Part shown: positions 1-64,000 of the stretch, in pieces
How positions within the stretch are numbered: position 1 is the stretch's first letter
Layout: each line of letters starts with the position of its first letter
Assembly: GCA_965238005.1 (NCBI GenBank)
Contig: OZ250165.1
Coordinates: 2,752,001-2,816,000, forward strand
Length of the DNA: 64,000 bases
Direction of reading: 5' to 3'
Origin: Longimicrobiales bacterium
GTDB taxonomy: Bacteria > Gemmatimonadota > Gemmatimonadetes > Longimicrobiales > Gaopeijiaceae
Program-made: the position numbers and the translations under genes
The notes under the pieces: model-generated
Databases searched by the model: none
Seen by the model: the letters and a program-made list of their open reading frames with translations, nothing else
Told to the model about the DNA's origin: nothing

Positions 1-752
1 TGATCGGGATTCTCGCTCCGATCTGGCACGACATGCCGCCCACCGCCCGGAAGTTGCGCCAGCGCATCCGCGCGGTCATGGAGTGGGCCGTGGCGATGGA
101 TCTCAGGCCCGACAACCCATGCGACCGGATCGGTCCTGTCCTCGGAGCGCAGGGGGGGCTTGTTCGGCACATGCGGGCGTTGCCGCACCGCGACGTGGCG
201 TCCGCGATCGAGACGGTGCGGGCGTCGAACGCGCGGCCGGTCGTCAAGCTGGCCTTCGAGTTGCTGGTGCTGACGGCCGTACGCTCCGGCGAGGTCCGGG
301 GGGCGGTGTGGCCGGAGATCGACCGGGACGCAGGCGTGTGGACCATCCCGGCGCTGCGCACGAAGGGGAACCGCGAGCACCGGGTCCCGCTATGCCGCCG
401 TGCGTTGGAGATCCTCGAGGAAGCGCGGATGCTCGGTCGCGGCGGCCCGCTCGTGTTTCCGGGGGCGCGCGGAAAGCCATTCGCGAGCACGGCGCTGTCG
501 GAACTGCTCGGGGAGTTGAAGGTCGCGGCCGTGCCGCACGGCTTTCGGTCGAGCTTTCGCTACTGGGCGGCCGAAGAGACGGACCACCCTCGCGAGGTGG
601 CCGAGGCGGCGCTGGCGCACAAGGTCCGCAACCAGATCGAGGCGGCGTACCGGCGTTCGGACCTGTTCGAGCGCCGACGCCGACTCATGGACGATTGGGC
701 CGCGTATCTGTCCGGCGAGCGTCGAGATCCGGAGGCCGGACCGGTTCGCTGA
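1..752 (+). CDS. P4-like tyrosine integrase (5' end outside window)
   Basis: Motifs TAVRSGEVRG, HRVPL, HGFRSSF, LAH, AAYRRSD; closely resembles integrases at 32283 and 55316; frame open to window edge. Confidence 0.93.
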   Translation, partial: IGILAPIWHDMPPTARKLRQRIRAVMEWAVAMDLRPDNPCDRIGPVLGAQGGLVRHMRALPHRDVASAIETVRASNARPVVKLAFELLVLTAVRSGEVRGAVWPEIDRDAGVWTIPALRTKGNREHRVPLCRRALEILEEARMLGRGGPLVFPGARGKPFASTALSELLGELKVAAVPHGFRSSFRYWAAEETDHPREVAEAALAHKVRNQIEAAYRRSDLFERRRRLMDDWAAYLSGERRDPEAGPVR

Positions 753-755
753 GGC

Positions 756-910
756 GCTGGCTCATGACCGGTTACCTGTCATGAGCCAGCATACCCTTTG
801 TACCCACAAAGGGGCTGGCGAGGGGGGCGCTCCGCCCCCCCTTCGATCCCCCTGAGGCCCGCGCTCCGGCAGAGTTCACGGGCAGGGAGCGAGCCCCCCC
901 GAACCCCCCT
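756..910 (-). other. ColE1-type oriT-like region
   Basis: IR CCCTTTGT/ACAAAGGG (794-813) followed on minus strand by TATGCTGGCTCA; homologous to 32161-32220 and 55140-55270. Confidence 0.6.
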
Positions 911-1914
911 GCCAGTGCGCTGATAGCTGATTGCCGCATCGCCACCGCTTCCTTCCCGGCCTCGAGAAGCTTCATGTTCTCGCGGTTGTAATTCGTGACC
1001 TTGAACCGCACGCTGCCGACGCCAGCTAGCATCAGACCAGCTTTGAGCAGGAAGTCCTGGGAGAATCTGAAACCGTCCCCGATGCGGTTAATGTTGCCAA
1101 CGGTTCCGTGAATCGCCTCGCGGGCGTCCAAGTTCTCCCACTGCGCCGTGGCCATGCTCATGAGCATGTCGGAATAGCTCAGCGTCGTTCCGCCACTGTT
1201 CGTGCGGATGAAGATGTCCAGAACTTTGTCGAGATCCTGGCTCTCCTCCTCGTAGTATACGATGACCGGCTCCGTGTGTACGACCTTGTGGAGCCCAGCA
1301 AGAACCCTGAGCGGACCACGTCTATTGGCAAGTTCCCTGTCGAGGAGAAAGTCGTGTAGATCCACAGTGTCCCGGGCGTCGAGGATCTCGCCGACTTGGT
1401 ACCAGTAGTGGGTCTCATCCCGGTGTCTAGCGTCCTTTTCCCTCAGGAAACGGAAGTCGTACCGCATGCCTGCCTCATTCTCGTCCGCCTCGGCGAGGAT
1501 GTTGAGGTACAGATGCCGCGTGGGAAACGCGTCCTGGCTTCTCCACCACAGGCGCGGCAGCTTGTAGGCGTAGCTCCCACGCAGGCCGATGTTCAACGCG
1601 GTGAGTCGCTGCTGGCCGTCGAGCACCGCCGTGATCTCGTCCCGGCTGACCGCACCGAGGGACCCACAGTGAGGATTGTCCCTCTGATGGTAGCGGAGCA
1701 TGAAGTCGTAGAACTTGTACTGTTCGATGCTTCCGCGCCTGACGATCCAGAACAGGAACGAGCCTATCGGGTAACCCCGCATGAGGCTGTCGAAAAGACG
1801 TTCGATCTGGTTGGGCTGCCAGACGAACTGCCGCTGGATCGCGGGCAGGACGTACTCTCGCCGTTCGATGGCTCCGAGTGCCTTGCTAGTCGTGATTGGG
1901 GTCTGAAACGCCAT
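772..1914 (-). pseudogene. DUF262 (GmrSD N-terminal-like) protein, C-terminally truncated
   Basis: LPAIQRQFVW, SLMRGYPIG, LDGQQRLT, FIRTNSGG motifs; after ~960 the frame reads through oriT-like DNA. Confidence 0.8.
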
Positions 1915-2067
1915 GCCTGCATAGCTTCCTGGCGAGCGTGTTCGGTGACGCGACAGTCACCAAGGGGAGAGCACGGCGGAAGTTGCCAGTGTTCGATGGA
2001 GAGCTGACTGGTGCTTGGAACTCCGCCGTGAGAGTTTCCATGCCAATTATACTACTGATACGAGTTC

Positions 2068-2952
2068 CTATTTGGTCAACGACAGGAAGTAGGTCTGGCC
2101 TGTGTGTACAGAAGAACTGATATAGGAATTGTCTTCTCCGCCGAGCAGTGCTACTAACAATCGGCAGACGAAAGCACTCATCTCAAATGTAATGTCCACG
2201 CCAGTGCCGGCCCCGTACACGTCGAAACCAAGCGGTTCGTCCCCGAATAGAGCTTCGTGTAGTGCGTTGTTGCGAAGAGCTGATACCACCGTACCGCTTG
2301 CGCTAGTGGCCTGGGCCCACGATGGATTTGTTACGCCGAATTCACGGCACATCCACCCGATTCGTTCGTAGTGCTTGTGTCTGTCCTTCGGACGTCGTAG
2401 GGATTTGGCTAGGGCGTAACAGGCGTCTATCGCTGTATAGAGATAGATAAACCTTTCAAATTGCAGCGCTTGTGAGTATCGGCCCAAGAACAGTGCATGA
2501 ATTGCTGCCTTGAGTCGTTGCGCATTGCGCGGCTGTCTGCGGTTCGTCCTCCAGAAACGCTCGGTCAGCTCGATTGCCCGCACACGGTTCTTATCACCAG
2601 ACAGATCGAAGTCTATGAGTTTGCGTAGCTCAATAGGAGTGGCGTCTAGGAATCCTCTCTCAGTTGTCGTCAGCCGCATGCCGAGAAAGAAAGACAAAGT
2701 CCAAATGTGAAAGTCGAGATGATCTTCGCCCGTGGCCTTTGCGTGTTCTAACACATGGGTCTTTGGCAAGCCAAACACGCGGGCACCGTATCGGTGAGAT
2801 GGCACATATAGCCAGCCGTTCTCGATCCCGTCGTAGGAAGCAACCTCTTTGACAGCCTTGTCGAAATCGGGGAGGGATCGAACCTTGATCGGGCCTGCGT
2901 CGACTTCGAGAGGCTCTGGATAGAACCCGAACTCCATCTCGATCTTACTCAC
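2068..2952 (-). CDS. Hypothetical protein with HEPN-like RxxxxH motif
   Basis: 294 aa, protein-like composition, C-terminal RNNALH. Confidence 0.65.
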   Translation of the reverse strand: MSKIEMEFGFYPEPLEVDAGPIKVRSLPDFDKAVKEVASYDGIENGWLYVPSHRYGARVFGLPKTHVLEHAKATGEDHLDFHIWTLSFFLGMRLTTTERGFLDATPIELRKLIDFDLSGDKNRVRAIELTERFWRTNRRQPRNAQRLKAAIHALFLGRYSQALQFERFIYLYTAIDACYALAKSLRRPKDRHKHYERIGWMCREFGVTNPSWAQATSASGTVVSALRNNALHEALFGDEPLGFDVYGAGTGVDITFEMSAFVCRLLVALLGGEDNSYISSSVHTGQTYFLSLTK

Positions 2953-4086
2953 GAGCTATCACCCTGTAGTCTCTCTCGCAGTCCAGTCCCAATTCTCTGT
3001 ACGAGAATTCGACTTGATCAATACCGTCTTCCGGGTAGCTCTCAGCGGACCCTGGGCCGGGGTCCGGCGCCTGCGGTGCTCCCAGGAGCCAGCCACCGCC
3101 AGCCGCGTGGAGTGCCGCCCAAGGGTCCCTCTTCTTGACGACATCATGCCCACGACCTCGGCGCCCATGTGATCGAGCCACTGTACGACCGTCGCGGCGG
3201 CCTTGCCGCTGTCCTAGACGGCTCCGGGTCCGTCCTTCAGCGCCGGACCGTAAAGGCAGCCGGTCCCGTTGGGCCTGAGATCGAGGGGATTCGAGTCGAA
3301 AGATGCGGCGCGAATACTCCGTCCGAAATGAGACGGGGTGCTGCGCCTTCTGGGCCGACGCACCACCCCGCCGATGCCGTTTGAGATCAGAGCCTATTCC
3401 CGGAATTGCACCGGTGCAAGGTAGGCCGGGCCTTCTTGGGAGCTTGGCCCCGGATGGTTGGCGAATCGTTGCTGCCCAGATGCCGAAGCGCCTCTGCGTC
3501 CGAAGCTCGTCCGCTTACTACCCAGCAACCGACCTGGCCACCGCCGCTTTACGTGGCATCAAACGTCCTGCCCGACGGGGCCTCCCTGATCTGGCGACCA
3601 GCCAAAAACACCTTTGAGGCTATGGCCTCCAAGCTGATCACCCCCTCCATAGTCAGAGGTTCAAAGACACGCTCACACATCAAGTGTGCGCGTAGTACTC
3701 CAGTACCCACTCACCGGTATCCGGGTCCTGCTCCATCATGTACTTGAGCTCACGCTTGCTTCGGGTGTTGGGATCGACGCTCCAATGCTTGAGGGTCCCG
3801 TCCCGGAGCTCTAGGAAGCGCTCTGCACATTCACCTTTGTTGAGGCCGCGGACTTCACCATTGGTCCCGCCCATGCTGATCCCTTCCAGTAGCTGCCGCG
3901 AAGCGTCGGGCTGTAGGCCGGACGCGATCTGCTCCGGTTGTTGGCCGGGTGTAATTCTGCGCGTGACATTTGACTGCTACACCCAGCGGCTTGCCGTCCT
4001 GTAGAGCCAACCCTGCCAGCACGTTGATGATCCGCTGCTCTCTCAAATCGGCGGTCGATGGCCTTCCCGCTAGGGATCATTGGATC

Positions 4087-4174
4087 GGGAGCGACCCCAG
4101 GGGGCGGGGCCAGCGTGTGAAAACACACCTGGCCCCACGCCCGTACCAGGCCCTCGGCCTGGGGGGTCGCTCCC
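4087..4174. repeat. Structured element, subtype Y
   Basis: GGGAGCGACCCC...GGGGTCGCTCCC terminal IR with internal hairpins; homologous to 49070-49156. Confidence 0.8.
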
Positions 4175-4227
4175 GTACCGGTCGGTGCTGCCCGGTTCGC
4201 CGCGCCGACCGACCAGCACCAGGCGTA

Positions 4228-4291
4228 ACTGCATTAGCTACAATCGCATGAAGAGCCACGCCCGTGTGAATCGCTACCGGGGTAATCTGTG
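4228..4291 (+). repeat. Direct repeat copy 1 (57 bp exact, 4235-4291)
   Basis: Identical to 53891-53947. Confidence 0.9.
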
Positions 4292-4635
4292 CATCGACCC
4301 CCCGGGTCGTTTTCACATCCCGGTCCAGGCATGACACGCAGGCAGGTCATCGGAAATGCGCCCCGGAGAGTCGCACCGTTTGCCAGGTGGTGCCGCAGTG
4401 GGATAGCTCCTGGCTTCTTCGTCATCAGTTGGTCTCTCCCCTTGGAAAAGAGTCCAAGGCCAACTTGCTCTTGAACCAGACCATCGCGGTGAACCCGGTC
4501 GTAGGCTTCGATGAGGCCAGAATCCGATTCAGACGTCCACAGCTTCGACGAGCGCCCCCGCTGGTCCAAGAGGGAGCTCGGGGTCGACGCTCGCATGGCG
4601 CCCGAATTCCGTCCGCTTGACACCCGTACGCCGAA

Positions 4636-4807
4636 CAAACTCGTCGCCCGACGCTTGGGAACCTGCGCCGTCAAATCTCCATACCCATACATTGAGGAGC
4701 CCGCTTCGGGCAGTGTCAACAACGGGCAAAGACGCCATGTCCCTAGAGTTCCAGCGACGTATTCGAGGCGGACCCGCCTCCGCCAGCGGATGCTCGAACT
4801 CCTCCCG
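4636..4807 (+). repeat. ~170 bp diverged repeat copy 1
   Basis: Aligns by eye to 18433-18605. Confidence 0.8.
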
Positions 4808-5162
4808 AAGGACCGCTTGAACCAGCGGTGGCCTCGATCGCGATCGGTCTATCTGGAGCAGTCCATCCATCGCAGCACGCTCCGGATCTTAGCCGAGCAT
4901 GACCGCGAAGCCCTGGCAACGGAACTGGCTGGCCCCCGAGGGTTGTCTACGATCCCGGCTGCTCCTCGGGCATGTTCGTCCATTGCAGACCGGGAATCTG
5001 TCGCGAACGAACTTGGACATAGGTGTGTAATCGTCATCGGTCGGCCAATGACGTTGGAAATCGTCGAGGTTATTCTGGCGGTCGGCTGGGTTCTACTCTC
5101 ACGACAGACAACACTTGCCGAGGGGGCTGGCCAAGTGGTAACGTATCAGTTACCCGATGTCG

Positions 5163-5492
5163 ATGATTGAGATCAGGGAATACATCGACACCGAAGGCCG
5201 TAGCCCGTACGCCAGATGGTTCAATCGGCTTGACGCCGAAGCTGCAGCCAAGGTGGCGACGGCGCTGGTCCGGATGGAGCAAGGCAACCTCTCCAACGCT
5301 AAGGCCGTGGGCGCCGGTGTCTTCGAACACCGGATAGACTTCGGCCCCGGCTACCGGGTCTATTTCGGCAAGGGCGCCGAGACCCGGATCATCCTCTTGG
5401 GTGGTGGGACCAAGAAGAGACAGCAACAGGATATCGAGACTGCCCACGACCTCTGGCAAGAATACAGGCGGCGCAAGCGACGGGAGACTTGA
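5163..5492 (+). CDS. Type II TA toxin, RelE/ParE (HigB-like addiction module killer)
   Basis: SPYARWF, GVFEHRIDFGPGYRVYF, LLGGGTK..QQQDI signature. Confidence 0.9.
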   Translation: MIEIREYIDTEGRSPYARWFNRLDAEAAAKVATALVRMEQGNLSNAKAVGAGVFEHRIDFGPGYRVYFGKGAETRIILLGGGTKKRQQQDIETAHDLWQEYRRRKRRET

Positions 5493-5497
5493 GAACC

Positions 5498-5815
5498 ATG
5501 TCCCTGACACGAAACTTCAAGGAAACGATTCAGGCGCGTATCGAGCGCGATCCTGCCTTCCGCGAGGAACTGCTCAAAGAGGGGGTGGAATGCTTGCTCG
5601 CCGGCGACGTGGACACCGGCAAGGCGGTACTGAGGGACTACATCAACGCCACCATCGGCTTTCAGGAGCTTGGTGCGTTGACCGCGAAGTCTCCGAAGAG
5701 CCTGATGCGTATGTTCGGCCCCAACGGCAACCCCCAGGCCCGGAACCTGTTTGAGATCATCGGTTACCTCCAGAAACGCGAGGGACTTCACCTGAGGATC
5801 CGCGCCGTTCGATAG
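5498..5815 (+). CDS. Antitoxin / HTH regulator paired with toxin
   Basis: Directly downstream of toxin; LRDYINATIGF..KSLMRMFGPNGNP HTH-type pattern. Confidence 0.85.
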   Translation: MSLTRNFKETIQARIERDPAFREELLKEGVECLLAGDVDTGKAVLRDYINATIGFQELGALTAKSPKSLMRMFGPNGNPQARNLFEIIGYLQKREGLHLRIRAVR

Positions 5816-5908
5816 GCACCGAGTTCGTGTAAACAGAGAGGATTGGGAGAAGGACACACAGGCAGTACCAAGCTCGCCTCACCGCACCGGGAAAGCGACC
5901 GAATCCCC

Positions 5909-8437
5909 ATGAACGAAGCGACCGCGCGGATCAAGCTCAACAAACTTCTCGAAGCCGCCGGCTGGCATTTCTTCGCCGACGGAGACTCGCCTGCCAATAT
6001 CTGCCTCGAACCAAATGTCACGATCAGAACGTCCGATCTCGACGCCCTGGGCAACGACTTCGAGAAGACATCCAAGGGCTACATCGACTTCCTGCTCCTC
6101 GACACCAAGGGATTTCCCTACATCGTCCTGGAAGCCAAGTCGGAGGACAAGAACCCGCTCGCCGGCAAGGAGCAGGCCCGCAAATACGCCCGCTCGCAGA
6201 ATTGCCGCTTCGTCATCCTGTCGAACGGCAACCTGCACTACTTCTGGGATCTGGAGCGAGGCAACCCTTCGATCATCACTGCGTTTCCGACGCCCGACTC
6301 GGTATCCGACTACCGGAAGGTCACGCCCAACCCGCAACGCCTGATCGAGGAACAGGTCGGCGACGACTATATCGTTCTTACTCACCGGCCGAATTATGCT
6401 TCTGAAGCGGCGTGGAAGAATGAAGCCGAGCGGCCAGGATTCGTCCAAGCTAGTAAATTGCGCTTTCTGCGAGCCTATCAGATCAAAGCGATCCATGCGT
6501 TACAGCGGGCGGTACAGGACGGAGACGATCGCTTCTTGTTCGAGATGGCGACAGGCACCGGAAAGACACTCACGGCCGCGGCCGTCATCAAGCTGTTCCT
6601 GCGCTCGGGCAATGCCAGCCGAGTGCTTTTCCTGGTCGACCGGCTGGAATTGGAAGATCAGGCGCATAAGGTCTTCATCGCGTTGCTTTCGGCGGACTTT
6701 CAGACGGTTGTCTATAAGGAGAACCGCAACGACTGGCATCGTGCCGAGATCGTCGTCACTACCGTTCAATCCCTGCTGTTCAACAACAAGTATCAGCGGC
6801 TCTTCTCTCCCACGGACTTCGATCTTGTCATTTCCGACGAAGCACACCGCTCAATCGGCGGGAACGCCCGCGCAGTGTTCGACTTCTTCGTGGGCTACAA
6901 GCTCGGGTTGACCGCGACGCCCCGTGACTATTTGAAGGGCACTGGCAAGACGCTCACCGCGACGCGTGACCCGCGTGAAGCCGAGAGGCGCCTCCTGCTC
7001 GACACCTACCGAACCTTTGGCTGCGAGAGTGGGCAACCCACCTTCCGCTACTCGCTGCTCGATGGCGTGAAAGACGGATTTCTGATCAACCCGACAGTGG
7101 TCGACGCGCGTACGGAGGTGACCACCCAGCTCCTATCCGAAGAGGGGTTTGTCGTTTCATTCATCGACGAAACGGGTGAAGACCAAGAGGAAGCCTACAA
7201 GCGACGCGAGTTTGAAAGGCGCTTTTACTCTGAGGCTACCAACCAGCTTTTCTGCAAGACCTTCCTTGAGAACGCGCTACGTGACCCGATCAGCGGGGAA
7301 ATCGGAAAGTCCATCGTCTTTGCTGTCAGCCAGCGCCACGCGGCCAAGCTCGCGCAGGTCTTCAACCAGATCGCTGATCGGATGTTTCCCGGCAAGTACC
7401 GCTCCGACTTCGCCGTGCAGGTGACCTCGCAGATCGCAGATGCCCAGAAATTCACCGTCAACTTCGCCAACAACAACCTGCTGGGCTCAGCCAACTTCCG
7501 GCCCGGCTACCGGACCAGCAAGGCTCGTGTCTGCGTCACGGTGGGCATGATGACCACCGGGTATGACTGCACCGACATCCTGAATCTTGGCCTGTTCCGC
7601 CCCATCTTCTCGCCCACCGATTTCGTCCAGATCAAGGGGCGCGGCACCCGCAGGCACGACTTCCGGGACGAGCTTCTCGGTGACAGCCTCAAGGACAGCG
7701 TCACCGATGCGCAGAAGACCGCGTTCAAGCTCTTCGATTTCTTCGGCAACTGCGAGTATTTCGAGACCGAGTTCAACTACGACGAGGTGCTGAAGCTACC
7801 CCGGCCCCAAGCGAGTAGCGGCGGGGAGGACATCGGACCGACTGAGTTCGCGGGCTCTTACGAACACCTCGGGGCCGACATCATCGCCTCCGTACGCGAA
7901 GAGACCATCGACTACGAAGGGATGAAGATCGACCGGATGCTCTTCGAGAAGTTCGAGGACACCGTGCGCAGAGATGAGACCATCGCCGATGCAGTGATGG
8001 CCGGCCAGTGGGATCGCGTCATCGATTACGTCAACCGAGAGGTCTTCGACAAACCGGAGGAGTACTACACCCTCAAGAAGCTGCGCCAAGCCACGTATGT
8101 GAACCGCCGCATTACCTTGCGTGAGATTCTGGAAAAGATATTCGGCCTCATTCCCGATTTCAAATCCAAGGATGAGCTATTGGAAGAGGAATTCGCGAAG
8201 TTCGTGGTGGATTACAAACCCGACGAGGCCGCCGCCATCCCGGCCATCAAGAGCTACTTCAAAGCCTATGCCACCAGCGACCAGGTGCGCCATATTGTCG
8301 ATAGCAAGCGTTTCGCAGACCTTGCCACCAACCCGTCCTTTTCCACCGGCGATTTCCGCGCCGTACCGTACAAGTACCGCAACCTCATTCCGGAATACAT
8401 CAAGGACTACGTTTCCTTGAACCAATTTGCCGCGTAG
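5909..8437 (+). CDS. hsdR: Type I restriction endonuclease R subunit
   Basis: D..LEAK nuclease motif, MATGTGKT, FLVDR, DEAH, GLTATP, TTGYD, QIKGRGTR. Confidence 0.93.
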   Translation: MNEATARIKLNKLLEAAGWHFFADGDSPANICLEPNVTIRTSDLDALGNDFEKTSKGYIDFLLLDTKGFPYIVLEAKSEDKNPLAGKEQARKYARSQNCRFVILSNGNLHYFWDLERGNPSIITAFPTPDSVSDYRKVTPNPQRLIEEQVGDDYIVLTHRPNYASEAAWKNEAERPGFVQASKLRFLRAYQIKAIHALQRAVQDGDDRFLFEMATGTGKTLTAAAVIKLFLRSGNASRVLFLVDRLELEDQAHKVFIALLSADFQTVVYKENRNDWHRAEIVVTTVQSLLFNNKYQRLFSPTDFDLVISDEAHRSIGGNARAVFDFFVGYKLGLTATPRDYLKGTGKTLTATRDPREAERRLLLDTYRTFGCESGQPTFRYSLLDGVKDGFLINPTVVDARTEVTTQLLSEEGFVVSFIDETGEDQEEAYKRREFERRFYSEATNQLFCKTFLENALRDPISGEIGKSIVFAVSQRHAAKLAQVFNQIADRMFPGKYRSDFAVQVTSQIADAQKFTVNFANNNLLGSANFRPGYRTSKARVCVTVGMMTTGYDCTDILNLGLFRPIFSPTDFVQIKGRGTRRHDFRDELLGDSLKDSVTDAQKTAFKLFDFFGNCEYFETEFNYDEVLKLPRPQASSGGEDIGPTEFAGSYEHLGADIIASVREETIDYEGMKIDRMLFEKFEDTVRRDETIADAVMAGQWDRVIDYVNREVFDKPEEYYTLKKLRQATYVNRRITLREILEKIFGLIPDFKSKDELLEEEFAKFVVDYKPDEAAAIPAIKSYFKAYATSDQVRHIVDSKRFADLATNPSFSTGDFRAVPYKYRNLIPEYIKDYVSLNQFAA

Positions 8438-8446
8438 AGCTTATTC

Positions 8447-10903
8447 ATGCTGGATTCTGACACCAAGCGCCGCATCGACACTGCCCGCGATATCCTGGTC
8501 GGCAAGGTGCCGGACCCCAAGAGCCAGGTTGAGCAGATTACGATCGCGCTGATCTACAAGTTCATGGACGACATGGACGCCGAAAGCGAGGAATTCGGAG
8601 GGAAGCGCAGTTTCTTTGCCGGCGAGTTCGCACGCTACGGGTGGACCCAGCTGATGCGCGCCGGCCTCGGCGGCCATGAGACCTTGAATCTCTACGCAGA
8701 GGCTATCACCAAGATGCCGGAGAACCCCGGCATTCCAACGTTGTTTCGCGACATCTTCAATAACGCCTACCTGCCTTATCGCGATCCTGAGACCCTTCGC
8801 GCCTTTCTAAAGGTCATCGACGAGTTCACTTACGATCACTCCGAGCGCCTGGGTGACGCCTTTGAGTATCTGCTCTCGGTCCTCGGCTCGCAGGGGGATG
8901 CCGGGCAGTTCCGTACACCGCGCCATATCATCGATTTCATTGTTGCCATCATCGATCCGAAGAAAGGCGAAACGGTGCTGGACCCCGCGTGCGGCACCGC
9001 CGGATTCCTGATTTCATCCTACAAGCACATCCTTGCGGCCAACACTGATCCGCAAGGCGGCAGCACGCTGACGCCGGATGACAAGGGCCGGCTAGCGGCG
9101 GACTTCAAGGGCTACGACATCTCGCCCGATATGGTGCGCCTGTCGCTCGTGAACCTGTACCTGCACGGCTTTGCCGACCCGCATATCTTCGAATACGACA
9201 CGCTCACCAGCGAGGAGCGTTGGAACGAGTACGCCGATGTGATTCTCGCCAATCCTCCGTTTATGTCGCCAAAAGGCGGCATACGGCCCCACAACCGCTT
9301 CTCAGTGCAGTCCAAGCGGAGCGAGGTGCTGTTCGTGGATTACATGGCCGAGCACCTGATGCCTTCCGGACGTGCAGGCATCATCGTCCCCGAGGGAATC
9401 ATCTTCCAGAGCCAGAACGCCTACAAACAGCTTCGCAAGATGCTGGTAGAGGAATACCTAGTCGCCGTTGTTTCCCTGCCGGCAGGCGTTTTCAACCCTT
9501 ATTCCGGCGTCAAAACCTCGATTCTCATCCTCGACAAGTCGCTGTCGAAGAAGACGGACCGCGTCGGCTTCTTTAAGGTCGAGAACGACGGGTTCGATCT
9601 AGGCGCTCAGCGGCGAGAGATTGACAAGGACGACTTGCCGCAGGTGCAGGCCGAGATTGGCGAATATCTACGGCAGCTGCGGGCAGAGGAACTGGTGGAC
9701 GGCTTTGAGGCGACGCTGGGGCTGGTCGTCGAGAAGGGGAAGATCGCGGCGAATGGGGAATACAACCTGAATGGAGAAAGATATCGGGAGAGTGGTACCC
9801 GCACATCGCAGTTCTCCCTTGTGTCATTAAGTGAAGTTGTAGATATCCTAGACAACCGAAGAAAACCGATAACCAAACATGATAGAAAGCCGGGCCCATA
9901 CCCGTACTATGGAGCAACGGGAGTGCTTGACCATGTTGAAGGCTACCTTTTCGACGAGCCGCTGGTACTAGTAGGTGAGGATGGAGCGAAGTGGGAATCG
10001 GGAGAACAGAGTGCGTTTCCTGTCGAGGGTAAAGTCTGGGTCAACAATCACGCACACGTTCTGAGACCCAGGCGCGACAGATTGCTTGATCGGTTCCTGA
10101 TCGAGGTTCTCAATGAGGCGGACCTTACCCCATACGTCACCGGAGTCACTGTTCCCAAGCTCAACCAAGGGAAGCTCAAGAGCATCCAAATCCCACTCCC
10201 GCCGCTGGAGGTGCAGAAAGAGATCGTCGCTGAGATCGAGGGCTATCAGAAGGTCATTGATGGCGCACGCGCCATCGTCGACAACTATAGGCCGCAGATC
10301 ACCGCAGACCCCAATTGGCCGATGGTGCCGATTGGTGACATTTGCGATCTTGTCAATGGACGGGCTTTCAAACCACGAGATTGGGAAGACGTTGATAGTG
10401 GAGGCCTTCCAATTGTCAGAATTCAAAACCTCAACACTCCCGATAGTAGGTTCAATTACTACACTGGAGAAGTAAGGAACCGGTTCATAATCAACGAAGG
10501 ACAACTTCTTTTCTCGTGGTCCGGTTCGCGGGGAACTTCATTCGGTGCACACATTTGGAACGGTGGGAAGGCTGTACTCAACCAACATATTTTCAAGGTC
10601 GTCTACGATAACGAACGGGCAATTAAGCTGTACTTGTTTCACGCGCTCAACAAGGCAGTCACGCAGATAGAGGATAACCTTCATGGTGGAGTGGGCCTCG
10701 TTCACATCACGAAAGGAAACTTGGAGAAAATTCAAATCTCCCTCCCACCCCTGGAGATGCAGAAGGAAATCGTCGCTGAAATCAAAGTGGAGCAGGCATT
10801 GGTCAATGCCAACCACGAGTTGATTGGCCGCCTTGAGAAAAAGATCCAGGACACCCTTGCCCGCACCTGGAGCGAGGACGAATCGGCCCCGGCAAAGGCG
10901 TGA
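8447..10903 (+). CDS. Type I R-M methyltransferase fused to specificity subunit (HsdM-HsdS)
   Basis: GQFRTP, DPACGTAGF, NPPF, then two TRDs each ending in I.LPPLE.QKEIVAEI. Confidence 0.92.
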   Translation: MLDSDTKRRIDTARDILVGKVPDPKSQVEQITIALIYKFMDDMDAESEEFGGKRSFFAGEFARYGWTQLMRAGLGGHETLNLYAEAITKMPENPGIPTLFRDIFNNAYLPYRDPETLRAFLKVIDEFTYDHSERLGDAFEYLLSVLGSQGDAGQFRTPRHIIDFIVAIIDPKKGETVLDPACGTAGFLISSYKHILAANTDPQGGSTLTPDDKGRLAADFKGYDISPDMVRLSLVNLYLHGFADPHIFEYDTLTSEERWNEYADVILANPPFMSPKGGIRPHNRFSVQSKRSEVLFVDYMAEHLMPSGRAGIIVPEGIIFQSQNAYKQLRKMLVEEYLVAVVSLPAGVFNPYSGVKTSILILDKSLSKKTDRVGFFKVENDGFDLGAQRREIDKDDLPQVQAEIGEYLRQLRAEELVDGFEATLGLVVEKGKIAANGEYNLNGERYRESGTRTSQFSLVSLSEVVDILDNRRKPITKHDRKPGPYPYYGATGVLDHVEGYLFDEPLVLVGEDGAKWESGEQSAFPVEGKVWVNNHAHVLRPRRDRLLDRFLIEVLNEADLTPYVTGVTVPKLNQGKLKSIQIPLPPLEVQKEIVAEIEGYQKVIDGARAIVDNYRPQITADPNWPMVPIGDICDLVNGRAFKPRDWEDVDSGGLPIVRIQNLNTPDSRFNYYTGEVRNRFIINEGQLLFSWSGSRGTSFGAHIWNGGKAVLNQHIFKVVYDNERAIKLYLFHALNKAVTQIEDNLHGGVGLVHITKGNLEKIQISLPPLEMQKEIVAEIKVEQALVNANHELIGRLEKKIQDTLARTWSEDESAPAKA

Positions 10904-10906
10904 GCA

Positions 10907-11644
10907 ATGGAAGAAGCGGCCGAACTGAGCGACTACCTCCCGCTCTCCTTCACTAGCCCGAGGGAGCAAGAGTACATTGCCTTTCTGTGGGATGCCTTCG
11001 AGACCAACTACACCCACAGCAAGTACCAGTTCGCCTTTCTCGCTTATCACATGCTTACCATGAGCTTCGTCTACTTCAACATCTGGCAGATCAAGATGAC
11101 GGAGCCCAAGAACTTCGCGATGAGCCTCATCGGCTTCGGTAGGGACGTGGAGAAGAACCTGATGGAAGCTACTTCACCCTTCGTTTTCAGCAGCGTCAAC
11201 GAACGCACTATACTGCGGATTCTCAAGCTGATTGACTGCGACAACGGCCAGATCAGCACCTATGCCAGGCTGGTGAACGAGCGCAACCAAATCGCCCACT
11301 CAAACGGTAACATCTTCTGTAGAACTCAGACCTCGTTAGACACCAAGATCACCGAATATATGCGCGTGATTCAAGAAATTCATACTCATTCGAAACCCAT
11401 AATTGAACGCTGTTATCGCAAGTTCTTACTCTCCAGCTACGACCCCGATGAGCGTGAGTACCCCATCGCGTCCGACCAGATTCACGAAGTCCTTATTCAT
11501 GGAAACTACATGTCTCAAATGGACATTGAGTTTTGTCTAGAACACGATCTCTCTGACCTTTATAGACGTGGTGAAGCCGCCCAGATTGAGATTCTTCACA
11601 ATTGCCTACAAACCGCATACGGGATGGAGAATGAACCCGTATGA
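10907..11644 (+). CDS. Hypothetical protein with HEPN-like motif, co-operonic with type I R-M
   Basis: Starts 3 bp after hsdMS stop; RNQIAH. Confidence 0.7.
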   Translation: MEEAAELSDYLPLSFTSPREQEYIAFLWDAFETNYTHSKYQFAFLAYHMLTMSFVYFNIWQIKMTEPKNFAMSLIGFGRDVEKNLMEATSPFVFSSVNERTILRILKLIDCDNGQISTYARLVNERNQIAHSNGNIFCRTQTSLDTKITEYMRVIQEIHTHSKPIIERCYRKFLLSSYDPDEREYPIASDQIHEVLIHGNYMSQMDIEFCLEHDLSDLYRRGEAAQIEILHNCLQTAYGMENEPV

Positions 11645-11789
11645 CACTCTTCATTATATTGCTATTTGCCAAATATGCCATGCTAGTATAGCTGAAAAGA
11701 TCCGGATTCTTCCCCGAAAGCTCGGCATGCTCGTGGTGAGTCCCTTGGCGGGAAGCTACGCGTGGCGAGGCAGTGGACGTTCGCGTCGT

Positions 11790-12150
11790 GCGAAGCGTGA
11801 CGAGGAGCTGCACGGCACCTACAGGGTGCCTCGAAGTCTATGCGGAGGTGGTGGCCAGTGGCTGCCGGTAGGTCGCAAACGGGTGGCTCGTCTGATGCGC
11901 GAGGTGGGCTTGGTCTGGGTGAGCCGGTGCCGGACCGGGTCGAACGCCAGTTCCAGGCCGACGAGCCGGACCGGATCTGGCTGACCGACACTACCTGCGT
12001 GCCAACCTGGACCGGGTTCGTGTACCTGGGGTGACCGATTACGGGAGGGGCTCGCTACGGCTGACGCCGGGAGGCGCGACGGCGTTGCAGAGCGATCTGT
12101 CGATGGCGATGGCAGCGGCTGGAACGCGCGGCACCCTGCTCGGCTCCGGG
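11790..12150 (+). pseudogene. IS3-family transposase remnant
   Basis: GRKRVARLMR and PDRVERQFQADEPDRIWLTD..GFVYL in different frames; limits approximate. Confidence 0.8.
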
Positions 12151-12239
12151 AGCGCGGGCGGGTTCGGCCCTGGCATTGAAGGCGGATGCGCTCTCGGTGG
12201 GCACGGCTACGAAGGGAGTGGATGGCCCCACGGGCCGTC

Positions 12240-12390
12240 TTGTCGGCGCGGATGCAGCGTTTTCCAGAGTTCGGAGTGGGTTCGCATCCGGTAGCTGTTG
12301 CCGCGGATGTCACGATGTGGCAGTGGTGAAGCAGTCGGTCGATCAAGGCGGCGGCCATGATGTCGTTGCCGAATAAAACCCGAAACTCTA
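12240..12390 (-). pseudogene. IS21 helper ATPase IstB C-terminal remnant
   Basis: FGNDIMAAALIDRLLHHCHIV then frameshifted SYRMR; limits approximate. Confidence 0.8.
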
Positions 12391-12431
12391 TTGTTGAGAG
12401 CATTGGTACCGTTTGGCCGAAGGGACTCCCC

Positions 12432-13217
12432 ATGCCTGATCGCAGCGCAATTGAGTGGACGGACGCCACTTGGAACCCAAGCACCGGGTGCACCCGGGTC
12501 TCAGCGGGTTGCGATCACTGTTACGCTGCCCGGATGTCCGTGCGGCTTACGGCTACCTACCGGTCGCGCCTCCCCGTTGTGAACGACGCCGAAAACCGCC
12601 GTGATCCCTTCGCGGTGCGGCTCTGGCCGGAGCGTCTCTCGATTCCGGGATCCTGGAGAGCACCGCGGCATGTCTTCGTCAACTCGATGTCCGATCTGTT
12701 CCACAGGGACATACCAAAGACGTTCATCAGGAAGTGCTTTGAGGTCATGCTGGAGGTGGACCGGCATGTCTACCAGATCCTGACGAAGCGTCCCGCGAGG
12801 GCGGCCAAGTTTGTAGCCCGGAACGCGGACCTGCTTCCAGAGGGGTTGCCGGAGCACATTTGGATCGGGACCTCGATTGAGGACCAGTCGGCGGACTACC
12901 GCGTGCGTCATCTAATGGATGTGACGGCAAAGATCCGTTTCCTCAGTTGCGAACCACTGATCGCGCCGCTCGACCTCGGCGCTTTCATGAGCGGCCCGTC
13001 TGATCTCCACTGGATCATCGTCGGCGGCGAAAGTGGACCGGGTGCCAGGCCCATCAACCCAGAGTGGGTTCGCCTCCTCCGGGATCAGTGTGTGGTTGCC
13101 GGCATCCCGTTCTTCTTCAAGCAGTGGGGGGGGACCACTCCGAAGGCTGGCGGGCGCGAGCTCGACGGTGGGACGTGGGACCAGTATCCCCGCAGCGATG
13201 CTCTGGCGGTTCCGTAG
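12432..13217 (+). CDS. DUF5131 (phage Gp37/Gp68) three-Cys radical-SAM-like protein
   Basis: IEWTDATWNP, GCTRVSAGCDHCYA, FVNSMSDLFH, LTKRP, GGESG, FFFKQWGG. Confidence 0.93.
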   Translation: MPDRSAIEWTDATWNPSTGCTRVSAGCDHCYAARMSVRLTATYRSRLPVVNDAENRRDPFAVRLWPERLSIPGSWRAPRHVFVNSMSDLFHRDIPKTFIRKCFEVMLEVDRHVYQILTKRPARAAKFVARNADLLPEGLPEHIWIGTSIEDQSADYRVRHLMDVTAKIRFLSCEPLIAPLDLGAFMSGPSDLHWIIVGGESGPGARPINPEWVRLLRDQCVVAGIPFFFKQWGGTTPKAGGRELDGGTWDQYPRSDALAVP

Positions 13218-13253
13218 GGCTCTGTCCCTCCTCACAACAGGCTTCCAGCACTG

Positions 13254-14369
13254 TTGCCGAAATCGAAACTCTGGAAGCGCGAGCGGCACACCGAGGGCAA
13301 GCACCTCGTTCTGAGGTCGTACCTTCAGGCGTGGCTGCCAATCATTGGCAGATGGAACAAGCGAATTCTCTTCATCGATGGCTTTGCAGGCCCGGGGGAA
13401 TACGAGGGGGGTGAGGAGGGCTCGCCGCTCGTGGCGATGCGGTCCCTCGTTGAGCACGCGTCCAGCCATGCGATCAACGCGCAGGTGGTCTTCTTCTTCA
13501 TCGAGAAGGATCGAAGTAGGGCCGAACACCTCAGGAAGCAGGTCGGAGGATGGCGTTCTAGATTGCCGGAGAGGGCTGAAGCACATGTGATCGAGGGCGA
13601 GTTCGATCGTTCGATGACGGAGCTCTTGAACGAGTTCGACGAGCAGCGGAGGGCTATGGCCCCAGCCGCCTTCGTGATGATCGATCCGTTCGGAGTGAAA
13701 GGCACACCGATGGAGGTGATTCGCCGCATACTAGGTAATCCCAAGTGTGAGGTGTACGTCACGTTCATGTGGGAGCACATCAACCGTTTCTTGCGTGAGC
13801 GCGAATTTGAGCCTCATCTGACCGACCTTTTCGGTACTGAGGAGTGGAAGGCTGCGTCTGTGTATGAACTCGAGCCCGACCGGCGTCGGATCTTCTTGTA
13901 CGGGTTATACGAACGACAGCTTCGAGCCGCGGGCGCCAAACAGGTCGTGCACTTCGACCTATACAAGAAAGATCGCCATGTCTATTCGATCTTCTTCGGC
14001 ACAGGGCATCATAGAGGATCTGATCGCATGAAGGAGGCGATATGGAGGGTTGCGCCCTTCGGCGATTTCGCCTTCCGGGGTCATGACCAGCTGATGCTGG
14101 GGGTCGCCCCAGACGATACGCCCCTCCGCGAGGGGCTACTGCGACAGTTCGGCGGCACGGGGTGGGTGTCGATCGAAGAAGTCTTGGAGTTCGTTGCTTC
14201 GGATGCTACCGACTTTCACACCGGACAGGTCAGGAAGCTAGCCCTCAAACCCATGGAGAAGGACGGGCTGGTCGAAGTTGACAAGTCGACTAGGAAACAG
14301 CGATGGGCCTACCCAAAGGGGTGCAAGCTCCGGTTCGGCAGTCCAGCTTCGGGCACGTTGCAGACTTAG
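13254..14369 (+). CDS. tcmP: Three-Cys-motif partner protein (SAM-dependent MTase-like + wHTH)
   Basis: HT..KH.VL..YL.AW, IDGFAGPG, GSP, IDPFG; adjacent to DUF5131. Confidence 0.88.
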   Translation: MPKSKLWKRERHTEGKHLVLRSYLQAWLPIIGRWNKRILFIDGFAGPGEYEGGEEGSPLVAMRSLVEHASSHAINAQVVFFFIEKDRSRAEHLRKQVGGWRSRLPERAEAHVIEGEFDRSMTELLNEFDEQRRAMAPAAFVMIDPFGVKGTPMEVIRRILGNPKCEVYVTFMWEHINRFLREREFEPHLTDLFGTEEWKAASVYELEPDRRRIFLYGLYERQLRAAGAKQVVHFDLYKKDRHVYSIFFGTGHHRGSDRMKEAIWRVAPFGDFAFRGHDQLMLGVAPDDTPLREGLLRQFGGTGWVSIEEVLEFVASDATDFHTGQVRKLALKPMEKDGLVEVDKSTRKQRWAYPKGCKLRFGSPASGTLQT

Positions 14370-14739
14370 GTTTGTGCGACCTTCGCTCGGACTCTCCGAA
14401 GTGCCCGAGCGAACCGCGCGCGGATAGGAATGGCGACGCGGGCGGTGCTCGAACAAGCGGAGGTGCTACCCGCTGGCTGGGCGGCGTGACACCGGGTCGG
14501 TTAGGCACGGGCGGTACGGATCGGAGCATCGCCGATCCCACGTTCAGCCGCTCGACCTTGGGCGCGTGGACGCGTGACAATCCGGGCCGACGCGTCCGTT
14601 CACGGCCACGGAGGGCCGAGGAAATCCGTTTCGTCCCGGTGGATATAATGGGGGGCAGAGCACCGTCTCTAAATACATAACTCGTTTATGGCAAACGCTT
14701 TGCGTCCCTACCCGAGGCAGTCCGTAGGGATCCATGGCT

Positions 14740-14832
14740 GGGAGCGACCCCCCGGCGGAGGGTGGCATGGGCGTGCACATGCCAGCCCTCCCCGATGCCG
14801 ATCGAGGCATCCCGAAAGGGGGGGTCGCTCCC
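14740..14832. repeat. Structured element, subtype X
   Basis: Terminal IR GGGAGCGACCCCCC/GGGGGGTCGCTCCC with two internal hairpins; homologous to 48771-48860 and 55030-55122. Confidence 0.8.
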
Positions 14833-15009
14833 TTCTTCGGCCGGGAGCTCCGGAGCGGCGTCGCCGCTCCGGCGGCTGTGCCGCAACTGCAAGACAGCCA
14901 GGCACATAAGGGAGCGCTGGCGCGCACATGAAAATGGCGTTTCGGTGCACATGCACCCCGTTGTCTGATGTGCACTCGCCGATCAGCACCGACGCTCGCC
15001 GATCCGCGT

Positions 15010-15945
15010 TCAAAATCCGCCTCCAGGGAGCCGTCTCGAGCGCCATGTCGCGAAGCCGTGGATCATCGTTCCTGGAGTCGAGGATCGGTGGAGGTCGTTC
15101 AGCTCGACGATCCGCTTGAGGCAGGCCTGCAGGTCGCCATACTCTTTGAGCACCCGGTCATCCTTCTTGCGGATGGCCTGCTCGATTCGGGCGATCTCGC
15201 GGCGGGCCGCACTGTCGGGTTCCGGAACAGCGGAGGGGCCGGATGCTGTAGATGTGTTGGTCCAGTTCTCGAGGATCGTCAGGGCCCGCTGCAGCTCCCT
15301 CACGGTGCGGACGACGGCCACGACCTCGATGGATCGGCCGCGCTCCCGCAGCGCTTCCCAGAGGCCGCGATGTGCCACGGCCCAGGAGCGTAGCGCCGTC
15401 GTGGTATCGTGTCCGGGATCGACGTAGACGAACACGGCGCGCTCGGCTTCGAGCGCGACCGGCAGCTTGACTGGGAAGTAACGCCGCGTGTTCCCGGCGG
15501 CTCCCCGGTAGAGCCGCGAGGGCAGGAGCCGGCGCTCGATGCCGAGCGCCTCGAACGCGCCGACCTTCTCGGACTCGGTGGGGAGCCACGGCAAGCCGGT
15601 GTGCTCGAGCACGTAGTCGAGCGAGAGCAGGCGCCGCAGGAGCACTTCATCGGAAGCGATCCGGCGGTGGCGGATGTCCTCGGCCCCGAGCGCGCGGTAG
15701 ATCCCGCGCCCGCAGATCCGGCAGACTTTCCGGCCTTCCAGTGTCTCGTCGGCCGCCAGCCTTCGCTCCGACATGGCCCGGACGAACCGAAGAGCCTGCC
15801 AGCGATCGATCCGTAGATAGGCGGAGAGCTGGGCGCGGGTGAACACGCCGCTGTGGAGACAGGCCAGCGCGATCCATTCGGCCTGGCGTCCCGTCCAACC
15901 GAATGGCTCGAGCGCCCTCTCTCGCCCGGCGAGATGGGCGATCAT
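15010..15945 (-). CDS. Uncharacterised last gene of the T4SS operon ('gene X')
   Basis: ATGA overlap with virB8 stop; paralogous to 49330-50304 and to fragment 48368-48595. Confidence 0.8.
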   Translation of the reverse strand: MIAHLAGRERALEPFGWTGRQAEWIALACLHSGVFTRAQLSAYLRIDRWQALRFVRAMSERRLAADETLEGRKVCRICGRGIYRALGAEDIRHRRIASDEVLLRRLLSLDYVLEHTGLPWLPTESEKVGAFEALGIERRLLPSRLYRGAAGNTRRYFPVKLPVALEAERAVFVYVDPGHDTTTALRSWAVAHRGLWEALRERGRSIEVVAVVRTVRELQRALTILENWTNTSTASGPSAVPEPDSAARREIARIEQAIRKKDDRVLKEYGDLQACLKRIVELNDLHRSSTPGTMIHGFATWRSRRLPGGGF

Positions 15946-16358
15946 CGCGGGGCTTCCGTGACCAGGGCCCGGTCGGCCTGCAGGTAGGTGATGAGGATGC
16001 CCATCGGGTTGTAGACGACGAGCTCGGAGGGGATGACGGTGAGGAACGTGAACCGGAGCGTGATCGACCACCGTTCCCTCAGGGTCTCCTGCCCCTGCCT
16101 GAGGTGCACCAGATCGAAGTCGGCGGTCGCGCCGTGCGGCGCCTCCGGTGCGGGGTGGATGCGGAGCACGACCTGCTCGACCTGGTGCTCGGTGTCGGAG
16201 GTGCCGGCCGCCATGGCGGCGACCTCGGCGCCGTCGCGCGTGAACGCGGCGTTCGCCAGCTCGGTCGAGAGGAACCGGAGGCTCCGCGTCCAGTGCTCCT
16301 CGACCGTGGCCTGGCGCCTGGAGTAGAAGTCGGCGATAAACCGGTTCAGGAAGAACTT
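15942..16358 (-). pseudogene. virB8: VirB8/TrbF C-terminal part
   Basis: FLNRFI..FY, NPMGILIT motif; continues the N-terminal part at 38152-38427. Confidence 0.85.
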
Positions 16359-16521
16359 TGCCGATGACGTTCCAAGATAGCCCGTAACGACCCGTAGTGA
16401 CCCTATAACCTCTGAAACTACAGCGTTTTGCGTTACATAGGCTGAGTCGATTCGTCTATTGCCGTGCCGGGACACCTATTGTATTCTCTCTTGTATAGTG
16501 TACTATCAAGTGATCCACAGC
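16341..16521 (-). other. att end of element C (integrase-proximal)
   Basis: Core TTCCTGAACCGG (16341-16352, minus) equals 38416-38427; GCTGTGGATCACTT (16508-16521, minus) equals 38480-38493. Confidence 0.75.
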
Positions 16522-16534
16522 ACGGGAGAATACG

Positions 16535-17689
16535 ATGACACGGCGACCGGCAACCCTTACTGCCGCCTTCGTTCGGACGGTGAGCAAGCCCGGCGTTTAC
16601 GGCGACGGACGCGGCTCGCGCGGCCTGAGCTTGCGCGTTCACCGGATGAAGAGCGGCCGGCTATCGCGCACATGGAGGCAACGGTTGCGCGTCGCGGGGC
16701 GGCTGACGACGACCGGGCTCGGCCGGTATCCCGAAGTCTCGTTGGCGGAAGCCCGGCGCAAGGCCATTGAGAACGCGCGGGCCATCGGCCAGGGTGTGGA
16801 CCCGCGCGGCGGCGGCGTCCCGACGTTTCGCGAAGCCGCCGAAGAGACGATCCGGCTACACGCCGAATCGTGGAAAGCCGGCTCGCCGCTCCCCCGGGAA
16901 TGGCGCTCGACGTTCAGGCTGTACGCCACGCCGATCCGGGACAAGCCGGTGGACCGGATCACGTCGGGCGACGTGCTGGCGTGTCTCCGGCCGGTATGGA
17001 ACGTGAAGCCAGCCGCCGCGCGGAAAGCCCGGAACCGGCTCCGCGTGGCATTTCGCTGGTGCGTCGGACAAGGCTACATCTCGACGAATCCCGTGGACCG
17101 CGCAGTGGCCGCGCTCCCGAAGGTCAACGGCAACGGCACGACGCACCATCGCGCGCTCCCGCACGGTGAGGTTCCGGACGCGCTCCGGCGCATTCGGTCG
17201 GCCAACGCCCCGGAATCCGCGCGGCTCGCCGTCGAGCTGATCGTCTTGACGGCGGCGCGCTCCGGCGAAGCGCGCGCCGCGACGTGGGATGAAATCGACA
17301 CGGCGGCGAAGGTTTGGACGATCCCGCCGGCGAGAATGAAAGCCGGCCGGGAGCATCGCGTGCCGCTGTCCAGCGGCGCGCTCGACGTGCTGCGGGGCGC
17401 CAGCGAGCTTGCCGGCGATTCGCCGTTCGTCTTCCCGATGCGGGCCGGCCGCGCGCTGTCCTCGAAATCCACTTACCGGGTGCTCCAGCTGGCCGGTGTC
17501 ACCGGGACGACGCTGCACGGTTTCCGAACGTCGATTCGTGTCTGGATGGCCGAAACCGGCGTGGACCGCGAGACGGCGGAAGCCGTGTTGGCTCACGTCG
17601 TGCGCGGCACCGAGGGCGCGTACATGAGATCGGACCTGCTGGCGCGCCGGTGCGAAGTCATGCAGGCATGGAGCGACTATGTCGCATAG
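16535..17689 (+). CDS. P4-like tyrosine integrase (element C)
   Basis: Arm-binding N-terminus (GLGRYPEVSLAEAR), TAARSGE, HGFR, LAH, AY. Confidence 0.93.
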   Translation: MTRRPATLTAAFVRTVSKPGVYGDGRGSRGLSLRVHRMKSGRLSRTWRQRLRVAGRLTTTGLGRYPEVSLAEARRKAIENARAIGQGVDPRGGGVPTFREAAEETIRLHAESWKAGSPLPREWRSTFRLYATPIRDKPVDRITSGDVLACLRPVWNVKPAAARKARNRLRVAFRWCVGQGYISTNPVDRAVAALPKVNGNGTTHHRALPHGEVPDALRRIRSANAPESARLAVELIVLTAARSGEARAATWDEIDTAAKVWTIPPARMKAGREHRVPLSSGALDVLRGASELAGDSPFVFPMRAGRALSSKSTYRVLQLAGVTGTTLHGFRTSIRVWMAETGVDRETAEAVLAHVVRGTEGAYMRSDLLARRCEVMQAWSDYVA

Positions 17690-17943
17690 TACGCGGAAGG
17701 ATGGACCAGGGTGGCGCTCAACGTAGACGACGTGTTCATGGGACTTCGACCCCGAACGGCCGTCGGTCGAGTTGCCGGTATCGCCGAGCAAGATTGAAGC
17801 CGATGAGCGGGTCCGCGCCCGGTCCAATGATCCTGCTGGAAGGCCGCTTGCTTGGCCCATCGAGACACGCTCGCCCGAATCTCCTATAATCAGTGCGACA
17901 AGTCTGAGAGGACAGTACGTTCCGGGCCTTGGACATCCCTCCG

Positions 17944-18040
17944 GAACGGATGACGCCGCATGGCTTCCGAGCGATGGCGCGCACCATTCTGGACGAGGTG
18001 CTGGGCTTCCGGCCCGACTTCATCGAGCACCAGCTGGCCC
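17944..18040 (+). pseudogene. Integrase C-terminal fragment
   Basis: MTPHGFRAMARTILDEVLGFRPDFIEHQLA. Confidence 0.75.
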
Positions 18041-18260
18041 AGCGGGCGATCTGGTTGAGGTTGTTGCCGATGCGCGCGATCTGCCGAGTGCGCTCGCGCT
18101 CGATGGCCCGTGCCGGCGCGGTCCACGTTCGCGTCCGCGCCATCGCCTGCCGGAGCAACTCGGACGGCGACACGCCAGCGGCCGCCGCCTTGTCCTGCCA
18201 GGCGGCATGCTCCGCTGGCGTGACGCGGGCGGCGACCGTGACGGTGCGGCGCTCAGACAC
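18036..18260 (-). pseudogene. mobC: MobC/MbeC relaxosome protein, C-terminally truncated
   Basis: RHH-like N-terminus and RIGNNLNQIARWA; breaks at the integrase fragment. Confidence 0.85.
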
Positions 18261-18373
18261 GGGCGCACCGGCGACGGGGTTCGGGTGGCGGCGCCTCCGG
18301 CCCGCCGACTGCCTCGGCAGCGGCGCGGAAGGCTGGGGGTTCTAAGGGGGGCGCAGCGTCCCCTTGCCAGGCC

Positions 18374-18403
18374 GCAGTGTTAAACACTGCGTGGGCTGGC
18401 TTA
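18374..18403 (+). other. ColE1-type oriT-like site
   Basis: IR GCAGTGT/ACACTGC + GTGGG + CTGGCTTA, directly upstream of mobC. Confidence 0.75.
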
Positions 18404-18432
18404 CGTCCCTTACGTGCCTCCCGTGCGACCGG

Positions 18433-18605
18433 CAAACTCGTCCGCCGACGCTTGGAAACCTGCGCCGTCAACATCTCCATACCCGTACATTGAGGAGCCC
18501 GGTTTAGGCCGTGTCAACGACGGGCAGAGTGGCGATGTCCCTAGAGTTCCAGCCACGTACTAGAGGCGGACCCGGCTCCGCCAGCGGACGCTTGAGCTGC
18601 TCCCG
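18433..18605 (+). repeat. ~170 bp diverged repeat copy 2
   Basis: Aligns to 4636-4807. Confidence 0.8.
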
Positions 18606-18643
18606 GAGCACCGGAGGAAGAACCTCCTTCGCGGTCGGCCGAA

Positions 18644-19615
18644 GTGCGTTCTATTCAGGGCGATGGCAGGGTGAGCGCCAGAGTTATGATACCCGGCTGT
18701 CGTGCCAGCACTCGGTCACGTCCGCGCCTCCTACGTACCGTCACAACCTCGCGATTCCGCGGCACGCGGCACTACCCCGACGTGCGCTGGGGCACCTACC
18801 GCCAGATCCAAGCCCGGGGCGGCCAAGTCAGAAAAGGCGAACAGGGCACCCGCATCCTCTCCTTCCAGGACCACCGGCGGATCGCCGTCAACGACGAGCG
18901 CGGCCGGCCCGTCACGGACAACGAAGGCAAGCGCGTCTACCGCTACGAGCGGATGCACGCGCCTGTCGTCCGGCAGTACACCGTCTTCAACGCCGGGCAG
19001 GCCGACGGGCTGCCGGCCCGGCCCGCGCCCGCTGCCGAGCCGCTCTGGAAGGTGCACCAGCAGGCCGAGCAGGTCCTCGAGGACGGAGGGGTGCCCGTCC
19101 GTCACGTGGCGGGGGACCGGGCGTTCTACAACCTGAACCGCGACGAGATCGTGCTCCCCGAGCGTGGACAGTTCCCCTCCGCGAACCACTACTACCAGAC
19201 GGCGCTGCACGAGCTGGGGCACAGCACCGGCCACCCGGAGCGCATGAACCGCGCAACGCTCGTCCAGGGGATCGAGGGCGGGTTCGGGTCGCCGGCCTAT
19301 GCGAAGGAGGAGCTCCGCGCGGAGATCAGTGCCATGATGACGGGCGAGCGCGTGGGCGTCGGCCATGACCCGAGCCGGGGCGCCGCGTACGTCGAGGGCT
19401 GGATCCAGGCGCTCGAGGAGGACCCCCGCGAGATCCGCCGCGCCGCCGCCGACGCGCAGAAGATCTCCGACTTCGTGCTCGCCCGAACCCGCGAGCGTGA
19501 GCCCGAGCGCGAGCCGGCTCCCGTGGCCGCCACCCGCGCTCCCTCCCGAGAGCCCGCCCTCCGGCCGGAGCGTCCGCTGCCGCTCCCGACCCGGAGCTTC
19601 GGCCCGCGCCGCTGA
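18644..19615 (+). CDS. ardC: ArdC-like antirestriction ssDNA-binding/zincin protein, probably 5'-truncated
   Basis: RWGTYRQ...GGQVRKGE, YTVFN, ALHELGHSTGH, YAKEELRAE; homology apparent only from ~18770. Confidence 0.85.
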   Translation: MRSIQGDGRVSARVMIPGCRASTRSRPRLLRTVTTSRFRGTRHYPDVRWGTYRQIQARGGQVRKGEQGTRILSFQDHRRIAVNDERGRPVTDNEGKRVYRYERMHAPVVRQYTVFNAGQADGLPARPAPAAEPLWKVHQQAEQVLEDGGVPVRHVAGDRAFYNLNRDEIVLPERGQFPSANHYYQTALHELGHSTGHPERMNRATLVQGIEGGFGSPAYAKEELRAEISAMMTGERVGVGHDPSRGAAYVEGWIQALEEDPREIRRAAADAQKISDFVLARTREREPEREPAPVAATRAPSREPALRPERPLPLPTRSFGPRR

Positions 19616-19638
19616 CGTCGAGGACGGAGCCCTAGGAG

Positions 19639-20526
19639 ATGTTCGACCGCACGATCGGATCGGACCCGCGTCCCGCCGCGCCGCAAAGCCCCGCTACCTA
19701 CCGCATGCGGGACGGCCATCGCCGAGAATACGACGCGAGCCGGGACCGCGGGTCCACCTCCTTCCGCGAACGGTGCCGTGGGGCGCTCGCCGACATCGGC
19801 ATCTACGGCGCCGTCTCCGTCCGCGATCTCGCCGAGGCCCGCTTCGGCGGCCATCCCTACACCACGCGGCGGGCCGTGAACGCCTGGACCCGCGAAGGGC
19901 TCGCCAACGAGTCCACGGCCAAGGGACCAAAGGGAAGGCCGTTCAAGGTACTGACGCTCACGCGCAAGGGAGCGGCCGCCATCCGCGACCTGGACGCCGG
20001 GCACGGCCTGGACCCCGGACAGCACATAAGGTCCGCCGCTCGTCTCCTCCAACACGCCCAGCTCGCGCACGACACGGCCATCTACCGGGCCTGCGGCCGC
20101 GAACGCCAACGCTTGCTCGAGCGGGGCGCCGCCATCCGGCGCGTACGGCTCGACGGCGAGCTCAAGAGCGCTGTCGCGCGCCGGAGCGAGTCCGCGCGTG
20201 CGAGAGACGGTCGCCGGGCCGCGGACGCCGAGCGGCACCGCGCCGCCCGGGAGCTGGAGCTCCCCATCGACGCCCGGGGCCGCGTGCTCTACCCCGATGC
20301 GCAGATCGAGTACACCGACGCCGAGGGGCGCACCGGACGCGTCAACATCGAGGTCGCATCGGGCAACTACCGGGCTCGCTCCATACGTGCCAAGGTGGCC
20401 GCCGGGTTCCGGATGCACGCAAACGGGCCGGCCGGAGCGCGGGTGCTTAGGGCGCTCGGCTGCGAGGATCATGGCTCCTCCCTACGGGGCCCGGCCGAGC
20501 GGGACCCGGCCGCGATCGAGCTCTAG
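19639..20526 (+). CDS. wHTH + PD-(D/E)xK-like protein (Replic_Relax-like)
   Basis: LAHD...YPDAQIEY...VNIEV pattern; GGAG RBS; family assignment tentative. Confidence 0.6.
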   Translation: MFDRTIGSDPRPAAPQSPATYRMRDGHRREYDASRDRGSTSFRERCRGALADIGIYGAVSVRDLAEARFGGHPYTTRRAVNAWTREGLANESTAKGPKGRPFKVLTLTRKGAAAIRDLDAGHGLDPGQHIRSAARLLQHAQLAHDTAIYRACGRERQRLLERGAAIRRVRLDGELKSAVARRSESARARDGRRAADAERHRAARELELPIDARGRVLYPDAQIEYTDAEGRTGRVNIEVASGNYRARSIRAKVAAGFRMHANGPAGARVLRALGCEDHGSSLRGPAERDPAAIEL

Positions 20527-20535
20527 CACACCCCC

Positions 20536-20850
20536 ATGCAACCCTGGCGTATCAGCGTAGGCCTCAGCGCCGCACTTGTCGGCTCGGGCGTCCTCCTCAC
20601 CGGGTCGCGCCTCGAGTATCTCGCGCCGTTCTGGCCTGTGATCCTGGCGGACCACGGCGTTCCAATTGCCTTGCACCTGGCATTGGCGCTGGCCGCCGTC
20701 TTGGCCGCCCTCTACGCCGTCGCCCGAGCCGCAGGGCTCGCCGACTTGGGACGCCGCGTCGATCTCGTCGAGCGCTCCGTCCGGCGAGGCGAGGGCGATC
20801 CGGAGCTCGCCCGTGCGCTCAAGAGCGACGCCGAGGGCGACTGGGACTGA
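20536..20850 (+). CDS. Small membrane protein
   Basis: Two hydrophobic segments; 9 bp after preceding stop. Confidence 0.6.
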   Translation: MQPWRISVGLSAALVGSGVLLTGSRLEYLAPFWPVILADHGVPIALHLALALAAVLAALYAVARAAGLADLGRRVDLVERSVRRGEGDPELARALKSDAEGDWD

Positions 20851-20959
20851 ACACAGACACTTGTGGGGGCTGGACGCGTCCCGGGAAGACTCACTCCCGA
20901 TGTGGACCGTCTCAGCAGCGTTGCTGCCCGTCTGCACGGATGTCGCACGAGGACCTCCG

Positions 20960-21222
20960 CATGCCGCCCCCCTGGGTCGCGACAGCAAATCGATCCGGGT
21001 CGCGTGGCGGCGATGCTTGGCCTCACGCCGATGGAGAGCCGGGTCGCGGCGTTGCGGGCCGAAGGCAAGACCGTCGGCGAGATCGCCTCGGCGACGGGCC
21101 GTCGCGTAAACACCATCCGTACGCACGCGCGCCACATCTTCAGGAAGCTCGGAATCACCCGGCAAGTGGACCTTGTGCGGCTCGTGCCGTCGACGGCGGG
21201 CGCGCCCCGCACTCGGCGTTGA
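20960..21222 (+). pseudogene. LuxR-type HTH domain fragment
   Basis: GLTPMESRVA...GKTVGEIA...NTIRTH...IFRKLGITRQ; no clear start. Confidence 0.7.
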
Positions 21223-21459
21223 AAGCGACAGGAGCGCTCTGGCGGCTCGGCGCTCGACTCTCCATAATCAATGAGCTGACGGTGGCCTCGGCGCCCTGGA
21301 TGCGCGCGGATATGTAGAGACCGTGCTGGGCTAGGGTCTAATTCGTTCGAGCCGTGGCGGACAGCATCACGGGGCGCCTGCAAAGCATGATCGGGAGATT
21401 TGCAGCAAATGTCGAAAAAGGACTTGACATCCAACGCCCGTTTTGATACGGCTATTATA

Positions 21460-21592
21460 AGCCGAGCCGAGCCGAGCCGAGCCGAGCCGAGCCGAGCCGA
21501 GCCGAGCCGAGCCGAGCCGAGCCGAGCCGAGCCGAGCCGAGCCGAGCCGAGCCGAGCCGAGCCGAGCCGAGCCGAGCCGAGCCGAGCCGAGC
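21460..21592 (+). repeat. Simple sequence repeat (GCCGA)26
   Basis: 26 perfect pentamers at 21461-21590. Confidence 0.97.
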
Positions 21593-22074
21593 TTATTGCC
21601 TAAGCTCAACCCGACCGCCTGAGCCCTCCGCCGCGCCTGCCGGGGCGCGGCCATCCGGCGCCCCCGGTCCGTCCGACCGAACCCGACACGCCCCTTCCGC
21701 CTCGCGGCCCGCGCGCGCGTTCCTCGCCGTCTGCCTCCTCGCCGCCGCGGCTCTGCTCGGGAGCCCCGGCACCGCGCAAGCGCAGACCGAGCTCAGGAGT
21801 GGGTGGTCCGCCAGGCCGGAGGGCGACCGCGCGACAGAAAGCTCGCAGCAGTACGCGGCACCCCGCCTGCCGTGGGCGGAACTCCCGGCATGGATCCGGG
21901 GAGCCAGAGCGAGGCAAAAGCCCCTCGAGTAACCCAAGCCACCGCCCGCCGCATGGAGAACGCGACACCGAAGCGAAGCGGAGCGCCGCGCCGAGGCAGA
22001 AGAAACCAACCACGAGCGGCGCATCCACTGGCGCCGGCCGTGGAAGCAAGCACAAGTACGACGGAGGAAAGAGC

Positions 22075-25000
22075 ATGGAAACCGGAAAGACCCAACTCCG
22101 CGGGAGAGGCCGCGGGGAACGCACAGCCGACGGCACGAGCGGATCGATCAGGGAGCTGAAATCAACGGCGACACGAGGGGCAGGCTGGAAGCAGAGGCTG
22201 GTCACGACAATCGCGACGATCACCGCGCTGGCCGGAGTGGCCGGACCGGCGGCGGCACAGGTCCTGGTGACCAACCTCGGGGAAACCAGCCTGGGTACGA
22301 CAACAGAATTCAGGCTGAGCGTGAACGACTTCGCTCAGCCGTTCACGACGGGACCGAACGCGACCGGGTACCGGCTCGAAGCAGTTTCCCTGGAGTACAC
22401 GACAGGGAGAGTTCGCAAGTACGACCTGGTGTACGTCAGCGTGTACGGAGACCACCCCACGGAGTTCTACCGGCCGAGCGACACCAATCAGGTGGCGCAC
22501 CTGACAACGCATCTACTGGAACAAGAAGGTCCTGTCGCAGGGGTGAACAAGTACAGGGTGAGAAGCAGACGGTTCGGGGGCACGCCGGTAACGTCAGTGC
22601 ACCTCGAGCCGAACACACAGTATTGGGTGGAGATCTTCGCAGGGGAGGACGCGACGACAGCACAACTCGCAGTCACGGCGTCAGGTGACGAGAGTGGAGC
22701 GACAGGGTGGACGATCGGGAGCTATGTACTCACCAAACCGGAAGGAACCTCGGACACTAACTACAGCGTGCTGACCGAGACTTTGAAGCTGAAGGTCGAG
22801 GGCTACGCCAACCCCGAGGTACTGCTGTCGATCAGCGACGCCACGGCGACCGAGGGCGTCGACGAGACGATGGACTTCGTCGTCTCGCTGAGCAGGAGCT
22901 GGAGCAGGACCATAACCGTCGACTACATCACGCTCTCCACCACCGCATCGGCAACACCCGGGGTGGACTACGAAGACATAAACGGAACCCTGACGTTCCG
23001 GCCCGGCGAGACCAGCAAGATCATCTCGGTCCCGATCATCAACGACACCGTGGAAGACAGCGGCGAGACATTCAACGTATTGCTGTACGACGCGAAGGGC
23101 GCCGATCTCGACGCCGATCTGGGAACAGGACTCGGCACCATCCTCAACACGGAGATCCTGACCGGCAGCTTCGAGAACGTGCCAGCCGAGCACGACGGCA
23201 GCACGCCGTTCACCTTCGACGCCGTCTTCAACAGCGACATCGGAATCAGCTACGCGACGCTGCGCGACCACTCGTTCACGGTGACGAACGGCAAAGTGAC
23301 CGGCGCCCGCCGCAGCAACGGGCGGAACGACAGCTGGGAGATCACCGTCACGCCGTGGGGCAACGACGCCGTCACGGTCACGCTCCCGGGCAACCGCGAT
23401 TGCGGAACGACGGCCGCCATCTGCACCAAGGAGGACCACCCGGTACAGCTGAGCAACAGTCCATCGGCGACGGTCGCCGGGCTCCCGGGTCCCGAGGCCG
23501 CCGCCGACGATGACGCCGCCGACGACACGGACGACGCCGACGACACGGCGCCGGCGCCGCTGACGGCGAGCTTCGAGGACGTGCCGTCGGAGCACGACGG
23601 GTCGACAGTGTTCACCTTCCGGCTGCGTTTCAGCGAGGATCCGGCGGTGAGCTACGAGGTGCTCCGGGATCGCGCGTTCACGGTGTCGGGCGGCACCGTG
23701 AAGAAGGCACGCCGGGTGGACGGCCGCAACGACCTGCGGGAGATCCATGTGCAGCCAGAGACCACCGGCGAGATCCGCATCGACCTGCCGGCGACGACCG
23801 ACTGCGACGCGGTCGACGCGATCTGCACCGAGGACGGCAGGCCCCTGTCGCATTCGCTGTCGGAGACCATTGCCAGTCCGGTGGGGATATCGGTCGCAGA
23901 CGCGCGGGTGGACGAAAACGGCGGGGCGCCGCTGGCCTTCGCGGTCACCTTGAGCCGCGCGGCTGCCGGGCAGGTGACGGTGGACTACCAGACGGTGAAC
24001 GGTACGGCGTCGGCGGGGACGGACTACACGGCCACGAACGGTACGCTGACGTTCGAGGCGGGCGAGTCGTCGCAGACGGTCGAGGTCTCGGTGCTCGACG
24101 ATTCGCACGACGAGGGCGAGGAGACGATGACGCTCCGGCTCTCGAATCCGTCGGAGGGCCGGCTGGCCGACGCGGAAGCGACGGGGACGATCGAGAACAC
24201 CGATCCGCTGCCGCGCGCGCTCCTGGCGCGGTTCGGGCGGGCGACGGCGCTCCACGTGATGGAACAGGTCGAGGAGCGTCTGGAGGCGTCCAGAGCTTCG
24301 GGCTTCCGGGGCCGGTTCGCGGGGCGTGAGCTCAGGCGTGGGATGGAGCGCGATATGGGCCGGAACTTCCTGAGCCGGCTTCAGTCCACGGCGGTTCAGG
24401 GCGCTCGGGATACGATGGGTGTCCAGTCCGATCTGAGCGGCTCCGAGCTACTGCGGACGGGTCTCGGGGGCGGGGACGTGCTGATGGGCTCGGGGTTCGT
24501 GTTGAACCGCGAGACGGGCGGAGGCGCGAGCGTCTCGCTCTGGAGCCGCGGGATGGAGTCGCGGTTCAGCGGCCGGGACGGCGAGCTGTCGCTCGACGGC
24601 GGGGTCCGCACGACGATGTTCGGCGCCGACTACGCGAAGGGGCCGCTGATGGCGGGGCTGATGCTCTCGCACCGGCGGGGCCTGGGCGGCTACCAGGGAG
24701 CCGATATCGGCCAGGTGGCCTCGTCGGTCACGGGGCTCCACCCCTGGGTGGGTTACCAGCTGACTGAGCGGGTCACGCTCTGGGGCGTGACCGGATACGG
24801 GAGGGGCTCGCTGAGCTTGACGCCGGGCGAGGCAGTGTCTCTACCAACGTCTCTCGCGGCTCCCGTTGCTCTCGAGGGCGGGCTCTCGATGTCGATGCTG
24901 GCCGGGGGCGTGAGGGGCGATCTGGTGGACTCCGGTGCGGGCGGGTTCGGGCTCGCGTTCAAGGCGGACGCGCTGTGGGTCGGCACGGGCAGCGAGGCCG

Positions 25001-25677
25001 TGGACGGTCCGGCAGGCCGACTGGCTGGGACCGAAGCGGTGGTGACGCGTGTGCGGACAGCGCTCGAGGCCTCGAGGGGCTACGTCTTCGGACACGGCAT
25101 CGCGCTCCGGCCGAGCTTCGAGGTCGGGCTCAGGCGCGACGGCGGGGACGCCGAGACGGGCGTGGGCGCCGACATCGCCGCGAGCCTGATCGCATCGGAC
25201 CCGCTGACCGGACTGTCGGTCGACGTGCGGGTGCGGACGCTGCTCGTGCATCAGGACGAAGGGTTCAGGGAACGGGGCGTGTCGGTGTCGTTCAGCTACG
25301 ACCCGACGCCACAGACGCCGCTGGGCTTCACGGCGCGGGTCGCGCCCTCGTGGGGCGGTCAGGCGATGAGCGGTGCCGACGCGCTCTGGGGCCGCGATAC
25401 GATGGAGGGGCTCGGCGCGGCAGGCCCGGGATCGGGCGACCGCATCGACGCCGAGCTCGGCTATGCGCTGCCGGTCGGGAGTCGGCTGGTGGGGACCCCG
25501 AGGTTCGGCGTCACGACTTCCGAGTACGGGCGCGGCTACCGGCTGGGCTACAGCCTGGCTGTCGTGCAGGGTGGCGCCATGAGCTTCCAGTTCGGCCTCG
25601 ACGCCCAGCGCCGCGAGAGCCTGGGCCGGGGAGACGCCGACCACAGCCTGGTGGGCCGACTCACAGTGGGCTGGTAG
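22075..25677 (+). CDS. Autotransporter-like surface protein with two Calx-beta domains
   Basis: GGAGG RBS, signal peptide ..AAAQ, two DY..NGTLTF..GE repeats, C-terminal amphipathic beta region ending in W. Confidence 0.85.
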   Translation: METGKTQLRGRGRGERTADGTSGSIRELKSTATRGAGWKQRLVTTIATITALAGVAGPAAAQVLVTNLGETSLGTTTEFRLSVNDFAQPFTTGPNATGYRLEAVSLEYTTGRVRKYDLVYVSVYGDHPTEFYRPSDTNQVAHLTTHLLEQEGPVAGVNKYRVRSRRFGGTPVTSVHLEPNTQYWVEIFAGEDATTAQLAVTASGDESGATGWTIGSYVLTKPEGTSDTNYSVLTETLKLKVEGYANPEVLLSISDATATEGVDETMDFVVSLSRSWSRTITVDYITLSTTASATPGVDYEDINGTLTFRPGETSKIISVPIINDTVEDSGETFNVLLYDAKGADLDADLGTGLGTILNTEILTGSFENVPAEHDGSTPFTFDAVFNSDIGISYATLRDHSFTVTNGKVTGARRSNGRNDSWEITVTPWGNDAVTVTLPGNRDCGTTAAICTKEDHPVQLSNSPSATVAGLPGPEAAADDDAADDTDDADDTAPAPLTASFEDVPSEHDGSTVFTFRLRFSEDPAVSYEVLRDRAFTVSGGTVKKARRVDGRNDLREIHVQPETTGEIRIDLPATTDCDAVDAICTEDGRPLSHSLSETIASPVGISVADARVDENGGAPLAFAVTLSRAAAGQVTVDYQTVNGTASAGTDYTATNGTLTFEAGESSQTVEVSVLDDSHDEGEETMTLRLSNPSEGRLADAEATGTIENTDPLPRALLARFGRATALHVMEQVEERLEASRASGFRGRFAGRELRRGMERDMGRNFLSRLQSTAVQGARDTMGVQSDLSGSELLRTGLGGGDVLMGSGFVLNRETGGGASVSLWSRGMESRFSGRDGELSLDGGVRTTMFGADYAKGPLMAGLMLSHRRGLGGYQGADIGQVASSVTGLHPWVGYQLTERVTLWGVTGYGRGSLSLTPGEAVSLPTSLAAPVALEGGLSMSMLAGGVRGDLVDSGAGGFGLAFKADALWVGTGSEAVDGPAGRLAGTEAVVTRVRTALEASRGYVFGHGIALRPSFEVGLRRDGGDAETGVGADIAASLIASDPLTGLSVDVRVRTLLVHQDEGFRERGVSVSFSYDPTPQTPLGFTARVAPSWGGQAMSGADALWGRDTMEGLGAAGPGSGDRIDAELGYALPVGSRLVGTPRFGVTTSEYGRGYRLGYSLAVVQGGAMSFQFGLDAQRRESLGRGDADHSLVGRLTVGW

Positions 25678-26050
25678 GCGCCAGCGGGCAGGTGGTAGTG
25701 TCCCCGGCGCGCCGGGTGTCCTTGCGAGCGTCGTCCTCCGGGCGATGGCCGTCCCGCATGCGGTGGGCCAGCGCGGCTTTGTCGCGCGGCCGGCCGCAGG
25801 CCCGGTTCGATCCTGCGGTCGACACATCTCATGGCTCCCCTGTGGTGTCAGCTTCTAGTCGCGGCCGCCCGCACTGGCCGCCCTGCCGGCATCGATGTCA
25901 ATGCACCGCACGGTGCAGCCCTTCGCCGCGATCCGTCGGCCGGCCCTCGACTCGCTGGAAGCACCCTCCGAGGCGGCATCCGGTCGCGCTCGGCCACGCG
26001 CCGCAGTGCATGAGCGGGTCCTCACATGCCGGGTCTCGACCCCAACTGCC

Positions 26051-26319
26051 ATGGAGACGCTGACGAGGCACTTCGAATCGCGAGTGGGTGCATCCCTCGA
26101 GCGCACGGGCCTGAAGCCGTCGACGTTCGGCCTGCAGGCGGTGGGCGATCTCAACCCGGTGCGTCAGCTCCGTCCTGGCCGATCCCCGAGACTGGCGATG
26201 GCCTGCCAGGTCCCCGTGTTCATCGAAGCCTGCCGCCGGGCCCATGTGGCCCCTGTTCCCTCCCCCGGGGCAACGCGCCCCGGAATTCTTCACCGAACAG
26301 AACGGAGGCAGACCGATGA
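26051..26319 (+). pseudogene. Degenerate HTH regulator (paralog of N-terminal half of 57909-58400)
   Basis: METL..F..RV...LERTG..P.T.G.QAVGD. Confidence 0.6.
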
Positions 26320-26543
26320 CCAGAGCAATGGAACAGAGCATGGACGCGCCCGCGCGCGTCCTGAGGTTACCTCGAGTGCAGGCCCGCACCGGGCTGGCGC
26401 GGAGCACGATCTACGTGCGGGTGGCCGACGGGAGCTTTCCCCAACCGATCCGGCTAGGCGCGCGCGCCGTCGGCTGGATCGAGTCCGAAGTGGATGCGTG
26501 GATCCGAGAACAGATCGCGGCGAGCCGTGGCCGCGAGGAGTAA
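26316..26543 (+). CDS. alpA: AlpA-family regulator/excisionase
   Basis: LRLPRVQARTGLARSTIY...FPQPIRLGARAVGWIESEVDAW. Confidence 0.92.
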   Translation: MTRAMEQSMDAPARVLRLPRVQARTGLARSTIYVRVADGSFPQPIRLGARAVGWIESEVDAWIREQIAASRGREE

Positions 26544-26859
26544 TCTGAGACGATAATCATCTCACAGTTCACCATAAGAGAGGGCAGGGGCCATCGACAA
26601 ACTGCCCTCCGGCAAGCTTCGCTCCTTCGCCGTTTCGCCTACAGCCTGCGTCGACCAAGTGCCTATGCCGATCAGGGTGACACGGCGCTCAGCGAGGTTG
26701 GTTCGCTATCGTTTTTCCCCTAACTCGCCCTTCTGGGCGGACACTCCGTCGCTTGTAGGCCCCGATTGTACAGAGATGGTAATGACCTGACACTCGGCCC
26801 TCGCCGGAGCTGCGTCTAGGCTGCCTTCTTGTTGGAGTCCTCCTTGCTGGCCTTTGCGG

Positions 26860-27119
26860 GCGACGAGAATACAATCTTCGGATCGCCTCATCGTCATCCG
26901 CGTGGTCTCGCTCAGCCCCGCGCGACGCCCGCGACGCCCAAGGGAGCACCCGTCACGGGTTCCGCGAACGTACCGTAAGCTCCCGTGTAATCGCCCGCCA
27001 ATTATACGGGATCACATACGATAGAAACGAGTCGGACCAGAAACTACTGCATCCATAACTAACTACAGATCATATACTTATGACGACATAGGGACAGGAT
27101 AGGGAGCTGATCAACCGTC
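26860..27119 (+). other. att end of element A (integrase-distal)
   Basis: Reverse-complement homolog of 28552-28810; ends in 16-bp core GAGCTGATCAACCGTC (27104-27119) matching 56663-56678. Confidence 0.8.
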
Positions 27120-28561
27120 CGGGCACGATCTGGGACGGCGCGACGGGGAGCGGCATGAACTGGCGGCTCGCGCTTTCGGAGCTCGAGGCGGAGCGCTCCC
27201 ACCTGCGCCTCGACGGCGAGCCCGTGATCCTGTACTCGCTTCTGTCCCCGCCAGGGCAGGCCTACGCGAACCTGCTCCGGGAGCTCTACTGCCTGGACGC
27301 GGTGATGACGGTCTCGCTCGAGTGGCGGCCCTGGGCGGTGGAAGCGGCGAGGCGCCGGATCCGTGGTGCGCAGCGGCACTACTTCGCGCGCCGCTACTCG
27401 ATGATGGCGCACGTGCAGGAGACGGAGGGCACGGCCGCCGCGATGGTCGACTCGGCCGCGGCCACGGAGTCGGACCGTCTGGGCGAGGCGCTGGTCGAGC
27501 TGGAAGCGGACGGAGTGAGCTACGGCGAGGCCACGCTGACCGTGGCGCTCCACGGCGAGCTTGGGAGCATCGAACGCGTGGACGGCGACCTGCGTCGGCT
27601 GTTCGCCGCCCACGACGCGAAAGTGATCCGGGAGGGCTACGGCCAGCTGCCGGCCTGGTTCTCGCGGCTGCCGGCCCAACCGCGTGGGCGGCAGGTGCGG
27701 AAGGTGTTCGTCTCGGCCGGAGTGGCGGCGTGCCTGGCGCCGCTGTTCGGGCCGCCCAAGGGCCGGGCTAAGAGCAAACACCTTGGCCGCGAGGCGCTCG
27801 CGGTCTTGGAGACCCCGTGGCGCACGGCGTACCACTACGACCTGTTCGCCGGCGACGTGGGCCACACGCTGATGCTCGGCGCGACCGGCTCGGGCAAGAG
27901 CTTCACGCTGAACTTCCTCCTGGTCGAAGCTCTCAGGTACGACCCACGCGTCCTGATCCTGGACCTGGGCGGCTCGTACCGCTGGCTGACCCGGTTCCTC
28001 GGGGGCCGCTACCTGGAGCTGTCGCCCGGCGAGGCGGAGCCCACGCTCCGGCTGCAGCCGTTCGCGCTGCCGGCGGGCACGCGGACGTTCCAGTTCCTGA
28101 CGGGCTGGGTGCTCCGGCTACTGAAGCTCGGCGGTTGGGAGGCGAGCGGGGCGGATACGAGCGAGATCCGGGCCCGGATCGAGGACCTCTACGCGTTCGA
28201 GCCGGAGCGGCGGACGCTGAGCGTCTTGGCAAGCTCGCTTCCGTCCGCGACGTGGCCGGCCTGGAGCCGCTGGACCCAAGGCGGCGCCTGGGGCGCGTAC
28301 TTCGATAACCCGGCCGTCGGAGCGCCGGATCTCGAGTTCGCCGACTGGCAGGTGATCGATCTCGCCGGCGCGGTCGAGCATCCGGATCTCTGCGACGCGG
28401 CGCTCTCCTACCTGCTCGAGCGGATGCGCTTGGAGGTGGAGGACCCGTCCGAGGCGGCGCGGCTGAAGCTGATGGTCGTGGACGAAGCCTGGCGCTACCT
28501 GCAGGACCCGGCCGTACTGAGCTACCTGGCCGAGGCGGCGAAGACGTGGCGTCAGTTATAG
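27104..28561 (+). pseudogene. virB4: VirB4/TrbE middle part
   Basis: GHTLMLGATGSGKS Walker A, VVDEAW Walker B; bounded by att cores. Confidence 0.9.
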
Positions 28562-28922
28562 ACGACGTTCTTACATCGTCGTAACTCTATGACATATAGT
28601 TAGTTATGGGTGTCTTAGTTTCTGGTCCGACTCGTTTATATCGTATGTGATCCCGTATATTATTAGGGGGATTACACGGGACCATGCGGTGCGTTCACGG
28701 ACCCCGTGACGGGTTCTTCCTTGGGCGTCGCGGGCGTCGCGGGGGGGGTTGAGAAAGACCCGGCAGATGACGGCGTGGCGATCCCGAAGATCGAATTTTC
28801 GTCGCCACGTCGCGGGCGTTCGGGTACGTACTGGGCCATCCGCGAGGGCGATTCGCTCACCTCGGCTCACGGCAACGTGCCGACCGCGACGAAGGTGGCC
28901 GCCCGAAGCGCCCGGCGCTCGC

Positions 28923-31328
28923 CTACCGTACGGTGAGGGTGGCTACGGCCGACACCTCGTCTGCGTCCGAACGGGCGACCACGGTGAAGGTGTACGTGCC
29001 CGGCGCGACCGTAGGTTGCTCCGGAGCTGGACCGGTCATGTCTCCGCCGCACCCCGACTGCATGCTCAGGACCACGAAGATCAGTAGCGCGGGGACCCGG
29101 ACCCGTCGTCTGCGGGGCTGGCTCTCCCGGGCGGCGAGCACGAGGCCCAAAGCGGCCATCGCGGCCAGCATGAGCCACACGCTTCCGGCCGGGCCGCGAC
29201 CGCCCGGGGCCTCCGGAGCGAACAACACCTCGGCCAATCGGGAAGCGGTCGTGACCGTGAGGGCAGACGTCACGGGCGCATCGCCCGCGACCAGCGAGGC
29301 CGGTGAGAACGCACACGACGCGTTCGGCGGCAGCTCCTCGCACGCGAGCCGCAGCACCGCGCCCGGCGAGGCCGCGCCCGGCTCCAGGGTGATCGTGTAG
29401 AACGCCGTCTCGCCGACCCGGACAGCGCGATCGCCCGGATCTATGCGCAGGGGTGGAGACGTCGTAGCGCTGACGACCGCCGACCACTCGCCCGTCCCGG
29501 CATCGTTGACGGCCCGCACCCGGTAGTGGCGGGTCGTGCCTCCGTCGAGCCCGGTGTCACCGTACTCGGTCCCCGTGCCGCCGTGGGCCGGGTCCACCCC
29601 CGTCCAGCCCGTCTCGCCGTCAGCCGACCACTCGACTTCGTAGCCGGTCACCTCGCCCTCCGGCGCCGTCCACGACACGTCGATCCTCGAGGCGCCCGAT
29701 GCCGTGGCCGAGACGTTCTCCGGTGCATCCGGCACTGTCGTAGCGCTGACGACCGCCGACCACTCGCCCGTCCCGGCATCGTTGACGGCCCGCACCCGGT
29801 AGTGGCGGGTCGTGCCTCCGTCGAGCCCGGTGTCACCGTACTCGGTCCCCGTGCCGCCGTGGGCCGGGTCCACCCCCGTCCAGCCCGTCTCGCCGTCAGC
29901 CGACCACTCGACTTCGTAGCCGGTCACCTCGCCCTCCGGCGCCGTCCACGACACGTCGATCCTCGAGGCGCCCGATGCCGTGGCCGAGACGTTCTCCGGT
30001 GCATCCGGCACTGTCGTAGCGCTGACGACCGCCGACCACTCGCCCGTCCCGGCATCGTTGACGGCCCGCACCCGGTAGTGGCGGGTCGTGCCTCCGTCGA
30101 GCCCGGTGTCACCGTACTCGGTCCCCGTGCCGCCGTGGGCCGGGTCCACCCCCGTCCAGCCCGTCTCGCCGTCCGCCGACCACTCGACTTCGTAGCCGGT
30201 CACCTCGCCCTCCGGCGCCGTCCACGACACGTCGATCCTCGAGGCGCCCGATGCCGTGGCCGAGACGTTCTCCGGTGCATCCGGCACTGTCGTAGCGCTG
30301 ACGACCGCCGACCACTCGCCCGTCCCGGCATCGTTGACGGCCCGCACCCGGTAGTGGCGGGTCGTGCCTCCGTCGAGCCCGGTGTCGCCGTACTCGGTCC
30401 CCGTGCCGCCGTGGGCCGGGTCCACCCCCGTCCAGCCCGTCTCGCCGTCCGCCGACCACTCGACTTCGTAGCCGGTCACCTCGCCCTCCGGCGCCGTCCA
30501 CGACACGTCGATCCGCGAGGTGCCCGATGCCGTGGCCGAGACGTTCTCCGGTGCATCCGGCACTGTCGTCGCGCTAACGACCGCCGACCACTCGCCCGGC
30601 CCGGCATCGTTGACGGCTCGCACCCGGTAGTGGCGGGTCGTGCCTCCGTCGAGCCCGGTGTCGCCGTACCCGGTCTCCGTCCCGCCGTGGGCCGGGTCCA
30701 CTCCCGTCCAGCCCGTCTCGCCGTCCGGCGACCACTCGACTTCGTAGCCGGTCACGGCACCCTCCGCGCCGCCGTCGCTCGACGGTGCGTCCCAACTCAG
30801 TACAACCTCGCCGTCCCCGGCCACCGCCATCAGGTTCCCGACCGCGCCCGGCACGGACACTACCGGTCCGCCTCCTCCACCACCTCCGCCAGCCGACACA
30901 GTGACCGACACGGCACCTGAGCAGTTGTTCGTCGTGTCGGATTCCCCGGGTACCTCGTCCACGCACGCGCCGTAGTAGTACGTGTCAGCCTTCGATGGCG
31001 CCGTCAGACGAATCGTTGCCGCGTAGCCCTGGTTAACGAGAAGCGCTCGAACCGCGTCCGTCCCTTCCTCCTTGTCGGATGCCGTGATCGTCGCATCCGT
31101 CGAGCGTAGGTACCGTACCGTGGTAGCCGCCGACTGTGACTGCGCATCGCCATCGTTGGTCACCGTCGCAATAAACCAAAACGTCTCGCCCGTCTCCACG
31201 CTGGTTTTGCTCACGTTCGGCCCCGGCACAACCAAATCCGGTGCAGACTGCGCGGCAACGCCCACCGGTAGCGCCAGCAGCATCGCAGCAGTCAGGATTG
31301 TCCGTTTGATGCTTCCTCTCGTCGTCAT
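28923..31328 (-). CDS. Secreted fibronectin type III repeat protein (CARDB-like N-terminus, 5 FN3)
   Basis: Signal peptide, PDLVV, W.AP...Y...YRVRAVN.AG.GEWS repeats, late hydrophobic segments. Confidence 0.9.
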   Translation of the reverse strand: MTTRGSIKRTILTAAMLLALPVGVAAQSAPDLVVPGPNVSKTSVETGETFWFIATVTNDGDAQSQSAATTVRYLRSTDATITASDKEEGTDAVRALLVNQGYAATIRLTAPSKADTYYYGACVDEVPGESDTTNNCSGAVSVTVSAGGGGGGGGPVVSVPGAVGNLMAVAGDGEVVLSWDAPSSDGGAEGAVTGYEVEWSPDGETGWTGVDPAHGGTETGYGDTGLDGGTTRHYRVRAVNDAGPGEWSAVVSATTVPDAPENVSATASGTSRIDVSWTAPEGEVTGYEVEWSADGETGWTGVDPAHGGTGTEYGDTGLDGGTTRHYRVRAVNDAGTGEWSAVVSATTVPDAPENVSATASGASRIDVSWTAPEGEVTGYEVEWSADGETGWTGVDPAHGGTGTEYGDTGLDGGTTRHYRVRAVNDAGTGEWSAVVSATTVPDAPENVSATASGASRIDVSWTAPEGEVTGYEVEWSADGETGWTGVDPAHGGTGTEYGDTGLDGGTTRHYRVRAVNDAGTGEWSAVVSATTVPDAPENVSATASGASRIDVSWTAPEGEVTGYEVEWSADGETGWTGVDPAHGGTGTEYGDTGLDGGTTRHYRVRAVNDAGTGEWSAVVSATTSPPLRIDPGDRAVRVGETAFYTITLEPGAASPGAVLRLACEELPPNASCAFSPASLVAGDAPVTSALTVTTASRLAEVLFAPEAPGGRGPAGSVWLMLAAMAALGLVLAARESQPRRRRVRVPALLIFVVLSMQSGCGGDMTGPAPEQPTVAPGTYTFTVVARSDADEVSAVATLTVR
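29462..30757. repeat. 276-bp near-perfect tandem repeat (~4.7 units)
   Basis: Recurs every 276 bp with very few substitutions. Confidence 0.93.
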
Positions 31329-31785
31329 CGGATGGCCCTCGACGGAACTTTCCGAGTCCAGGTTCTCGTAGTGGGGTCCTCGTTTTCTTGTCTTCTCGAC
31401 CGTCAGCGAGAATGAACTCCCCCTCCTGGTGAGTCAACTGCTACCGAAAGACCGGCCACTCTTGGAGCCGGATGGCTCAGGAGGCTGTGGCGGGCGCGCG
31501 TCACGGGGGGCCTCCGTGTCGAGAGTACTCGGTCGAGCAGGCTAGAGGAACCCCTTCGGCCAAGCCTGCTCGCCGCCGCTGGGAACCCGCTGCAAGGCAC
31601 GGGAGACGGTCGTCGAGGGGGAAGCGTTGCTGGTCCGTTCCCTCCACCGCGTTCGAGCCGAGCCCGCTCTCGTGGTGCTCCGGTGAGCCCACGAGAGCCT
31701 TCACCGGCAGCTCAGAGGGGACGCACCCGCCGGGGGGTGCGTTTCCGACCGCCGTCGCGCCACCTTGGACGGACACCAAGGTGCT

Positions 31786-31815
31786 TAAGCCAGCCCACGC
31801 AATGTCAAACATTGC
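31786..31815 (-). other. ColE1-type oriT-like site followed by decayed mobC-like DNA (~31900-32130)
   Basis: Minus strand GCAATGT/ACATTGC IR + GTGGG + CTGGCTTA; flanks resemble 18200-18403. Confidence 0.7.
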
Positions 31816-32185
31816 GGTCTGGCCAAGGGGACGCTGCGCCCCCCTTGAACCCCCAACTTCCCGGGCTGCTGCCGGGGCAGCGAGCGGTGGGTGCCGCCAT
31901 CGCGAACCGCGTCGCCGGTGCGATCACCGCGCACCGCCTCAGCGTCACCGGCGCAGCTCGCGCCCACGCTCGGCGGAGCACGCCGCCTATCGGCACGAGG
32001 CCGCGGCGGCAGGCGGTGACGCGGTCGCCGACGTGGACCGCGCTGGGTCCTTGAGGCGCGAGCGGAGCCGCCTGGTCAGGCTCCATCGGGCGCGACCGGA
32101 CACGGCTCGCACGCTGGGCGAGCACGCACGCCGCAGCGGAGCGCGGGCGTCCTTCGGGATCGAAGGGGCGGAGCCCCTCGCCAGC

Positions 32186-32217
32186 CCCTTTGTGGGTACA
32201 AAGGGTAGGCTGGCTTA
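32186..32217 (+). other. ColE1-type oriT-like site
   Basis: CCCTTTGT/ACAAAGGG IR + TAGG + CTGGCTTA. Confidence 0.7.
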
Positions 32218-32282
32218 GGACCCTTAAGGGGTCATGAGCCAGCCGTGGATCGGCCTCGGATCGGGCCTCAACGGCTCGCGCC

Positions 32283-33485
32283 TCAGCGGCTGGGACCGGC
32301 CTCCGGGTCTCGACGCTCGGTGGCCAGATACCCGGCCCACTCGGCCATCAGGACGCGCCTGCGCTCGAACAGGTCGGAACGCGCGTAGGCTGCCTCCACC
32401 TTGTTGCGGACCACGTGCGCCAACGCCGCCTCCATGACCGCATGGGGGGTGTCCGTGCATTCGGCCGCCCAGTCCCTGAAGCTCGACCTGAAGCCGTGCG
32501 GCACGGCCGCGATGCCGAGTCGTCGAAGCAGCGTGGGGAGTGTGCCGCCGGAAAACACGCGGCCCTCCGGCGACGGGAAGACCAGACCGCCGCCGCCGAG
32601 CGGCCGCGCCTCGCTCAGGATCTCCATGGCGCGCCCGGAAAGCGGCACCCTGTGGGGGCGCTGGGCCTTCATGCGTTCACCGGGAACCGTCCACTCTCGA
32701 GCCTCCAGATCGATTTCATCCCAGTGCGCCGAGCGAACCTCTCCCGAGCGGGCCGCCGTCAGCACCATGAACTCGAAGGCGAGTTTCGTGGCCGGGTACG
32801 CGTTCGACTTCCGCACCGTTTCCATCGCGCCCGCGACCTTCGAGTGAGGCAACGCGCGCATGTGCTGGATTACGACGTGCTGTCGGCCGAGTGCTTGATC
32901 GAGCACATCGCTGGCGGGGTTGTCCGGCCGAAGCCCCATCGCCACCGCCCACTTCATCACCGCCCCGATGCGCTGGCGCACCAGCCGGGCGGTCGCGTGC
33001 TTGTCGTGCCAGATCGGTGTCAGAACCGCCAGCACGTCGGCTGTCGTTATCTCGCCGACCGGTTGATGGCCGAGCTGCGGGAACGCATAGACGCGCAGGC
33101 TGGTGACCCAGGCCTTCGCATGCTTGGCGCTGCGCCAGCCCGGCCGCTGCTGTTCCAGAACACGGGCGGCCGCCTCGGCGAACGTGGGCATGTCCCGGAC
33201 CTTGTGCCGCTCGGTACGCGGATCGCCGCCCGAGCGCGCGATCTTGCGGTTCATGAATGCCTTCTCTCGCGCCTCGGCCAGCGATACCAGCCGGTAGCCC
33301 CCGAGCCCGAGCGTGCGGTTTCGATCGTGGATCCGCAGACGCTGCTCCCATCGGCGCGCGCCTGATCGGTCCACGCGCAGATAGAGGCCATTCCCGTCGC
33401 AATAGTATCCGGGCTTGGCACTGCGCACGAAGGCCGCGCTGAGTGCGTTGTGCGGGTGTCTCCCTCGGTGTTTGGGCAAATCCAT
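32283..33485 (-). CDS. P4-like tyrosine integrase (element B)
   Basis: DGNGLYL, TAARSGE, HGFRSSFRDW, LAH, AAYARSD. Confidence 0.95.
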   Translation of the reverse strand: MDLPKHRGRHPHNALSAAFVRSAKPGYYCDGNGLYLRVDRSGARRWEQRLRIHDRNRTLGLGGYRLVSLAEAREKAFMNRKIARSGGDPRTERHKVRDMPTFAEAAARVLEQQRPGWRSAKHAKAWVTSLRVYAFPQLGHQPVGEITTADVLAVLTPIWHDKHATARLVRQRIGAVMKWAVAMGLRPDNPASDVLDQALGRQHVVIQHMRALPHSKVAGAMETVRKSNAYPATKLAFEFMVLTAARSGEVRSAHWDEIDLEAREWTVPGERMKAQRPHRVPLSGRAMEILSEARPLGGGGLVFPSPEGRVFSGGTLPTLLRRLGIAAVPHGFRSSFRDWAAECTDTPHAVMEAALAHVVRNKVEAAYARSDLFERRRVLMAEWAGYLATERRDPEAGPSR

Positions 33486-33643
33486 TTCCTATATCCCGTA
33501 TAGAATATCGTATGTCATGTACGGGAATATCGTGGACTTGCAGAGACAGCGCAACTGGGAGTGACCTATATAACCTACTGTGGTATCTGTAGTTAGATAG
33601 TCTTATGAGACACAGATGGATTGTATTGGAATCTATGTGCAGG

Positions 33644-34047
33644 AGACGTGGCGGAAGAAGAACGCCGCGCTGATCATGGCCACGCAGTCCGCGGTGGACG
33701 TGACGGCCACGCCGGGCGCTGCGGCGCTCCTCGAGTCGATCCCGACCAAGCTGTTCCTCGCGAACCCGGAGCTCCCCGACGCGGTCGGCGCGCTGTTCCG
33801 GCTGAGCGAGTCGGAACTCGCGCAGGTCCGGGGCCTGATCCCCAAACGCGAGCTCTATCTGCGCCGCCCCGACGGGGCGGCGGTGCTCCGGCTCGAGGTC
33901 GATCCGGAGAGCTACTGGCTCTACACCTCGTCCGCATTGGACGCCGAGGAGCGCGCCCGGGCCGTCGAGCGTCACGGGCTCGCCCGGGCCCTCGAGGTGC
34001 TCGCGAGCCGAGACGATCCCACCCCCACCCCCAACGCAAGGAGCTGA
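33644..34047 (+). pseudogene. virB4: VirB4 C-terminal part
   Basis: TWRKKNAALIMATQS, TKLFLANP; continues EAAKTWR of the middle part. Confidence 0.9.
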
Positions 34048-34053
34048 TACGCC

Positions 34054-34917
34054 ATGCGACCACCAATGACACCCATCGTTCTAACCGCCCTTCTCTTGGC
34101 TGCCCTCCCCGCCGGGGCTACCGCCCAGCAGGAGGACGACCAAGCGTTCCTCCGGGTGCCGGTCCCGGAGGAGGGGGAGGATCGGATCCATCGGCTCCGC
34201 ACCCAGGTCCGTCACACGACGGTGATCGTGCTCCCCGCCGATGAGAACATCCTGGATTTCGTGGTCGGCGACTCGGAGTACTGGCACCTGACCGGCGCGG
34301 CGAACGTCGCGTTCCTGAAGCCTCTGCGGCCGGACGCGGCGACGAATATCGCGCTCGTATGCGAGTCGGGGCGGATCTACTCGTTCCTGGTGGCCGAGCA
34401 CAGCGACGGGCCGCCTCATCTAGTCGTTCGCGTCGAGTCCGGAGCAGAGGCGGCGCGGCTCTCCGGAGGCACGGGCCGTCCCGCGTTCGTCGCACGGAGC
34501 GAGGTCGCGGCCTATCAGCAGATGGCCGCCGAGGCGGCCGAGGCGGCTCGCAGCGCCCGGGAAGCAGCCGAGGCCGGCATCCTGGAGGCCCGGTCGCAGG
34601 CTGAGTCGGCGATCGAGGAGTTCCGTGCCGGCTATCCGGAGCGCCTCGCCTTCGAGTACCGGCTCGACGGGGACGCGGCCGACCGGCCGTTCCTGGTCGA
34701 AGCGATGTGGCACGACGGGCAGTTCACCTACCTCCGGTCCCACGCCCAGGAGTCGCCGGCCCTCTATGAGCTCCGGGACGGCGAGCCGGCGCTCGTGGCT
34801 TACGATCTGACGGATGAGGGCCTCTACATCGCCCGCCACGTACTGGGAGACGGGTGGCTGCAGATCGGCGACAAGCGGGCCGCTTGGCGGTTCACGCCCA
34901 GGGACGGGCTCCGATGA
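34054..34917 (+). CDS. virB9: VirB9/TrbG
   Basis: Signal peptide, VGD..W, FLKP, WHDGQFTY; operon context. Confidence 0.85.
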   Translation: MRPPMTPIVLTALLLAALPAGATAQQEDDQAFLRVPVPEEGEDRIHRLRTQVRHTTVIVLPADENILDFVVGDSEYWHLTGAANVAFLKPLRPDAATNIALVCESGRIYSFLVAEHSDGPPHLVVRVESGAEAARLSGGTGRPAFVARSEVAAYQQMAAEAAEAARSAREAAEAGILEARSQAESAIEEFRAGYPERLAFEYRLDGDAADRPFLVEAMWHDGQFTYLRSHAQESPALYELRDGEPALVAYDLTDEGLYIARHVLGDGWLQIGDKRAAWRFTPRDGLR

Positions 34918-36191
34918 GCCGCTGGAAGCAGTGGGTCCGGCCCCCGGAAGGCGCGCTGCCCGGGGGCATCGTGACGAAGGCGGGCGTGGTGTTGATCGCC
35001 GTGCTCGTCGGCGGACTCCTCTTCTCGTGGGCGATGACGGGTCCCCAGGAAGCCGACACTCTCGTAGCCCTGCCCGAGGCGCAGGCGGTCGACGACGGGA
35101 TGGGGAGGTCGCTCCAAGACCGCATTCGGCAAGAGGCCGAGCGGCAGACTCTGGAGGCCGCCGCCCGGGCGCGCGCCGAGCTCGAGCGCCGGCAGGCTGC
35201 GGCCGCCGAAGAGATGGCTCGGCTCCAGACCGAGTCGGAGACGCCGAACACCGCAGCCTTGATCCCAGGCGTGAGCGCGGCCGAGTCGGAGCTTAGGGAG
35301 GCGCTTCGGCTGGAGGAGCTGGAGCGGAGGGCCCGCTCGCTCCGCGCCCTGCCGGTGGCCCACACGTACAGGACTCCGGACGCCGCGACCCGGCCGTCCG
35401 AACCCGACGGAGGTGCGGCCGACGCGGATGTGGCCCTCCTCGAGAACACGGTCCGAGCGGCTCTCGCCTCCTTCGAGCAGTCGCTCGGGGCGCTCGAGGG
35501 CGAGCTAGAAGCCGAAGAGCGGCTGCTCGCGGCTCTGGGGGCGACTGCACCCGCTCCCAACCCGGGAGCTGCCGCACCGCCAAGCTCTCCTCGCCCCCCC
35601 GGCACGGCTGAGCCCGGCCGGAGCGTCCGGCCTGCCGACCTGCCGGGTTGGGAGCGGATCTACGAGGGCTCGTTCCTCGAAGGGGTGCTGGTCACTCAGC
35701 TCACGGGCGATTTCCCGGGACCGGTGCTCGCCATGGTTTCGGTCCCGTTCTATTCGGCCGACCGCCAGCGGATCCTGATCCCGCGCGGCGCGCGTGTCGT
35801 CGGCACGGCCCGGGCCGTTCAGGACCCGGACCAGAGCCGGCTCGCCGTCGCGTTTCACCGGTTGCTGCTCCCCGACGGCAGCTGGATCGACCTCGAGTTC
35901 ACCGGCCTCAACCAAGCGGGCGAGGGGGCCCTTCAGGACGAGGTCGATCGCCACTACTTCAGCACGTTCGCTGCGGCCGGAGCCGTGGGCGTCGTGAGCG
36001 GACTCGCCCTGGCCGGCGGTTCGCCGTTCGGTCTCAGGGCGGGCGTCGGCCAGGGACTCGGCCAGAGCGCGACCTCGGTTCTCGACCGGTTCCTGAACCG
36101 GCTACCCACGATCACGATCCGCGCGGGCCATCGCCTGCGCATCTGGTTCACCTCCGATGTCCTGGTCCCCAGGGCCGGGACACGGCAATGA
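34914..36191 (+). CDS. virB10: VirB10/TrbI
   Basis: N-terminal TM, ILIPRGARVVG, DEVDRHY, PTITIRAG. Confidence 0.9.
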   Translation: MSRWKQWVRPPEGALPGGIVTKAGVVLIAVLVGGLLFSWAMTGPQEADTLVALPEAQAVDDGMGRSLQDRIRQEAERQTLEAAARARAELERRQAAAAEEMARLQTESETPNTAALIPGVSAAESELREALRLEELERRARSLRALPVAHTYRTPDAATRPSEPDGGAADADVALLENTVRAALASFEQSLGALEGELEAEERLLAALGATAPAPNPGAAAPPSSPRPPGTAEPGRSVRPADLPGWERIYEGSFLEGVLVTQLTGDFPGPVLAMVSVPFYSADRQRILIPRGARVVGTARAVQDPDQSRLAVAFHRLLLPDGSWIDLEFTGLNQAGEGALQDEVDRHYFSTFAAAGAVGVVSGLALAGGSPFGLRAGVGQGLGQSATSVLDRFLNRLPTITIRAGHRLRIWFTSDVLVPRAGTRQ

Positions 36192-36208
36192 CAAACAAGG
36201 AGCTCATC

Positions 36209-37117
36209 ATGCGTCACCGCAGCCTCACCACCGTCCTCCTCGTCTCCATCCTGATGCTCGCGAGCGCTGGGCCGGCCAACGCCCTCTTCGACATCGGCGG
36301 CGTGATCCAGCGAGCCCAGATGATCGTGAACCAGGCGACCCAGATCGCTAACCAGATCCGCCAGATGCGGACGATGACCCGCCAGCTCACCGAGCTCGAG
36401 GAGCAGCTCGACTACATGAAGGACGTCGCGCGGGGCGAGGTGGACGCGCTGATCGAACCGTTCGCCGAGCTGTCGGCCGGATCCATCGGCCTCGTCGGCG
36501 ACGGCCTCGACTGGGGCTCCGACTTCACCGGCGCAGCCGGCGAGCTGGTCGAAGCGGTGCGTGGCATGGGGAGCGGCAGCTCGTTCACCGACGTCTGGCG
36601 GAGCGCCCAAGGGGTGGCCGACCAGGTGAGCGAGGCGGACATCTTGGGGCTCTACCGTAACCGCCCGGCTGAGGTGTCGTCGCGCGCGGTTGAGGACTAC
36701 CGCCAGGCTCGTGAGGCCGCCGACCGCCAGCGCGTGCTCGACTACGCGATGATGGACGCCGCGGCCTCGCTCGCCTCGACCGTCGAGAGCGCGCAGGGCT
36801 CGTTCGACGACCTGACCGCGAACGGCAATCTGTCCAACACGGCACTCCAGCAGGCGCAGGTGGCTGCCGCGCTGACGCAGGGCCGGATCAACGCCGCCGT
36901 GGCGCAGGTGCTCGCCTATCAGGCGGTCGAGCAGGCGAACCGGATGCAGCAGGCCGAGATCGACCGGCTCGAGCGGCTCGCCGAGTGGAGGGACGCGCGG
37001 CTCCGTACGAACGCGATGGCCGATGCGATGCGGGCGGCCGCGTTCCAGAACCGCGACCGGCTCCGGGAAGGGCTCCTCTTCAAGATCCCTTCGTTCTACA
37101 TGGGCGGCCAAGTTTAG
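36209..37117 (+). CDS. VirB5/TrbJ-like protein
   Basis: Signal peptide, QIANQI.Q, helical Q/A-rich; precedes virB6. Confidence 0.65.
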   Translation: MRHRSLTTVLLVSILMLASAGPANALFDIGGVIQRAQMIVNQATQIANQIRQMRTMTRQLTELEEQLDYMKDVARGEVDALIEPFAELSAGSIGLVGDGLDWGSDFTGAAGELVEAVRGMGSGSSFTDVWRSAQGVADQVSEADILGLYRNRPAEVSSRAVEDYRQAREAADRQRVLDYAMMDAAASLASTVESAQGSFDDLTANGNLSNTALQQAQVAAALTQGRINAAVAQVLAYQAVEQANRMQQAEIDRLERLAEWRDARLRTNAMADAMRAAAFQNRDRLREGLLFKIPSFYMGGQV

Positions 37118-37135
37118 GCCCCGGGAGCGACTGTC

Positions 37136-38146
37136 ATGCAACTCCTGCCACCGCAGTCGATCGATCCGAACGTCCCGGCCCAGATCCCGGCGGATCAACT
37201 CCAGGACTTCAAGGGGTTCCTGGACATCGTGCTCGATACCGTGGCCGGCGGCGCCGCGCCCGACGTGCTGACGCTCGGCCACCAGCTGTGGGGCGGTCTC
37301 GCGGCGGTGGTCGTCGCGTGGAGCGGGCTCAAGATCGCGTACAGCGGCACGCTCGAACCGTGGGCGCTCGTGCGTGTCGTGCTCGGGATCGCGATCCCCC
37401 GGACGCTGCTCCATTACTACAGCGTCCCGATCCCGGGCGTGGGCTTCACGTTTCCGGCCATGGTGGCGGCCGGAGGGATCTGGCTCCAGAACCTGTTCAT
37501 CTCCGATGTCGTGTCGGTTGGCTACACGGAGATGACCGCGCTGGTCCAGGCGTTCGCCGCACGGCTCGGAGCGGCATGGTCCGGCGGGAGCCTGATGACC
37601 CTCATGACCGAGGGCGTGAGCGTGTTCTTCTCGTCCCTCGTCGCGCTGATGATGGGCGCGCCGCTCGTGCTCGGCCTGGTCGCGCTCTTCTGCCTGACCT
37701 ACGCGCAGGTGATCTGGGCGCAGGTGGCGCTCGCGATCGTGATCCTCTTGGGCCCCGTGTTCATCCCCTGGCTGCTGTTCGAGCCGCTCGCGTTCCTGTT
37801 CTGGGGATGGTTCCGCACGCTCATGGTCTACACGCTCTACGGCGTCGTGGCCGGAGCCATCCTCCGCGTGTTCATGGGCGTGGGCATGGGCTACGTCACG
37901 ACCTATACCGGCGCCTTGATGGGCACCGGCTCCTCCGACCCGGCCGAGCTAGGGCTCTGGGTCGTCGTCCTGCTCCCGCTCGTCGTCTCCGGCCTGATGG
38001 CCGGCATGAAGGTGGGCGAGCTCGCCGCGATGCTCGTCTCCGGCTCCGGGTCCGTCGGATCGGGGATGATGGCGGTCATGGCCCGCGGCGGCGGACGCCT
38101 CAGCGCTGCCGCGAACCCGGCCCGCCCCCCAATCCCCGGAGGCTGA
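37136..38146 (+). CDS. virB6: VirB6/TrbL
   Basis: Polytopic membrane protein, LGPVFIPWLLF...FWGW. Confidence 0.85.
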   Translation: MQLLPPQSIDPNVPAQIPADQLQDFKGFLDIVLDTVAGGAAPDVLTLGHQLWGGLAAVVVAWSGLKIAYSGTLEPWALVRVVLGIAIPRTLLHYYSVPIPGVGFTFPAMVAAGGIWLQNLFISDVVSVGYTEMTALVQAFAARLGAAWSGGSLMTLMTEGVSVFFSSLVALMMGAPLVLGLVALFCLTYAQVIWAQVALAIVILLGPVFIPWLLFEPLAFLFWGWFRTLMVYTLYGVVAGAILRVFMGVGMGYVTTYTGALMGTGSSDPAELGLWVVVLLPLVVSGLMAGMKVGELAAMLVSGSGSVGSGMMAVMARGGGRLSAAANPARPPIPGG

Positions 38147-38151
38147 AGGAG

Positions 38152-38427
38152 ATGTCCATGAACCGAGAACACGATGCCGGCCGCGAGTACGCGGAAATCT
38201 GGGGCGAGACCGTCGAGGCCAACCGGAAGCTCCGGACGCTGGCGACCATCCTCGCCACCGCGTGCCTCGCGCTCGGCGTGCTCCTGCTCCGGGTCGCGAC
38301 CGTCGAGCCGCCCCGGCCGATCGTCGTGCGGGTCGACGAGGTCGGCCGCGCCGAGGCCGTGGCCTACGAGGCCGCAACGGCGCAGGCGGATCCGCTCGAT
38401 CCCACGACCAAGTAGTTCCTGAACCGG
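38152..38427 (+). pseudogene. virB8: VirB8 N-terminal part
   Basis: TM helix, PIVVRVDEVG, ends PTTK*FLNR at att core. Confidence 0.85.
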
Positions 38428-38988
38428 CGAGTTATTCAGTAACCCATTGCTACGCTTGCGGTTAGCCGGTCACAGATACGCTGTGGATCACTTCGGGTAT
38501 ACAAAACGAACGGGCGACCGCGGAAGGGATCGGTCACACCCGACGGAAGGCTGGGCGCCTACCTGGCCGGAGCGACGCAAGAACCAGAGACCAAGACTCC
38601 CCGAGGGAATGCTGCCGAGCCCCGATGAGAAGCTTGGCCGGTCATCGGGGGCGCTGGTAATGGCCGACCGGATTCGCAGGTTACGGAAGTCGGCTACCGG
38701 GCTCACGGGACGATCGTGTGTCTTGGTGATGCCTGCCGGGATCATGATTCTCTCGGTTCACCGCTGGCGATTGTCAGTGAGTGCCGTTCGACAAGGCGGG
38801 CGCCGACCTGCTGTTCGGCTTCGGCTGTGAGCTCCTCAATCGGATGACCGAGCTCGGCCGACCAGTGTCGTATCGCATCGACAGGAGAGAATCCTGTCGG
38901 TTGGCATCGTGCGGGCCAGTGACGATTCGTGGAACAACGCCGGTCGCTCCCATGACGCGACGGACATCGTTGCAGGATATTCCGTCTG

Positions 38989-39210
38989 TCACATCTCGAA
39001 GATCGTGTTCCCATCGCTGTCTCGACGGACAACCAACGTTCCAAGGTCATGTGTGACCCTGCACACCGGACAGGTCGTCGTCGACGCCTGTTCCAAGTAG
39101 TCGGCGCCAAAATCATCGAGCGCCAAGTTAATCGACGCGCGATACCAGTCCTTATAGACGTGTCCGCAGTCCGGACAGGTGATCGTGATCTCTTCTGGTG
39201 GCGTCGACAT
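38989..39210 (-). CDS. Small zinc-ribbon (CpXC-like) protein
   Basis: ITCPDCG...SIN...TCPVC. Confidence 0.6.
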   Translation of the reverse strand: MSTPPEEITITCPDCGHVYKDWYRASINLALDDFGADYLEQASTTTCPVCRVTHDLGTLVVRRDSDGNTIFEM

Positions 39211-39763
39211 GATATTGCCTGAGTTAGTCTCTGAGGATCGTCGTAACGGTTCGGTGATGCCGTGGCGGGGGGGTTGGATCTACCGGAGCCCATCGCGCCC
39301 CTCGGCCAGCGCTGCGTCCGCGCAAACATCCCCGTCGCCTATCGCCATGCGCGCGACGATAGCCCACATCGAATCGCGTTGCCAGATCTCTACCCGAACT
39401 CAGCCCGACACCGACGAACACTCCTCCCCCCGCCCGGCGACTCCGCCGGAGAGCGGGCCTCCGGGGATCCGGGGCGTGGCTCGGTTACCGAACTGTCCCG
39501 GATCGAACGCACTTCAACCGACCGCGATCGAGGCTCTACTCAGCGCGATCTCGAAGACCTCGGGAAGGTAGCTTTCCACCAGTGTCCCGCCCACCTGCAT
39601 CCTCACGTCGCGGTAAACGCCCCGAATTAAATCCACGCGGTCGTGTGTGGCGACGGGCCGCGAGGGGTTCTTTTCCTTCGGGATTCTGAGCCCCCGGATC
39701 GGGACGGTCAGGCGGTACGTTTGGCCGGATGGGACCACAATCGTCAATTCTGCTGCTTGGCGC

Positions 39764-40168
39764 CTACCTGGGGGAGTCCTCGTAGGTAACAAGAGTGGCG
39801 GCGCTGCTCAGCTTTTGAGCGATGTTCATCCGGAGGGCTTTGCTTTCTCGTCCGGGATCCATGGGCCAACCGATGAGATTTCCATGGCGCTCGAAGGGGT
39901 GATCGTCCCGTACAAACTCAAGCCCAGCGGGGGGGAGGACCGCCGGAGAAAACGTGGCGTGTCCACGTGCATCTTGACCCCGCAACTCCGAGACGGTCTG
40001 AGAGAGTCCTAAGACCCCCGGTAAGGCGAGCCCTGTGACCTCTGCGACCGAAGTCTGGCCGTGGTCATTGGGGATGAACGCTCGCCACTTCGCGATTCCT
40101 TTCTGAGCAGCGATATCGTCCTTGTGGAACAGAAAGCGGGCGAGTTGCTCCTTATCCTGCTCCGTCAA
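39764..40168 (-). CDS. Hypothetical protein, third gene of TIGR04255 operon
   Basis: 5 bp after preceding stop; R..AF.P..TSV..RH..L.GWP pattern. Confidence 0.65.
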   Translation of the reverse strand: MTEQDKEQLARFLFHKDDIAAQKGIAKWRAFIPNDHGQTSVAEVTGLALPGVLGLSQTVSELRGQDARGHATFSPAVLPPAGLEFVRDDHPFERHGNLIGWPMDPGRESKALRMNIAQKLSSAATLVTYEDSPR

Positions 40169-40173
40169 TCGAG

Positions 40174-40662
40174 CTACGCTTCCTCATAGAGGCGCCTTAA
40201 GAAGTCGCCGATGCCAATAGGGAACCGCTCGCTGACTGGCTCCGTACCGAAGAACGAGCTCCCATCAAGGAGACCCGAGTAAGCGACTTGGACATCATTA
40301 CCAAAACTGACGGCGAACATCCGTCCTCGGTTGACGATCCAGTCGAACGCGATCTCCCCCTCCAGGTCCGCTGATACATGGGGGGTTGGGAATGCGCTTG
40401 GAAGCAATTCAAGGAATGTACGAGCGTGCACATAGGCGGTAACGGAAACGGGCGGAGCATCCTGACCATCCCAGCCTAGTTCGCGGCCGACGCGGAAGAC
40501 CTCGATGAGCTTGTGGCGAGCAACTAAATGCCGCTCTTCCCTGATACTGCTGAGCGCACCGACCAGCTGCTTGTGACCTCGGCGGGCATCACGGCTGACT
40601 GCAGCGGCGTGAGGAGTCGCCCCGCCAGTCGTTGTGTCTGCTCGCCGAACGATGAGTGTCAT
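40174..40662 (-). CDS. Hypothetical protein, second gene of TIGR04255 operon
   Basis: ATGA overlap; GWDG.DA.P, P.P...D.EGEI.FDW. Confidence 0.7.
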   Translation of the reverse strand: MTLIVRRADTTTGGATPHAAAVSRDARRGHKQLVGALSSIREERHLVARHKLIEVFRVGRELGWDGQDAPPVSVTAYVHARTFLELLPSAFPTPHVSADLEGEIAFDWIVNRGRMFAVSFGNDVQVAYSGLLDGSSFFGTEPVSERFPIGIGDFLRRLYEEA

Positions 40663-41405
40663 TCAAACATCTCCGCAGTTCGCTCCGTGATGCTCTCGAA
40701 GAATATGAGGTTCTTGAACCCGCGCAGTTCCTCAAATGTTTCCCACAATGGTTCGGTCGTCGCATCCCGAACGCCCTCCGAGAAGGCGTCAATGTCCAAG
40801 ATAATACCGAGTCGGTCGGGATCGATGTCGTCTACCAGAGTATGGCCAACGTGCGCCGACAACTGCTTTTCTGCCTCAAAGAGTGTGACCCGGCTCAACA
40901 AGCTCGACAATACCTGGGGAAGGGCCTCAGGGACCCGAGGCAAGCCGGTGAAGTAGTCGTCAATATCCAGAATCGGGTGCGAAAGCCGGATGTGGTTGAT
41001 GTACCGCACCGCAATCCGCGTCACGGTTTCTGGTGCGACGACATCCGCATAGACCTGCCATAGGGTCTGCGCCTCGGCAGCAGCCTCCTCCCACGTCGTG
41101 TACGGAGCCAATCGACTGAAGCTAATGCCGTCAACCTTGAATTGGATGACCTTTAGGTCGTCTTCAGAGGATGCTCGAAATCCTCGGACCCCGTGGAGCA
41201 CGGCCGCGGCCGTCGGCTCCTCGTCGCCTGAAAGGCTTATGCTGCCCTCGAAGACGCGGAGCGGCGTGGGCTCTTTGTATCCCTCAAGCACTTCGACCAT
41301 TTCCTTAAGGGTCGGCTCAAGATGATCTCCCGTGAGAGGTGGTATGCGAAGCTCAAGCACGGCCTCACGGATTGGAGCGTTAGCTAAATGTCGTTGTCGG
41401 GCCAT
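40659..41405 (-). CDS. TIGR04255 family protein
   Basis: NAPIREAVLELR, YTTWE, RIAVRYIN, ILDID, FFESIT. Confidence 0.85.
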   Translation of the reverse strand: MARQRHLANAPIREAVLELRIPPLTGDHLEPTLKEMVEVLEGYKEPTPLRVFEGSISLSGDEEPTAAAVLHGVRGFRASSEDDLKVIQFKVDGISFSRLAPYTTWEEAAAEAQTLWQVYADVVAPETVTRIAVRYINHIRLSHPILDIDDYFTGLPRVPEALPQVLSSLLSRVTLFEAEKQLSAHVGHTLVDDIDPDRLGIILDIDAFSEGVRDATTEPLWETFEELRGFKNLIFFESITERTAEMFE

Positions 41406-41621
41406 TCAGTGGTGGGGTTAGGGGAGAAGGAGGTTAGGATCTCACCACACATCCATTATTGCAACTGTACCCCCCAAAACGGGGGGTCCAACCTCCCACT
41501 CTACTGGCAGGAGAAGCGCTTAGTGGTCGGCTCTAGCCCGATGAACACGGTGTCGCCGGAAGCCCTGAGACCTAATCGTCGCCTCCATCCGCTCCCTCCA
41601 GCCTTCCCCCAAGAATGTTGC

Positions 41622-42257
41622 TGGAGTTGCCCCAATTGAGTGGACACCCGATCTCTTGAGAGAGAAAGGAGTCCACAGTGCCAAGAACGAGACCACCGTA
41701 CGCGCCGGAGTTCCGGCGTCAAATAGTTGAAATGGTACGAGCGGGGCGGACGCCGGAAGAGCTGAGCCGAGAGGTCAAGCAGTTGAAGGTCGAGCGGGAG
41801 ATCTTAAAAAAAGCCGCAGCCTGGTTCGCGCGGGAGACCGACTCGGTGCCACCGAAGCATTCGAGTTCGTGAGCATGCATCAGGCGATGTATCCGGTGCG
41901 GACGATGTGCCGAGTGCTGGGTGTCTCCTCCAGCGGCTACTACGCATGGCGAGCCCGTCCGCAGTCGGCCACAGCACGGGCCAACGAACTGCTGCTCGAT
42001 CGGATCCGAGAGATCCATGCGATCTCCTACGAAACGTACGGCTCGCCGCGGATCCACGCGGAGCTCCAGGACGAGGGAGAGAGTGTGGGTCTGAACCGTG
42101 TCTCACGGCTGATGCGGCGTGGGGGTCCTGGTGGGTGTGACGAGACGACGGAAGTGGCGGACGACGAAGCGCGACAAGGATGCCCGATGTCGGCCACCCA
42201 GAGCTGGTCCGGTCCCTCGGCCGCGAAGTCACGCTGCACCAGATCCGGCGCCGGCCG
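41622..42257 (+). mobile_element. IS3-family element remnant (left IR, deleted orfA, truncated orfB)
   Basis: TG-starting IR-like end, YAPEFRRQ..EREILKKAAAWFA, MCRVLGVSSSGYY, YGSPRI. Confidence 0.85.
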
Positions 42258-42642
42258 TGGAGTAATCCGGCACCCGTATATCCAGCCCCAAGAGCGTGCC
42301 GATGGAGCCCATAAGTCCCTGCGTTTGCCGCAACGCAAGCCGATACGTCGTGCGCAGCGTCAGGCATGTCTCGATCGCCAAATCCGAGTATCTCCACTGG
42401 CCACCCCGTGACGTGCGGCGCGGCGCGCTCCACACACTTTGCGCCTCCTCACTGACCCAGATCGTCAGATCACCCCGCTGGCGCAGGCTCTCATTATATT
42501 CCGCCCAGTTGATCACCCGATACTGCGCCTTATCAAACTTGTGCCGTCGGGATGCGTTGAACTTATGTGGCATCTAAGTTATCCCCAGTGTTGAAAAACA
42601 CCATGATTAGACATCCTTCGGGATGATCCATGCAACAAGGTC
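42258..42642 (-). mobile_element. IS5-family (IS903-like) transposase 5' fragment
   Basis: NWAEYNESLRQRGDLTIW, YSDLAIE, LRQTQG, PDYST. Confidence 0.85.
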
Positions 42643-42715
42643 CCGTCAGGTAGACATCAATTTGGAGCTCAAGCGCCTGCGGACCAACCGTGATGTGGCG
42701 CGGGCCAGACTGTGA
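42643..42715 (+). pseudogene. C-terminal tail of DUF4391-like gene cut by IS
   Basis: RQVDINLELKRL...* directly upstream of mod. Confidence 0.45.
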
Positions 42716-42729
42716 ATCGAGAAGACCGT

Positions 42730-44682
42730 ATGAGTATGAAGAAGATCATTCTCAACGACCCAGAAACCCGCTCGGCCGATGTTGTAGCCGAGAATCTTGA
42801 ACATCTGAAAGTGCTGTTTCCCGAAGCGTTCACCGAAGGGAAAGTCGACTTCGAAGTGCTCCGGCAACTTCTGGGCGACGTGGTCGAGAAGCGCGAGGAG
42901 AAGTACGGCCTCAACTGGCATGGCAAGCGGCAGGCCCGGCAGCTCGCGCTGACACCCAGTGCTGGAACACTGCGGCCATGCCCGGAAGACAGCGTGGATT
43001 GGGACACCACCCAGAACCTCATGATCGAGGGCGACAACCTCGAAGTCCTCAAGCTCCTCCAGAAGTCCTACGCTGGGAAGGTCAAGCTCATCTACATCGA
43101 CCCGCCCTACAACACCGGCAAGGACTTCGTCTATCCCGACAACTTCCAGGACAACATCAAAAACTACCTCGAACTCACCGGCCAGACCGGCGAGGGTGGC
43201 AAGAAACTCTCCTCCAACACCGAAGCCTCCGGCCGCTTCCATACCGACTGGCTGAACATGATGTATCCGCGTCTGAAGCTCGCGCGAAACATGCTAAGAG
43301 ACGATGGAGTCCTCTTCGTCAGCATTGACGAGCGAGAAGTCGCCAACCTGCGAGCGGTCCTCGACGAGCTCTTTGGGGCGGAAAACGGTGTGTGCGAATT
43401 CGTGTGGCAGGCCAAGAAGGGAGGGGGTAGTGACAACCGTGGCGTTGTGTCGGAGCACGAGTACGTACTTTGCTATTGCCGGAACATTGATGCGGAGCCT
43501 CTCGGGCAGCTCACAATCGATGCGGAGCCGCTGGATCAGACGGACGCCAATGGACCCTATCGCCGTGGCCGCGAATTGAACAAGTGGGGTGCGAATTCTC
43601 TACGCAAGGACCGCCCTACGATGTTTTTTCCGATTCCTGGATTGAACGGCGTCGATGTGTTCCCTATCAGGAATGACGGCAAGGAGGGATGCTGGCGCTG
43701 GGGCAAGAAGAAGATCCTCCAAGCTGTGGCGGATGGCAACGTGGAGTTTGTTGCCAGAGAGAATGAGACCTATATCGCGTATGAGAAAATTAGATCCTCG
43801 GATGCCCGCAGGAAGCCATTTCGAACGTTGCTCACTGATTCTGGGCAAACGGCCGATGGCACAAAGGTGATCAAAGATCTCTTCGATGGCGAACGGGTCT
43901 TCGACTTCTCGAAGCCACTAGACTTGGTATCGGCATTGTTGACTATTGGAATGCCGCTATCAGATGACGATGACATAGACGCTGCACCGCTTGTGATGGA
44001 CTTCTTCGCCGGGTCTGGGACCTCTGGTCACTCGGCGATGCTGCGTTCTGCCGCTGACGGTGACTCCTCCTGCCGATTCGTTCTTGTTCAGCTACCCGAG
44101 ACACTGGACACCGACGATAAGGACCAGAACGTTGCTGCAAAATACTGCGACACTATCGGCAGGCCCCGCACGATCGCCGAACTGACCAAAGAGCGCCTGC
44201 GCCTGGCCGGGAAGAAGATTCGGGAGGAAAACCCAATGTTCGCGGGTGACCTCGGCTTCCGCGTGTTCAAACTTGCCAGCAGCAACATCCGGGCGTGGGA
44301 GCCGGACGGCGAGAAGCTTGCCGAAACCCTCGAAGCCTCTATTGAGCACCTCAAGACCGACCGCACGGAGCAGGACATCCTCTTCGAGCTGCTCCTCAAG
44401 CTCGGCCTCGATCTCACCGTGCCCATCGTTCAGCGCACCATTGCCGGTAAGGCCATCCACAGCATCGGCGGCGGCGTTCTCCTCGTCTGCCTTGCCGACT
44501 CCATCACGCAGGTTGAGGCCGAGCCCCTGGCTCTTGGCGTAGTCGCGTGGCACAAAGAGCAAGCCCCAGCTGGCGAGAGCACCGTGGTCTTCCGCGACAG
44601 CGCGTTCGCCGATGACGTGGCCAAGACCAACCTAGCGGCCATTCTCTACCAACACGGCCTCGAAAAGGTCAGCAGCCTGTAA
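42730..44682 (+). CDS. mod: Type III R-M methyltransferase
   Basis: IEGDNLEVLK, YIDPPYNTG, WLNMMYPRL, DFFAGSGT. Confidence 0.95.
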   Translation: MSMKKIILNDPETRSADVVAENLEHLKVLFPEAFTEGKVDFEVLRQLLGDVVEKREEKYGLNWHGKRQARQLALTPSAGTLRPCPEDSVDWDTTQNLMIEGDNLEVLKLLQKSYAGKVKLIYIDPPYNTGKDFVYPDNFQDNIKNYLELTGQTGEGGKKLSSNTEASGRFHTDWLNMMYPRLKLARNMLRDDGVLFVSIDEREVANLRAVLDELFGAENGVCEFVWQAKKGGGSDNRGVVSEHEYVLCYCRNIDAEPLGQLTIDAEPLDQTDANGPYRRGRELNKWGANSLRKDRPTMFFPIPGLNGVDVFPIRNDGKEGCWRWGKKKILQAVADGNVEFVARENETYIAYEKIRSSDARRKPFRTLLTDSGQTADGTKVIKDLFDGERVFDFSKPLDLVSALLTIGMPLSDDDDIDAAPLVMDFFAGSGTSGHSAMLRSAADGDSSCRFVLVQLPETLDTDDKDQNVAAKYCDTIGRPRTIAELTKERLRLAGKKIREENPMFAGDLGFRVFKLASSNIRAWEPDGEKLAETLEASIEHLKTDRTEQDILFELLLKLGLDLTVPIVQRTIAGKAIHSIGGGVLLVCLADSITQVEAEPLALGVVAWHKEQAPAGESTVVFRDSAFADDVAKTNLAAILYQHGLEKVSSL

Positions 44683-44691
44683 GCGAAAGCC

Positions 44692-47600
44692 ATGAAACTT
44701 CACTTAGAGCCCAACCTCGATTACCAGCTTCAGGCCATCGAGGCCGTCTGTGGCCTTTTCCACGGACAGGAAACCTGCCGAACCGAATTCACCGTCACCC
44801 AAGACACTGCCACTGGGCAAATGTCGCTGCTCGAAAACGACCTTGGGATCGGCAATCGGCTGACTCTTCTCGACGAAGAACTCCTCGCTAATCTGCACGC
44901 CATCCAACTCCGCCACGGCCTTGCCCCATCAGTCTCGCTCGCGTCCGGGGATTTCACCGTCGAGATGGAGACCGGTACCGGCAAGACCTATGTATATCTG
45001 CGGACCGTCTTTGAGTTGAACAAGCGTTACGGCTTCACCAAGTTCGTCATCGTCGTGCCCTCGGTGGCGATCAAGGAAGGCGTCTATCACACCATCGATA
45101 CCGCGGCGGAGCACCTCAAGGGGCTCTACGCGGGCGCGCCCTTCGACTTCTTCATCTACGACTCGGCGAAGCTAGGCCAGGTGCGCAACTTTGCGACCAG
45201 CCCGCAGATTCAGATCATGGTGATGACGGTGGGCTCGATCAACAAGTTCGGCGACGAGCAGCAGGCGCAGACGGAGGAAGCGGACGAGGCCGCCCGACGT
45301 GAGAAATCGAAGAACGTGATGTATCGCCCCAGCGAAAAGACGGGCGGGGAGAAGCCTATCGATCTGATCCGGGCGACGCGCCCCCTCCTCATCGTGGACG
45401 AGCCGCAGAGCGTGGAAGGCGGGCTCAACGGCAAGGGCAAGAAGGCCATGGAGCGGATGAATCCGCTGTGCAACCTGCGCTATTCCGCGACGCCGAAAGG
45501 GGCGCACCACATGGTGTTCAAGCTCGATGCGGTGGATGCCTACGAGCGGAAACTGGTGAAGCAGATTGAGGTAGCGGCAGCATCCGTGGAGGGCGGGCAC
45601 AACAAGGCGTATGTGCGGTTCATCGCGCCGGTATCCCGTGGCAAGAGCGTCGTGGGCGCCAGGGTGGAGCTGGACATCGCCAAGGCACACGGCGTGGACC
45701 GACAGACGGTCACCGTGGCACCGCTCGACAAGCTCGAAGAAGTGACCAAGCGGGAGATTTACCGGGACCACATCATCGGGCAGGACATCCGGGATGCCAA
45801 GGACGACAAGTTCATGGAACTCCGCTATCCCGGCGGCGAGGAATACCTCCGTCCCGGCCAAGCCTACGGCGACGTGGACGCGCTGGCTGTGCAGCGCCAG
45901 ATGATCCACCGCACCATCAAGGAGCACCTGGACAAGGAGAAGCGTCTCCGCCCGCAGGGCATCAAGGTGCTCAGCCTGTTTTTTATCGATGCCGTCGGGA
46001 AATACCGGCAGTACGACGCCGACGGCAACTCGGTGAAGGGCGACTACGCCCGCATCTTCGAGGAGGAATACCGTCGGCTCGCCAAGCATCCCGACTACCA
46101 GACCCTCTTCAAGGAAGTGGACCTGACCACCGCCGCCGAGGACGTGCACAGCGGCTATTTCTCCATCGATAAGAAAAAGGTCGGCACCAAGACGGTGGAG
46201 GTGTTCAAGGACACCAAGGGGACCACCCAGGCCGACGATGACACCTATGGCCTTATCATGCGGGACAAGGAGAAGCTGCTGAGCTTCGAAACCCCGCTGA
46301 AGTTCATCTTTTCCCACTCCGCCCTACGCGAAGGCTGGGACAACCCGAATGTCTTTCAAATCTGCGCATTGCGCGAGATGAGTTCAGAGCAGCAGCGACG
46401 CCAGACCATCGGACGCGGCCTGCGTCTCTGCGTCAATCAGAACGGCGAACGCCTGCGCGGCTTCGAGATCAACACGCTGACTGTGATTGCGACCGAGAGC
46501 TACGAACAGTTCGCCGAGAAACTCCAGAAGGAGATCGAAGAAGAAACGGGTATTCGCTTCGGCATCGTGGAGGCGCACCAATTCGCCGGGGTCACCGCCT
46601 CTGGAGCCGATGGCCAGCCTGCGCCGCTGGGCTTCAAGCAGTCGAAGGTGCTGTGGGAGCATTTGAAAACTGCGGGTCTCGTGAACGCCCAAGGCAAGGT
46701 GCAGGACGCGCTGCGGCAACAACTGAAGGACGGCACGCTGACCCTGCCAGAGCCGTTCGTTGCCCAACTCCCGCAGGTGAAAGAGATCCTCCGCAAACTG
46801 GCAGGACGCTTGGAGATCAAGAACGCCGACGAGCGCAAGCAGGTGAAGACCCGTCAGGCCGTCTTGCAGGGCGAGGACTTCAAGGCGCTGTGGGAGCGCA
46901 TCAAGTACAAGACCACGTACCGCGTCCAGTTCGACAACGAGGCCTTGCTCGCGACCTGTATCCAGGCGATCAAAGTCCCGAACTTCGCTATCACCAAGAC
47001 GCGCCTGCAATGGCGCAAGGCCGATCTCGCCATCGGGCGCTCCGGGGTAGACGCGAAGGCGACTGTTACCTCTGCCCCAGTGACGCTCGATGAGGGCGAC
47101 ATCGAGTTGCCCGACATCCTGACAGATCTCCAGGACAAGACCCAGCTCACGCGGCGTAGCATTCACCGCATCCTCGTGGACAGCGGCCGGCTCGATGACT
47201 TCAAACGCAACCCGCAGCAGTTCATCGATCTCGCGGCAGAGGTCATCAACCGTTCGAAGCGTCTCGCGCTCGTGGACGGCATTAAGTACCAGCGCATCGG
47301 CGTCGAGGATTACTACGCCCAGCAACTGTTCGAGACTGAAGAGCTAGTCGGCTACCTCAAATCCATGATCGACGCCAATAAATCGGTTCACGAGCAGGTG
47401 ATCTACCAGTCCGGCACCGAACGCACCTTTGCCGAGCAGCTGGAGATGAACGAAGCCATCAAGGTGTATGCCAAGCTCCCCGGTTGGTTCCGGGTGCCCA
47501 CGCCCCTCGGCCCCTACAACCCCGACTGGGCCGTGCTGGTGGAAAAAGACGGAGCCGAGCGCCTTTACTTCGTGGTCGAAACGAAGAGCGGACTCTTCAC

Positions 47601-47733
47601 GGATGATCTGCGTGACAAAGAGGAAGCGAAAATCGAGTGCGGAAGAGCGCACTTCAAAGCTCTGGCGGTGCGCGAGAGGCCGGCGAGATACACCGTCGCG
47701 CGCACGGTGGATGACGTGTTGTCTTCGACGTGA
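44692..47733 (+). CDS. res: Type III restriction endonuclease
   Basis: EMETGTGKT, DEPQ, SAT, LREGWDNPN, QTIGRGLR, YNPDW..VETK. Confidence 0.95.
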   Translation: MKLHLEPNLDYQLQAIEAVCGLFHGQETCRTEFTVTQDTATGQMSLLENDLGIGNRLTLLDEELLANLHAIQLRHGLAPSVSLASGDFTVEMETGTGKTYVYLRTVFELNKRYGFTKFVIVVPSVAIKEGVYHTIDTAAEHLKGLYAGAPFDFFIYDSAKLGQVRNFATSPQIQIMVMTVGSINKFGDEQQAQTEEADEAARREKSKNVMYRPSEKTGGEKPIDLIRATRPLLIVDEPQSVEGGLNGKGKKAMERMNPLCNLRYSATPKGAHHMVFKLDAVDAYERKLVKQIEVAAASVEGGHNKAYVRFIAPVSRGKSVVGARVELDIAKAHGVDRQTVTVAPLDKLEEVTKREIYRDHIIGQDIRDAKDDKFMELRYPGGEEYLRPGQAYGDVDALAVQRQMIHRTIKEHLDKEKRLRPQGIKVLSLFFIDAVGKYRQYDADGNSVKGDYARIFEEEYRRLAKHPDYQTLFKEVDLTTAAEDVHSGYFSIDKKKVGTKTVEVFKDTKGTTQADDDTYGLIMRDKEKLLSFETPLKFIFSHSALREGWDNPNVFQICALREMSSEQQRRQTIGRGLRLCVNQNGERLRGFEINTLTVIATESYEQFAEKLQKEIEEETGIRFGIVEAHQFAGVTASGADGQPAPLGFKQSKVLWEHLKTAGLVNAQGKVQDALRQQLKDGTLTLPEPFVAQLPQVKEILRKLAGRLEIKNADERKQVKTRQAVLQGEDFKALWERIKYKTTYRVQFDNEALLATCIQAIKVPNFAITKTRLQWRKADLAIGRSGVDAKATVTSAPVTLDEGDIELPDILTDLQDKTQLTRRSIHRILVDSGRLDDFKRNPQQFIDLAAEVINRSKRLALVDGIKYQRIGVEDYYAQQLFETEELVGYLKSMIDANKSVHEQVIYQSGTERTFAEQLEMNEAIKVYAKLPGWFRVPTPLGPYNPDWAVLVEKDGAERLYFVVETKSGLFTDDLRDKEEAKIECGRAHFKALAVRERPARYTVARTVDDVLSST

Positions 47734-47748
47734 GCGGGAACGGGGAAA

Positions 47749-47961
47749 ATGCGACCGAACGGCGAGTCACTCATCGGTTCTGCCACCGATCTCTCCAACT
47801 TCCTCAGTTGCCGCCACCTCACGGCGCTGGAGATGCCAGTGGCGCGCGGCAAGCGGCAGCGGCCGCACAGGCACGACCCGCTTCTTGACTCAGATTCGCC
47901 GATCATATGGCGACCCGGATCGCGGACCAGAGTGCCTGATGGTGAAGTGCGCGAACCGTAG
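47749..47961 (+). pseudogene. N-terminal fragment of TM0106-like RecB nuclease/helicase
   Basis: SATDLSNFLSCRHLTALE. Confidence 0.6.
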
Positions 47962-47970
47962 GATATCGAC

Positions 47971-48417
47971 GTGCCAGACACTGGAAATGTCGTAGCCATC
48001 TACCTCGCGCCCACGGCGGGAGGCCGTATAGTCTCGGTGGACGCCGCTCGTGCGGTTTACGGCCAGGGCCTCAAGGGCGACCGCTACGCTACCGCCGAAG
48101 GTACGTTCTCGCGACCGGGAGCCGCGGGACGCGAGGTCACGCTCATCGAGACCGAGGCGCTTGAAGCGCTCGAGCGCGAGTACGACGTCGCTCTCGGTCA
48201 GGGAGACAGTCGCCGGAACGTCGTCACGCGAGAGATCGCGCTCAATCATCTCGTCGGGCGCGTGTTCATGATCGGCGAGGTGACGCTGCGCGGAGTGAGG
48301 CTCTGCGAGCCCTGCGGACATCTCGAGAAGCTGACGCGGAAGGGAACGCGAGGCGGCTGCTGGCGTCGTGGAGAGGAAGATGGACGAGCTCGACGCCGGC
48401 ACGCTCCTGTTTCTTGA
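47971..48417 (+). pseudogene. MOSC-domain protein, C-terminally truncated
   Basis: GLKGDRY, REVTLI, RRNVVT, CEPC. Confidence 0.8.
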
Positions 48418-48595
48418 GGGAGCGACATCGGTCGTGTTCGACAACGGAACGACAAGGCGGGAATTATTTCGGGAGTCCTCTGCCCTTGCGAGGATCGTCG
48501 AGCTGAAGGACCTGCTCCGGTCCGCGCGGCCCGGAACGGCGATCGACGGGTTCACGACATGGCGTTCGAGCCGGCTTCCAGTGGGCGGATCTTGA
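48368..48595 (+). pseudogene. C-terminal fragment of a gene X paralog
   Basis: RIVEL.DL.RS..PGT.I.GF.TWRS.RLP.GG matches end of 15010-15945. Confidence 0.8.
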
Positions 48596-48770
48596 CCCCC
48601 GGACGGCGGGCGTCGGTGGCGTGCCGCGCGTGCACATCGACATCGGGGTGCTTGTGCACGGCATCGCCATTCCGATGTGCGCGCCGCCGATTCCGCATGT
48701 CGCTGGCGGCGTTGCGGTTGCACCACGGCCGCCGGACCGGCGATGCCGTTCCGGAGGGTGCGGCCGTGGC

Positions 48771-48860
48771 GGGAGCGACCCCCCTCTTTCGATGCCTGGT
48801 ACGGCATCGGGGAGGGTTGGATGTGCACGCCCATCCACCCTCCGTCGGGAGGTCGCTCCC
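48771..48860. repeat. Structured element, subtype X
   Basis: GGGAGCGACC/GGTCGCTCCC IR with two internal hairpins. Confidence 0.8.
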
Positions 48861-49069
48861 ATCCAGCAATCCCGTGCGGGAAGGCCATCGGTCACTTGGG
48901 ACGGGCGCGTCCCGGACTTGGCGGCTTGGGCTGTGGCCCGAGCCATCGGGGGTACCCCGGCTTTGCTCGGTGATGCCCGGTTGCCAGACGGCCGGCCGGT
49001 CGGCGAACGGGTGACCCGCCGCCTCGAAGCGGCGCTCAAACCGCCTTCCCGCGTAGGGATTGCTGGATC

Positions 49070-49156
49070 GGGAGCGACCCCAAGGGACGGGGGCAGGTGC
49101 GCAAACACACCTGCGTCCGAGCCCGCACCAGGCCCTTGGACTGGGGGGTCGCTCCC
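49070..49156. repeat. Structured element, subtype Y
   Basis: Homologous to 4087-4174. Confidence 0.8.
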
Positions 49157-49329
49157 CTCCACGTCGGTGCTGCCCAGTGCGGCACAGGCGGCCGGGTGGC
49201 AGCGACCGCAACTCCAAGCGCCCGCACGGGATAGGTGAATCCGGCGTCTGCGCATCTTCACGGGTGCATTGTGTGCATCGACCCCCAACGTCTCATGCAC
49301 GCTCCAGTACGGCACAAGGCGTGGGCTTC

Positions 49330-50304
49330 TCATCGGAAGCGTGCCCCCGCGAGCCGAACCGTCCGCCAGGTGTCGGTGCGTTGCATCAGCCCCCGCCCTG
49401 CCTGCCTGCGCGCCCGCTTCGTCAGCGCGACGCTGCGCTTCATCGCGGCCTGCAAGCCTCCGTACTCCATCAGGACCGGGACATCCCCCTTGATGATGGC
49501 CTGGTCGATAAGGTCGATCTCGCGGCCGATCCCGTGGTCGAATTCGGAGGGGCGGGGATCCCGCGCCCAGTTGGCGAGCACGGTCTCCGCCCGGCTGTCC
49601 TCCTCCGGTGTCCGGACGACGACCACGACCTCGATCCCGCAGCCGCGATCCCAGAGCGCCTTCCAGAGTTCGCGGTGCGCCGCGCCCCAGGAGCGGAGTG
49701 CCGTCGCTGTCTCGTGGCCCGGATCGAGGTAGACGAAAACGGCGCGCCGGGCGTCCAGCGCGACCGGCAGCCGGAGCGGGAAGTAGCGCCGGAGGTTCCC
49801 GGCCGCTCCCCGGTAGACCCGTTGGGGCAGGAGCGGGCGCTCGATGCCGAGCGCCTCGAAGGCGGCCACCTTCTCCGGCTCGGTCGCGAGCCAAGGCAGG
49901 CGGGAATGATCAAGCACATAGTCGAGCGAGAGCAGGCGCCGCATCAGCACTTCCGTGGAGGTGATCCGGCGGCGGCGGCGGTTCCCGACGCCGAGCGCCC
50001 GGTAGATCCGGCGCGCGTGGATTCGGCACACTCGACCGATGCCGTCGATGCCGGGCGGATCCTCTTCGACGGCCACGCCCTGCGCGACGAGGGCGCGGAC
50101 GGCGCGGCGCACCTTTTCGTGGTGGCAACCCAGAAAGCTCGTCCACTGAGCCCGAGTGAACACGCCGCCATGGAGACGGGCGAAGGCGATCCACTCGGCC
50201 TGACGGCCCGCCCAGCCAAATCCCTCGAGTGCCCGTTCGCGTCCCCGCAGGTGGACGATGGCTCCGCTCGCCGCCGAGTTGAACTGCTGCTTCAGCGTCT
50301 CCAT
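49330..50304 (-). CDS. Gene X paralog fused to start of HTH gene
   Basis: GRERALE.FGW.GRQAEWI, RRLLSLDYVL, RRYFP..LPVALD; starts METLK like 58400. Confidence 0.8.
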   Translation of the reverse strand: METLKQQFNSAASGAIVHLRGRERALEGFGWAGRQAEWIAFARLHGGVFTRAQWTSFLGCHHEKVRRAVRALVAQGVAVEEDPPGIDGIGRVCRIHARRIYRALGVGNRRRRRITSTEVLMRRLLSLDYVLDHSRLPWLATEPEKVAAFEALGIERPLLPQRVYRGAAGNLRRYFPLRLPVALDARRAVFVYLDPGHETATALRSWGAAHRELWKALWDRGCGIEVVVVVRTPEEDSRAETVLANWARDPRPSEFDHGIGREIDLIDQAIIKGDVPVLMEYGGLQAAMKRSVALTKRARRQAGRGLMQRTDTWRTVRLAGARFR

Positions 50305-50650
50305 GCCCCTAACGGTGAGGAGCCGTTTGCAAGGAAGTCAACCCGTAGGAAACCTCCTAAATGCCTGTGGCGTTCAGAGACGTTCAGTACGGTACAGGGG
50401 CTGTTGGACACCGCCGCCAGCGGCTTGCCAAACGCCCCGTCGGCCTTCGCCGAAGGCTCCGTCAATGGGTGCGGATCTCGACCGGACGTCGGCCTGCGCA
50501 CGAACGATGCTGGGAATCTTCGAACCGGAGTGCCGTGTTCCGGGTCTGCGGCAGTCCGCAGCCGCGTTACTGCGGCAGATAGCTTGGGCGGGCCTATCTG
50601 GACGGGTCACAGCCGAAGCCCTCCCCCGCTGCTTCGGCGGCGTCCGCCGG

Positions 50651-50790
50651 GCTGGCTCGGAGCACCTTACGGTGCAAGAGCCAGCCTACCCTTTGGGGCC
50701 ACGCTTCGCGGGTCCCCGGCAGGGGCTGGCAAGGGACTCCGCCCCTTCGATCCCCCCTTGAGGCCCGCACTCGGGCGGAGGTCACGGGCG
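50651..50790 (-). other. oriT-like region upstream of mob genes
   Basis: Minus GGGTAGGCTGGCTC; flank homologous to 790-880. Confidence 0.6.
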
Positions 50791-50817
50791 GCTGGCTCGC
50801 CCGTTCTTGTGTCCTAG

Positions 50818-51030
50818 CGGCGCGCCAAGGCCGCGGCAGCCGAGGTCGAGCACGAGCGCACCCGGCAGGTCGCGCGCATCGGCAACAACCTGAACCAGCT
50901 CGCGCGCTGGGCGAACACGCACGCCTCGGCGGTCGAGGCCGTCGCGGTGATCGCTAACCTCGTGTCGTTCGAGCGTTCGCTGCTCGCTGCCATGGCCCGC
51001 TTCGACGGAGATGGCGGCGATGCACATTAA
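50818..51030 (+). pseudogene. mobC: MobC/MbeC lacking N-terminus
   Basis: ERTRQVARIGNNLNQLARWAN; in-frame stop upstream; overlaps relaxase start. Confidence 0.8.
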
Positions 51031-52540
51031 GTGCCTCCGGCGCGGTAGGGGCTCGGCCCGGGCGGCGGTCGACTATCTCGTCGGCGAGCGGGACGCCGAG
51101 GGGCACAGGCGCGAGGGCGTCGAAGTCCTGCGCGGGAACCCGGACATGGTGGCCACCGTCGCCGACTCGCTGGAGTTCGAGCGCAAGTACACGTCGGTCG
51201 TGATCGCGTGGGCGCCGGACGACCAGCCAACCGACGCGCAGATCGGAGCCGTCCTCGACGAGTTCGAGCAGACGGCGTGGGCGGGATTGGAGCCGGACCG
51301 CTACGCGTGGACAGCCGTCCTGCACCGCGAGCGCGGGGGCGGCGTCCACGTGCACGTCCTCGCCGCGCAGTGCGACCTGGAGACGGGGCGCAGCCTGAAC
51401 ATCGCGCCGCCCGGCTGGCAGAGGACCTTCGACCCGCTACGCGACGCCTTCAACCACGAGCACGGCTGGAGCCGCCCGGACGACCCGGCGCGGGCCAGGG
51501 CGCAGCAGCCGGGCCACCTGGCCTACATCGAGGCGTCGAAGCTGCGGGCCGGGCTGGAACACGAAGCCGACCCGCGCGGATTGATCCGCGACTACCTGGT
51601 GCAGCGCGTCGAGCACGGCGCGGTCCGAAGCCGCGCCGACGTCGTCTCCGCCCTGGAGGCAGTCGGCCTTGAAGTGCCGCGCCAGGGCAAGAACTACGTC
51701 ACCGCCCGCGATCCGGACAGCGGAAAGCGGTGGCGGCTGAAGGGAGCGCTGTATGAGCATGACTTCCAACCCGAACGACTTGACTTCCCGGCTGGGCCGC
51801 CAGCTGGAGGCCGACCGCCGGCAGATCGAGGAGACGGCCACGCGCGAGCTCGAGCGGCTCGGCGAGAGCTTGAGCGCCGCCGCAAGCGGCGCGCTGCGTT
51901 CCATCGAGGCCGATACGGCGGCGGCGACCTCACGGGTGAGCGTCCTGCTGAGGCGCGCGTGGCTCCGGTCCCTGGTGATCGGCCTGAGCCTTTTTCTCGG
52001 TATCAGCGGCGGCAGCTGGGCGACGATGCACTGGTTGTCGACGAGCATCGAACGCCGGATCGAGACCTTGGCGACGGTGAACGTGCAAATAGAGCAGGCG
52101 CGGGAGACCCTGGCCGAGATCGAGGAGACGACCTGGGGCGTGACGCTGCGGGAGATCGGCGGGGAGCAGTTCGTGGTGCTGCCGACTGGCACGCTGGACT
52201 ACCCGCCTTGGACCGTGGGCGGGCGGCCTGCGGTGAAGCTGTCGAGAGAGTGAAGGAGCTATATGACCGAGCTAGAACGGCAGTTGACGAAGGCCTTGGA
52301 GAGGTTGTCCGCGCAGTACGAGATGGAACAGCAGCGGCACTCAGAGCAGGTCGAAGCCTTGGAGCAGCGGGTCGAGCAGCAAGCCGCGCAGAGCGAAACC
52401 TTGCGGCAGCAGGTCGCACAGCTGACCGGGCAAGTGACGCACTTGGCCCGGGACTACAGGACGCTCGCCGCGACGTTGCGCGGGCGCTGGAGCTGATGCG
52501 CCAGCGGAGCCGAGAGCGCGATCATGGTCCGAGCCGCTAG
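51020..52540 (+). CDS. mobA: MOBP-family relaxase, MbeA-like
   Basis: AVDYL, VLRGNP, YTSVVIAW, H...HVH, DLETGRSL, GWSRPDDP. Confidence 0.9.
   Translation: MHIKCLRRGRGSARAAVDYLVGERDAEGHRREGVEVLRGNPDMVATVADSLEFERKYTSVVIAWAPDDQPTDAQIGAVLDEFEQTAWAGLEPDRYAWTAVLHRERGGGVHVHVLAAQCDLETGRSLNIAPPGWQRTFDPLRDAFNHEHGWSRPDDPARARAQQPGHLAYIEASKLRAGLEHEADPRGLIRDYLVQRVEHGAVRSRADVVSALEAVGLEVPRQGKNYVTARDPDSGKRWRLKGALYEHDFQPERLDFPAGPPAGGRPPADRGDGHARARAARRELERRRKRRAAFHRGRYGGGDLTGERPAEARVAPVPGDRPEPFSRYQRRQLGDDALVVDEHRTPDRDLGDGERANRAGAGDPGRDRGDDLGRDAAGDRRGAVRGAADWHAGLPALDRGRAACGEAVERVKELYDRARTAVDEGLGEVVRAVRDGTAAALRAGRSLGAAGRAASRAERNLAAAGRTADRASDALGPGLQDARRDVARALELMRQRSRERDHGPSR
51753..52253 (+). CDS. MbeB-like protein nested in relaxase gene
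   Basis: Alternate frame, TM segment, TWGV motif; ColE1-like position. Confidence 0.75.
   Translation: MSMTSNPNDLTSRLGRQLEADRRQIEETATRELERLGESLSAAASGALRSIEADTAAATSRVSVLLRRAWLRSLVIGLSLFLGISGGSWATMHWLSTSIERRIETLATVNVQIEQARETLAEIEETTWGVTLREIGGEQFVVLPTGTLDYPPWTVGGRPAVKLSRE
52263..52496 (+). CDS. MbeD/MobD-like protein nested in relaxase gene
   Basis: MTELERQL..ALE.L coiled coil; AAGGAG RBS. Confidence 0.8.
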   Translation: MTELERQLTKALERLSAQYEMEQQRHSEQVEALEQRVEQQAAQSETLRQQVAQLTGQVTHLARDYRTLAATLRGRWS

Positions 52541-52968
52541 TGGTTCTCGGCAGCGAATCGGTTCCGCCATTGGCGTAGCGCTTGGCCGGGGTGGGCTACG
52601 GAAGCGATCCCCTCGACACGTCCGTCGCATCGACCTCCCGGGTCCCTTACAGACTCTCGTACGGGGGTTGTGGGTTGGCTTTTCATCGAACTCCGCCCGG
52701 ACAAGCCGCATAGTCTGCCAAGTGGCGCCGCAGCGGACCAGCCCCTTGCCTCTTCGTCATCAGCTTGTCCCTCCCCTCTCCTGGGAAAAAGTCCGATGAG
52801 CTGTCAGGCGCCGGATGAGTCCCGGCCGACCCGTTTGACGATGAGGTCGTCCTCGGTGCGGACCGCTTAGTGACAGCCAACGTGCCGACGGCGGCTGGCG
52901 CGGCTGACGAGATTCGAACAGCCATCGACGATGGCAGGCCCTATGGATTCGCCCAGGACCTGGCATTT

Positions 52969-53796
52969 CTAGAATGGGACATCGTCATCCTCTTCATCAT
53001 CCTCTGGAGCTGAGTAGGAAAGGTCTCTAAACCTATCCAACCATTCGTCCAATTCCTTATTCATCCCTCGGTAGCGTCGGGAGATAAATGCGATTGGTTG
53101 ATGCATCTCTTTCAGATAGTCTAGAGTGTGTTGATAGCCTGCCTCCTTCTTGACCTGACTATCATGCACTTCGACGTAACTACTAAGCAGATCTTGGATT
53201 ACCGATTGGGGTAGAGTTTGACGTATCGCAGGTTGTGACGCGAGTCTTCTGTTAAGCTGAAGAATCTCCTCCAACAATTCTCTGTCCGACCGGATCGGCT
53301 CGTCCGGCTCGCCTGCCTCACCGAGGATCTGATTGATCTTTGTTTCAAGATCTGGCCACCATTTTCCGAACACCGTGTCGAGCGTCTTAGACGGCAGTTT
53401 GTTATCGCCGCTTCCGTTGTTGATGACACCGAGCAGCCGGTGCATATCACTCTTCTCAAATTCCGTCGTTTGAAACTGTTTTAACGGACCCGCAAGATCG
53501 GTGTTGTTGATTCCGAACAAGACCGGGCAAACATGAGATTTGTCCAAGCTCTTAGACAGGGCGCCAGCCTCGAACAGAATCCAATCACTGTGAATGTTTT
53601 CCCGTGTTATGCAAAGGATGCCGATCTGCGATTTTGCGAGTTCTGTCGAAATATCGGTCGACCAACGTGTTCCTTTCTCTAGATCTGACGGAGTGAAGTA
53701 CGGCCTAACGAGTTGAAGCACGCCCGGAATCCAATCTCGCAGAGCTTCGCCAACCTTCTTGCTGTACTGCCCCGACCAGCTGATAAACACTTTCAT
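52969..53796 (-). CDS. TIR-domain protein
   Basis: MKVFISWSG, KGTRW, WILFEAGAL. Confidence 0.88.
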   Translation of the reverse strand: MKVFISWSGQYSKKVGEALRDWIPGVLQLVRPYFTPSDLEKGTRWSTDISTELAKSQIGILCITRENIHSDWILFEAGALSKSLDKSHVCPVLFGINNTDLAGPLKQFQTTEFEKSDMHRLLGVINNGSGDNKLPSKTLDTVFGKWWPDLETKINQILGEAGEPDEPIRSDRELLEEILQLNRRLASQPAIRQTLPQSVIQDLLSSYVEVHDSQVKKEAGYQHTLDYLKEMHQPIAFISRRYRGMNKELDEWLDRFRDLSYSAPEDDEEDDDVPF

Positions 53797-53883
53797 GATT
53801 TTTCCTCTAAATTCCGGATACCCTCTGGGAACTCTGCTCTTGCCAGTGGCCTGTGTATCCGTTTCTCACACAGGTCTGAACCG

Positions 53884-53947
53884 ACTGCACTAGCTACAAT
53901 CGCATGAAGAGCCACGCCCGTGTGAATCGCTACCGGGGTAATCTGTG
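53884..53947 (+). repeat. Direct repeat copy 2
   Basis: 53891-53947 identical to 4235-4291. Confidence 0.9.
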
Positions 53948-54213
53948 TAAAAGACCCGCGACGTGTGTTGCACATCGTAGTCCCGGCGCGGCGCGGCGGG
54001 TTCTAATCGGACCCGCGCTCCGGCGGAGTGCGCGGGCGGTGAGCTACCGCCCTTCCTCCGGCGCGTCCTGATACCTGATAGCCCACCGGCACCGCCGCCA
54101 TCAAGGCGGCTCCCTAGCGCACATGGTCCGGCACAAGACCGAGGCGGCGCACCGACGGCGCCAGCAGCTGCCCACTGCCCCGCTCTCTGAATCTCTACCG
54201 AGAGGTGCAGTCG

Positions 54214-54663
54214 CTAAGTGTGACGTTGAAGTCCGCGAGAGTACTCCCGATGCTTGTCGTGGTAGATGTAGCGCATCGTGACGCCTCTGTCGAGAAGTTC
54301 GGCCAGGGTGCAGGCGGTGCGCATGACCTCTGGCTTCCAGTCAGCGAGTACGGCACGGCGGAAAGTGGCGATGTCAAGCTCCGCGACCGAGACGTTCACA
54401 AGCCGGTAGTTGTAGGCCAGCACGTCGCCGAAGCCGTAGACGTTCATCATCTCCGTGTCGCGGTTCAGCTGATAGGGCGTGCTCTTGTTGATCTCGTTCG
54501 CAACTGTGGTCACCACTTCCGACGTAATTGGCACGCGGGAAAAGAAGGTCTGTTCGCCTACCACGTTACCTACCACGCGGCCGATGACACCGCCTACAGA
54601 GGAGAAGGCCAGGATGAGCAGGAGAGCGAAGACTCCACCAGCGATGGAGAGGCTCTTCCGCAT
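54214..54663 (-). CDS. Hypothetical membrane-anchored protein
   Basis: N-terminal hydrophobic helix, protein-like composition. Confidence 0.55.
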   Translation of the reverse strand: MRKSLSIAGGVFALLLILAFSSVGGVIGRVVGNVVGEQTFFSRVPITSEVVTTVANEINKSTPYQLNRDTEMMNVYGFGDVLAYNYRLVNVSVAELDIATFRRAVLADWKPEVMRTACTLAELLDRGVTMRYIYHDKHREYSRGLQRHT

Positions 54664-55029
54664 CAGCTACCTTCCATCCGCTGCCGTGACCTCGTCTGCC
54701 GTGGAGCGGAGCGCCGCAGCAATCTGCATCCGGGCGATCCTCTCCTCAACGTCGAGGAGGTGTCGTTGGTTCTCCACCGTTGCACTCCAGGGGCACGAGG
54801 GAGGTGAGACCCAACCAAGGTGCTCGAAGCGGGTCAGGTCGATGAGTCGGCCAAAGCGGTATTTCGCGTCTTTTGCGCTCGACGTCTGCATGCGACTCCC
54901 CTGGCTGGTGGCAACTCAAATCTTGGCCAATTGGCCGACCGGCGCAAACCGGATTACACCCACGCAGAGCCCGCCGCCACACCTTCTAGGCTTGGGTCGT
55001 GAGGCGGACCAGGGTGGGGGAGGTTGCCT

Positions 55030-55122
55030 GGGAGCGACCCCCCATCTCGGCATGCCTCGATCGGCATCGGGGAGGATGGCGATGGGCATCCCCATCGTCC
55101 CCTCCGCCGCGGGGTCGCTCCC
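55030..55122. repeat. Structured element, subtype X
   Basis: GGGAGCGACCCC/GGGGTCGCTCCC IR with two hairpins. Confidence 0.8.
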
Positions 55123-55239
55123 AGCCAGCAGTCCCTCCGGGAAGGGGGTTCGGGGGGCTCGCCCCCCGCCCGCGCACTCCGCCGGAGCGCGGGTCCTCAG
55201 GGGGGTCGAAGGGGGGGCGGAGCCACCCCTCGCCAGATG

Positions 55240-55270
55240 CCCAATGTTTTACATTGGGTAGGCTGGCTTA
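55240..55270 (+). other. ColE1-type oriT-like site
   Basis: CCCAATGT/ACATTGGG IR + TAGG + CTGGCTTA. Confidence 0.72.
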
Positions 55271-55315
55271 AGCACCTTAGTCTCCGCCCAAGGTGCCGCG
55301 ACGGTGGGCTGCAAC

Positions 55316-56503
55316 CTATGGCTTGCGACTGTCGCCGGTGAGGTACGCAGCCCACTGCTCCATCAGGACGCGCCTGCGCTCGAACAGGTCCGAACGCGCA
55401 TAGGCAGCTTCCACCTTGTTGCGAACCGCATGCGCCAACGCGGCCTCGGCGACCTCACGCGGTGCGTTGGAACACTCGCCGCACCAGTCCCTGAAGCTCG
55501 AACGAAAGCCGTGCGGCACGGCCGCGATACCCAGGTCTCGAAGCAGCGTGGGGAGTCTGCTGCCGGGAAATGCGCGGCCCTCCGGCGACGGGAAAACGAG
55601 ACCGCTGCCGCCGCCGAGCGTCCGCGCCTCGCTCAGTATCTCCATGGCGCGCCCGGACAGCGGCACCCTGTGGGGGCGATGGGCTTTCGTGCGTTCGGCG
55701 GGAACCGTCCACTCCCGAGCCTCCAGGTCGATTTCATCCCAGTGCGCCAAGCGAACCTCTCCCGAGCGGGCCGCCGTCAACACCAGGAACTCGAAGGCGA
55801 GTTTCGTGGTCGGGTAAGCGTGCGACCTCCGCACCGTTTCCATCGCGCCCGCGACCTTCGAGTGAGGCAACGCGCGCATGTGCCGGACTACGGCTTGCTG
55901 TCGGCCGAGCGCTTGACCGAGCACGTCGCTGGCGGGGTTGTCCGGCCGAAGCCCCATCGCCACCGCCCACTTCATCACCGCCCCGATGCGCTGGCGCACC
56001 CGCCGGGCAGTCACCTGCTTGTCGTGCCAGATCGGTGTCAGCACCGCCAGAACGTCGGCTGTCGTTATCTCGCCAACCGGTCGATGGCCGAGCTGTGGGA
56101 ACGCATAGACGCGCAGGCTGGAGACCCAGTCCTTCGCATGCCTGGGGCTGCGCCAGCCCGGCCGCAGCTGTTCCAGAACACGGGCGGCCGCCTCGGCGAA
56201 CGTGGGCATGTCCCGGACCTTGTGCCGCTCGGTACGCGGATCGCCGCCCGAGCGCGCGATCTTGCGGTTCATGAATGCCTTCTCGCGCGCCTCGGCCAGC
56301 GATACCAGCTGGTAGCCCCCGAGCCCCAGCGTGCGGTTTCGACCCTGGATCCGTAGACGCTGCTCCCATCGGCGCGCGCCCGATCGGTCCACGCGCAGAT
56401 AGAGGCCGTTCCCATCGCAGTAGTATCCGGGCTTCGCACTGCGCACGAAGGCCGCGCTGAGTGCGTTATGCGGGCGCCTGCCTCGATGTTTGGGTAAATC
56501 CAT
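55316..56503 (-). CDS. P4-like tyrosine integrase (element A)
   Basis: Close paralog of 32283-33485; catalytic motifs intact. Confidence 0.95.
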   Translation of the reverse strand: MDLPKHRGRRPHNALSAAFVRSAKPGYYCDGNGLYLRVDRSGARRWEQRLRIQGRNRTLGLGGYQLVSLAEAREKAFMNRKIARSGGDPRTERHKVRDMPTFAEAAARVLEQLRPGWRSPRHAKDWVSSLRVYAFPQLGHRPVGEITTADVLAVLTPIWHDKQVTARRVRQRIGAVMKWAVAMGLRPDNPASDVLGQALGRQQAVVRHMRALPHSKVAGAMETVRRSHAYPTTKLAFEFLVLTAARSGEVRLAHWDEIDLEAREWTVPAERTKAHRPHRVPLSGRAMEILSEARTLGGGSGLVFPSPEGRAFPGSRLPTLLRDLGIAAVPHGFRSSFRDWCGECSNAPREVAEAALAHAVRNKVEAAYARSDLFERRRVLMEQWAAYLTGDSRKP

Positions 56504-56662
56504 TTCCTAGGCCCCGTATAAAGTATCGTATGTTATGTACGGGAACATAGCGGACGTACAGGGACCCTGCAACCCGGAGTGTACTCCATAACTAACTGCA
56601 ATCATGATAGTTAGAGAATCATACTGGACACTCATGGAGTGTATCGGAATCCATGCGCAGCA

Positions 56663-57281
56663 GACGGTTGATCAGCTCGGAGAGAAGCCGCGAGGCTTCG
56701 GCGGGCTCGAGCATCTCGATCGGCGTGTGCTCCTCCACGAGCGCACGGCCCGCGTCCACCGTCGAGCGAAAGCGGGCGGCGGCCGCCTCGATCTCGGAAC
56801 CGAGGTAGGTCGGCGCGCCCCCTCGGCGGCGCTTCCACCACTGCATGAGCCGGGAGGCGCTTCCTGTTCTGGGCCCGTCTGCGACCGTGCGTAGACGGGG
56901 ATCGTGCGACCAGACCAGATAGGCTTCGAGCTGCTGGACGCGGCCCGACAGAAACGCACTCCGCTTCCGCTGCGACACCGCTACGATGCCGGAGCCCTCG
57001 TCGTCCGCGGCCTCGGGCACACTCGGCCGACGGAGCAGATAGAAGTAGAGGCGCGTGTCGGCGTCCAAACCCGAGAGCAACCGCTGCCAGCGGCCCAGCA
57101 CGCGGTCGATCTGTTCGGGCGAACGCCCATCCACCACCGCGGGCTCCAGCCGCCCGGCCGCGATCAGCTCGCCCGAGCGGGTCAGGCAGGTACGGCCGTC
57201 CTCGAGCCAGCCCCAGTAGGGCAGCTCCTCGGCCAACGAGCCGGCCGCCTCGTGGTCCCGGAGCTCCGCGGAGATCCTCAC
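56663..57281 (-). pseudogene. virB4: VirB4 N-terminal part
   Basis: Follows virB3; LPYWGW; ends ELINR at 16-bp core shared with 27104-27119. Confidence 0.88.
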
Positions 57282-57580
57282 CGCCCGCTCCGGATCACGA
57301 GATACCAGGGCTCATCGGACCACTTGCCCGGATCGAAGCGGGCCGGGTAGCGGGTCCCGGCGCGGAGCACGCCAAGCATGTCCGGGTCTTTGCGGCCGGC
57401 GAGCCACCCGGCCCCATAGCCGACCGCGAACACCACGCCGCCCGTCACCAGCGAAGCCGTCGCGTTCCACATCGCGAGCCCGAGCGTGGCGACGAGCAGA
57501 AACCCCCTACGCTCCACACCCAGGATCGTGAGCGGACGGTTCAGCGCCGGATAGCCGGCCCAGCGCCTCAGACCCCTCAT
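57278..57580 (-). CDS. virB3: VirB3/TrbD
   Basis: ALNRPLTILGVER, two TMs, KDP, FDP. Confidence 0.85.
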   Translation of the reverse strand: MRGLRRWAGYPALNRPLTILGVERRGFLLVATLGLAMWNATASLVTGGVVFAVGYGAGWLAGRKDPDMLGVLRAGTRYPARFDPGKWSDEPWYLVIRSGR

Positions 57581-57873
57581 CAGAAGAGCCACGCCAGGAA
57601 GTTGGCCGCGCCCATCGCCATCCCGAGACCGAAGATGATCCCGGCCAGCGTCCGCTTGCTACCGCCCTCGCCGAACGCGAACATCAGCCCGCCCACCACG
57701 ATCGCGATCAGCGACAGCCCCCGCGCGATCGGACCCGTGAACTGCGCCTGCAGCTCGTTCACCGCCTCAACCCACGGGCTCGTCCCCTGCGCCCACAGCA
57801 GCCCGGGGGACAGCAACCACAGCGTGAGCGTGGCCCAGGCCGCCGCTCGTACCGTCCTTATGAAAGGTTGCAT
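57580..57873 (-). CDS. virB2: VirB2/TrbC pilin
   Basis: Signal peptide, PW...L...FTGPIA..LSLIAIVVGG. Confidence 0.9.
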   Translation of the reverse strand: MQPFIRTVRAAAWATLTLWLLSPGLLWAQGTSPWVEAVNELQAQFTGPIARGLSLIAIVVGGLMFAFGEGGSKRTLAGIIFGLGMAMGAANFLAWLF

Positions 57874-57908
57874 CGTCTTCTCCTTGGTCTCTCGCTGGGA
57901 TGCGCCGC

Positions 57909-58400
57909 TCACTCGGCCTCGCCGCGGCTCAACGCGATCTGTTTGCGGATCCACTCGTCCACCTCCTCCTCGATCCAGCCGACAGCGCGCGCGCCCAGCT
58001 GGACGGGTCTGGGGAAGGACCCCTCGGCCAGCCGCACGTAGATCGTGCTCCGCCCGAGCCCCGTGCGAGCTTGCACGGCCGGGAGCCGCACGATGCGGAT
58101 CGGCACCTCCATTTCCTGCACCATGGTTCTCGTCATCTCTCTGCCTCTCCGTTCTCTCGGGGATGAATCCCGGAGCCGGTCGCTCCGGGAGGAAACAGGG
58201 TCCACACCGGCCTCGTCGAAGCCTTCCATGAACGCCAGGAGCTGATCGGCCGTCGCGAGCGTCGGGGAGCGGCCAAGGCGTAGCTCACGCACCAGGTTCG
58301 GATCGCCAACCGCCTGGCGGCCAAGCGTCGCCGGACCCACTCCCGTGCGCTCGAGGAACGCATCCACTCGCGCCATGAAAAGCCCCTTCAGCGTCTCCAT
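57909..58400 (-). CDS. HTH + AlpA regulator heading the T4SS operon
   Basis: N-terminal HTH-like part (GDPNLV..LR.GRSP) in frame with AlpA domain. Confidence 0.85.
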   Translation of the reverse strand: METLKGLFMARVDAFLERTGVGPATLGRQAVGDPNLVRELRLGRSPTLATADQLLAFMEGFDEAGVDPVSSRSDRLRDSSPRERRGREMTRTMVQEMEVPIRIVRLPAVQARTGLGRSTIYVRLAEGSFPRPVQLGARAVGWIEEEVDEWIRKQIALSRGEAE

Positions 58401-58908
58401 GCGGGTAACGCTGAAGGCGCTTAGGCAACAATGTCAATCCGTAGGAAATGACCGACGTTCTTAGTGGATCTATTGGAATTGAAGTAGAACAGCGGCCTCT
58501 CCGGCCGCTCCGCCAGCGGGGCTTGGAGCGGGTGTGGGAGAGCCGCTCGAGGCTGTCGAGAACGTAAAACGGGGTGGGTCGAGACGCAGCCTATCCGGGG
58601 CGATCTATTCGCTGTGGCAAACCCAGGTGCTCAATCCTCCTGAGTCCGATTCATGCCGATCACGGATTCTCAGGCATGTCGCACACGGACAGACACCCAG
58701 CCGACTACAACTGGGCAAGGCCCAGCGACGGATTCGGCCTCAGCAGGTGGTTCTACACGAAGCGACGGCCAGCCGGGGGGTTCCGCCGCCGGCTATAGCG
58801 GAGTGCCTGAGCCCGAGGGTCGGGACGGGCCGTAGGGGTGCGGGAACAAGGCGAGCGTGGATGCCGCTGTGCCCCGGATGGCAAGACTGCCGCGGAGCGG
58901 CAGCGTCT

Positions 58909-59490
58909 TCAGTCGTTCGTCGAATCACGTGACTCAGCCTGGCTGTACTCCTGTGTCGTCGGGAGAGCTTGACCGGTGGGTGATGGCTCTTCAACGGACG
59001 GTACCCATACAGGCAGCACCCGTTTGCCTTCCAACAGCTCGCGCACACCGGTTCGAATAGCAACCTGGTCCGTCTCTGTTTCGCCGAACCCGCGAGGAAA
59101 GTACGCGTTGCGACGAAGGTGTGTCCGATCGAAGTCATAGCCAACGCCTACCGCGATATTGTAAAGTAGGTCAATAAAAAGATCGAGAGTCTTTTCGTGC
59201 CAAACTTCACTTGGCATGTTTGCAGAATTTAGGATGTCCAGGTATGCCTTCCACGCAGACCGTACCCGCTTGGACTTCGCATCCACTCCGCTGAACTCGA
59301 CATCGATCATGTTCAGAGCGTTCACATGATCTGGGGCGAGCCGGGAAGCCCGTGTCATCATGAGGGTGCGGAAGAGCGTCAGGCGACGCTGCCGCTTTTC
59401 TCGACGAGTCTCCAGAAAGACGGAGACTTGGATTGCGATCAGGGGCGCCAATAGGACCGCGTCGACCATCAGTACGTCAGTCAGGGACAT
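58909..59490 (-). CDS. DUF6680-like membrane-anchored protein
   Basis: APLIAIQV, FRTLM.TR, HVNALNMIDVEF, AYFP. Confidence 0.75.
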   Translation of the reverse strand: MSLTDVLMVDAVLLAPLIAIQVSVFLETRREKRQRRLTLFRTLMMTRASRLAPDHVNALNMIDVEFSGVDAKSKRVRSAWKAYLDILNSANMPSEVWHEKTLDLFIDLLYNIAVGVGYDFDRTHLRRNAYFPRGFGETETDQVAIRTGVRELLEGKRVLPVWVPSVEEPSPTGQALPTTQEYSQAESRDSTND

Positions 59491-60180
59491 GCTGGTCTCC
59501 TAGGGATCCGTGTCGACAATCACCTTAACCCTGGATTGACTAGGTCTGCACCGGCCCGGGTGATGGACCGTTCTTGTTAGGCTCCGCGCAGGGGTCACCC
59601 GAAAGCCATTTCCGACTCATCGAGCATGTTGGAGAAAGTGGCTCATCGGTCTATCCCCATGTCGGGCGCCAATAGATATAGCCCAGTTTACCCTCACCCC
59701 CCTGCTCTTGGGCAGCGATGGCCAAACCATACGACGCCTGAAGGCCAGTGACGAACTCCCTCTGTCCGCGGTAACTCGGATAGCGTACGTGGCGCCCTTA
59801 CGCCCAGACCGGCAAGAGTAGTCTGTGCATGGGTCGATCCTTTCGGAGTGCTTGCCCCCCCACAACAGTGCTGTCACAACGCCAGAAGCACTGGTTGTCT
59901 TGGCCAACGGTCTCGTCCCAAACAACCTCGCCGGGCAAAAGATGAGTTTCCTCGATGAATGCCAGTCCAGTTTGCCGACCGCCACGGTACCCAAGGTCAC
60001 GGTCGGCCCGGAGCGCCTCAACTCCTTTGGCAAGTGCGCCGCCTCGAGGACTGGGTAGCCATTCCCCTACGGGGTCAGCAGGCGTTCCCACAACAACTTG
60101 AATACAATTATCGAAGTGAAGCGTCTCATAAGTTCTCTTGATTACTTGCCATAATTGTCAATTTCGGCCATTTCATCCGG

Positions 60181-61347
60181 CTATTTAAATGTAATCGTGC
60201 GTTCCTCTAGATCAGCGATAACAGTCCCTCCTCGATGTTTACACACTTCCCTGAATACTCGAAATCCCTCCAGTATCGCGACCTCCCACTGCCAAAGTGG
60301 GCGACTCTCCACTTCATACCCTTTCACAAGTTTCTGAATGGCCTTCAACAGTGAGTAGTCGAGGGCGTTGATATTCCGAAAATGATGGTTCTGGAGGCCG
60401 TGGTTAAAGATCCATGTAGAGATGCCTTCTTCAATCAGGCTGGCACGTGCACCATCTTCATTCTCATCGATCTCTGGGCGGCTCTTCCGTTTGGCTTTGA
60501 ACAGGCGCCGCACAACTGGGGACCAGCCAAGAATCGCTGCATATGCGAGATGAAACACGTCGTGAAAGCGGTAATTATCTGGCGTAGAACGGTTGTCCGT
60601 TAATGGGTCTCCGATAGCGATTCCATTGCACTTCTGGATAACGTACTTCTTTCCTAACACATCTTTTTCTTTGAATACAATCTCAATCCGACGTGGCAGA
60701 CGCTCATCTTCGTCAAAGTCGTCGTCATACAGTGCTTGCCATTTCTGTTCCCTCGGCCATCGACTTTGAGTTTTGTTCATATTGGAGCGTGCCGCCGCGT
60801 CGAGGCTTACATCAGCAGCGTCAGCAGTCGCAACGAGGGCGAGCAAGATATCGGATAGGTCGGCTAAGAGTGCATCTTGATTCGTATCGAATCTCCCATT
60901 GCTGAAGTTATCAATTACCTGGCCAACATTTGCCGCAAGGGCCATGAGACGCCTCTCGACGACTTCTGTCGAGTGAGGTCCTTCAAAATCATCTTTTCTC
61001 GTTTGGATATCAATGAACGTTGAAGCGGCCTCTTGTCCCCTATAGTCCCAATCCGATAGACCGGCAGGTAGGCGCGTGGCAATTTCGGAAAAAGGAAGGC
61101 CTGCGCGAAGCGCTGCATTTGCGAAGTACCAAAGCACATCGCCCAACTCCTCGATGACCGAATCCCGGTATGCAACGTACGACTCCTTGTCCCGTTGTTT
61201 CTTCTTCAACTGGCTGAGTAAGCTGCCAGTTTCACCAAAAAGACCAAAAAGAACGAACCCTAATCCTGATAATCCTGGGCGGTCGTTCTTGTCAGTTAGT
61301 GTCGTTGCGTGCTGGTACTCGTCTAGTCCCAGTGGTGACGATGCCAT
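60181..61347 (-). CDS. MazG-like NTP pyrophosphohydrolase with MazG-C domain
   Basis: GLFGETG, EELGDVLWY, GDPLTDN, YRFHDVFHLAYA, DE.EDGARA. Confidence 0.9.
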   Translation of the reverse strand: MASSPLGLDEYQHATTLTDKNDRPGLSGLGFVLFGLFGETGSLLSQLKKKQRDKESYVAYRDSVIEELGDVLWYFANAALRAGLPFSEIATRLPAGLSDWDYRGQEAASTFIDIQTRKDDFEGPHSTEVVERRLMALAANVGQVIDNFSNGRFDTNQDALLADLSDILLALVATADAADVSLDAAARSNMNKTQSRWPREQKWQALYDDDFDEDERLPRRIEIVFKEKDVLGKKYVIQKCNGIAIGDPLTDNRSTPDNYRFHDVFHLAYAAILGWSPVVRRLFKAKRKSRPEIDENEDGARASLIEEGISTWIFNHGLQNHHFRNINALDYSLLKAIQKLVKGYEVESRPLWQWEVAILEGFRVFREVCKHRGGTVIADLEERTITFK

Positions 61348-61616
61348 GAATTCGTACCTCTCGTGCCAGAGTATTGGGGCTCGTTGTGTCTTTGTTCAGA
61401 ATTCGGTAGGATGGGCCAATCTTACACTGAGGCAGGGATCAGCGCAGGGATTCTGGGCATGACCCACTGACTTCAAGGGTCGGTTCGTTCCGAGAGCACA
61501 CGCGGGAGCTGCTAGGTTGACCCACCAGGACCGACCATGCATCTGGCTTCGTCTTCGAGAAACTGTTCACGTACTCGGAGCCGGAGATCGCCCACAGATG
61601 CGGCGCTGAACGCGAA

Positions 61617-62690
61617 TCAGACCTGCTCTCCGAGTCCACTCGCAATCCGGGAGTTGATCCCCCACTTGGGCGGGTACCAGGGTCGTGGCAGCTCGCCTGT
61701 CTCTCGGAACGACTGCTTGATACGAGTTCTCCCAGACACTCCGGGGAAGTCGGGATGTGCAACTCTGGCGTACTTGCCCACTTCACAGAAGAGGTTTTGA
61801 CAGTCTATATACTGGAGTGGTCTGCCCCATAGATCCTTGAACGTGATTCCGAATCCTTCGAACTCCTCATCTTGCCGATCCACCATGAGCTTTATCACGT
61901 CGACTTCGTTCAATCCTCCGAGGTCGTGAAAACATTTGTGGATGCCGTCGATAGCGCCGGGGCCCGGCACAACGAACTCAGACTCGGAGAAATCAACAAT
62001 GGGTCCATAGTTCAGGTCGGTCACGAACTGATATGCTAGGAAGTCTCCAATAGATGGAAACGAGCGAATCAGCATGAACGCGTCCTGCATCCGTTGGCAT
62101 TCTTGGAGTCGGTCCGGCACGTCTGCAGCCATCATCTGCTCCAGCAATCGAAGGTGGTTGCGGTGCTTTCGTCGAGATCCGAACAAACTGGGTGAGGGAA
62201 CGATGTAGGCAGCGGAGTAGAGTTTGTCTCCGCGTCGAAAGGCTCCGTCTAGGACTCGGTCGTACTCCCCGAAGCTGTATGTCGACCAAGAGACTTCTCC
62301 AAACTCACTTTCGAGCCTCTGCCAAGTGTGAATTCGATTAAAGAGCTTGAAGAGGATCGTTCGAAAAAAAAGTTCGATGGGCGTTTGGAGTGGCTGGTGG
62401 ATGACACGCCGAATCAAAAACTGACTCGTCCGATCTGAAGCACGATACGCGTTCGTGAACTTGAACTTCTGAAGAATAGGATCCTCCGTCCATGGTGCAG
62501 GATGACCCTGGACGCGACGGAAGAAGATCTCCTGTCGAGCAGCCGCTAGGCGCCAGTAGCTCTCGTATACAGGTGTCGGGATTGCCGGTCGCAGGCGCAC
62601 AAAGACCTCGGGTGCGACTTGCGAAGGGGCCTTTCGGGACGAAATCGCTAGCCGCAGCTGCGCGTCGCCCGCTGGCTTCTCACGGCCCAA
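61617..62690 (-). CDS. aGPT-Pplase1 / 5hmdU-DNA-kinase-like protein
   Basis: WTEDPILQKFKFTNAYRASDR, YSAAYI, FLAYQ..DLNY, GPGA, CQNLFCE.GKY. Confidence 0.85.
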   Translation of the reverse strand: MGREKPAGDAQLRLAISSRKAPSQVAPEVFVRLRPAIPTPVYESYWRLAAARQEIFFRRVQGHPAPWTEDPILQKFKFTNAYRASDRTSQFLIRRVIHQPLQTPIELFFRTILFKLFNRIHTWQRLESEFGEVSWSTYSFGEYDRVLDGAFRRGDKLYSAAYIVPSPSLFGSRRKHRNHLRLLEQMMAADVPDRLQECQRMQDAFMLIRSFPSIGDFLAYQFVTDLNYGPIVDFSESEFVVPGPGAIDGIHKCFHDLGGLNEVDVIKLMVDRQDEEFEGFGITFKDLWGRPLQYIDCQNLFCEVGKYARVAHPDFPGVSGRTRIKQSFRETGELPRPWYPPKWGINSRIASGLGEQV

Positions 62691-63297
62691 CGGTTGCGGT
62701 CAGATCCAAGGCCGCTCTCACCTTTTCCTTTGCCTGCTTTAACGTTCCTTCGTTAACGATCCGTATGACGTTCAGTTCTCCCTCTGCTAGCCGTCCGTAG
62801 GCGAGAGACAGCTTCCTGAATTGATCTCGGTCGTGCTCCTCCCGAAAAGGCTGCCGACGCTCGACCAGAAAGATTGGAGTGGGGCTGAGTGCACCCCATG
62901 TGCTCTTCTCCAATTCCAACAGGGCCGTCATCTGCGACTCAGCAACACCGTTAGCCACGCCATAGACCCAGGCCGACCACCAATACCGATCCAAGAGCAC
63001 GGTTTTGCCAGATCGAATGGCTGGCTTGATACGCTTGTCGATCGCATCAATGTGTGCCGCAACGTGGAGCATCTGGAGTGCAAATGGCTCAATGTCGTAA
63101 CTACCGTGATGAAGGTCATAGACCCAGCGACCCAGTGAACCGGGATCGTTACCCGGGAAGGCCAGGCCGACGACCGGAAGGTTCGCCTCCTTCAGAAGAT
63201 CCAGGCAAAATGAATGCAGCGTCGACTTGCCGACCCCGTCGGGTCCCTCCAAGACGATCAATCTTCCGGGCCGTGAGCCTCCGCCGTCCGGGCTCAT
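62680..63297 (-). CDS. Thymidylate-kinase-like protein
   Basis: LEGPDGVGKST, FPG, LLDRYW.S..VY. Confidence 0.9.
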   Translation of the reverse strand: MSPDGGGSRPGRLIVLEGPDGVGKSTLHSFCLDLLKEANLPVVGLAFPGNDPGSLGRWVYDLHHGSYDIEPFALQMLHVAAHIDAIDKRIKPAIRSGKTVLLDRYWWSAWVYGVANGVAESQMTALLELEKSTWGALSPTPIFLVERRQPFREEHDRDQFRKLSLAYGRLAEGELNVIRIVNEGTLKQAKEKVRAALDLTATVGP

Positions 63298-64000
63298 TCC
63301 TTGCGGAGCTCGCTGGCCAACCCAGCAAGCTCACCCTTCGAAAATCTATTCGAAAGGCCCGCGACTGAGGAGACGCAGGTAATCCGAGTCAGGTTTCGAT
63401 CGAAGGCGTCGGCAACGAACTCTCCCAGCCTCGCGAGCCCAAGATAGTTTCCGTAGCCACGATCGAAGATGTCCTGTTTCGCATAGAAGCCAGTCACCGC
63501 AAAACCGTTATGAGCCTCTGGCACGAAGCAAACCTGGTGCATGCACGGGAATCCGAGAAAGGGAGTCGGGAGGTGGTCTGTAGAGGGATCGAAGAAGGAA
63601 GCTACGAAGGCACTTCGGCGTTTCACGTTCCGGTTCCAGGTCGCGATGATTCTCTCAAGTTGGTTGATCTCCTTAACTCCGAACGAGATGAGGCGCAGAA
63701 AGTATGTGCCACGACGATTTGCAGGAATCTTGCAGATTCTCTTCTCGTAGACTTTACGATACCTCTCATAGAGAGCGGCACGCGACGTGCCGCGTCGCCA
63801 CATGCTGCTAGGGAAGATCGTCGAAGCCGTCGTCCCCACCCTCCAGACGCCCGGCTGAGCACAGAGGAGCGCGTCAACAGCACTGCGGACGTGGAGATCC
63901 TCAGGAGGGAGACCAGAGAAGCCAGAAACGGTAATCACCAGAGGACTGATCTCGCGATGATCGTAAGTTGCCAAGAACGCATGGGTCCACGCCCCGCTCA
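63294..64000 (-). CDS. Thymidylate-synthase-like protein (5' end probably outside window)
   Basis: NQL, FDP..DH, FPCM catalytic Cys, GYGNY; ATGA overlap with kinase. Confidence 0.75.
   Translation of the reverse strand, partial: SGAWTHAFLATYDHREISPLVITVSGFSGLPPEDLHVRSAVDALLCAQPGVWRVGTTASTIFPSSMWRRGTSRAALYERYRKVYEKRICKIPANRRGTYFLRLISFGVKEINQLERIIATWNRNVKRRSAFVASFFDPSTDHLPTPFLGFPCMHQVCFVPEAHNGFAVTGFYAKQDIFDRGYGNYLGLARLGEFVADAFDRNLTRITCVSSVAGLSNRFSKGELAGLASELRKE

Follow-up and report, generated by a model that had tools for sequence, protein, structure and literature searches.

Integrase-bearing elements lodged in the conjugation genes of an ICE may be read either as a reversible lock on transfer, as an earlier note on this DNA proposed, or as a record of an ICE copy in decay, and the question raised by this locus is which of the two it represents. 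The window analysed here, a stretch of 64,000 nucleotides, holds most of a VirB-type ICE copy, located at ~2,723.6–2,810.4 kb on a chromosome of 4.84 Mb. MAGs labelled as Longimicrobiales are the closest relatives of this chromosome. Several ICE copies, 80–97% identical, lie in the same single-contig assembly; many of them are fragments, and two paralogous T4SS operons are intact. We consider it likely that the locus arose by six site-specific insertions of integrase-bearing elements into the ICE backbone, followed by an inversion, and that it is now inactive and decaying.

Insertion sites and their cores

Tiling of the whole backbone, whose genes follow the order AlpA, VirB2, VirB3, VirB4, VirB9, VirB10, X322, VirB6, VirB8, ORF353, T4CP, VirB11 and ArdC, revealed six integrase-bearing gaps. 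Within the window, elements are inserted at virB4 codon ~272 (A), at virB4 codon ~750 (B), at virB8 codon ~90 (C) and just ahead of the T4CP gene, the coding sequence of which is left untouched (delta; Table 1); two further elements sit just left of the window, at T4CP codon ~260 and virB11 codon ~245. Element delta, these two outer elements and the inversion described below add to the picture given in the earlier note. The identities of the T4CP and VirB11 genes were established, and VirB2/3/6/9/10, NikA and ArdC were recognised in the window with Pfam. ORF353, paralogs of which are present on inserted elements, has no Pfam match below E 0.01 (only chance-level matches at E 0.013–0.074) and no NCBIfam match at E 0.01; Atlas gives unnamed clusters only, and an AlphaFold model based on 8 paralogs, with a mean pLDDT of 56.9, was too poor for a fold search.

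Table 1. Features of the interrupted ICE copy, in window coordinates
Feature	Position	Strand	Basis
Element delta (starts ~630 bp before the window), inserted ~20 bp upstream of the T4CP start codon; integrase C-terminal part (33–752), GmrSD, Gp49-like pair, type I R-M system, DUF5131, TcmP	1–14721	+	Pfam/NCBIfam, junctions versus empty sites of two other copies, backbone tiling
Delta core copy CCCTACGG, int-distal junction	14722–14729	-	
ORF353, conserved ICE backbone gene after virB8	15010–16071	-	Sequence comparison, no family
virB8 C-terminal piece, ending in the 12-nt core (16341–16352)	15942–16352	-	Tiling
Element C, int-proximal part: att arm, Int-1 (16535–17689), non-coding sequence read through by chimeric nikA ORF	16353–18036	+	
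67-nt nikA repeat copy 1, proposed inversion crossover site	18037–18103	-	
Element A, int-distal part: nikA 5′ half (to 18260), ArdC-like gene, two backbone-like ORFs, LuxR-like gene, (AGCCG)n repeat, Calx-beta protein, AlpA-like gene, distal att arm (26916–27095)	18104–27103	+	
virB4 middle piece (residues ~268–751), 16-nt core 27104–27119, 10-nt core 28542–28551	27104–28551	+	Tiling
Element B (5.1 kb): distal arm (28567–28746), fn3-repeat protein (28923–31328), decayed nikA-like region (31741–32250), Int-2 (32283–33485), proximal arm	28552–33643	-	
virB4 C-terminal piece (residues ~747–877), 10-nt core at start (33644–33653)	33644–34047	+	Tiling
virB9, virB10, X322, virB6	34054–38146	+	Pfam and paralog search
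virB8 N-terminal piece, TAG 38413–38415, 12-nt core 38416–38427	38149–38427	+	Tiling
Element C, int-distal part: TIGR04255 protein, IS fragment, type III R-M system (42712–47733), ORF353 paralog (49330–50304)	38428–50845	+	
67-nt nikA repeat copy 2	50846–50912	+	
Element A, int-proximal part: nikA 3′ end, MbeA-like relaxase (51011–52540, + strand), TIR-domain protein, Int-3 (55316–56503), proximal arm	50913–56662	-	
virB4 N-terminal piece (to 57281; 16-nt core 56663–56678), virB3, virB2, AlpA-like gene	56663–58400	-	Tiling and Pfam

An uninterrupted paralogous T4SS operon at 757.4–766.4 kb of the same genome served as the reference for the breaks. The pieces of the window tile it end to end (766379 to 764501, 764516 to 763069, 763078 to 758283 and 758294 to 757408), overlapping by exactly 16, 10 and 12 bp. 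These overlaps coincide with the three cores that had been proposed, each recovered at the expected place. The same operon retains exact vacant attB sites for all three. Overall, the window's copy and the paralog differ by 5–6%. The observed counts of the 16-mer and the 12-mer are beyond chance, being reached in none of 100 shuffles. Taken alone, the 10-mer is not significant (two or more copies in 8 of 100 shuffles), and we accept it as a core because its position at a tiling junction on the paralog is decisive. A further copy of the 12-mer, at 36090, is unrelated to these two.

The three virB4 pieces correspond to residues 1–272, 268–751 and 747–877 of an intact paralog and, as the earlier note had anticipated, join virtually into one frame of 814 aa that has no internal stop and contains the Walker motifs (GATGSGKS and DEAW). 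Joined virB4 aligns with the intact paralog in one gapless block at 97.5% identity, the paralog itself matching TIGR00929 with E 2.6e-69, which is below NCBI's curated cut-off. For virB8, the expected split into two pieces sharing a 12-nt core stands (residues 4–95 and 86–221), but the joined frame is not open: directly ahead of the core, the window reads TAG against TAT in the paralog, and precise excision would therefore not restore virB8. The virB8 paralogs match Pfam VirB8 (PF04335, E 2e-15 and 2e-12), and the two window pieces alone give no Pfam match.

Inserted elements and their integrases

Each of the six elements has its own short duplicated core and an att arm of ~160–190 bp adjoining the integrase, the arms being homologous between elements. 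Int-1, Int-2 and Int-3 are full length, each combining the Pfam domains Arm-DNA-bind_3, Phage_int_M and Phage_integrase typical of the P4-like family; the distance from core to integrase start codon is 182, 158 and 159 bp, respectively. The proposal that integrative elements with P4-like integrases sit inside T4SS genes, each with its integrase 160–190 bp from a core, is thus borne out by core-bounded insertions and three-domain enzymes. Six residues (R, K, H, R, H and Y), which we take to be the catalytic positions, are invariant in four aligned integrases, those of elements A and C being 44% identical.

Searches of the inserts (16353–27103, 28552–33643 and 38428–56662) with tblastn gave no match to VirB2, 3, 4, 6, 8, 9, 10 or 11, X322 or T4CP, and returned only paralogs of ORF353 (49330–50304), AlpA (26051–26531) and ArdC (18767–19588); the earlier note had also proposed oriT-like sites near the integrases, and of mobilisation functions only NikA/MobC-like and relaxase genes were found. 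Element A is classified as an IME because it encodes an MbeA-like relaxase (E 3.7e-30), a NikA/MobC accessory protein and an AlpA-like protein and is devoid of mating-pore genes. Element B is a 5-kb remnant that retains, of mobilisation genes, a decayed nikA-like stretch only, and element C combines a 67-nt nikA remnant with restriction/defence cargo, a type of cargo also present on delta; profile searches found no recognisable relaxase in B or C. Judged by gene content, the term 'mobilisable' therefore applies to element A, and the earlier label 'satellite' is a loose one for a set made up of one relaxase-bearing IME, one remnant and one element without a recognisable relaxase. That element B is a site-1 element captured at a secondary site was considered and not favoured: its distal junction has the full 10-nt site-2 core, and it differs from that of A for ~50 nt.

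Target choice in this genome and its relatives

Conjugation genes, broken or adjacent, lie 150–187 bp from 12 of the 22 P4-like integrases of this genome, the other ten adjoining none; one further, distant integrase is located 156 bp from a T4CP fragment. The genes hit are those for VirB4, VirB8, VirB11, T4CP and ORF353, at no fewer than nine sites in one genome, and simple insertions, not inverted and retaining both halves of the gene, are seen in the T4CP gene (twice) and in virB11. Integrases of further clades account for sites in virB11, the T4CP gene and a conserved neighbouring gene. Probably not every insertion was an independent event: near-identical flanks at 329247 and 709882 (1 difference over the 270 nt shown) suggest that some are copies.

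Among relatives, alpha-like integrases (83–89% identical to Int-2/3; 16 loci in five other MAGs) occupy virB4 codon ~272 at 8 of these loci and virB11 codon ~245 at two. The eight virB4 loci, distributed over five other assemblies, have the same integrase–virB4 junction and the same core. In one locus (L064), site 1 is filled and site 2 empty, giving a clean insertion in an otherwise continuous virB4; another (L060) has a frame break in the virB4 N-terminal piece. Four of the five other genomes contain, beside 10 full-length copies, five virB4 pieces covering residues 265–877 and five covering 1–269/272.

The predicted bias towards T4SS genes is thus supported by recurrence at one virB4 site in close relatives, but among relatives at 59–73% identity none of 50 flanks is a T4SS ATPase. 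Likewise, 16 of 20 integrase loci of related genomes have no conjugation gene within ±1.5 kb. The survey of homologous integrases that the earlier note had called for gave a divided answer, with alpha loci in part at virB4 and virB11, but close Int-1 relatives (96–98% identity) at sites other than virB8 (0 of 5 readable junctions), and the 12-nt virB8 core absent from all 12 Int-1-relative loci searched. All 38 loci obtained in a metagenome scan with Int-1 were 27–51% identical, none being a close relative. The virB8 insertion may accordingly be a secondary-site event, and neither virB8 nor virB4 site 2, the insertion at which is a singleton among the copies examined, is a demonstrated dedicated site, both being singletons in the sets examined. 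Integrases that are 84–87% identical use different cores sharing only a short AGA..G(..GATC) pattern. As far as these sequence comparisons go, conjugation genes are genuinely favoured as targets, with the preference depending on the clade of the integrase.

Inversion of the segment between elements A and C

The virB4 N-terminal and virB8 C-terminal pieces now run opposite to the rest of the operon. Segment 27104–38427 was most likely inverted by recombination at the 67-nt nikA repeat common to the two elements: integrase genes aside, this segment, at 91% identity, is the sole notable inverted match between the flanking insert regions. When the nikA 5′ half (18104–18260) is joined to the sequence past 50912, a 113-aa NikA/MobC-type frame ending at the relaxase start is obtained; the present nikA ORF reads into non-coding-looking sequence, and the other nikA copy has a stop 11 codons upstream. 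Both nikA halves are contiguous in locus L062, while in L058 segments matching window 18.1–27.1 kb follow an alpha integrase located at virB4 site 1 and are collinear with it. Inversion by an integrase was set aside as the first choice, since both att junctions of A look normal and since A and C differ in their cores and in their integrases. With the ends of A and C in inverted order, neither element can be excised simply.

Competing explanations

In the scenario that we favour, six integrase-bearing elements have inserted site-specifically into the ICE backbone, each bounded by a duplicated core. Elements A and C would originally have been in opposite orientations, both carrying the 67-nt nikA segment, and homologous recombination between these segments would have inverted everything between them. 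As attB, the integrases presumably recognise conserved parts of conjugation genes, since the host can do without these sites, which are found wherever there is a helper ICE and travel with it. The ICE copy itself would now be inactive and decaying, and transfer functions could be provided in trans by the intact paralogous T4SS operons elsewhere in the genome.

The regulatory lock of the earlier note, in which elements residing in essential transfer genes excise on induction of conjugation, restore these genes and so couple ICE transfer to IME mobilisation, has several points in its favour. The cores are intact, the virB4 pieces undamaged and the integrases full length; AlpA-like genes are present on both the ICE and element A; the same virB4 site recurs across five other MAGs, with L064 exemplifying a clean insertion; and the hypothesis has been published for streptococcal IMEs (Coluzzi et al. 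2017, PMC5357655). We nevertheless regard a lock as unlikely at this locus, given that virB8 would keep its TAG after any precise excision, that the inversion blocks simple excision of A and C, that many ICE copies of the genome are fragmentary, that the virB4 N-terminal piece of L060 has a frame break, and that vacant exact attB sites exist beside filled ones in one genome. Among short contigs from four public runs, one (X13) joins 28541 to 33644 and another (X10) joins across the same virB4 site with 31 other letters between; neither was taken as excision, and these joints say nothing on it, because this genome also has virB4 paralogs that are uninterrupted and contain the same 10-nt core. 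No attP junction, and no attB junction specific to one of the elements, was seen among these contigs. A 7.6-kb contig (the source of locus L068), inspected as a possible circular copy, gave no sign of a circle: it breaks off within the integrase gene, and its opposite end does not hold the rest of that gene.

Still less probable is that the elements profit by disabling a resident ICE, as a competitor or a cost, and use intact ICE copies for their own transfer. Six inserts in one ICE copy as against two intact paralogous operons, restriction and defence cargo, and a choice of targets comprising the three T4SS ATPases and VirB8, all essential parts of the transfer machine, would fit such parasitism, but neutral accumulation in a dead ICE predicts the same pattern, and delta spares the T4CP coding sequence. 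Misassembly or strain mixing in a metagenome-assembled genome could in principle produce split genes and an inversion, since several highly similar ICE copies in a single-contig assembly are repeats of the kind that can mislead assemblers. This is, however, very improbable when the same integrase–virB4 junction and core recur in eight loci of five other assemblies, the junctions fall exactly at short cores, att arms are homologous between elements, and the inversion breakpoint has no repeat other than one of 67 nt.

Insertion into an ICE backbone followed by inversion and decay thus remains our preferred reading, and this ICE copy looks damaged rather than neatly switchable. A wider scenario is possible, if rather doubtful: P4-type tyrosine integrases of Longimicrobiales may have left tRNA genes, each clade adopting as attB a different conserved codon stretch of conjugation ATPases or neighbouring transfer genes, and the hitchhikers might reversibly lock or permanently kill the ICE while stocking it with defence cargo; virB4 might even be rebuilt here if an integrase inverted the DNA between inverted att sites.

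The nesting of IMEs inside ICEs, until now documented for serine-integrase elements in streptococcal ICEs, is extended here to a little-studied diderm phylum, to tyrosine integrases and to core ATPases of a VirB-type system. Related integrases at different cores offer a natural series on how tyrosine integrases change target, and the idea that excision restores conjugation can be put to a direct test, given how many sites, filled or empty, are found in related genomes. The locus further illustrates how ICEs become scaffolds that collect defence islands.

Comparison with known systems

P4-family islands and satellites usually integrate at the 3′ end of a tRNA gene. The elements described here resemble them in having a three-domain integrase whose gene lies at one end, adjoining the att site, but a tRNA gene occurs within 1.5 kb of only 1 of 24 integrases and no phage-related hijacking genes were seen on the elements.

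Gene-interrupting excisable switches are exemplified by the skin element in sigK and the comK prophage (Kunkel 1990, Rabinovich 2012, as cited in PMC5357655). There too, an integrated element splits a gene that precise excision would rebuild; regulated excision has been demonstrated for those elements, whereas here one target gene has an extra stop. IMEs with tyrosine integrases have also been described that occupy a putative oriT in ICEs of the Tn916/ICESt3 family (Puymege et al. 2015, as cited in PMC5357655). These share with our elements the integrase type and a target inside a helper ICE, but the target is the non-coding oriT rather than the coding sequence of transfer ATPases and VirB8.

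The closest parallel, already pointed to in the earlier note, is provided by streptococcal IMEs that integrate in conserved genes (traG/VirD4, maff2 and snf2) of Tn5252-superfamily ICEs (Coluzzi et al. 2017, PMC5357655; Guedon et al. 2017, PMC5704250). In both cases, small integrase-bearing elements without a mating pore disrupt conserved ICE genes site-specifically, several inserts per ICE and two sites within one gene are possible, integrase relatedness tracks the target, and the idea that excision restores conjugation applies. In the streptococcal work, 12 of 16 serine integrases target ICE genes, in Gram-positive ICEs; here, P4-type tyrosine integrases (PF00589) target VirB4, VirB8, VirB11, T4CP and ORF353 of a VirB-type system in a Gemmatimonadota-like genome, with 6 inserts in one ICE copy. 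Set against those accounts, the concept is known, and what is new is the use of tyrosine integrases in another phylum; by sequence, the elements described here work like the streptococcal IMEs of Coluzzi et al. 2017 but are not members of that group.

Split transfer genes and their inserts

The earlier note had described virB4 in three pieces and virB8 in two, joined by short cores, and we confirmed all three cores where it had placed them. The 16-nt core at virB4 codon ~272 (site 1) has one copy per strand, with none expected by chance from shuffles, and the 12-nt core of virB8 (codon ~90) has, besides its two copies at the gene joint, an unrelated third copy at 36090. Two copies of the 10-nt core at virB4 codon ~750 (site 2) occurred in 8 of 100 shuffles, so that this core alone could be chance. 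The split is settled by an uninterrupted paralogous T4SS operon of the same chromosome (757.4–766.4 kb; the paralog), on which the four pieces from the window tile consecutively, the overlaps between neighbours matching the core lengths exactly (16, 10 and 12 bp). By tblastn, the virB4 pieces are residues 1–272, 268–751 and 747–877, and the virB8 pieces residues 4–95 and 86–221, of intact genes identified as VirB4 (TIGR00929, E 2.6e-69) and VirB8 (PF04335). A scripted virtual join of virB4 bears out the claim that its frame is restorable, giving 814 aa with no stops, Walker A and Walker B motifs, and a single gapless block of 97.5% identity to the paralog. Both virB8 pieces likewise map to the paralog, but the N-terminal one has TAG directly 5′ of the core where the paralog has TAT, so virB8 would still be broken by a nonsense codon near codon 87 after precise excision.

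The ICE backbone runs AlpA-VirB2-B3-B4-B9-B10-X322-B6-B8-ORF353-T4CP-VirB11-ArdC (X322 and ORF353 being genes without a family name, T4CP the coupling protein). Tiling an intact copy onto 2.72–2.816 Mb revealed, besides an additional 1.6-kb gap, six integrase-bearing inserts in the window's ICE copy: the three noted earlier (A in virB4 site 1, with Int-3; B in virB4 site 2, with Int-2; C in virB8, with Int-1), the element delta, one in T4CP and one in virB11. The delta site is empty in two other ICE copies. Delta's cargo is a defence-type island with GmrSD, a Gp49-like toxin-antitoxin-like pair, a type I R-M system with fused M/S subunits, and DUF5131 with a TcmP partner protein. The conserved ORF353 family (~320–350 aa; no Pfam or NCBIfam match) is present both after virB8 in the backbone and on inserted elements, and an integrase element interrupts, at residue 202, the member that belongs to the paralogous ICE at 757 kb.

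About 200 bp upstream of the gene for a 1292-aa Calx-beta protein lies a run of ~27 AGCCG pentanucleotide units, possibly a phase-variable tract prone to slippage. In element B, the gene for the fn3-repeat protein contains five tandem 276-nt repeats, the first four 98–100% identical. The integrase-proximal arm of alpha elements (Int-2/Int-3 type integrases) carries an outward short ATG-led frame (M-D/E-C-I-G-I...); that of element B is fused in frame to the virB4 C-terminal piece, so that the resulting ORF of 143 aa has a start of its own, and that of element A runs antisense into virB4-N. Three sites with inverted copies nearby could be oriT or regulatory sites.

Features of the window and chromosome (chr., source chromosome G000)
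Feature	Position	Site or remark
Element delta	1–14721	core CCCTACGG, ~20 bp upstream of T4CP start codon
Delta cargo	772–14369	
14.4-kb element		T4CP ~codon 260; distantly related integrase
6.2-kb element		virB11 ~codon 245; integrase 86% identical to Int-3
ORF353 family	15010–16071, 49330–50304; chr. 733116, 777987, 2747782	
Present nikA ORF	17736–18260	
67-nt inverted repeat	18037–18103, 50846–50912	
Sites with inverted copies	18383–18412, 32197–32226, 55250–55279	
AGCCG run	21460–21594	
Calx-beta protein gene	21799–25677	
End of element A away from Int-3	26916–27095	83% inverted copy of element B int-distal arm
fn3-repeat protein gene	28923–31328	
276-nt repeats	29461–30864	
Alpha integrase-proximal arms	33616–33653, 56604–56662	
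Beta-clade integrases	chr. 329247, 709882, 876226, 2109973	common core GGTACTCCTTCT

Inversion between elements A and C

The segment 27104–38427, from the virB4 middle piece through the virB8 N-terminal piece, lies on the + strand, and the virB2-virB3-virB4-N and virB8-C-ORF353 parts on the − strand. Element A adjoins virB4-N by its Int-3 end at 56.6 kb and the virB4 middle piece by its other end. Integrase genes apart, the two large insert regions share one notable inverted match (67 nt, 91% identity), which codes for the MobC-like middle of NikA. As it stands now, the nikA ORF agrees with the NikA profile over residues 3–74 only and continues into non-coding-looking sequence, and the nikA copy ahead of the relaxase is preceded, 11 codons upstream, by a stop. 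Joining the 5′ half (18104–18260) to what follows 50912 yields a NikA/MobC-type frame of 113 aa, which runs up to the start codon of the relaxase. In other genomes, the two nikA halves are contiguous at L062, and L058 has an alpha integrase at virB4 site 1 with segments of the window's 18.1–27.1 kb stretch downstream in collinear order. We conclude that A and C were inserted in opposite orientations and most likely recombined at the 67-nt repeat. Before the inversion, element A would have been ~14.8 kb long, with Int-3, a TIR protein, relaxase, NikA, an ArdC-like gene, the Calx-beta protein and AlpA, and element C ~14.2 kb, with Int-1, an ORF353 paralog, a type III R-M system and a TIGR04255 protein.

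Targets of related integrases

The chromosome has 26 integrase matches, 22 of which, full or near-full, were followed, leaving out two short fragments and two integrases of only 32–35% identity. In 12 of the 22, the edge of a conjugation gene lies 150–187 bp outside the integrase start codon, and one of the distant integrases has a T4CP fragment 156 bp away; together these mark nine sites (VirB4 ~272 and ~750, VirB8 ~90, VirB11 ~245, ORF353 ~202, and T4CP upstream, ~197, ~260 and ~510). Some of these hits must be duplicates of a single insertion, since two beta-clade flanks are near-identical. The other 10 adjoin IS3-like sequence, another recombinase, a tRNA-Val gene or unidentified sequence, and only 1 of 24 integrases has a tRNA gene nearby. 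Three beta-clade integrases sit in T4CP at ~codon 510; the fourth, at the same 12-nt core with an unrelated flank, may mark a secondary site.

When species-representative genomes were scanned with the alpha-integrase alignment, 78 loci came up. Sixteen (L055–L070; 83–89% identical) come from MAGs titled Longimicrobiales, one titled only 'bacterium'. At eight, from five MAGs, virB4 residues 1–272 end ~160 bp before the integrase; at two, virB11 residues 1–245 take the equivalent position; the remaining six have neither flank, four of them still with the 16-nt core at the junction. Site 2 is empty at L066 and at L064, where the element is a simple 4.3-kb insert. VirB4 in five other genomes comprises 10 full-length copies, five 1–269/272 pieces and five 265–877 pieces, all five of the latter continuous through codon 750. 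Judged from these loci and this census, site 1 is a recurrent, dedicated site, and insertion at site 2 is so far found only in the window. The T4SS bias implied by the earlier note holds among these close relatives, often at virB4 or virB11, but not at 59–73% identity: the 50 flanking ORFs there include no T4SS ATPase, VirB8 or T4CP, and comprise housekeeping-type genes, transposases, other recombinases and two ArdC. These integrases (59–73% identical to Int-2; L071–L132) lie mostly in Vicinamibacterales (Acidobacteriota) MAGs, where they are very numerous, several per genome, which points to a family spread across phyla. Another integrase, 62% identical to Int-2 (L046, G002:C9), follows AlpA-VirB2-VirB3 and only the first ~120–170 VirB4 residues, suggesting another insertion site within virB4. 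Among relatives of Int-1 (96–98% identical), none of five readable junctions is at virB8, and the 12-nt core is absent from all 12 loci searched; three other kinds of site are used, and in our reading the junctions seem to have in common only a loose GTTC...GAAC pattern.

Discussion

Our comparisons show site-specific insertion with short duplicated cores, att arms homologous between elements, clade-specific target choice and one later inversion. The attB sites would be conserved codon stretches of transfer genes, which may be suitable targets as they would be dispensable to the cell, present with every helper ICE, and able to travel with the helper.

The earlier note had proposed that satellites disable the T4SS until they excise. 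Site-specific insertion into T4SS genes at a recurrent target stands, but for the window's ICE copy the evidence favours decay over a functional switch: virB8 carries a TAG, a segment has been inverted, a single ICE has taken up six inserts, many other ICE copies of this genome are fragments, and the paralog has exact attB sites that stand empty. A switch may still work elsewhere, as the clean insert at L064 would allow.

IMEs inside ICE genes are already known. Coluzzi et al. (2017, PMC5357655) place 12 of 16 streptococcal serine-integrase IMEs in traG, maff2 or snf2 of Tn5252-type ICEs, and the idea that excision restores conjugation was proposed there for streptococcal IMEs; those in ICE genes are reviewed by Guedon et al. 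(2017, PMC5704250). For such nesting at virB4, with tyrosine integrases, or in Gemmatimonadota or Longimicrobia, a search of open-access literature turned up no further report. Set beside the streptococcal precedent, the elements described here are therefore a variant of an already described phenomenon.

Follow-up and report, generated by a model that had tools for sequence, protein, structure and literature searches.

How do two closely similar integrases come to place their elements at different sites of the same gene? The question arises in a 64,000-nucleotide stretch of contig OZ250165.1 (positions 2,752,001 to 2,816,000; hereafter the window), where the integrases IntA and IntB of elements A and B lie next to the pieces of a split virB4. 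The host genome belongs to the Longimicrobiales (Gemmatimonadota). A sequence-only reading of this DNA had proposed retargeting through a change of the att overlap together with changes in core-binding residues of the integrase. The features on which the following analysis draws are collected in Table 1.

Table 1. Positions and strands, in window coordinates, of the elements, their attachment sites and the genes discussed
Feature	Position	Strand	Remarks
Third paralogous integrase, 3' part	3..752	+	~62% identical to IntA; other residues in the same patches
E22 cores	16341-16352, 38416-38427	-, +	E22 splits a virB8-like gene
int22	16535..17689	+	integrase of E22, a third element; more distant, 44% to IntA
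67-bp repeat, copy 1	18037..18103	+	inverted counterpart at 50846-50912 (91%)
AlpA-type excisionase/regulator gene	26244..26543	+	adjoins the far end of B
B P' arm	26859..27103	-	motifs at 27022 and 27010 (- strand), 92 and 104 bp from overlap centre
B far-end core copy	27104..27119	-	GACGGTTGATCAGCTC, reverse-complemented in the chromosome
virB4 middle piece	27120..28551	+	TrbE profile positions 268-668 of 815
A attL core copy	28542..28551	+	AGACGTGGCG; probable 7-bp overlap at 28545-28551
Element A	28552..33643		~5.1 kb: P' arm, fn3/CARDB repeat-protein gene (28923-31328, -), small ORFs, intA, P arm
A P' (far) arm	28552..28830	+	ATCGTATGTGAT at 28640 and CCCGTATA at 28652, 92 and 104 bp from overlap centre
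intA	32283..33485	-	400-aa tyrosine integrase; Pfam Arm-DNA-bind_3, Phage_int_M, Phage_integrase; AF2 model
A P (integrase-side) arm	33486..33643	+	motifs at 33507 and 33495, 143 and 155 bp from overlap centre
A attR core copy	33644..33653	+	AGACGTGGCG
virB4 C-terminal piece	33654..34047	+	profile positions 665-778; virB9, virB10 and virB6-like genes come next, to 38146
67-bp repeat, copy 2	50846..50912	-	inverted counterpart of 18037-18103
MobA/VirD2-type relaxase gene	51011..52540	+	assigned to pre-inversion element B
intB	55316..56503	-	395-aa tyrosine integrase; Pfam Arm-DNA-bind_3, Phage_int_M, Phage_integrase
B P arm	56504..56662	+	motifs at 56525 and 56513, 143 and 155 bp from overlap centre
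B integrase-side core copy	56663..56678	+	GACGGTTGATCAGCTC; probable overlap at 56665-56671
virB4 N-terminal piece	56663..57281	-	downstream of alpA, virB2 and virB3 (57278-58400, -)

Two elements in one virB4 gene

virB4 is present in three pieces. When elements A and B were excised in silico and the N-terminal piece was flipped, the pieces joined into a single frame of 815 codons that contains no internal stop and aligns without gaps, at 97.5% identity, to the intact virB4 at genome 765119..762672. This rebuilt frame and the core repeats flanking the elements agree with the earlier claim that A and B occupy different virB4 sites, and the intact paralogue holds empty copies of both.

Element A is bounded by a 10-bp direct repeat, and its integrase gene is transcribed opposite to virB4. 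Pfam and PHROGs searches recognised no excisionase or relaxase in A, and they matched the small ORFs of A and B to no family, apart from the AlpA-type excisionase, the fn3 protein and a TIR protein. Measured against an IME, A has the repeats and the integrase and lacks the relaxase. In four public short-contig runs, one contig leaves out 28541-33644 and another spans 28551-33685 with different letters in the interval. Both fit intact virB4 paralogues and are therefore uninformative on excision.

Element B is bounded by a 16-bp repeat whose two copies are now inverted relative to each other in the chromosome, so that B, as it stands, is not a simple insertion. The 67-bp repeat is the likely switch point of a ~32.8-kb inversion; a single inversion mediated by int22 was set aside in its favour. 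At genome 1.0007 Mb, a copy runs through that repeat without a break. Measured in the same way, B has inverted repeats at present and, unless the inversion model holds, no relaxase. The two elements had also been described as lying in opposite orientation. This holds only relative to the reading direction of virB4, whose N-terminal piece was flipped by the separate ~33-kb inversion; intA and intB form a direct repeat, both on the minus strand of the window.

Sibling integrases of lambda/P4 type

IntA and IntB are identical at 345 of 395 residues (87%). Their genes match at 89.2% over 1329 bp, an alignment that extends beyond the start codons into the element arms, and the far ends (26859-27086 in B, 28806-28576 in A) are 82% alike, bearing out the high similarity of integrases and element ends first noted from the letters. 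The paralogue then placed at 1-752, seen here at 3-752, likewise differs again in the variable patches, at the same positions.

A phmmer search of the PDB with IntA returned P4-like arm and core-binding domains as isolated domains only and no direct match to lambda Int, which was therefore mapped by profile alignment instead. The best structural matches of the AF2 integrase model (pLDDT 80.5) were the full-length lambda Int-DNA complexes 1z1b and 1z1g. Residues R246, K273, H330, R333, W339 and Y367 are invariant across 25 family members, and we take them, from their position in the Pfam domain, to be the catalytic R-K-H-R-(H/W)-Y set. With arm-binding, core-binding and catalytic domains predicted in both proteins, and with arm-type motifs flanking a core whose identity block would hold the ~7-bp overlap, IntA and IntB are best classed as heterobivalent tyrosine integrases of the lambda/P4 type.

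One attP frame with different cores

The attP sites of the two elements share one frame. ATCGTATGTNAT occurs four times in the window, exactly once per arm of A and B (0.23 expected), and CCCGTATA five times, four of them in the arms (0.46 expected); the distances of the arm motifs from the overlap centre are identical in A and B (143/155 bp and 92/104 bp). Each attP core is an exact match to its own virB4 target, and the half-sites of A and B are similar (GA-overlap-TC). The same virB4 has been cut at two places because the docking sites, alike in other respects, have different 7-base cores. Overlap polarity sets the orientation of insertion.

The length of the overlap can be narrowed by comparing identity blocks, which read AGACGTGGCG in A, GACGGTTGATC in the B-type copies of relatives L009 and L012, and TGAGCGA in the virB11 type, and which span 10 bp (A), 16 bp (B; 11 in relatives) and 7 bp (virB11 type). 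These blocks intersect in the same seven positions, which makes 7 bp the most likely length of the overlaps, CGTGGCG for A and CGGTTGA for B. The variable overlap of ~6 bp read earlier was right in that the core differs between A and B and probably one base too short. Its two labels had been exchanged: GTGGCG belongs to the SAKHAKAWVT integrase (32283-33485) and GGTTGA to the SPRHAKDWVS integrase. The flanks had been taken to be fixed, but the right flank TCAG is not: the B-type attP sites of the relatives L009, L007 and L012 read GGTTGATC-TACTG.

Variable patches and the residues of lambda Int

In an hhalign profile alignment, patch 119-128 aligns with lambda Int K93-S102 (probability 95.5%), placing K121/R121 of IntA/IntB at K95 and A125/D125 at N99, and patch 311-318 aligns with lambda 280-287 (312-315 with 281-284), a mapping at 22% identity that may be shifted by a residue or two. 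In the available parts of the respective sources, N99 and K95 of lambda Int are placed at bases (PMC10863862) and five residues largely explain the difference in specificity between lambda and HK022 (PMC6007267). By alignment, the lambda and HK022 proteins differ at N99, S282, G283 and R287. The five presumably include S282P/G283K/R287K/E319R, on which no relevant paper came up among those listed by a literature search.

Both patches are variable across the family. Mean entropy in 89 sequences is 1.81 bits at 119-128 and 2.0 bits at 310-318, compared with a family mean of 1.02; among 370 positions, 313 is the 7th and 314 the 9th most variable. A correlation of residues with cores across homologues, suggested beforehand as a check, was found at 313-315, which co-vary with site type: GGT in IntA, DTN in three virB11-site integrases and int3, and SR at 314-315 in every one of the 12 B-type rows in which those residues are still present. 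It broke down at 311-313, where B-site integrases carry FPG or SAH while using one site, so not all patch variation is target-linked. IntA also deviates at two conserved positions, R168 (R in 78/89) and D125 (D in 57/89).

IntA as a recombinant

In split trees, residues 1-285 of IntA group with the integrases of the virB4 (B) site and residues 296-385 with those of the virB11 site, with 100/98 support each, and sliding-window identity shows the same mosaic. Judged from these comparisons, IntA is a recombinant of two integrase lineages, and part of the A/B patches is thus inherited wholesale from another lineage. The patches listed in the sequence-only reading are indeed present, but much of their C-terminal clustering stems from recombination and not from point changes.

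Target sites among relatives

Eight of 17 close relatives sit at the same virB4 site as B and two at the virB11 site; none of the 17 has the A-type site. A remnant is present at a second virB4 copy of this genome. The third integrase group, 84-85% identical, uses a different 7-bp core in a virB11-like gene, and site types recur and track integrase lineage. B-type integrases were also found at four other flanks with imperfect cores (L003, L005, L007 and L014), which points to tolerant half-sites. A search of metagenome contigs for the A-type P-arm/core, run as an exact IUPAC pattern that divergent A-type copies would escape, gave seven matches, none of them a real att site; all seven lack an integrase and any homology to the arms.

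Insertions were seen at two virB4 sites, at the His-box of a virB11-like ATPase and in a coupling-protein gene, besides the virB8-like gene split by int22. A tropism for T4SS genes across the whole family was rejected: more distant relatives (Vicinamibacterales and others) mostly flank chromosomal genes, transposases or other integrases. For the Longimicrobiales copies, to which the claim is limited, we tentatively propose a P4-like integrase clade with a tropism for conserved T4SS-gene motifs. Its elements might be 'ICE-embedded' riders whose excision rebuilds transfer genes, and new specificities may arise by domain swaps combined with a change of the 7-bp overlap.

How the target may have changed

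The reading that we prefer, at a probability of roughly 0.55 for the whole, is that A and B are separate integrative elements inserted site-specifically in the virB4 ATPase gene of one integrative conjugative element, and that they carry homologous integrase/attP modules. The target would be chosen chiefly by the required identity of the attP and attB overlaps, and fine-tuned by the core-binding helix 119-128, the helix starting at 163 and the catalytic-domain loop 311-318. The parents of IntA would have been a virB4-site integrase, the source of residues 1 to ~285, and a virB11-site integrase, the source of ~296-385, joined by recombination; afterwards IntA would have gained unique changes (D125A, V164A, R168L, GGT at 313-315, R322) that may contribute to recognising the new site. 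Retargeting by overlap and core-binding changes together, as first proposed, is plausible. Its overlap half is well supported by the att comparisons, because the attP cores match their own targets, the arm frame is kept and the third group uses another 7-bp core; its core-binding half is suggested by homology to lambda Int. Several observations weigh against this reading: the A specificity is known from one insertion, part of the patches in IntA comes from its mosaic origin, B-site integrases carry two versions of 311-313 at one site, B-type integrases also sit at the four flanks with imperfect cores, and the mv4 integrase could be retargeted through its overlap alone.

A change of overlap alone is less likely but a serious rival. 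Here attP would gain a new 7-bp overlap, for example via an integration-excision cycle at a secondary site, the integrases would be interchangeable with loosely read half-sites, and the protein differences would reflect drift or hitch-hiking in recombination. The overlap is the clearest attP difference between A and B, the half-sites of attB(A), attB(B) and the virB11 site differ greatly, B-type integrases occur at secondary sites with 1-2 mismatches and unrelated flanks, and the C-terminal block of A/B differences stems from recombination. The mv4 integrase offers a precedent: in the available portion of that study, its choice of overlap is free, its half-sites are degenerate, and a change of overlap alone retargeted it within a degenerate half-site consensus (bioRxiv 10.1101/2023.11.06.565760). 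Against overlap change alone stand the co-variation of residues 313-315 with site type, the rare substitutions of IntA at the otherwise conserved R168 and D125, and the alignment of variable positions with lambda specificity positions. That A is a one-off insertion by a promiscuous integrase at a secondary site, with no evolved specificity, is improbable. In its favour are the lack of a second known A-type insertion, the empty state of this site in the intact virB4 paralogue and the right half-site GAAG of attB(A), which does not have the TC-start of other sites. Against it, the same 10-bp block stands at both A junctions with the frame exactly restored, and the A arms (62-76% identical to others) and intA (~15 unique residues) diverge from all relatives, which argues for an independent history rather than a recent mis-integration.

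Relation to known systems

Lambda and HK022 Int are 75% identical and use different attB sites, whereas the siblings here are closer (84-87%). Both sets are heterobivalent, have arm, core-binding and catalytic domains and combine close proteins with different core sites, and the lambda/HK022 differences N99, S282, G283 and R287 fall at positions aligned to the A/B patches. Unlike that pair, one sibling here, IntA, is a recombinant of two specificity lineages, and the targets, known from sequence alone, lie inside the genes of another mobile element instead of at a chromosomal intergenic site.

As in helper-embedded satellites, one P4-like integrase clade has subclades tracking site groups, new sites evolve repeatedly within the genes of a helper mobile element, and a conserved motif flanks the attP centre on either side at a constant distance, with alpA nearby. 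Unlike them, the elements described here have a conjugative host in the phylum Gemmatimonadota, target virB4 twice, a virB11-like gene and a coupling-protein gene (with int22 in a virB8-like gene), do not always follow the orientation of the target gene and carry cargo unrelated to phage satellites. The host is conjugative, intA runs opposite to virB4 and there is no PICI replication or late zone; the resemblance to the HE-PICI type is in logic only.

Streptococcal IMEs, as described in the accessible part of PMC5357655, disrupt the conserved ICE genes traG, maff2 and snf2, and excision is proposed to restore the ICE gene at the time of transfer; virB4 is not among the targets named there. They too are small integrase-bearing elements, comparable to pre-inversion element B with its relaxase, but they mostly use serine integrases, and element A has no relaxase. 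The likeness to mv4 (bioRxiv 10.1101/2023.11.06.565760, in the portion available) lies in a 7-bp overlap of free composition, mandatory attP/attB identity and degenerate half-sites; that work was experimental and concerned a single integrase, whereas here the variants are natural and the proteins differ too.

The A/B pair illustrates well, in natural sequences, a way of changing target that is already known for integrases; the mechanism is textbook rather than new. It provides a compact natural test set of at least three target specificities among 84-89% identical integrases with conserved arms and spacing, together with a clean two-lineage recombinant and empty copies of both virB4 sites in the same genome, so that a few chimeras and att swaps could separate the contributions of the overlap and of the core-binding residues. 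Three times, elements with an integrase have inserted into transfer genes of one and the same conjugative element, which parallels, in a barely studied phylum, the satellites in prophage late genes and the streptococcal ICE-embedded IMEs. If the proposed tropism for T4SS genes is real, IntA would be a case of specificity change caught in the act.

Elements A and B are site-specific insertions in one virB4 gene

The transfer genes of the conjugative element (table) were recognised by Pfam and NCBIfam scans, and the ends of A and B were defined by reading the four junctions and searching for repeats. The window corresponds to G000:C1:2752001-2816000 of a 4.84-Mb genome, whose nearest integrase-carrying relatives are Longimicrobiales MAGs. 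In-silico excision of both elements, with the N piece of virB4 turned, yielded a single 2448-nt frame of 815 codons whose sole stop is the terminal one. Across all 816 positions the restored gene matches an uninterrupted virB4 at genome 765119..762672 with 97.5% identity; its identity to a second, at 822599..825037, is 81%. In the intact paralogue both target sites are empty and their cores unchanged. Because the frame is restored and an intact copy carries empty sites, the insertions are precise and site-specific rather than products of chance repeats; A and B are a real, well-delimited pair.

The tyrosine integrases IntA and IntB share 345 of 395 residues (87%), and their DNA is 89.2% identical over 1329 bp, extending past the start codons into the flanks. 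The sequence-only reading had described highly similar integrases occupying different virB4 sites, and both points are borne out, the second by the junction repeats and restored frame. Its opposite orientation applies relative to the virB4 reading direction only: intA reads against virB4 from the C-side junction and intB along it from the N-side junction, but in the window the two genes are direct repeats, both on the minus strand.

Features of the conjugative element and its insertions (window coordinates)
Feature	Position	Strand	Remarks
intA	32283-33485	-	Pfam
intB	55316-56503	-	Pfam
Element A end repeats, AGACGTGGCG	28542-28551 and 33644-33653		direct repeat
Element B end repeats, GACGGTTGATCAGCTC	56663-56678; 27104-27119		second copy reverse complement
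alpA, virB2, virB3	57278-58400	-	Pfam/NCBIfam; 220-aa frame comes next
VirB4 fragment, 468 aa	27155-28561	+	TrbE profile positions 268-668 of 815
VirB4 fragment, 143 aa	33616-34047	+	TrbE profile positions 665-778
virB9, virB10, virB6-like genes	after 143-aa VirB4 fragment, to 38146	+	Pfam/NCBIfam
int22 of E22	16535-17689		44% identical to IntA
virB8-like gene split by E22	38143-38427 and 15945-16352	+ and -
E22 core, TTCCTGAACCGG	38416-38427; 16341-16352		12 bp; second copy inverted
67-bp inverted repeat	18037-18103 and 50846-50912		91% identical; within B and E22

Other genes accompany these insertions. Within element A, the fn3/CARDB cargo gene has tandem repeats of 276 bp (29461-30771) that are 96-98% identical. 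Defence genes lie behind the paralogous integrase int3 (772-14369: GmrSD, type I restriction-modification with fused M-S, a HEPN protein and a DUF5131/TcmP pair), at 42712-47733 (type III restriction-modification) and at 52969-53796 (TIR protein). Adjoining the conjugative element is a thymidine-hypermodification-like cluster (60181-63297) with MazG_C, 5-hmdU DNA kinase (PF18723) and thymidylate-kinase-like genes, kinds that are used in phage DNA thymidine hypermodification.

A probable inversion between B and a third element

Taking the intact element (genome 758283-766419) as reference, segments 56663-58587 (N part) and 14465-16358 (past virB6) share one orientation and segment 27104-38427 is flipped. 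At genome 1.0007 Mb, a related element runs uninterrupted through the 67-bp repeat, with the relaxase side on the left and the 18.1-kb side on the right. The simplest reading, and a probable one, is that homologous recombination at this repeat between B and the third element, E22, inverted ∼32.8 kb. Such an inversion would have turned virB4-M/C through virB6 relative to virB4-N. Before that, B would have spanned ∼14.8 kb and carried intB, a TIR protein, a relaxase, ArdC, LuxR, a Calx-beta protein and an AlpA-type excisionase.

Conserved attP arms flank a changed core

The motif ATCGTATGTNAT, allowing at most one mismatch, occurs four times in the 64 kb against 0.23 expected, each of the four arms holding one copy; CCCGTATA occurs five times against 0.46 expected, four of them within arms. 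From motif start to overlap centre, the first lies at 143 bp (P arm) and 92 bp (P' arm) and the second at 155 and 104 bp, distances that are equal in A and B. The N-terminal arm-binding domains of IntA and IntB differ at four of the first 100 residues. Arms and geometry are kept between A and B, and it is the core that has moved.

The core itself needed revision. The rebuilt attP sites had been labelled the wrong way round, as IntA, with SAKHAKAWVT, lies within the GTGGCG-core element, and the SPRHAKDWVS integrase goes with GGTTGA. Nor is the right flank TCAG fixed, as had been proposed: in L009, L012 and L007, relatives carrying whole or half B-type elements, attP reads GGTTGATC and then TACTG, which makes their identity block 11 bp long, GACGGTTGATC. 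The virB11-type block, seen in a sibling element of this genome and in relative L001, is only 7 bp (TGAGCGA). Since the three blocks intersect in exactly seven aligned positions, an overlap of 7 bp is most likely: CGTGGCG in A, CGGTTGA in B and TGAGCGA in the virB11 type. The suggested variable overlap of ∼6 bp was thus right in that the core differs between A and B, and probably one base pair too short. This frame has GA on its left and mostly TC on its right, the exception being attB(A), with GAAG on the right.

Integrase relatives use several targets

Seventeen relatives with at least 82% identity were classified by their flanks. Eight occupy the same virB4 site as B (L002, L006, L008, L009, L010, L011, L012, L016), with VirB3 confirmed upstream in three; four have a B-like core beside other flanks (L003, L005, L007, L014), two lie at the virB11 site (L001, L004) and one elsewhere (L013). 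The remaining two lack a junction (L015, IS upstream; L065, 5'-truncated), and no A-type site was found among the 17. A decayed, integrase-less B-type P arm (L082, G000:C1:2722851-2722958) is joined to a second virB4 N-piece at the same codon, with the core GGTTGG instead of GGTTGA.

The 6.2-kb sibling element at genome 2727927-2734170 interrupts a virB11-like ATPase gene at the NTGHGGSLTTVHA (His-box) motif, as does L001; IntA and the integrase of this sibling are 84.6% identical. By tblastn the genome holds ∼22 paralogous integrases (e.g., 708719-876226 and 2732822-2835696); apart from those of A, B and the virB11 site, three adjoin a TraG-D_C fragment, the C-terminal part of a coupling protein, beside a virB11-like gene. 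In more remote relatives (Vicinamibacterales and other groups) the neighbours are ordinary genes of the chromosome, transposases or further integrases, so transfer-gene tropism is claimed for the Longimicrobiales copies only.

Separately, an integrase near-identical to the virB11-site one adjoins an MmeI-type restriction-modification gene (G000:C1:510936-512310, 660468-660732; L080, L081, L085), and 148 kb from it lies a matching far end of the virB11 type, inverted. A further rearrangement mediated by integrase or repeats may account for this.

Variable patches and the mosaic origin of IntA

Both integrases contain Arm-DNA-bind_3, Phage_int_M and Phage_integrase domains (Pfam), and R246, K273, H330, R333, W339 and Y367 are invariant across 25 homologues. 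The best structural matches of the IntA AlphaFold2 model (mean pLDDT 80.5) are full-length lambda integrase with core DNA or Holliday junction (1z1b, 1z1g, 5j0n; E as low as 6e-11). Aligning a profile built from 25 members of the family with lambda Int (probability 95.5%, 266 columns) pairs IntA 119-128 with lambda K93-S102 (K121/R121 with K95, A125/D125 with N99), 162-168 with K136-L142 and 311-318 with L280-R287. In the model, patch 119-128 opens helix 120-138, patch 163-168 opens helix 163-182, and patch 311-314 forms the loop preceding helix 315-322.

Work by Dorgai and Yagil in 1995 reportedly named the five lambda/HK022 residues as N99, S282, G283, R287 and E319. Lambda and HK022 Int are identical at 264 of 354 aligned positions, the differences including N99D, S282P, G283K, R287K, E319R and H329R. 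According to the available part of one report, lambda N99 and K95 touch bases and N99D/H329R are HK022-type specificity changes (PMC10863862); an excerpt of another ascribes the specificity difference largely to five residues (PMC6007267).

Among 89 homologues, mean entropy is 1.81 bits at 119-128 and 2.0 bits at 310-318 versus 1.02 overall, and of 370 positions, 313 and 314 rank 7th and 9th; residue 168 is R in 78 of 89 and residue 125 is D in 57. Residues 313-315 are G/H-S-R in the 12 B-type rows retaining them (L016 is frameshifted there), G-S-T in L013 and L015, G-G-T in IntA, and D-T-N in the three virB11-site integrases and in int3 (3-752), which, as proposed, differs again in the patches. 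Within the B group, residues 311-313 come in two versions, FPG and SAH. Unique to IntA among 20 close siblings are H10, H53, D54, R65, Q113, A125, Q141, A164, L168, H203, P295, a one-residue gap after 298, GGT at 313-315, and R322.

In sliding windows, intA nucleotides 600-840 are ∼93% identical to intB versus 72-82% to the virB11-type integrase gene, and nucleotides 900-1140 are 91-97% identical to the latter versus 76-86% to intB. A tree of residues 1-285 (20 rows) places IntA as sister to all 13 B-type integrases (100/98), and one of residues 296-385 (17 rows, leaving out the truncated or frameshifted L014, L015 and L016) groups it with virB11-site integrases (100/98). These comparisons indicate that IntA is a mosaic of B-type-like and virB11-site-like parts, and the A/B difference cluster at 340-363 is therefore inherited from another lineage. 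The patches to which protein differences had been assigned are indeed variable, but recombination rather than point change explains much of the C-terminal clustering. Retargeting by overlap change plus core-binding residues is plausible and partly supported by homology.

Discussion

By analogy, the targeting logic of the A/B integrases would already be known from lambda versus HK022 and from mv4 Int, for which the accessible portion of the preprint describes a 7-bp overlap of mandatory identity and free composition with degenerate half-sites (bioRxiv 10.1101/2023.11.06.565760). Their ecology resembles that of helper-embedded PICIs, for which the part of the source at hand describes one integrase clade whose sites in prophage late genes fall into 14 groups, and a motif whose spacing around attP is fixed (PMC10111431), and, as far as an extract indicates, that of IMEs within streptococcal ICE genes (PMC5357655). 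Tyrosine-integrase elements splitting virB4 were not found in the top-ranked matches of a full-text literature search, a scope that makes this a weak negative. The mosaic origin of IntA alters how the A/B protein differences are read, and A, B and their relatives form a useful natural specificity series.

Follow-up and report, generated by a model that had tools for sequence, protein, structure and literature searches.

Why would a bacterium carry genes resembling those with which phages hypermodify the thymine of their DNA? The question is raised by a 64,000-nucleotide stretch of a Longimicrobiales genome (hereafter, the window), one end of which had been predicted to encode a pathway that marks DNA or poisons phage replication with a modified nucleotide. 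Analysis of this locus and its relatives points to a widespread gene cassette that probably protects against phages in response to DNA damage.

Gene content and genomic setting

As first described, four co-directional genes lie at this end of the window, all on the minus strand. From upstream to downstream, these are a thymidylate synthase (TS)-like gene (TS1; 63294..64000, cut by the window end), assigned a divergent TS fold with AF2 and Foldseek; a separate gene for a dTMP-kinase-like P-loop kinase (62680-63297; PF02223), overlapping both neighbours; the gene for HMUDK_hel, or aGPT-Pplase clade 1 (61617-62690; PF18723; 'putative DNA base hypermodification protein'); and a MazG+MazG_C gene (60181-61347; PF18722 and PF03819). 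The enzyme families named at the outset (TS-like, kinase, aGPT-Pplase1, and MazG) thus stand, with HMM matches to PF18723, PF18722, PF03819, and PF02223; aGPT-Pplase1 is HMUDK_hel under an older name, since JGI calls PF18723 proteins 'alpha-glutamyl/putrescinyl thymine pyrophosphorylase clade 1'. The first three genes had been described as overlapping, which holds for the TS-like and kinase genes (4 nt) but for the kinase and HMUDK_hel genes (11 nt) only with a TTG start at 62690; a GTG start 30 codons downstream (327-aa form, P0269) would instead leave a gap of approximately 79 nt after the kinase. The MazG gene is co-directional without overlapping, because a 269-nt intergenic gap (61348..61616, minus strand, from ORF coordinates) separates it from HMUDK_hel; a consensus scan reported no promoter- or terminator-like site in this gap.

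The suspicion that the operon runs beyond the window proved right. Reading past the window end completes the TS-like gene (242 aa, with the likely ATG at window-equivalent position 64022) and reveals three more genes upstream, encoding an ImmA/IrrE peptidase, an XRE repressor, and a small acyl-carrier-like protein. We read the whole as a horizontally acquired operon of seven genes in the order ACP-like, XRE/CapH-like, ImmA/CapP-like, TS-like, kinase, HMUDK_hel, and MazG-MazG_C, of which the window covers the 3' two-thirds. The cassette has a GC content of 50-58%, versus 65-72% in its flanks, and a Pfam search of 50 ORFs places it within a low-GC island containing integrases, remnants of T4SS and conjugation genes, and restriction-modification (R-M) systems. 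GmrSD, type I and type III R-M systems, and a TIR-TM gene lie close by; the latter (52969-53796) belongs to a separate PADLOC family and lies outside the operon. Among the same 50 ORFs, no capsid, terminase, portal, or tail gene was matched, in agreement with the original view of an island-borne, non-phage locus.

Regulators, carrier protein, and predicted enzymes

The XRE protein (125 aa; PF01381, 1.3e-14) and the peptidase (283 aa; PF06114, 1e-15), which carries an HELGH (HEXXH) motif, have capH (1.1e-13) and capP (1.7e-15), respectively, as their best PADLOC matches. The similarity is moderate (55 and 50 bits). In length, the peptidase is close to E. coli CapP (288 aa). As in CapH/CapP, the pair of HTH repressor and Zn-peptidase lies directly upstream of effector genes, with the difference that here an ACP-like gene precedes the pair. 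According to a recent preprint, CapP+CapH control immune operons in response to single-stranded DNA (ssDNA), and CapH+CapP, IrrE/DdrO, and ImmA/ImmR are DNA-damage-responsive pairs of immune operons; XRE+ImmA modules also control the induction and mobilisation of integrative and conjugative elements (ICEs) and prophages (bioRxiv 10.64898/2026.05.16.725639). Because of this second role, the regulators alone are no proof of immunity.

The small upstream protein resembles acyl carrier proteins. Its profile (28 members), compared with solved structures, gave a best E value of 1.4e-4 and 94 chains at E <= 10, and nearly all of the best 60 of these 94 are named acyl carrier proteins. The invariant D41-S42 falls on the 'DSL' motif of these proteins, the phosphopantetheine site; the Pfam PP-binding match is sub-threshold. 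A phosphopantetheinyl transferase gene adjoins the cassette in 10 of the 80 related loci considered below, plus 3 others.

For the TS-like protein, the AF2 model (pLDDT 94.7) clearly has the TS alpha/beta fold: Foldseek against the PDB returned a probability of 1.00 to the CMP hydroxymethylase MilA (E 2.3e-9) and to ThyA entries, with query-normalised TM scores of 0.56-0.65 to MilA, ThyA, and a phage dCMP hydroxylase. At the sequence level, Pfam yielded no match at E <= 0.1, and the match to the methanogen-type TS model TIGR03283 (5.2e-10, 39 bits) is below the cut-off of 174.55. Identical in 79 of 79 relatives are C160 (within GFPC), Y190-G191-N192, Y107, and R135, the latter retained here as part of an Arg pair (R135/R136). 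C160 and N192 fall on the PC and PYN motifs of TS proteins of canonical type, in a residue mapping that combines motif logic with a low-scoring hhalign alignment (probability 1.9%, E 0.026). In TS-family enzymes, the Asn position is the residue that reads uracil. As had been noticed, PC and the Asn of GYGNY are kept and RSxD is absent: Ala takes the place of ThyA Arg166 in 68 of the 79 relatives, and none has Arg there; the equivalent of Ser167 is Thr or Lys, and the loop after helix 1, the location of ThyA Arg21, contains no conserved Arg. In ThyA, Arg21, Arg166, and Ser167 form the phosphate clamp for dUMP. Lacking their equivalents, the TS-like protein might serve in binding or sensing and not as a synthase, and, with two phosphate-binding residues of ThyA absent, the substrate of an active enzyme may not be a plain 5'-monophosphate.

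The kinase matches PF02223 (2.7e-14; 53.7 bits against a cut-off of 27), and its relatives retain the P-loop Lys (38/38) and D-R-[YF] (37-38/38). Its score with the dTMP kinase equivalog TIGR00041 (57.3 bits) is below the cut-off of 83.25, and therefore we consider it TMK-like, not a housekeeping dTMP kinase; its candidate match in PADLOC is PDC-M51B (4.3e-11). Of the 39 relatives with a kinase, 34 have it fused to HMUDK_hel, and the window protein is therefore probably no free-standing nucleotide-pool kinase, the role for which it had been cast. Counting by eye, 55 such fusions occur among the 120 homologues listed.

HMUDK_hel matches PF18723 strongly (2.4e-110; 368.8 bits, cut-off 25) and resembles the phage 5-PmdU glycinyltransferase, with PaMx11 PUGT as its apparent closest structural relative; it may have the HhH-glycosylase-like fold of amino-acid:DNA transferases. 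Its Cys-Glu pair, C302-E303, is invariant (77/77) and resembles the essential pair of clade 2 aGPT-Pplase; activity in this family has been demonstrated for clade 2 only, whereas the window protein belongs to clade 1. In PMC8989533, M6 gp55 is described as dispensable for the in vitro reaction. The MazG protein (PF03819, 1.6e-7, 31.9 bits against 22; MazG_C PF18722, 2.7e-79, 265.6 bits against 29.7) represents a long subfamily with an insertion at approximately residues 92-185. E39, E66, D70, K48, K49, and R52 are identical in 45 of 45 sequences, and the MazG_C motifs YRFHDxxH, KR, and DExxDGxR are conserved. With catalytic residues invariant in each, all four enzymes look active, judging from sequence. 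No PADLOC model matched the TS-like protein, HMUDK_hel, or MazG.

A conserved cassette with variable additions

We compared 80 related loci, which scored highest among at least 574 and are not independent of one another, from Chloroflexota, Cyanobacteria, Planctomycetota, Verrucomicrobiota, Acidobacteriota, Desulfobacterota, Actinomycetota, and Gammaproteobacteria. The TS-like gene is present in all 80, HMUDK_hel in 77, ImmA in 74, XRE in 72, and the ACP-like gene in 70, whereas the kinase is found in 39 and MazG-MazG_C in 48. The core thus consists of ACP-like, XRE, ImmA, TS-like, and HMUDK_hel genes, three of which (ACP-like, XRE, and ImmA) lie outside the window, and the kinase and MazG are alternative, variable add-ons. 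Other additions include a dCTP-deaminase-like gene (25/80), a second TS, of canonical type (25/80, in every case together with the kinase), and radical SAM (8/80), which form a pathway-like set, as well as TIR+Nmad2 and the phosphopantetheinyl transferase.

Comparison with known systems

The parallel with phage thymine hypermodification, on which the original prediction was built, is real. Clusters of phages M6, ViI, SP10, and PaMx11 combine a dUMP hydroxymethylase, 5-HMUDK, and aGPT-Pplase or an amino-acid:DNA transferase, and gp186 of SP10 is a fusion of kinase and aG/PT-PPlase1 (PMC5889632, including its Table 3; PMC8989533; PMC11472151). In the M6-like phage NEU2024, a P-loop kinase gene is followed by an HMUDK_hel-like gene, with a TS nearby, the same order as in the window. 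The window cassette differs from the phage clusters in being bacterial, repressor-controlled, and equipped with a carrier protein; its kinase is Thymidylate_kin-like rather than of the PF18748 type, and its TS-like family was not found in cultured phages.

The statement that such an operon lacked experimental characterisation is out of date, at least for a relative. DS-4 ('NTTI') of E. coli, reported with DefensePredictor (DeWeirdt, Mahoney, Laub, Science 2026; PMC13092281), consists of TS, adenylate kinase, HMUDK_hel, TIR, and Nmad2 and is marked defensive in Tables S6 and S8; in plaque assays, it protected plasmid-bearing E. coli from phage. In part 1 of 10 of Table S7, DS-4 appears in a single row, with a modest effect on phage lambda (-log EOP 0.93, smaller plaques). 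The same paper also lists aGPT-Pplase/MazG/MazG-C systems as predicted defensive and credits the Aravind group (Iyer et al., 2013, NAR; Burroughs et al., 2015, NAR) with predicting several such domains in defence. DS-4, as given there, and the window share an operon in which a TS-family gene accompanies a kinase gene and, after it, HMUDK_hel (PF18723). However, the TS of DS-4 is canonical (PF00303-type, 361 aa), whereas that of the window is divergent (242 aa); DS-4 ends in TIR and Nmad2 and the window operon in MazG-MazG_C; and the five DS-4 genes of Table S6 include no XRE, ImmA, or ACP-like gene, all three of which the window operon has. We considered whether the window encodes DS-4 itself and rejected this identification, as the operon contains no PF00303-type TS, TIR, or Nmad2.

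Alternative explanations

One alternative, which we regard as unlikely, is self-modification, in which the operon would place modified thymine in host or island DNA, either to mark it epigenetically or to shield it from restriction during transfer. It draws on the likeness of the enzyme set to phage hypermodification clusters (PMC8989533), the control of ICE and prophage mobilisation by XRE+ImmA modules, the adjoining conjugation remnants and integrases, and the 16 plasmids with matches to the TS-like protein, 10 of which are conjugative. Against it, the 80 loci showed no conserved partner (a nuclease) to read such a mark, some variants include genes of effector type (TIR, SLATT, and Nmad2), and the XRE-ImmA pair remains with the cassette even though the flanking genes vary from locus to locus. 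The protection conferred by DS-4 and the absence of the TS-like gene from cultured phage genomes also speak against it.

Nor does depletion of nucleotide pools alone, with MazG and dCTP-deaminase-like proteins as sinks and with the TS-like protein and kinase diverting dUMP until the phage is starved, seem a probable account. It leaves unexplained both the near-universal HMUDK_hel with its invariant Cys-Glu pair and the carrier protein, and a tblastn search of the 7-kb flanks detected no MazG in 32 of the 80 loci. The invariant catalytic residues of MazG and the recurrent dCTP-deaminase-like genes would nevertheless suit such a mechanism, and dCTP-deaminase and dGTPase defences do act by depletion.

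A housekeeping or salvage role, in which a second thymidylate synthase works with a dTMP kinase and a house-cleaning MazG, is very hard to reconcile with the data. The host genome already carries ThyX, and a genome-wide PF00303 scan gave no match, the TS-like protein included; this protein also lacks the phosphate-binding residues, and the kinase falls below the dTMP kinase cut-off. The cassette, moreover, is low in GC, lies in an island, and is under a dedicated repressor. In favour of such a role are the PF02223 match of the kinase and the NCBI label 'thymidylate synthase' on several relatives. The distribution of the cassette is patchy: MazG_C occurs in 5 of 401 genomes of the window's phylum, with HMUDK_hel directly upstream in all 4 others. 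Finally, a remnant of a prophage hypermodification module is highly improbable, despite HMUDK_hel homologues in 502 phage records, PHROG matches for MazG and HMUDK_hel, and cassette relatives, the TS-like protein among them, on 4 viral (IMG/VR) contigs, given that no phage homologue of HMUDK_hel exceeds 37% identity, the TS-like protein had 0 matches in 50,697 phage records, and no phage structural family was matched among the 50 ORFs.

A possible mechanism of defence

The data show which genes are present, how far they and their catalytic residues are conserved, which folds they encode, and that they lie in an island; the defence role, trigger, substrates, and product are inferred. Defence is the most likely role of the cassette, and on balance we favour an inducible system against phages that belongs to one superfamily with the validated DS-4. 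By analogy with CapH/CapP, the repressor would hold the operon off until DNA damage or ssDNA arising during infection activates the peptidase, leading to repressor cleavage. MazG may then hydrolyse pyrimidine dNTPs, supplying dUMP and/or removing dTTP, and the invariant Cys of the TS-like protein could attack C6 of uracil, with addition of a one-carbon, 5-hydroxymethyl-like group at C5. The kinase and HMUDK_hel, a presumed split version of the fusion protein, would phosphorylate the C5 group and activate it through the invariant Cys-Glu pair, a step modelled on phage 5-HMUDK and amino-acid:DNA transferases. Phage DNA replication may in the end be blocked by the product, a modified nucleotide or a lesion in DNA, and the phosphopantetheine arm of the carrier is possibly involved in forming it. 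More tentatively, we can imagine ssDNA-triggered, phage-style chemistry used as a weapon, in which the exocyclic methylene of a C5-activated (phospho-hydroxymethyl-type) deoxyuridine is captured by the carrier thiol or by phage DNA and the adduct arrests replication. Participation of a carrier protein in the chemistry of nucleobases would have no precedent known to us.

Should it prove to produce a modified pyrimidine on demand, the cassette would represent a new class of immunity based on an antiviral small molecule or DNA lesion, and a source of enzymes that derivatise uracil C5. Conservation analysis names precise residues for mutation. The five-gene core defined here (carrier, CapH/CapP-like switch, divergent TS-fold enzyme, and HMUDK_hel) spans hundreds of species in many phyla, and DS-4-type and MazG-type systems emerge as modules of a single combinatorial family. 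In 5 of the 80 loci, the TS-like gene has all the genes of DS-4 beside it, and two genomes of the window's phylum combine ThsB-TIR and Nmad2 with HMUDK_hel and MazG-MazG_C.

Organization of the operon

The window spans G000:C1:2752001-2816000. Its end carries four ORFs, all on the minus strand as called with a greedy script, and the ORF and Pfam calls confirm the co-directional four-gene cluster of the original prediction. They encode a thymidylate synthase-like (TS-like) protein (63294 to the window end, with its start at window-equivalent position 64022; 242 aa; no Pfam family), a kinase (62680-63297; 205 aa; Thymidylate_kin, 2.7e-14), HMUDK_hel (61617-62690; 357 aa; PF18723, 2.4e-110), and a MazG protein with a MazG_C domain (60181-61347; 388 aa; Pfam MazG, 1.6e-7; MazG_C, 2.7e-79). 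The first three genes had been described as overlapping, which holds for the TS-like and kinase genes (4 nt) and, only if a TTG start is used, for the kinase and HMUDK_hel genes (11 nt); a gap of 269 nt separates HMUDK_hel from MazG. The operon does run past the window, as had been suspected: three more genes on the same strand lie upstream of the TS-like gene in the next 20 kb (L002), encoding an IrrE/ImmA peptidase with a HELGH motif (283 aa; PF06114, 1e-15), an XRE helix-turn-helix protein (125 aa; PF01381, 1.3e-14), and, as the first operon gene, an acyl carrier protein (ACP)-like protein of 95 aa (L002:7223-7510, window-equivalent 65223-65510). JGI names PF18723 [quoted passage not shown] and the aGPT-Pplase1 label given earlier therefore denotes the same family; the NCBI name for PF18723 proteins is "putative DNA base hypermodification protein." A promoter and terminator scan yielded nothing usable (3 promoter-like sites, where 2.7 were expected), nor did an inverted-repeat search of the upstream region.

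We favor, with moderate confidence, the view that the cassette is a CapH/CapP-gated anti-phage system in which the chemistry of the TS-like protein, the kinase, and HMUDK_hel would leave a uracil nucleotide or DNA modified at C5, MazG would feed or clear the pools, and a carrier protein would be a further component. The original interpretation is correct in outline but leaves parts out, and published work has in part overtaken it.

Predicted chemistry of the enzymes

The AF2 model of the TS-like protein (pLDDT 94.7) matches MilA, ThyA, and phage dCMP hydroxylase with a Foldseek probability of 1.00. At the sequence level, its profile found no match in the PDB, and its NCBIfam match to methanogen-type thymidylate synthase is sub-threshold (5.2e-10; 39 bits against a cut-off of 174.55). 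A weak hhalign match (probability 1.9%, E 0.026) to the canonical-type TS (TS2) found in some cassettes pairs the motifs YGxRLR/YFxRL, (D/N)QLE, RQ/RRS, and PC, and places RSND...PYN of the latter opposite A(T/K)Q...YGN. C160, Y107, R135, and N192 are identical in 79 of 79 relatives, and the position equivalent to Arg166 of ThyA is Ala in 68 of them. We read the TS-like protein as an enzyme that still attacks uracil C6, with the substrate held otherwise than in ThyA. A housekeeping role of the gene was rejected; the thymidylate synthase of the host genome is a ThyX (PF02511, 3.7e-50; G000:C1:4002248-4002844), and the genome holds no PF00303 match.

HMUDK_hel (model pLDDT 90.0), for which a PDB sequence search gave no match, appears to be structurally closest to PUGT of phage PaMx11, a 5-PmdU glycinyltransferase whose Cys247 attacks C6 and expels phosphate (PMC11472151). 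The pair C302-E303 is invariant in HMUDK_hel and lies in the corresponding C-terminal helix; it may be the residue-level equivalent of the PUGT Cys site. Kinase and HMUDK_hel form a single ORF in 34 of the 39 kinase-bearing loci among the 80 described below, and PF02223 and PF18723 occur together in 55 of the 120 HMUDK_hel homologues listed (counted by eye). At one Dehalococcoidia locus (L014:6938-9478), an ORF of 846 aa covers the TS-like, kinase, and HMUDK_hel regions; the three may be fused there, or the ORF may be an artefact of sequencing or frame. The residues that bind metal and phosphate in MazG are invariant. An ESM Atlas query with MazG_C returned members of the MazG_C family only, none with a structural model; "predicted nucleotide kinase" as a description of MazG_C is wording of DeWeirdt et al. 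only (PMC13092281).

Candidate regulators and carrier-like protein

The best PADLOC matches of the peptidase and the XRE protein are capP (1.7e-15) and capH (1.1e-13), respectively. In the CapP and CapH pair, as set out in bioRxiv 10.64898/2026.05.16.725639, ssDNA activates the peptidase and immune operons are derepressed; the E. coli CapP treated there has 288 aa. A profile of 28 members of the 95-aa family, searched against solved structures, matched acyl carrier proteins (best E 1.4e-4; nearly all of the best 60 chains of 94 at E <= 10 bear that name), and an Asp-Ser invariant in the family aligns with the phosphopantetheine site. Six diverse queries placed the ACP-like gene directly upstream of the XRE gene in 70 of 80 loci, several of the misses being on truncated contigs. 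A dedicated 4'-phosphopantetheinyl transferase gene (PPTase; PF01648, 1e-15 to 1e-19) adjoins the cassette in 10 of the 80, each of which also has MazG and an ACP-like gene, as well as in two genomes of the window's phylum and one plasmid of Sinorhizobium fredii. The latter, a conjugative plasmid, shows the cassette arrangement under RefSeq names with acpS adjoining. In the vicinity of the cassette of the window itself, no PPTase was found.

Distribution and variants of the cassette

The TS-like protein has 682 matches in 90% clusters. With a limit of E <= 1e-3, its matches amount to 849 representative clusters, and relatives are encoded at at least 574 places in the 185,579 species genomes searched. 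Four matches came from IMG/VR, 16 from plasmids, and none from 50,697 phage records. Gene presence was scored by tblastn with the window's proteins at the 80 best-scoring of these places, which are related to one another: HMUDK_hel was present in 77, ImmA in 74, XRE in 72, MazG-MazG_C in 48, and the kinase in 39. TS2 (PF00303, about 1e-20, with PC, RSxD, and PYN motifs kept) occurs in 25 loci, all with the kinase; a dCTP-deaminase-like gene likewise occurs in 25, TIR in 11, radical SAM in 8, Nmad2 in 7, and SLATT in 2. MazG and TS2 tend to be mutually exclusive: they occur together in 4 loci, 44 have MazG alone, 21 have TS2 alone, and 11 have neither. The set seen in the window (kinase, HMUDK_hel, and MazG, without TS2 or the deaminase) occurs in 3 of the 80.

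Radical SAM genes stand in place of MazG or TS2 after HMUDK_hel at L037, L043, L049, L038, L040, L057, and L065; the one checked, that of L037, has weak PADLOC pVip matches (1.2e-10), and these proteins could be viperin-like or resemble the M6 gp53 isomerase. DUF1643 (PF07799, about 1e-50) was seen in 12 loci, all with MazG (e.g., L039:5487-5975 and L047:10303-10797), and usually adjoins the PPTase in MazG-type cassettes. Within the window's phylum, MazG_C occurs in 5 of 401 genomes; HMUDK_hel lies directly upstream in all four of the others, two with the full cassette and two with ThsB-TIR, Nmad2, HMUDK_hel, and MazG-MazG_C.

Relation to known systems

The original remark that no experimental characterization was known needs updating: a related E. 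coli system, DS-4 (TS, adenylate kinase, HMUDK_hel, TIR, and Nmad2), was validated by DeWeirdt et al. In PMC13092281, aGPT-Pplase, MazG, and MazG-C figure as predicted, unvalidated defense domains, and the only DS-4 row of Table S7, part 1/10, gives a -log EOP of 0.93 against phage lambda, with smaller plaques. The full DS-4 gene set adjoins the TS-like gene in 5 of the 80 loci. Our literature search met the present cassette in no study beyond PMC13092281. Among phages, an M6-like phage has a P-loop 5-hmdU DNA kinase gene followed by a clade-1 aGPT-Pplase gene, and SP10 gp186 fuses the kinase to the clade-1 aGPT-Pplase (PMC5889632), a clade whose role is described as unproven (PMC8989533).

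Genomic context

The cassette has a GC content of 50-58% against 65-72% in its surroundings. Its origin from a prophage, which would have contradicted the original prediction, was rejected, as a Pfam scan of 50 ORFs from the window and its extension gave no hit to any family of capsid, portal, terminase, or tail proteins; the locus is an island in a defense-rich hotspot. Four P4-type integrases were among the ORFs scanned, and two more were identified separately; five P4-type tyrosine integrases, one truncated, were placed (33-752, 16535-17689, 32283-33485, and 55316-56503 in the window; 8841-10124 in L002), together with type IV secretion remnants (TraG, 27155-28561; VirB9, 34054-34917; VirB3, 57278-57592; VirB2, 57580-57954), a relaxase (51011-52540), AlpA (57909-58400), and IS110 and Mutator transposases. 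The integrases, secretion remnants, relaxase, and AlpA suggest that integrative elements were inserted serially at one hotspot. Neither the window nor the 20-kb extension yielded a tRNA, and an att site is therefore not proposed.

The whole window is a defense-rich mosaic, with a GmrSD-type restriction enzyme (772-1914, minus strand), a type I restriction-modification system of HsdR and a fused M/S protein (5843-10903, plus strand), and a type III-like methylase with a Res/endonuclease (42712-47733, plus strand). A TIR-TM gene (52969-53796, minus strand; PADLOC PDLC03016, 4.1e-78; Pfam TIR_2) is probably a separate defense gene; roughly 6 kb lie between it and the cassette, and the patch that holds it is low in GC. 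DUF6680 (58909-59490, minus strand; 3.4e-55), just downstream of MazG, was absent by tblastn from all 80 related loci and is therefore not part of the system. Beyond the second integrase, amid IS110 and Mutator transposases, L002 also encodes a lambda Bor-like lipoprotein (12776-13195, minus strand; PF06291, 5.3e-19).
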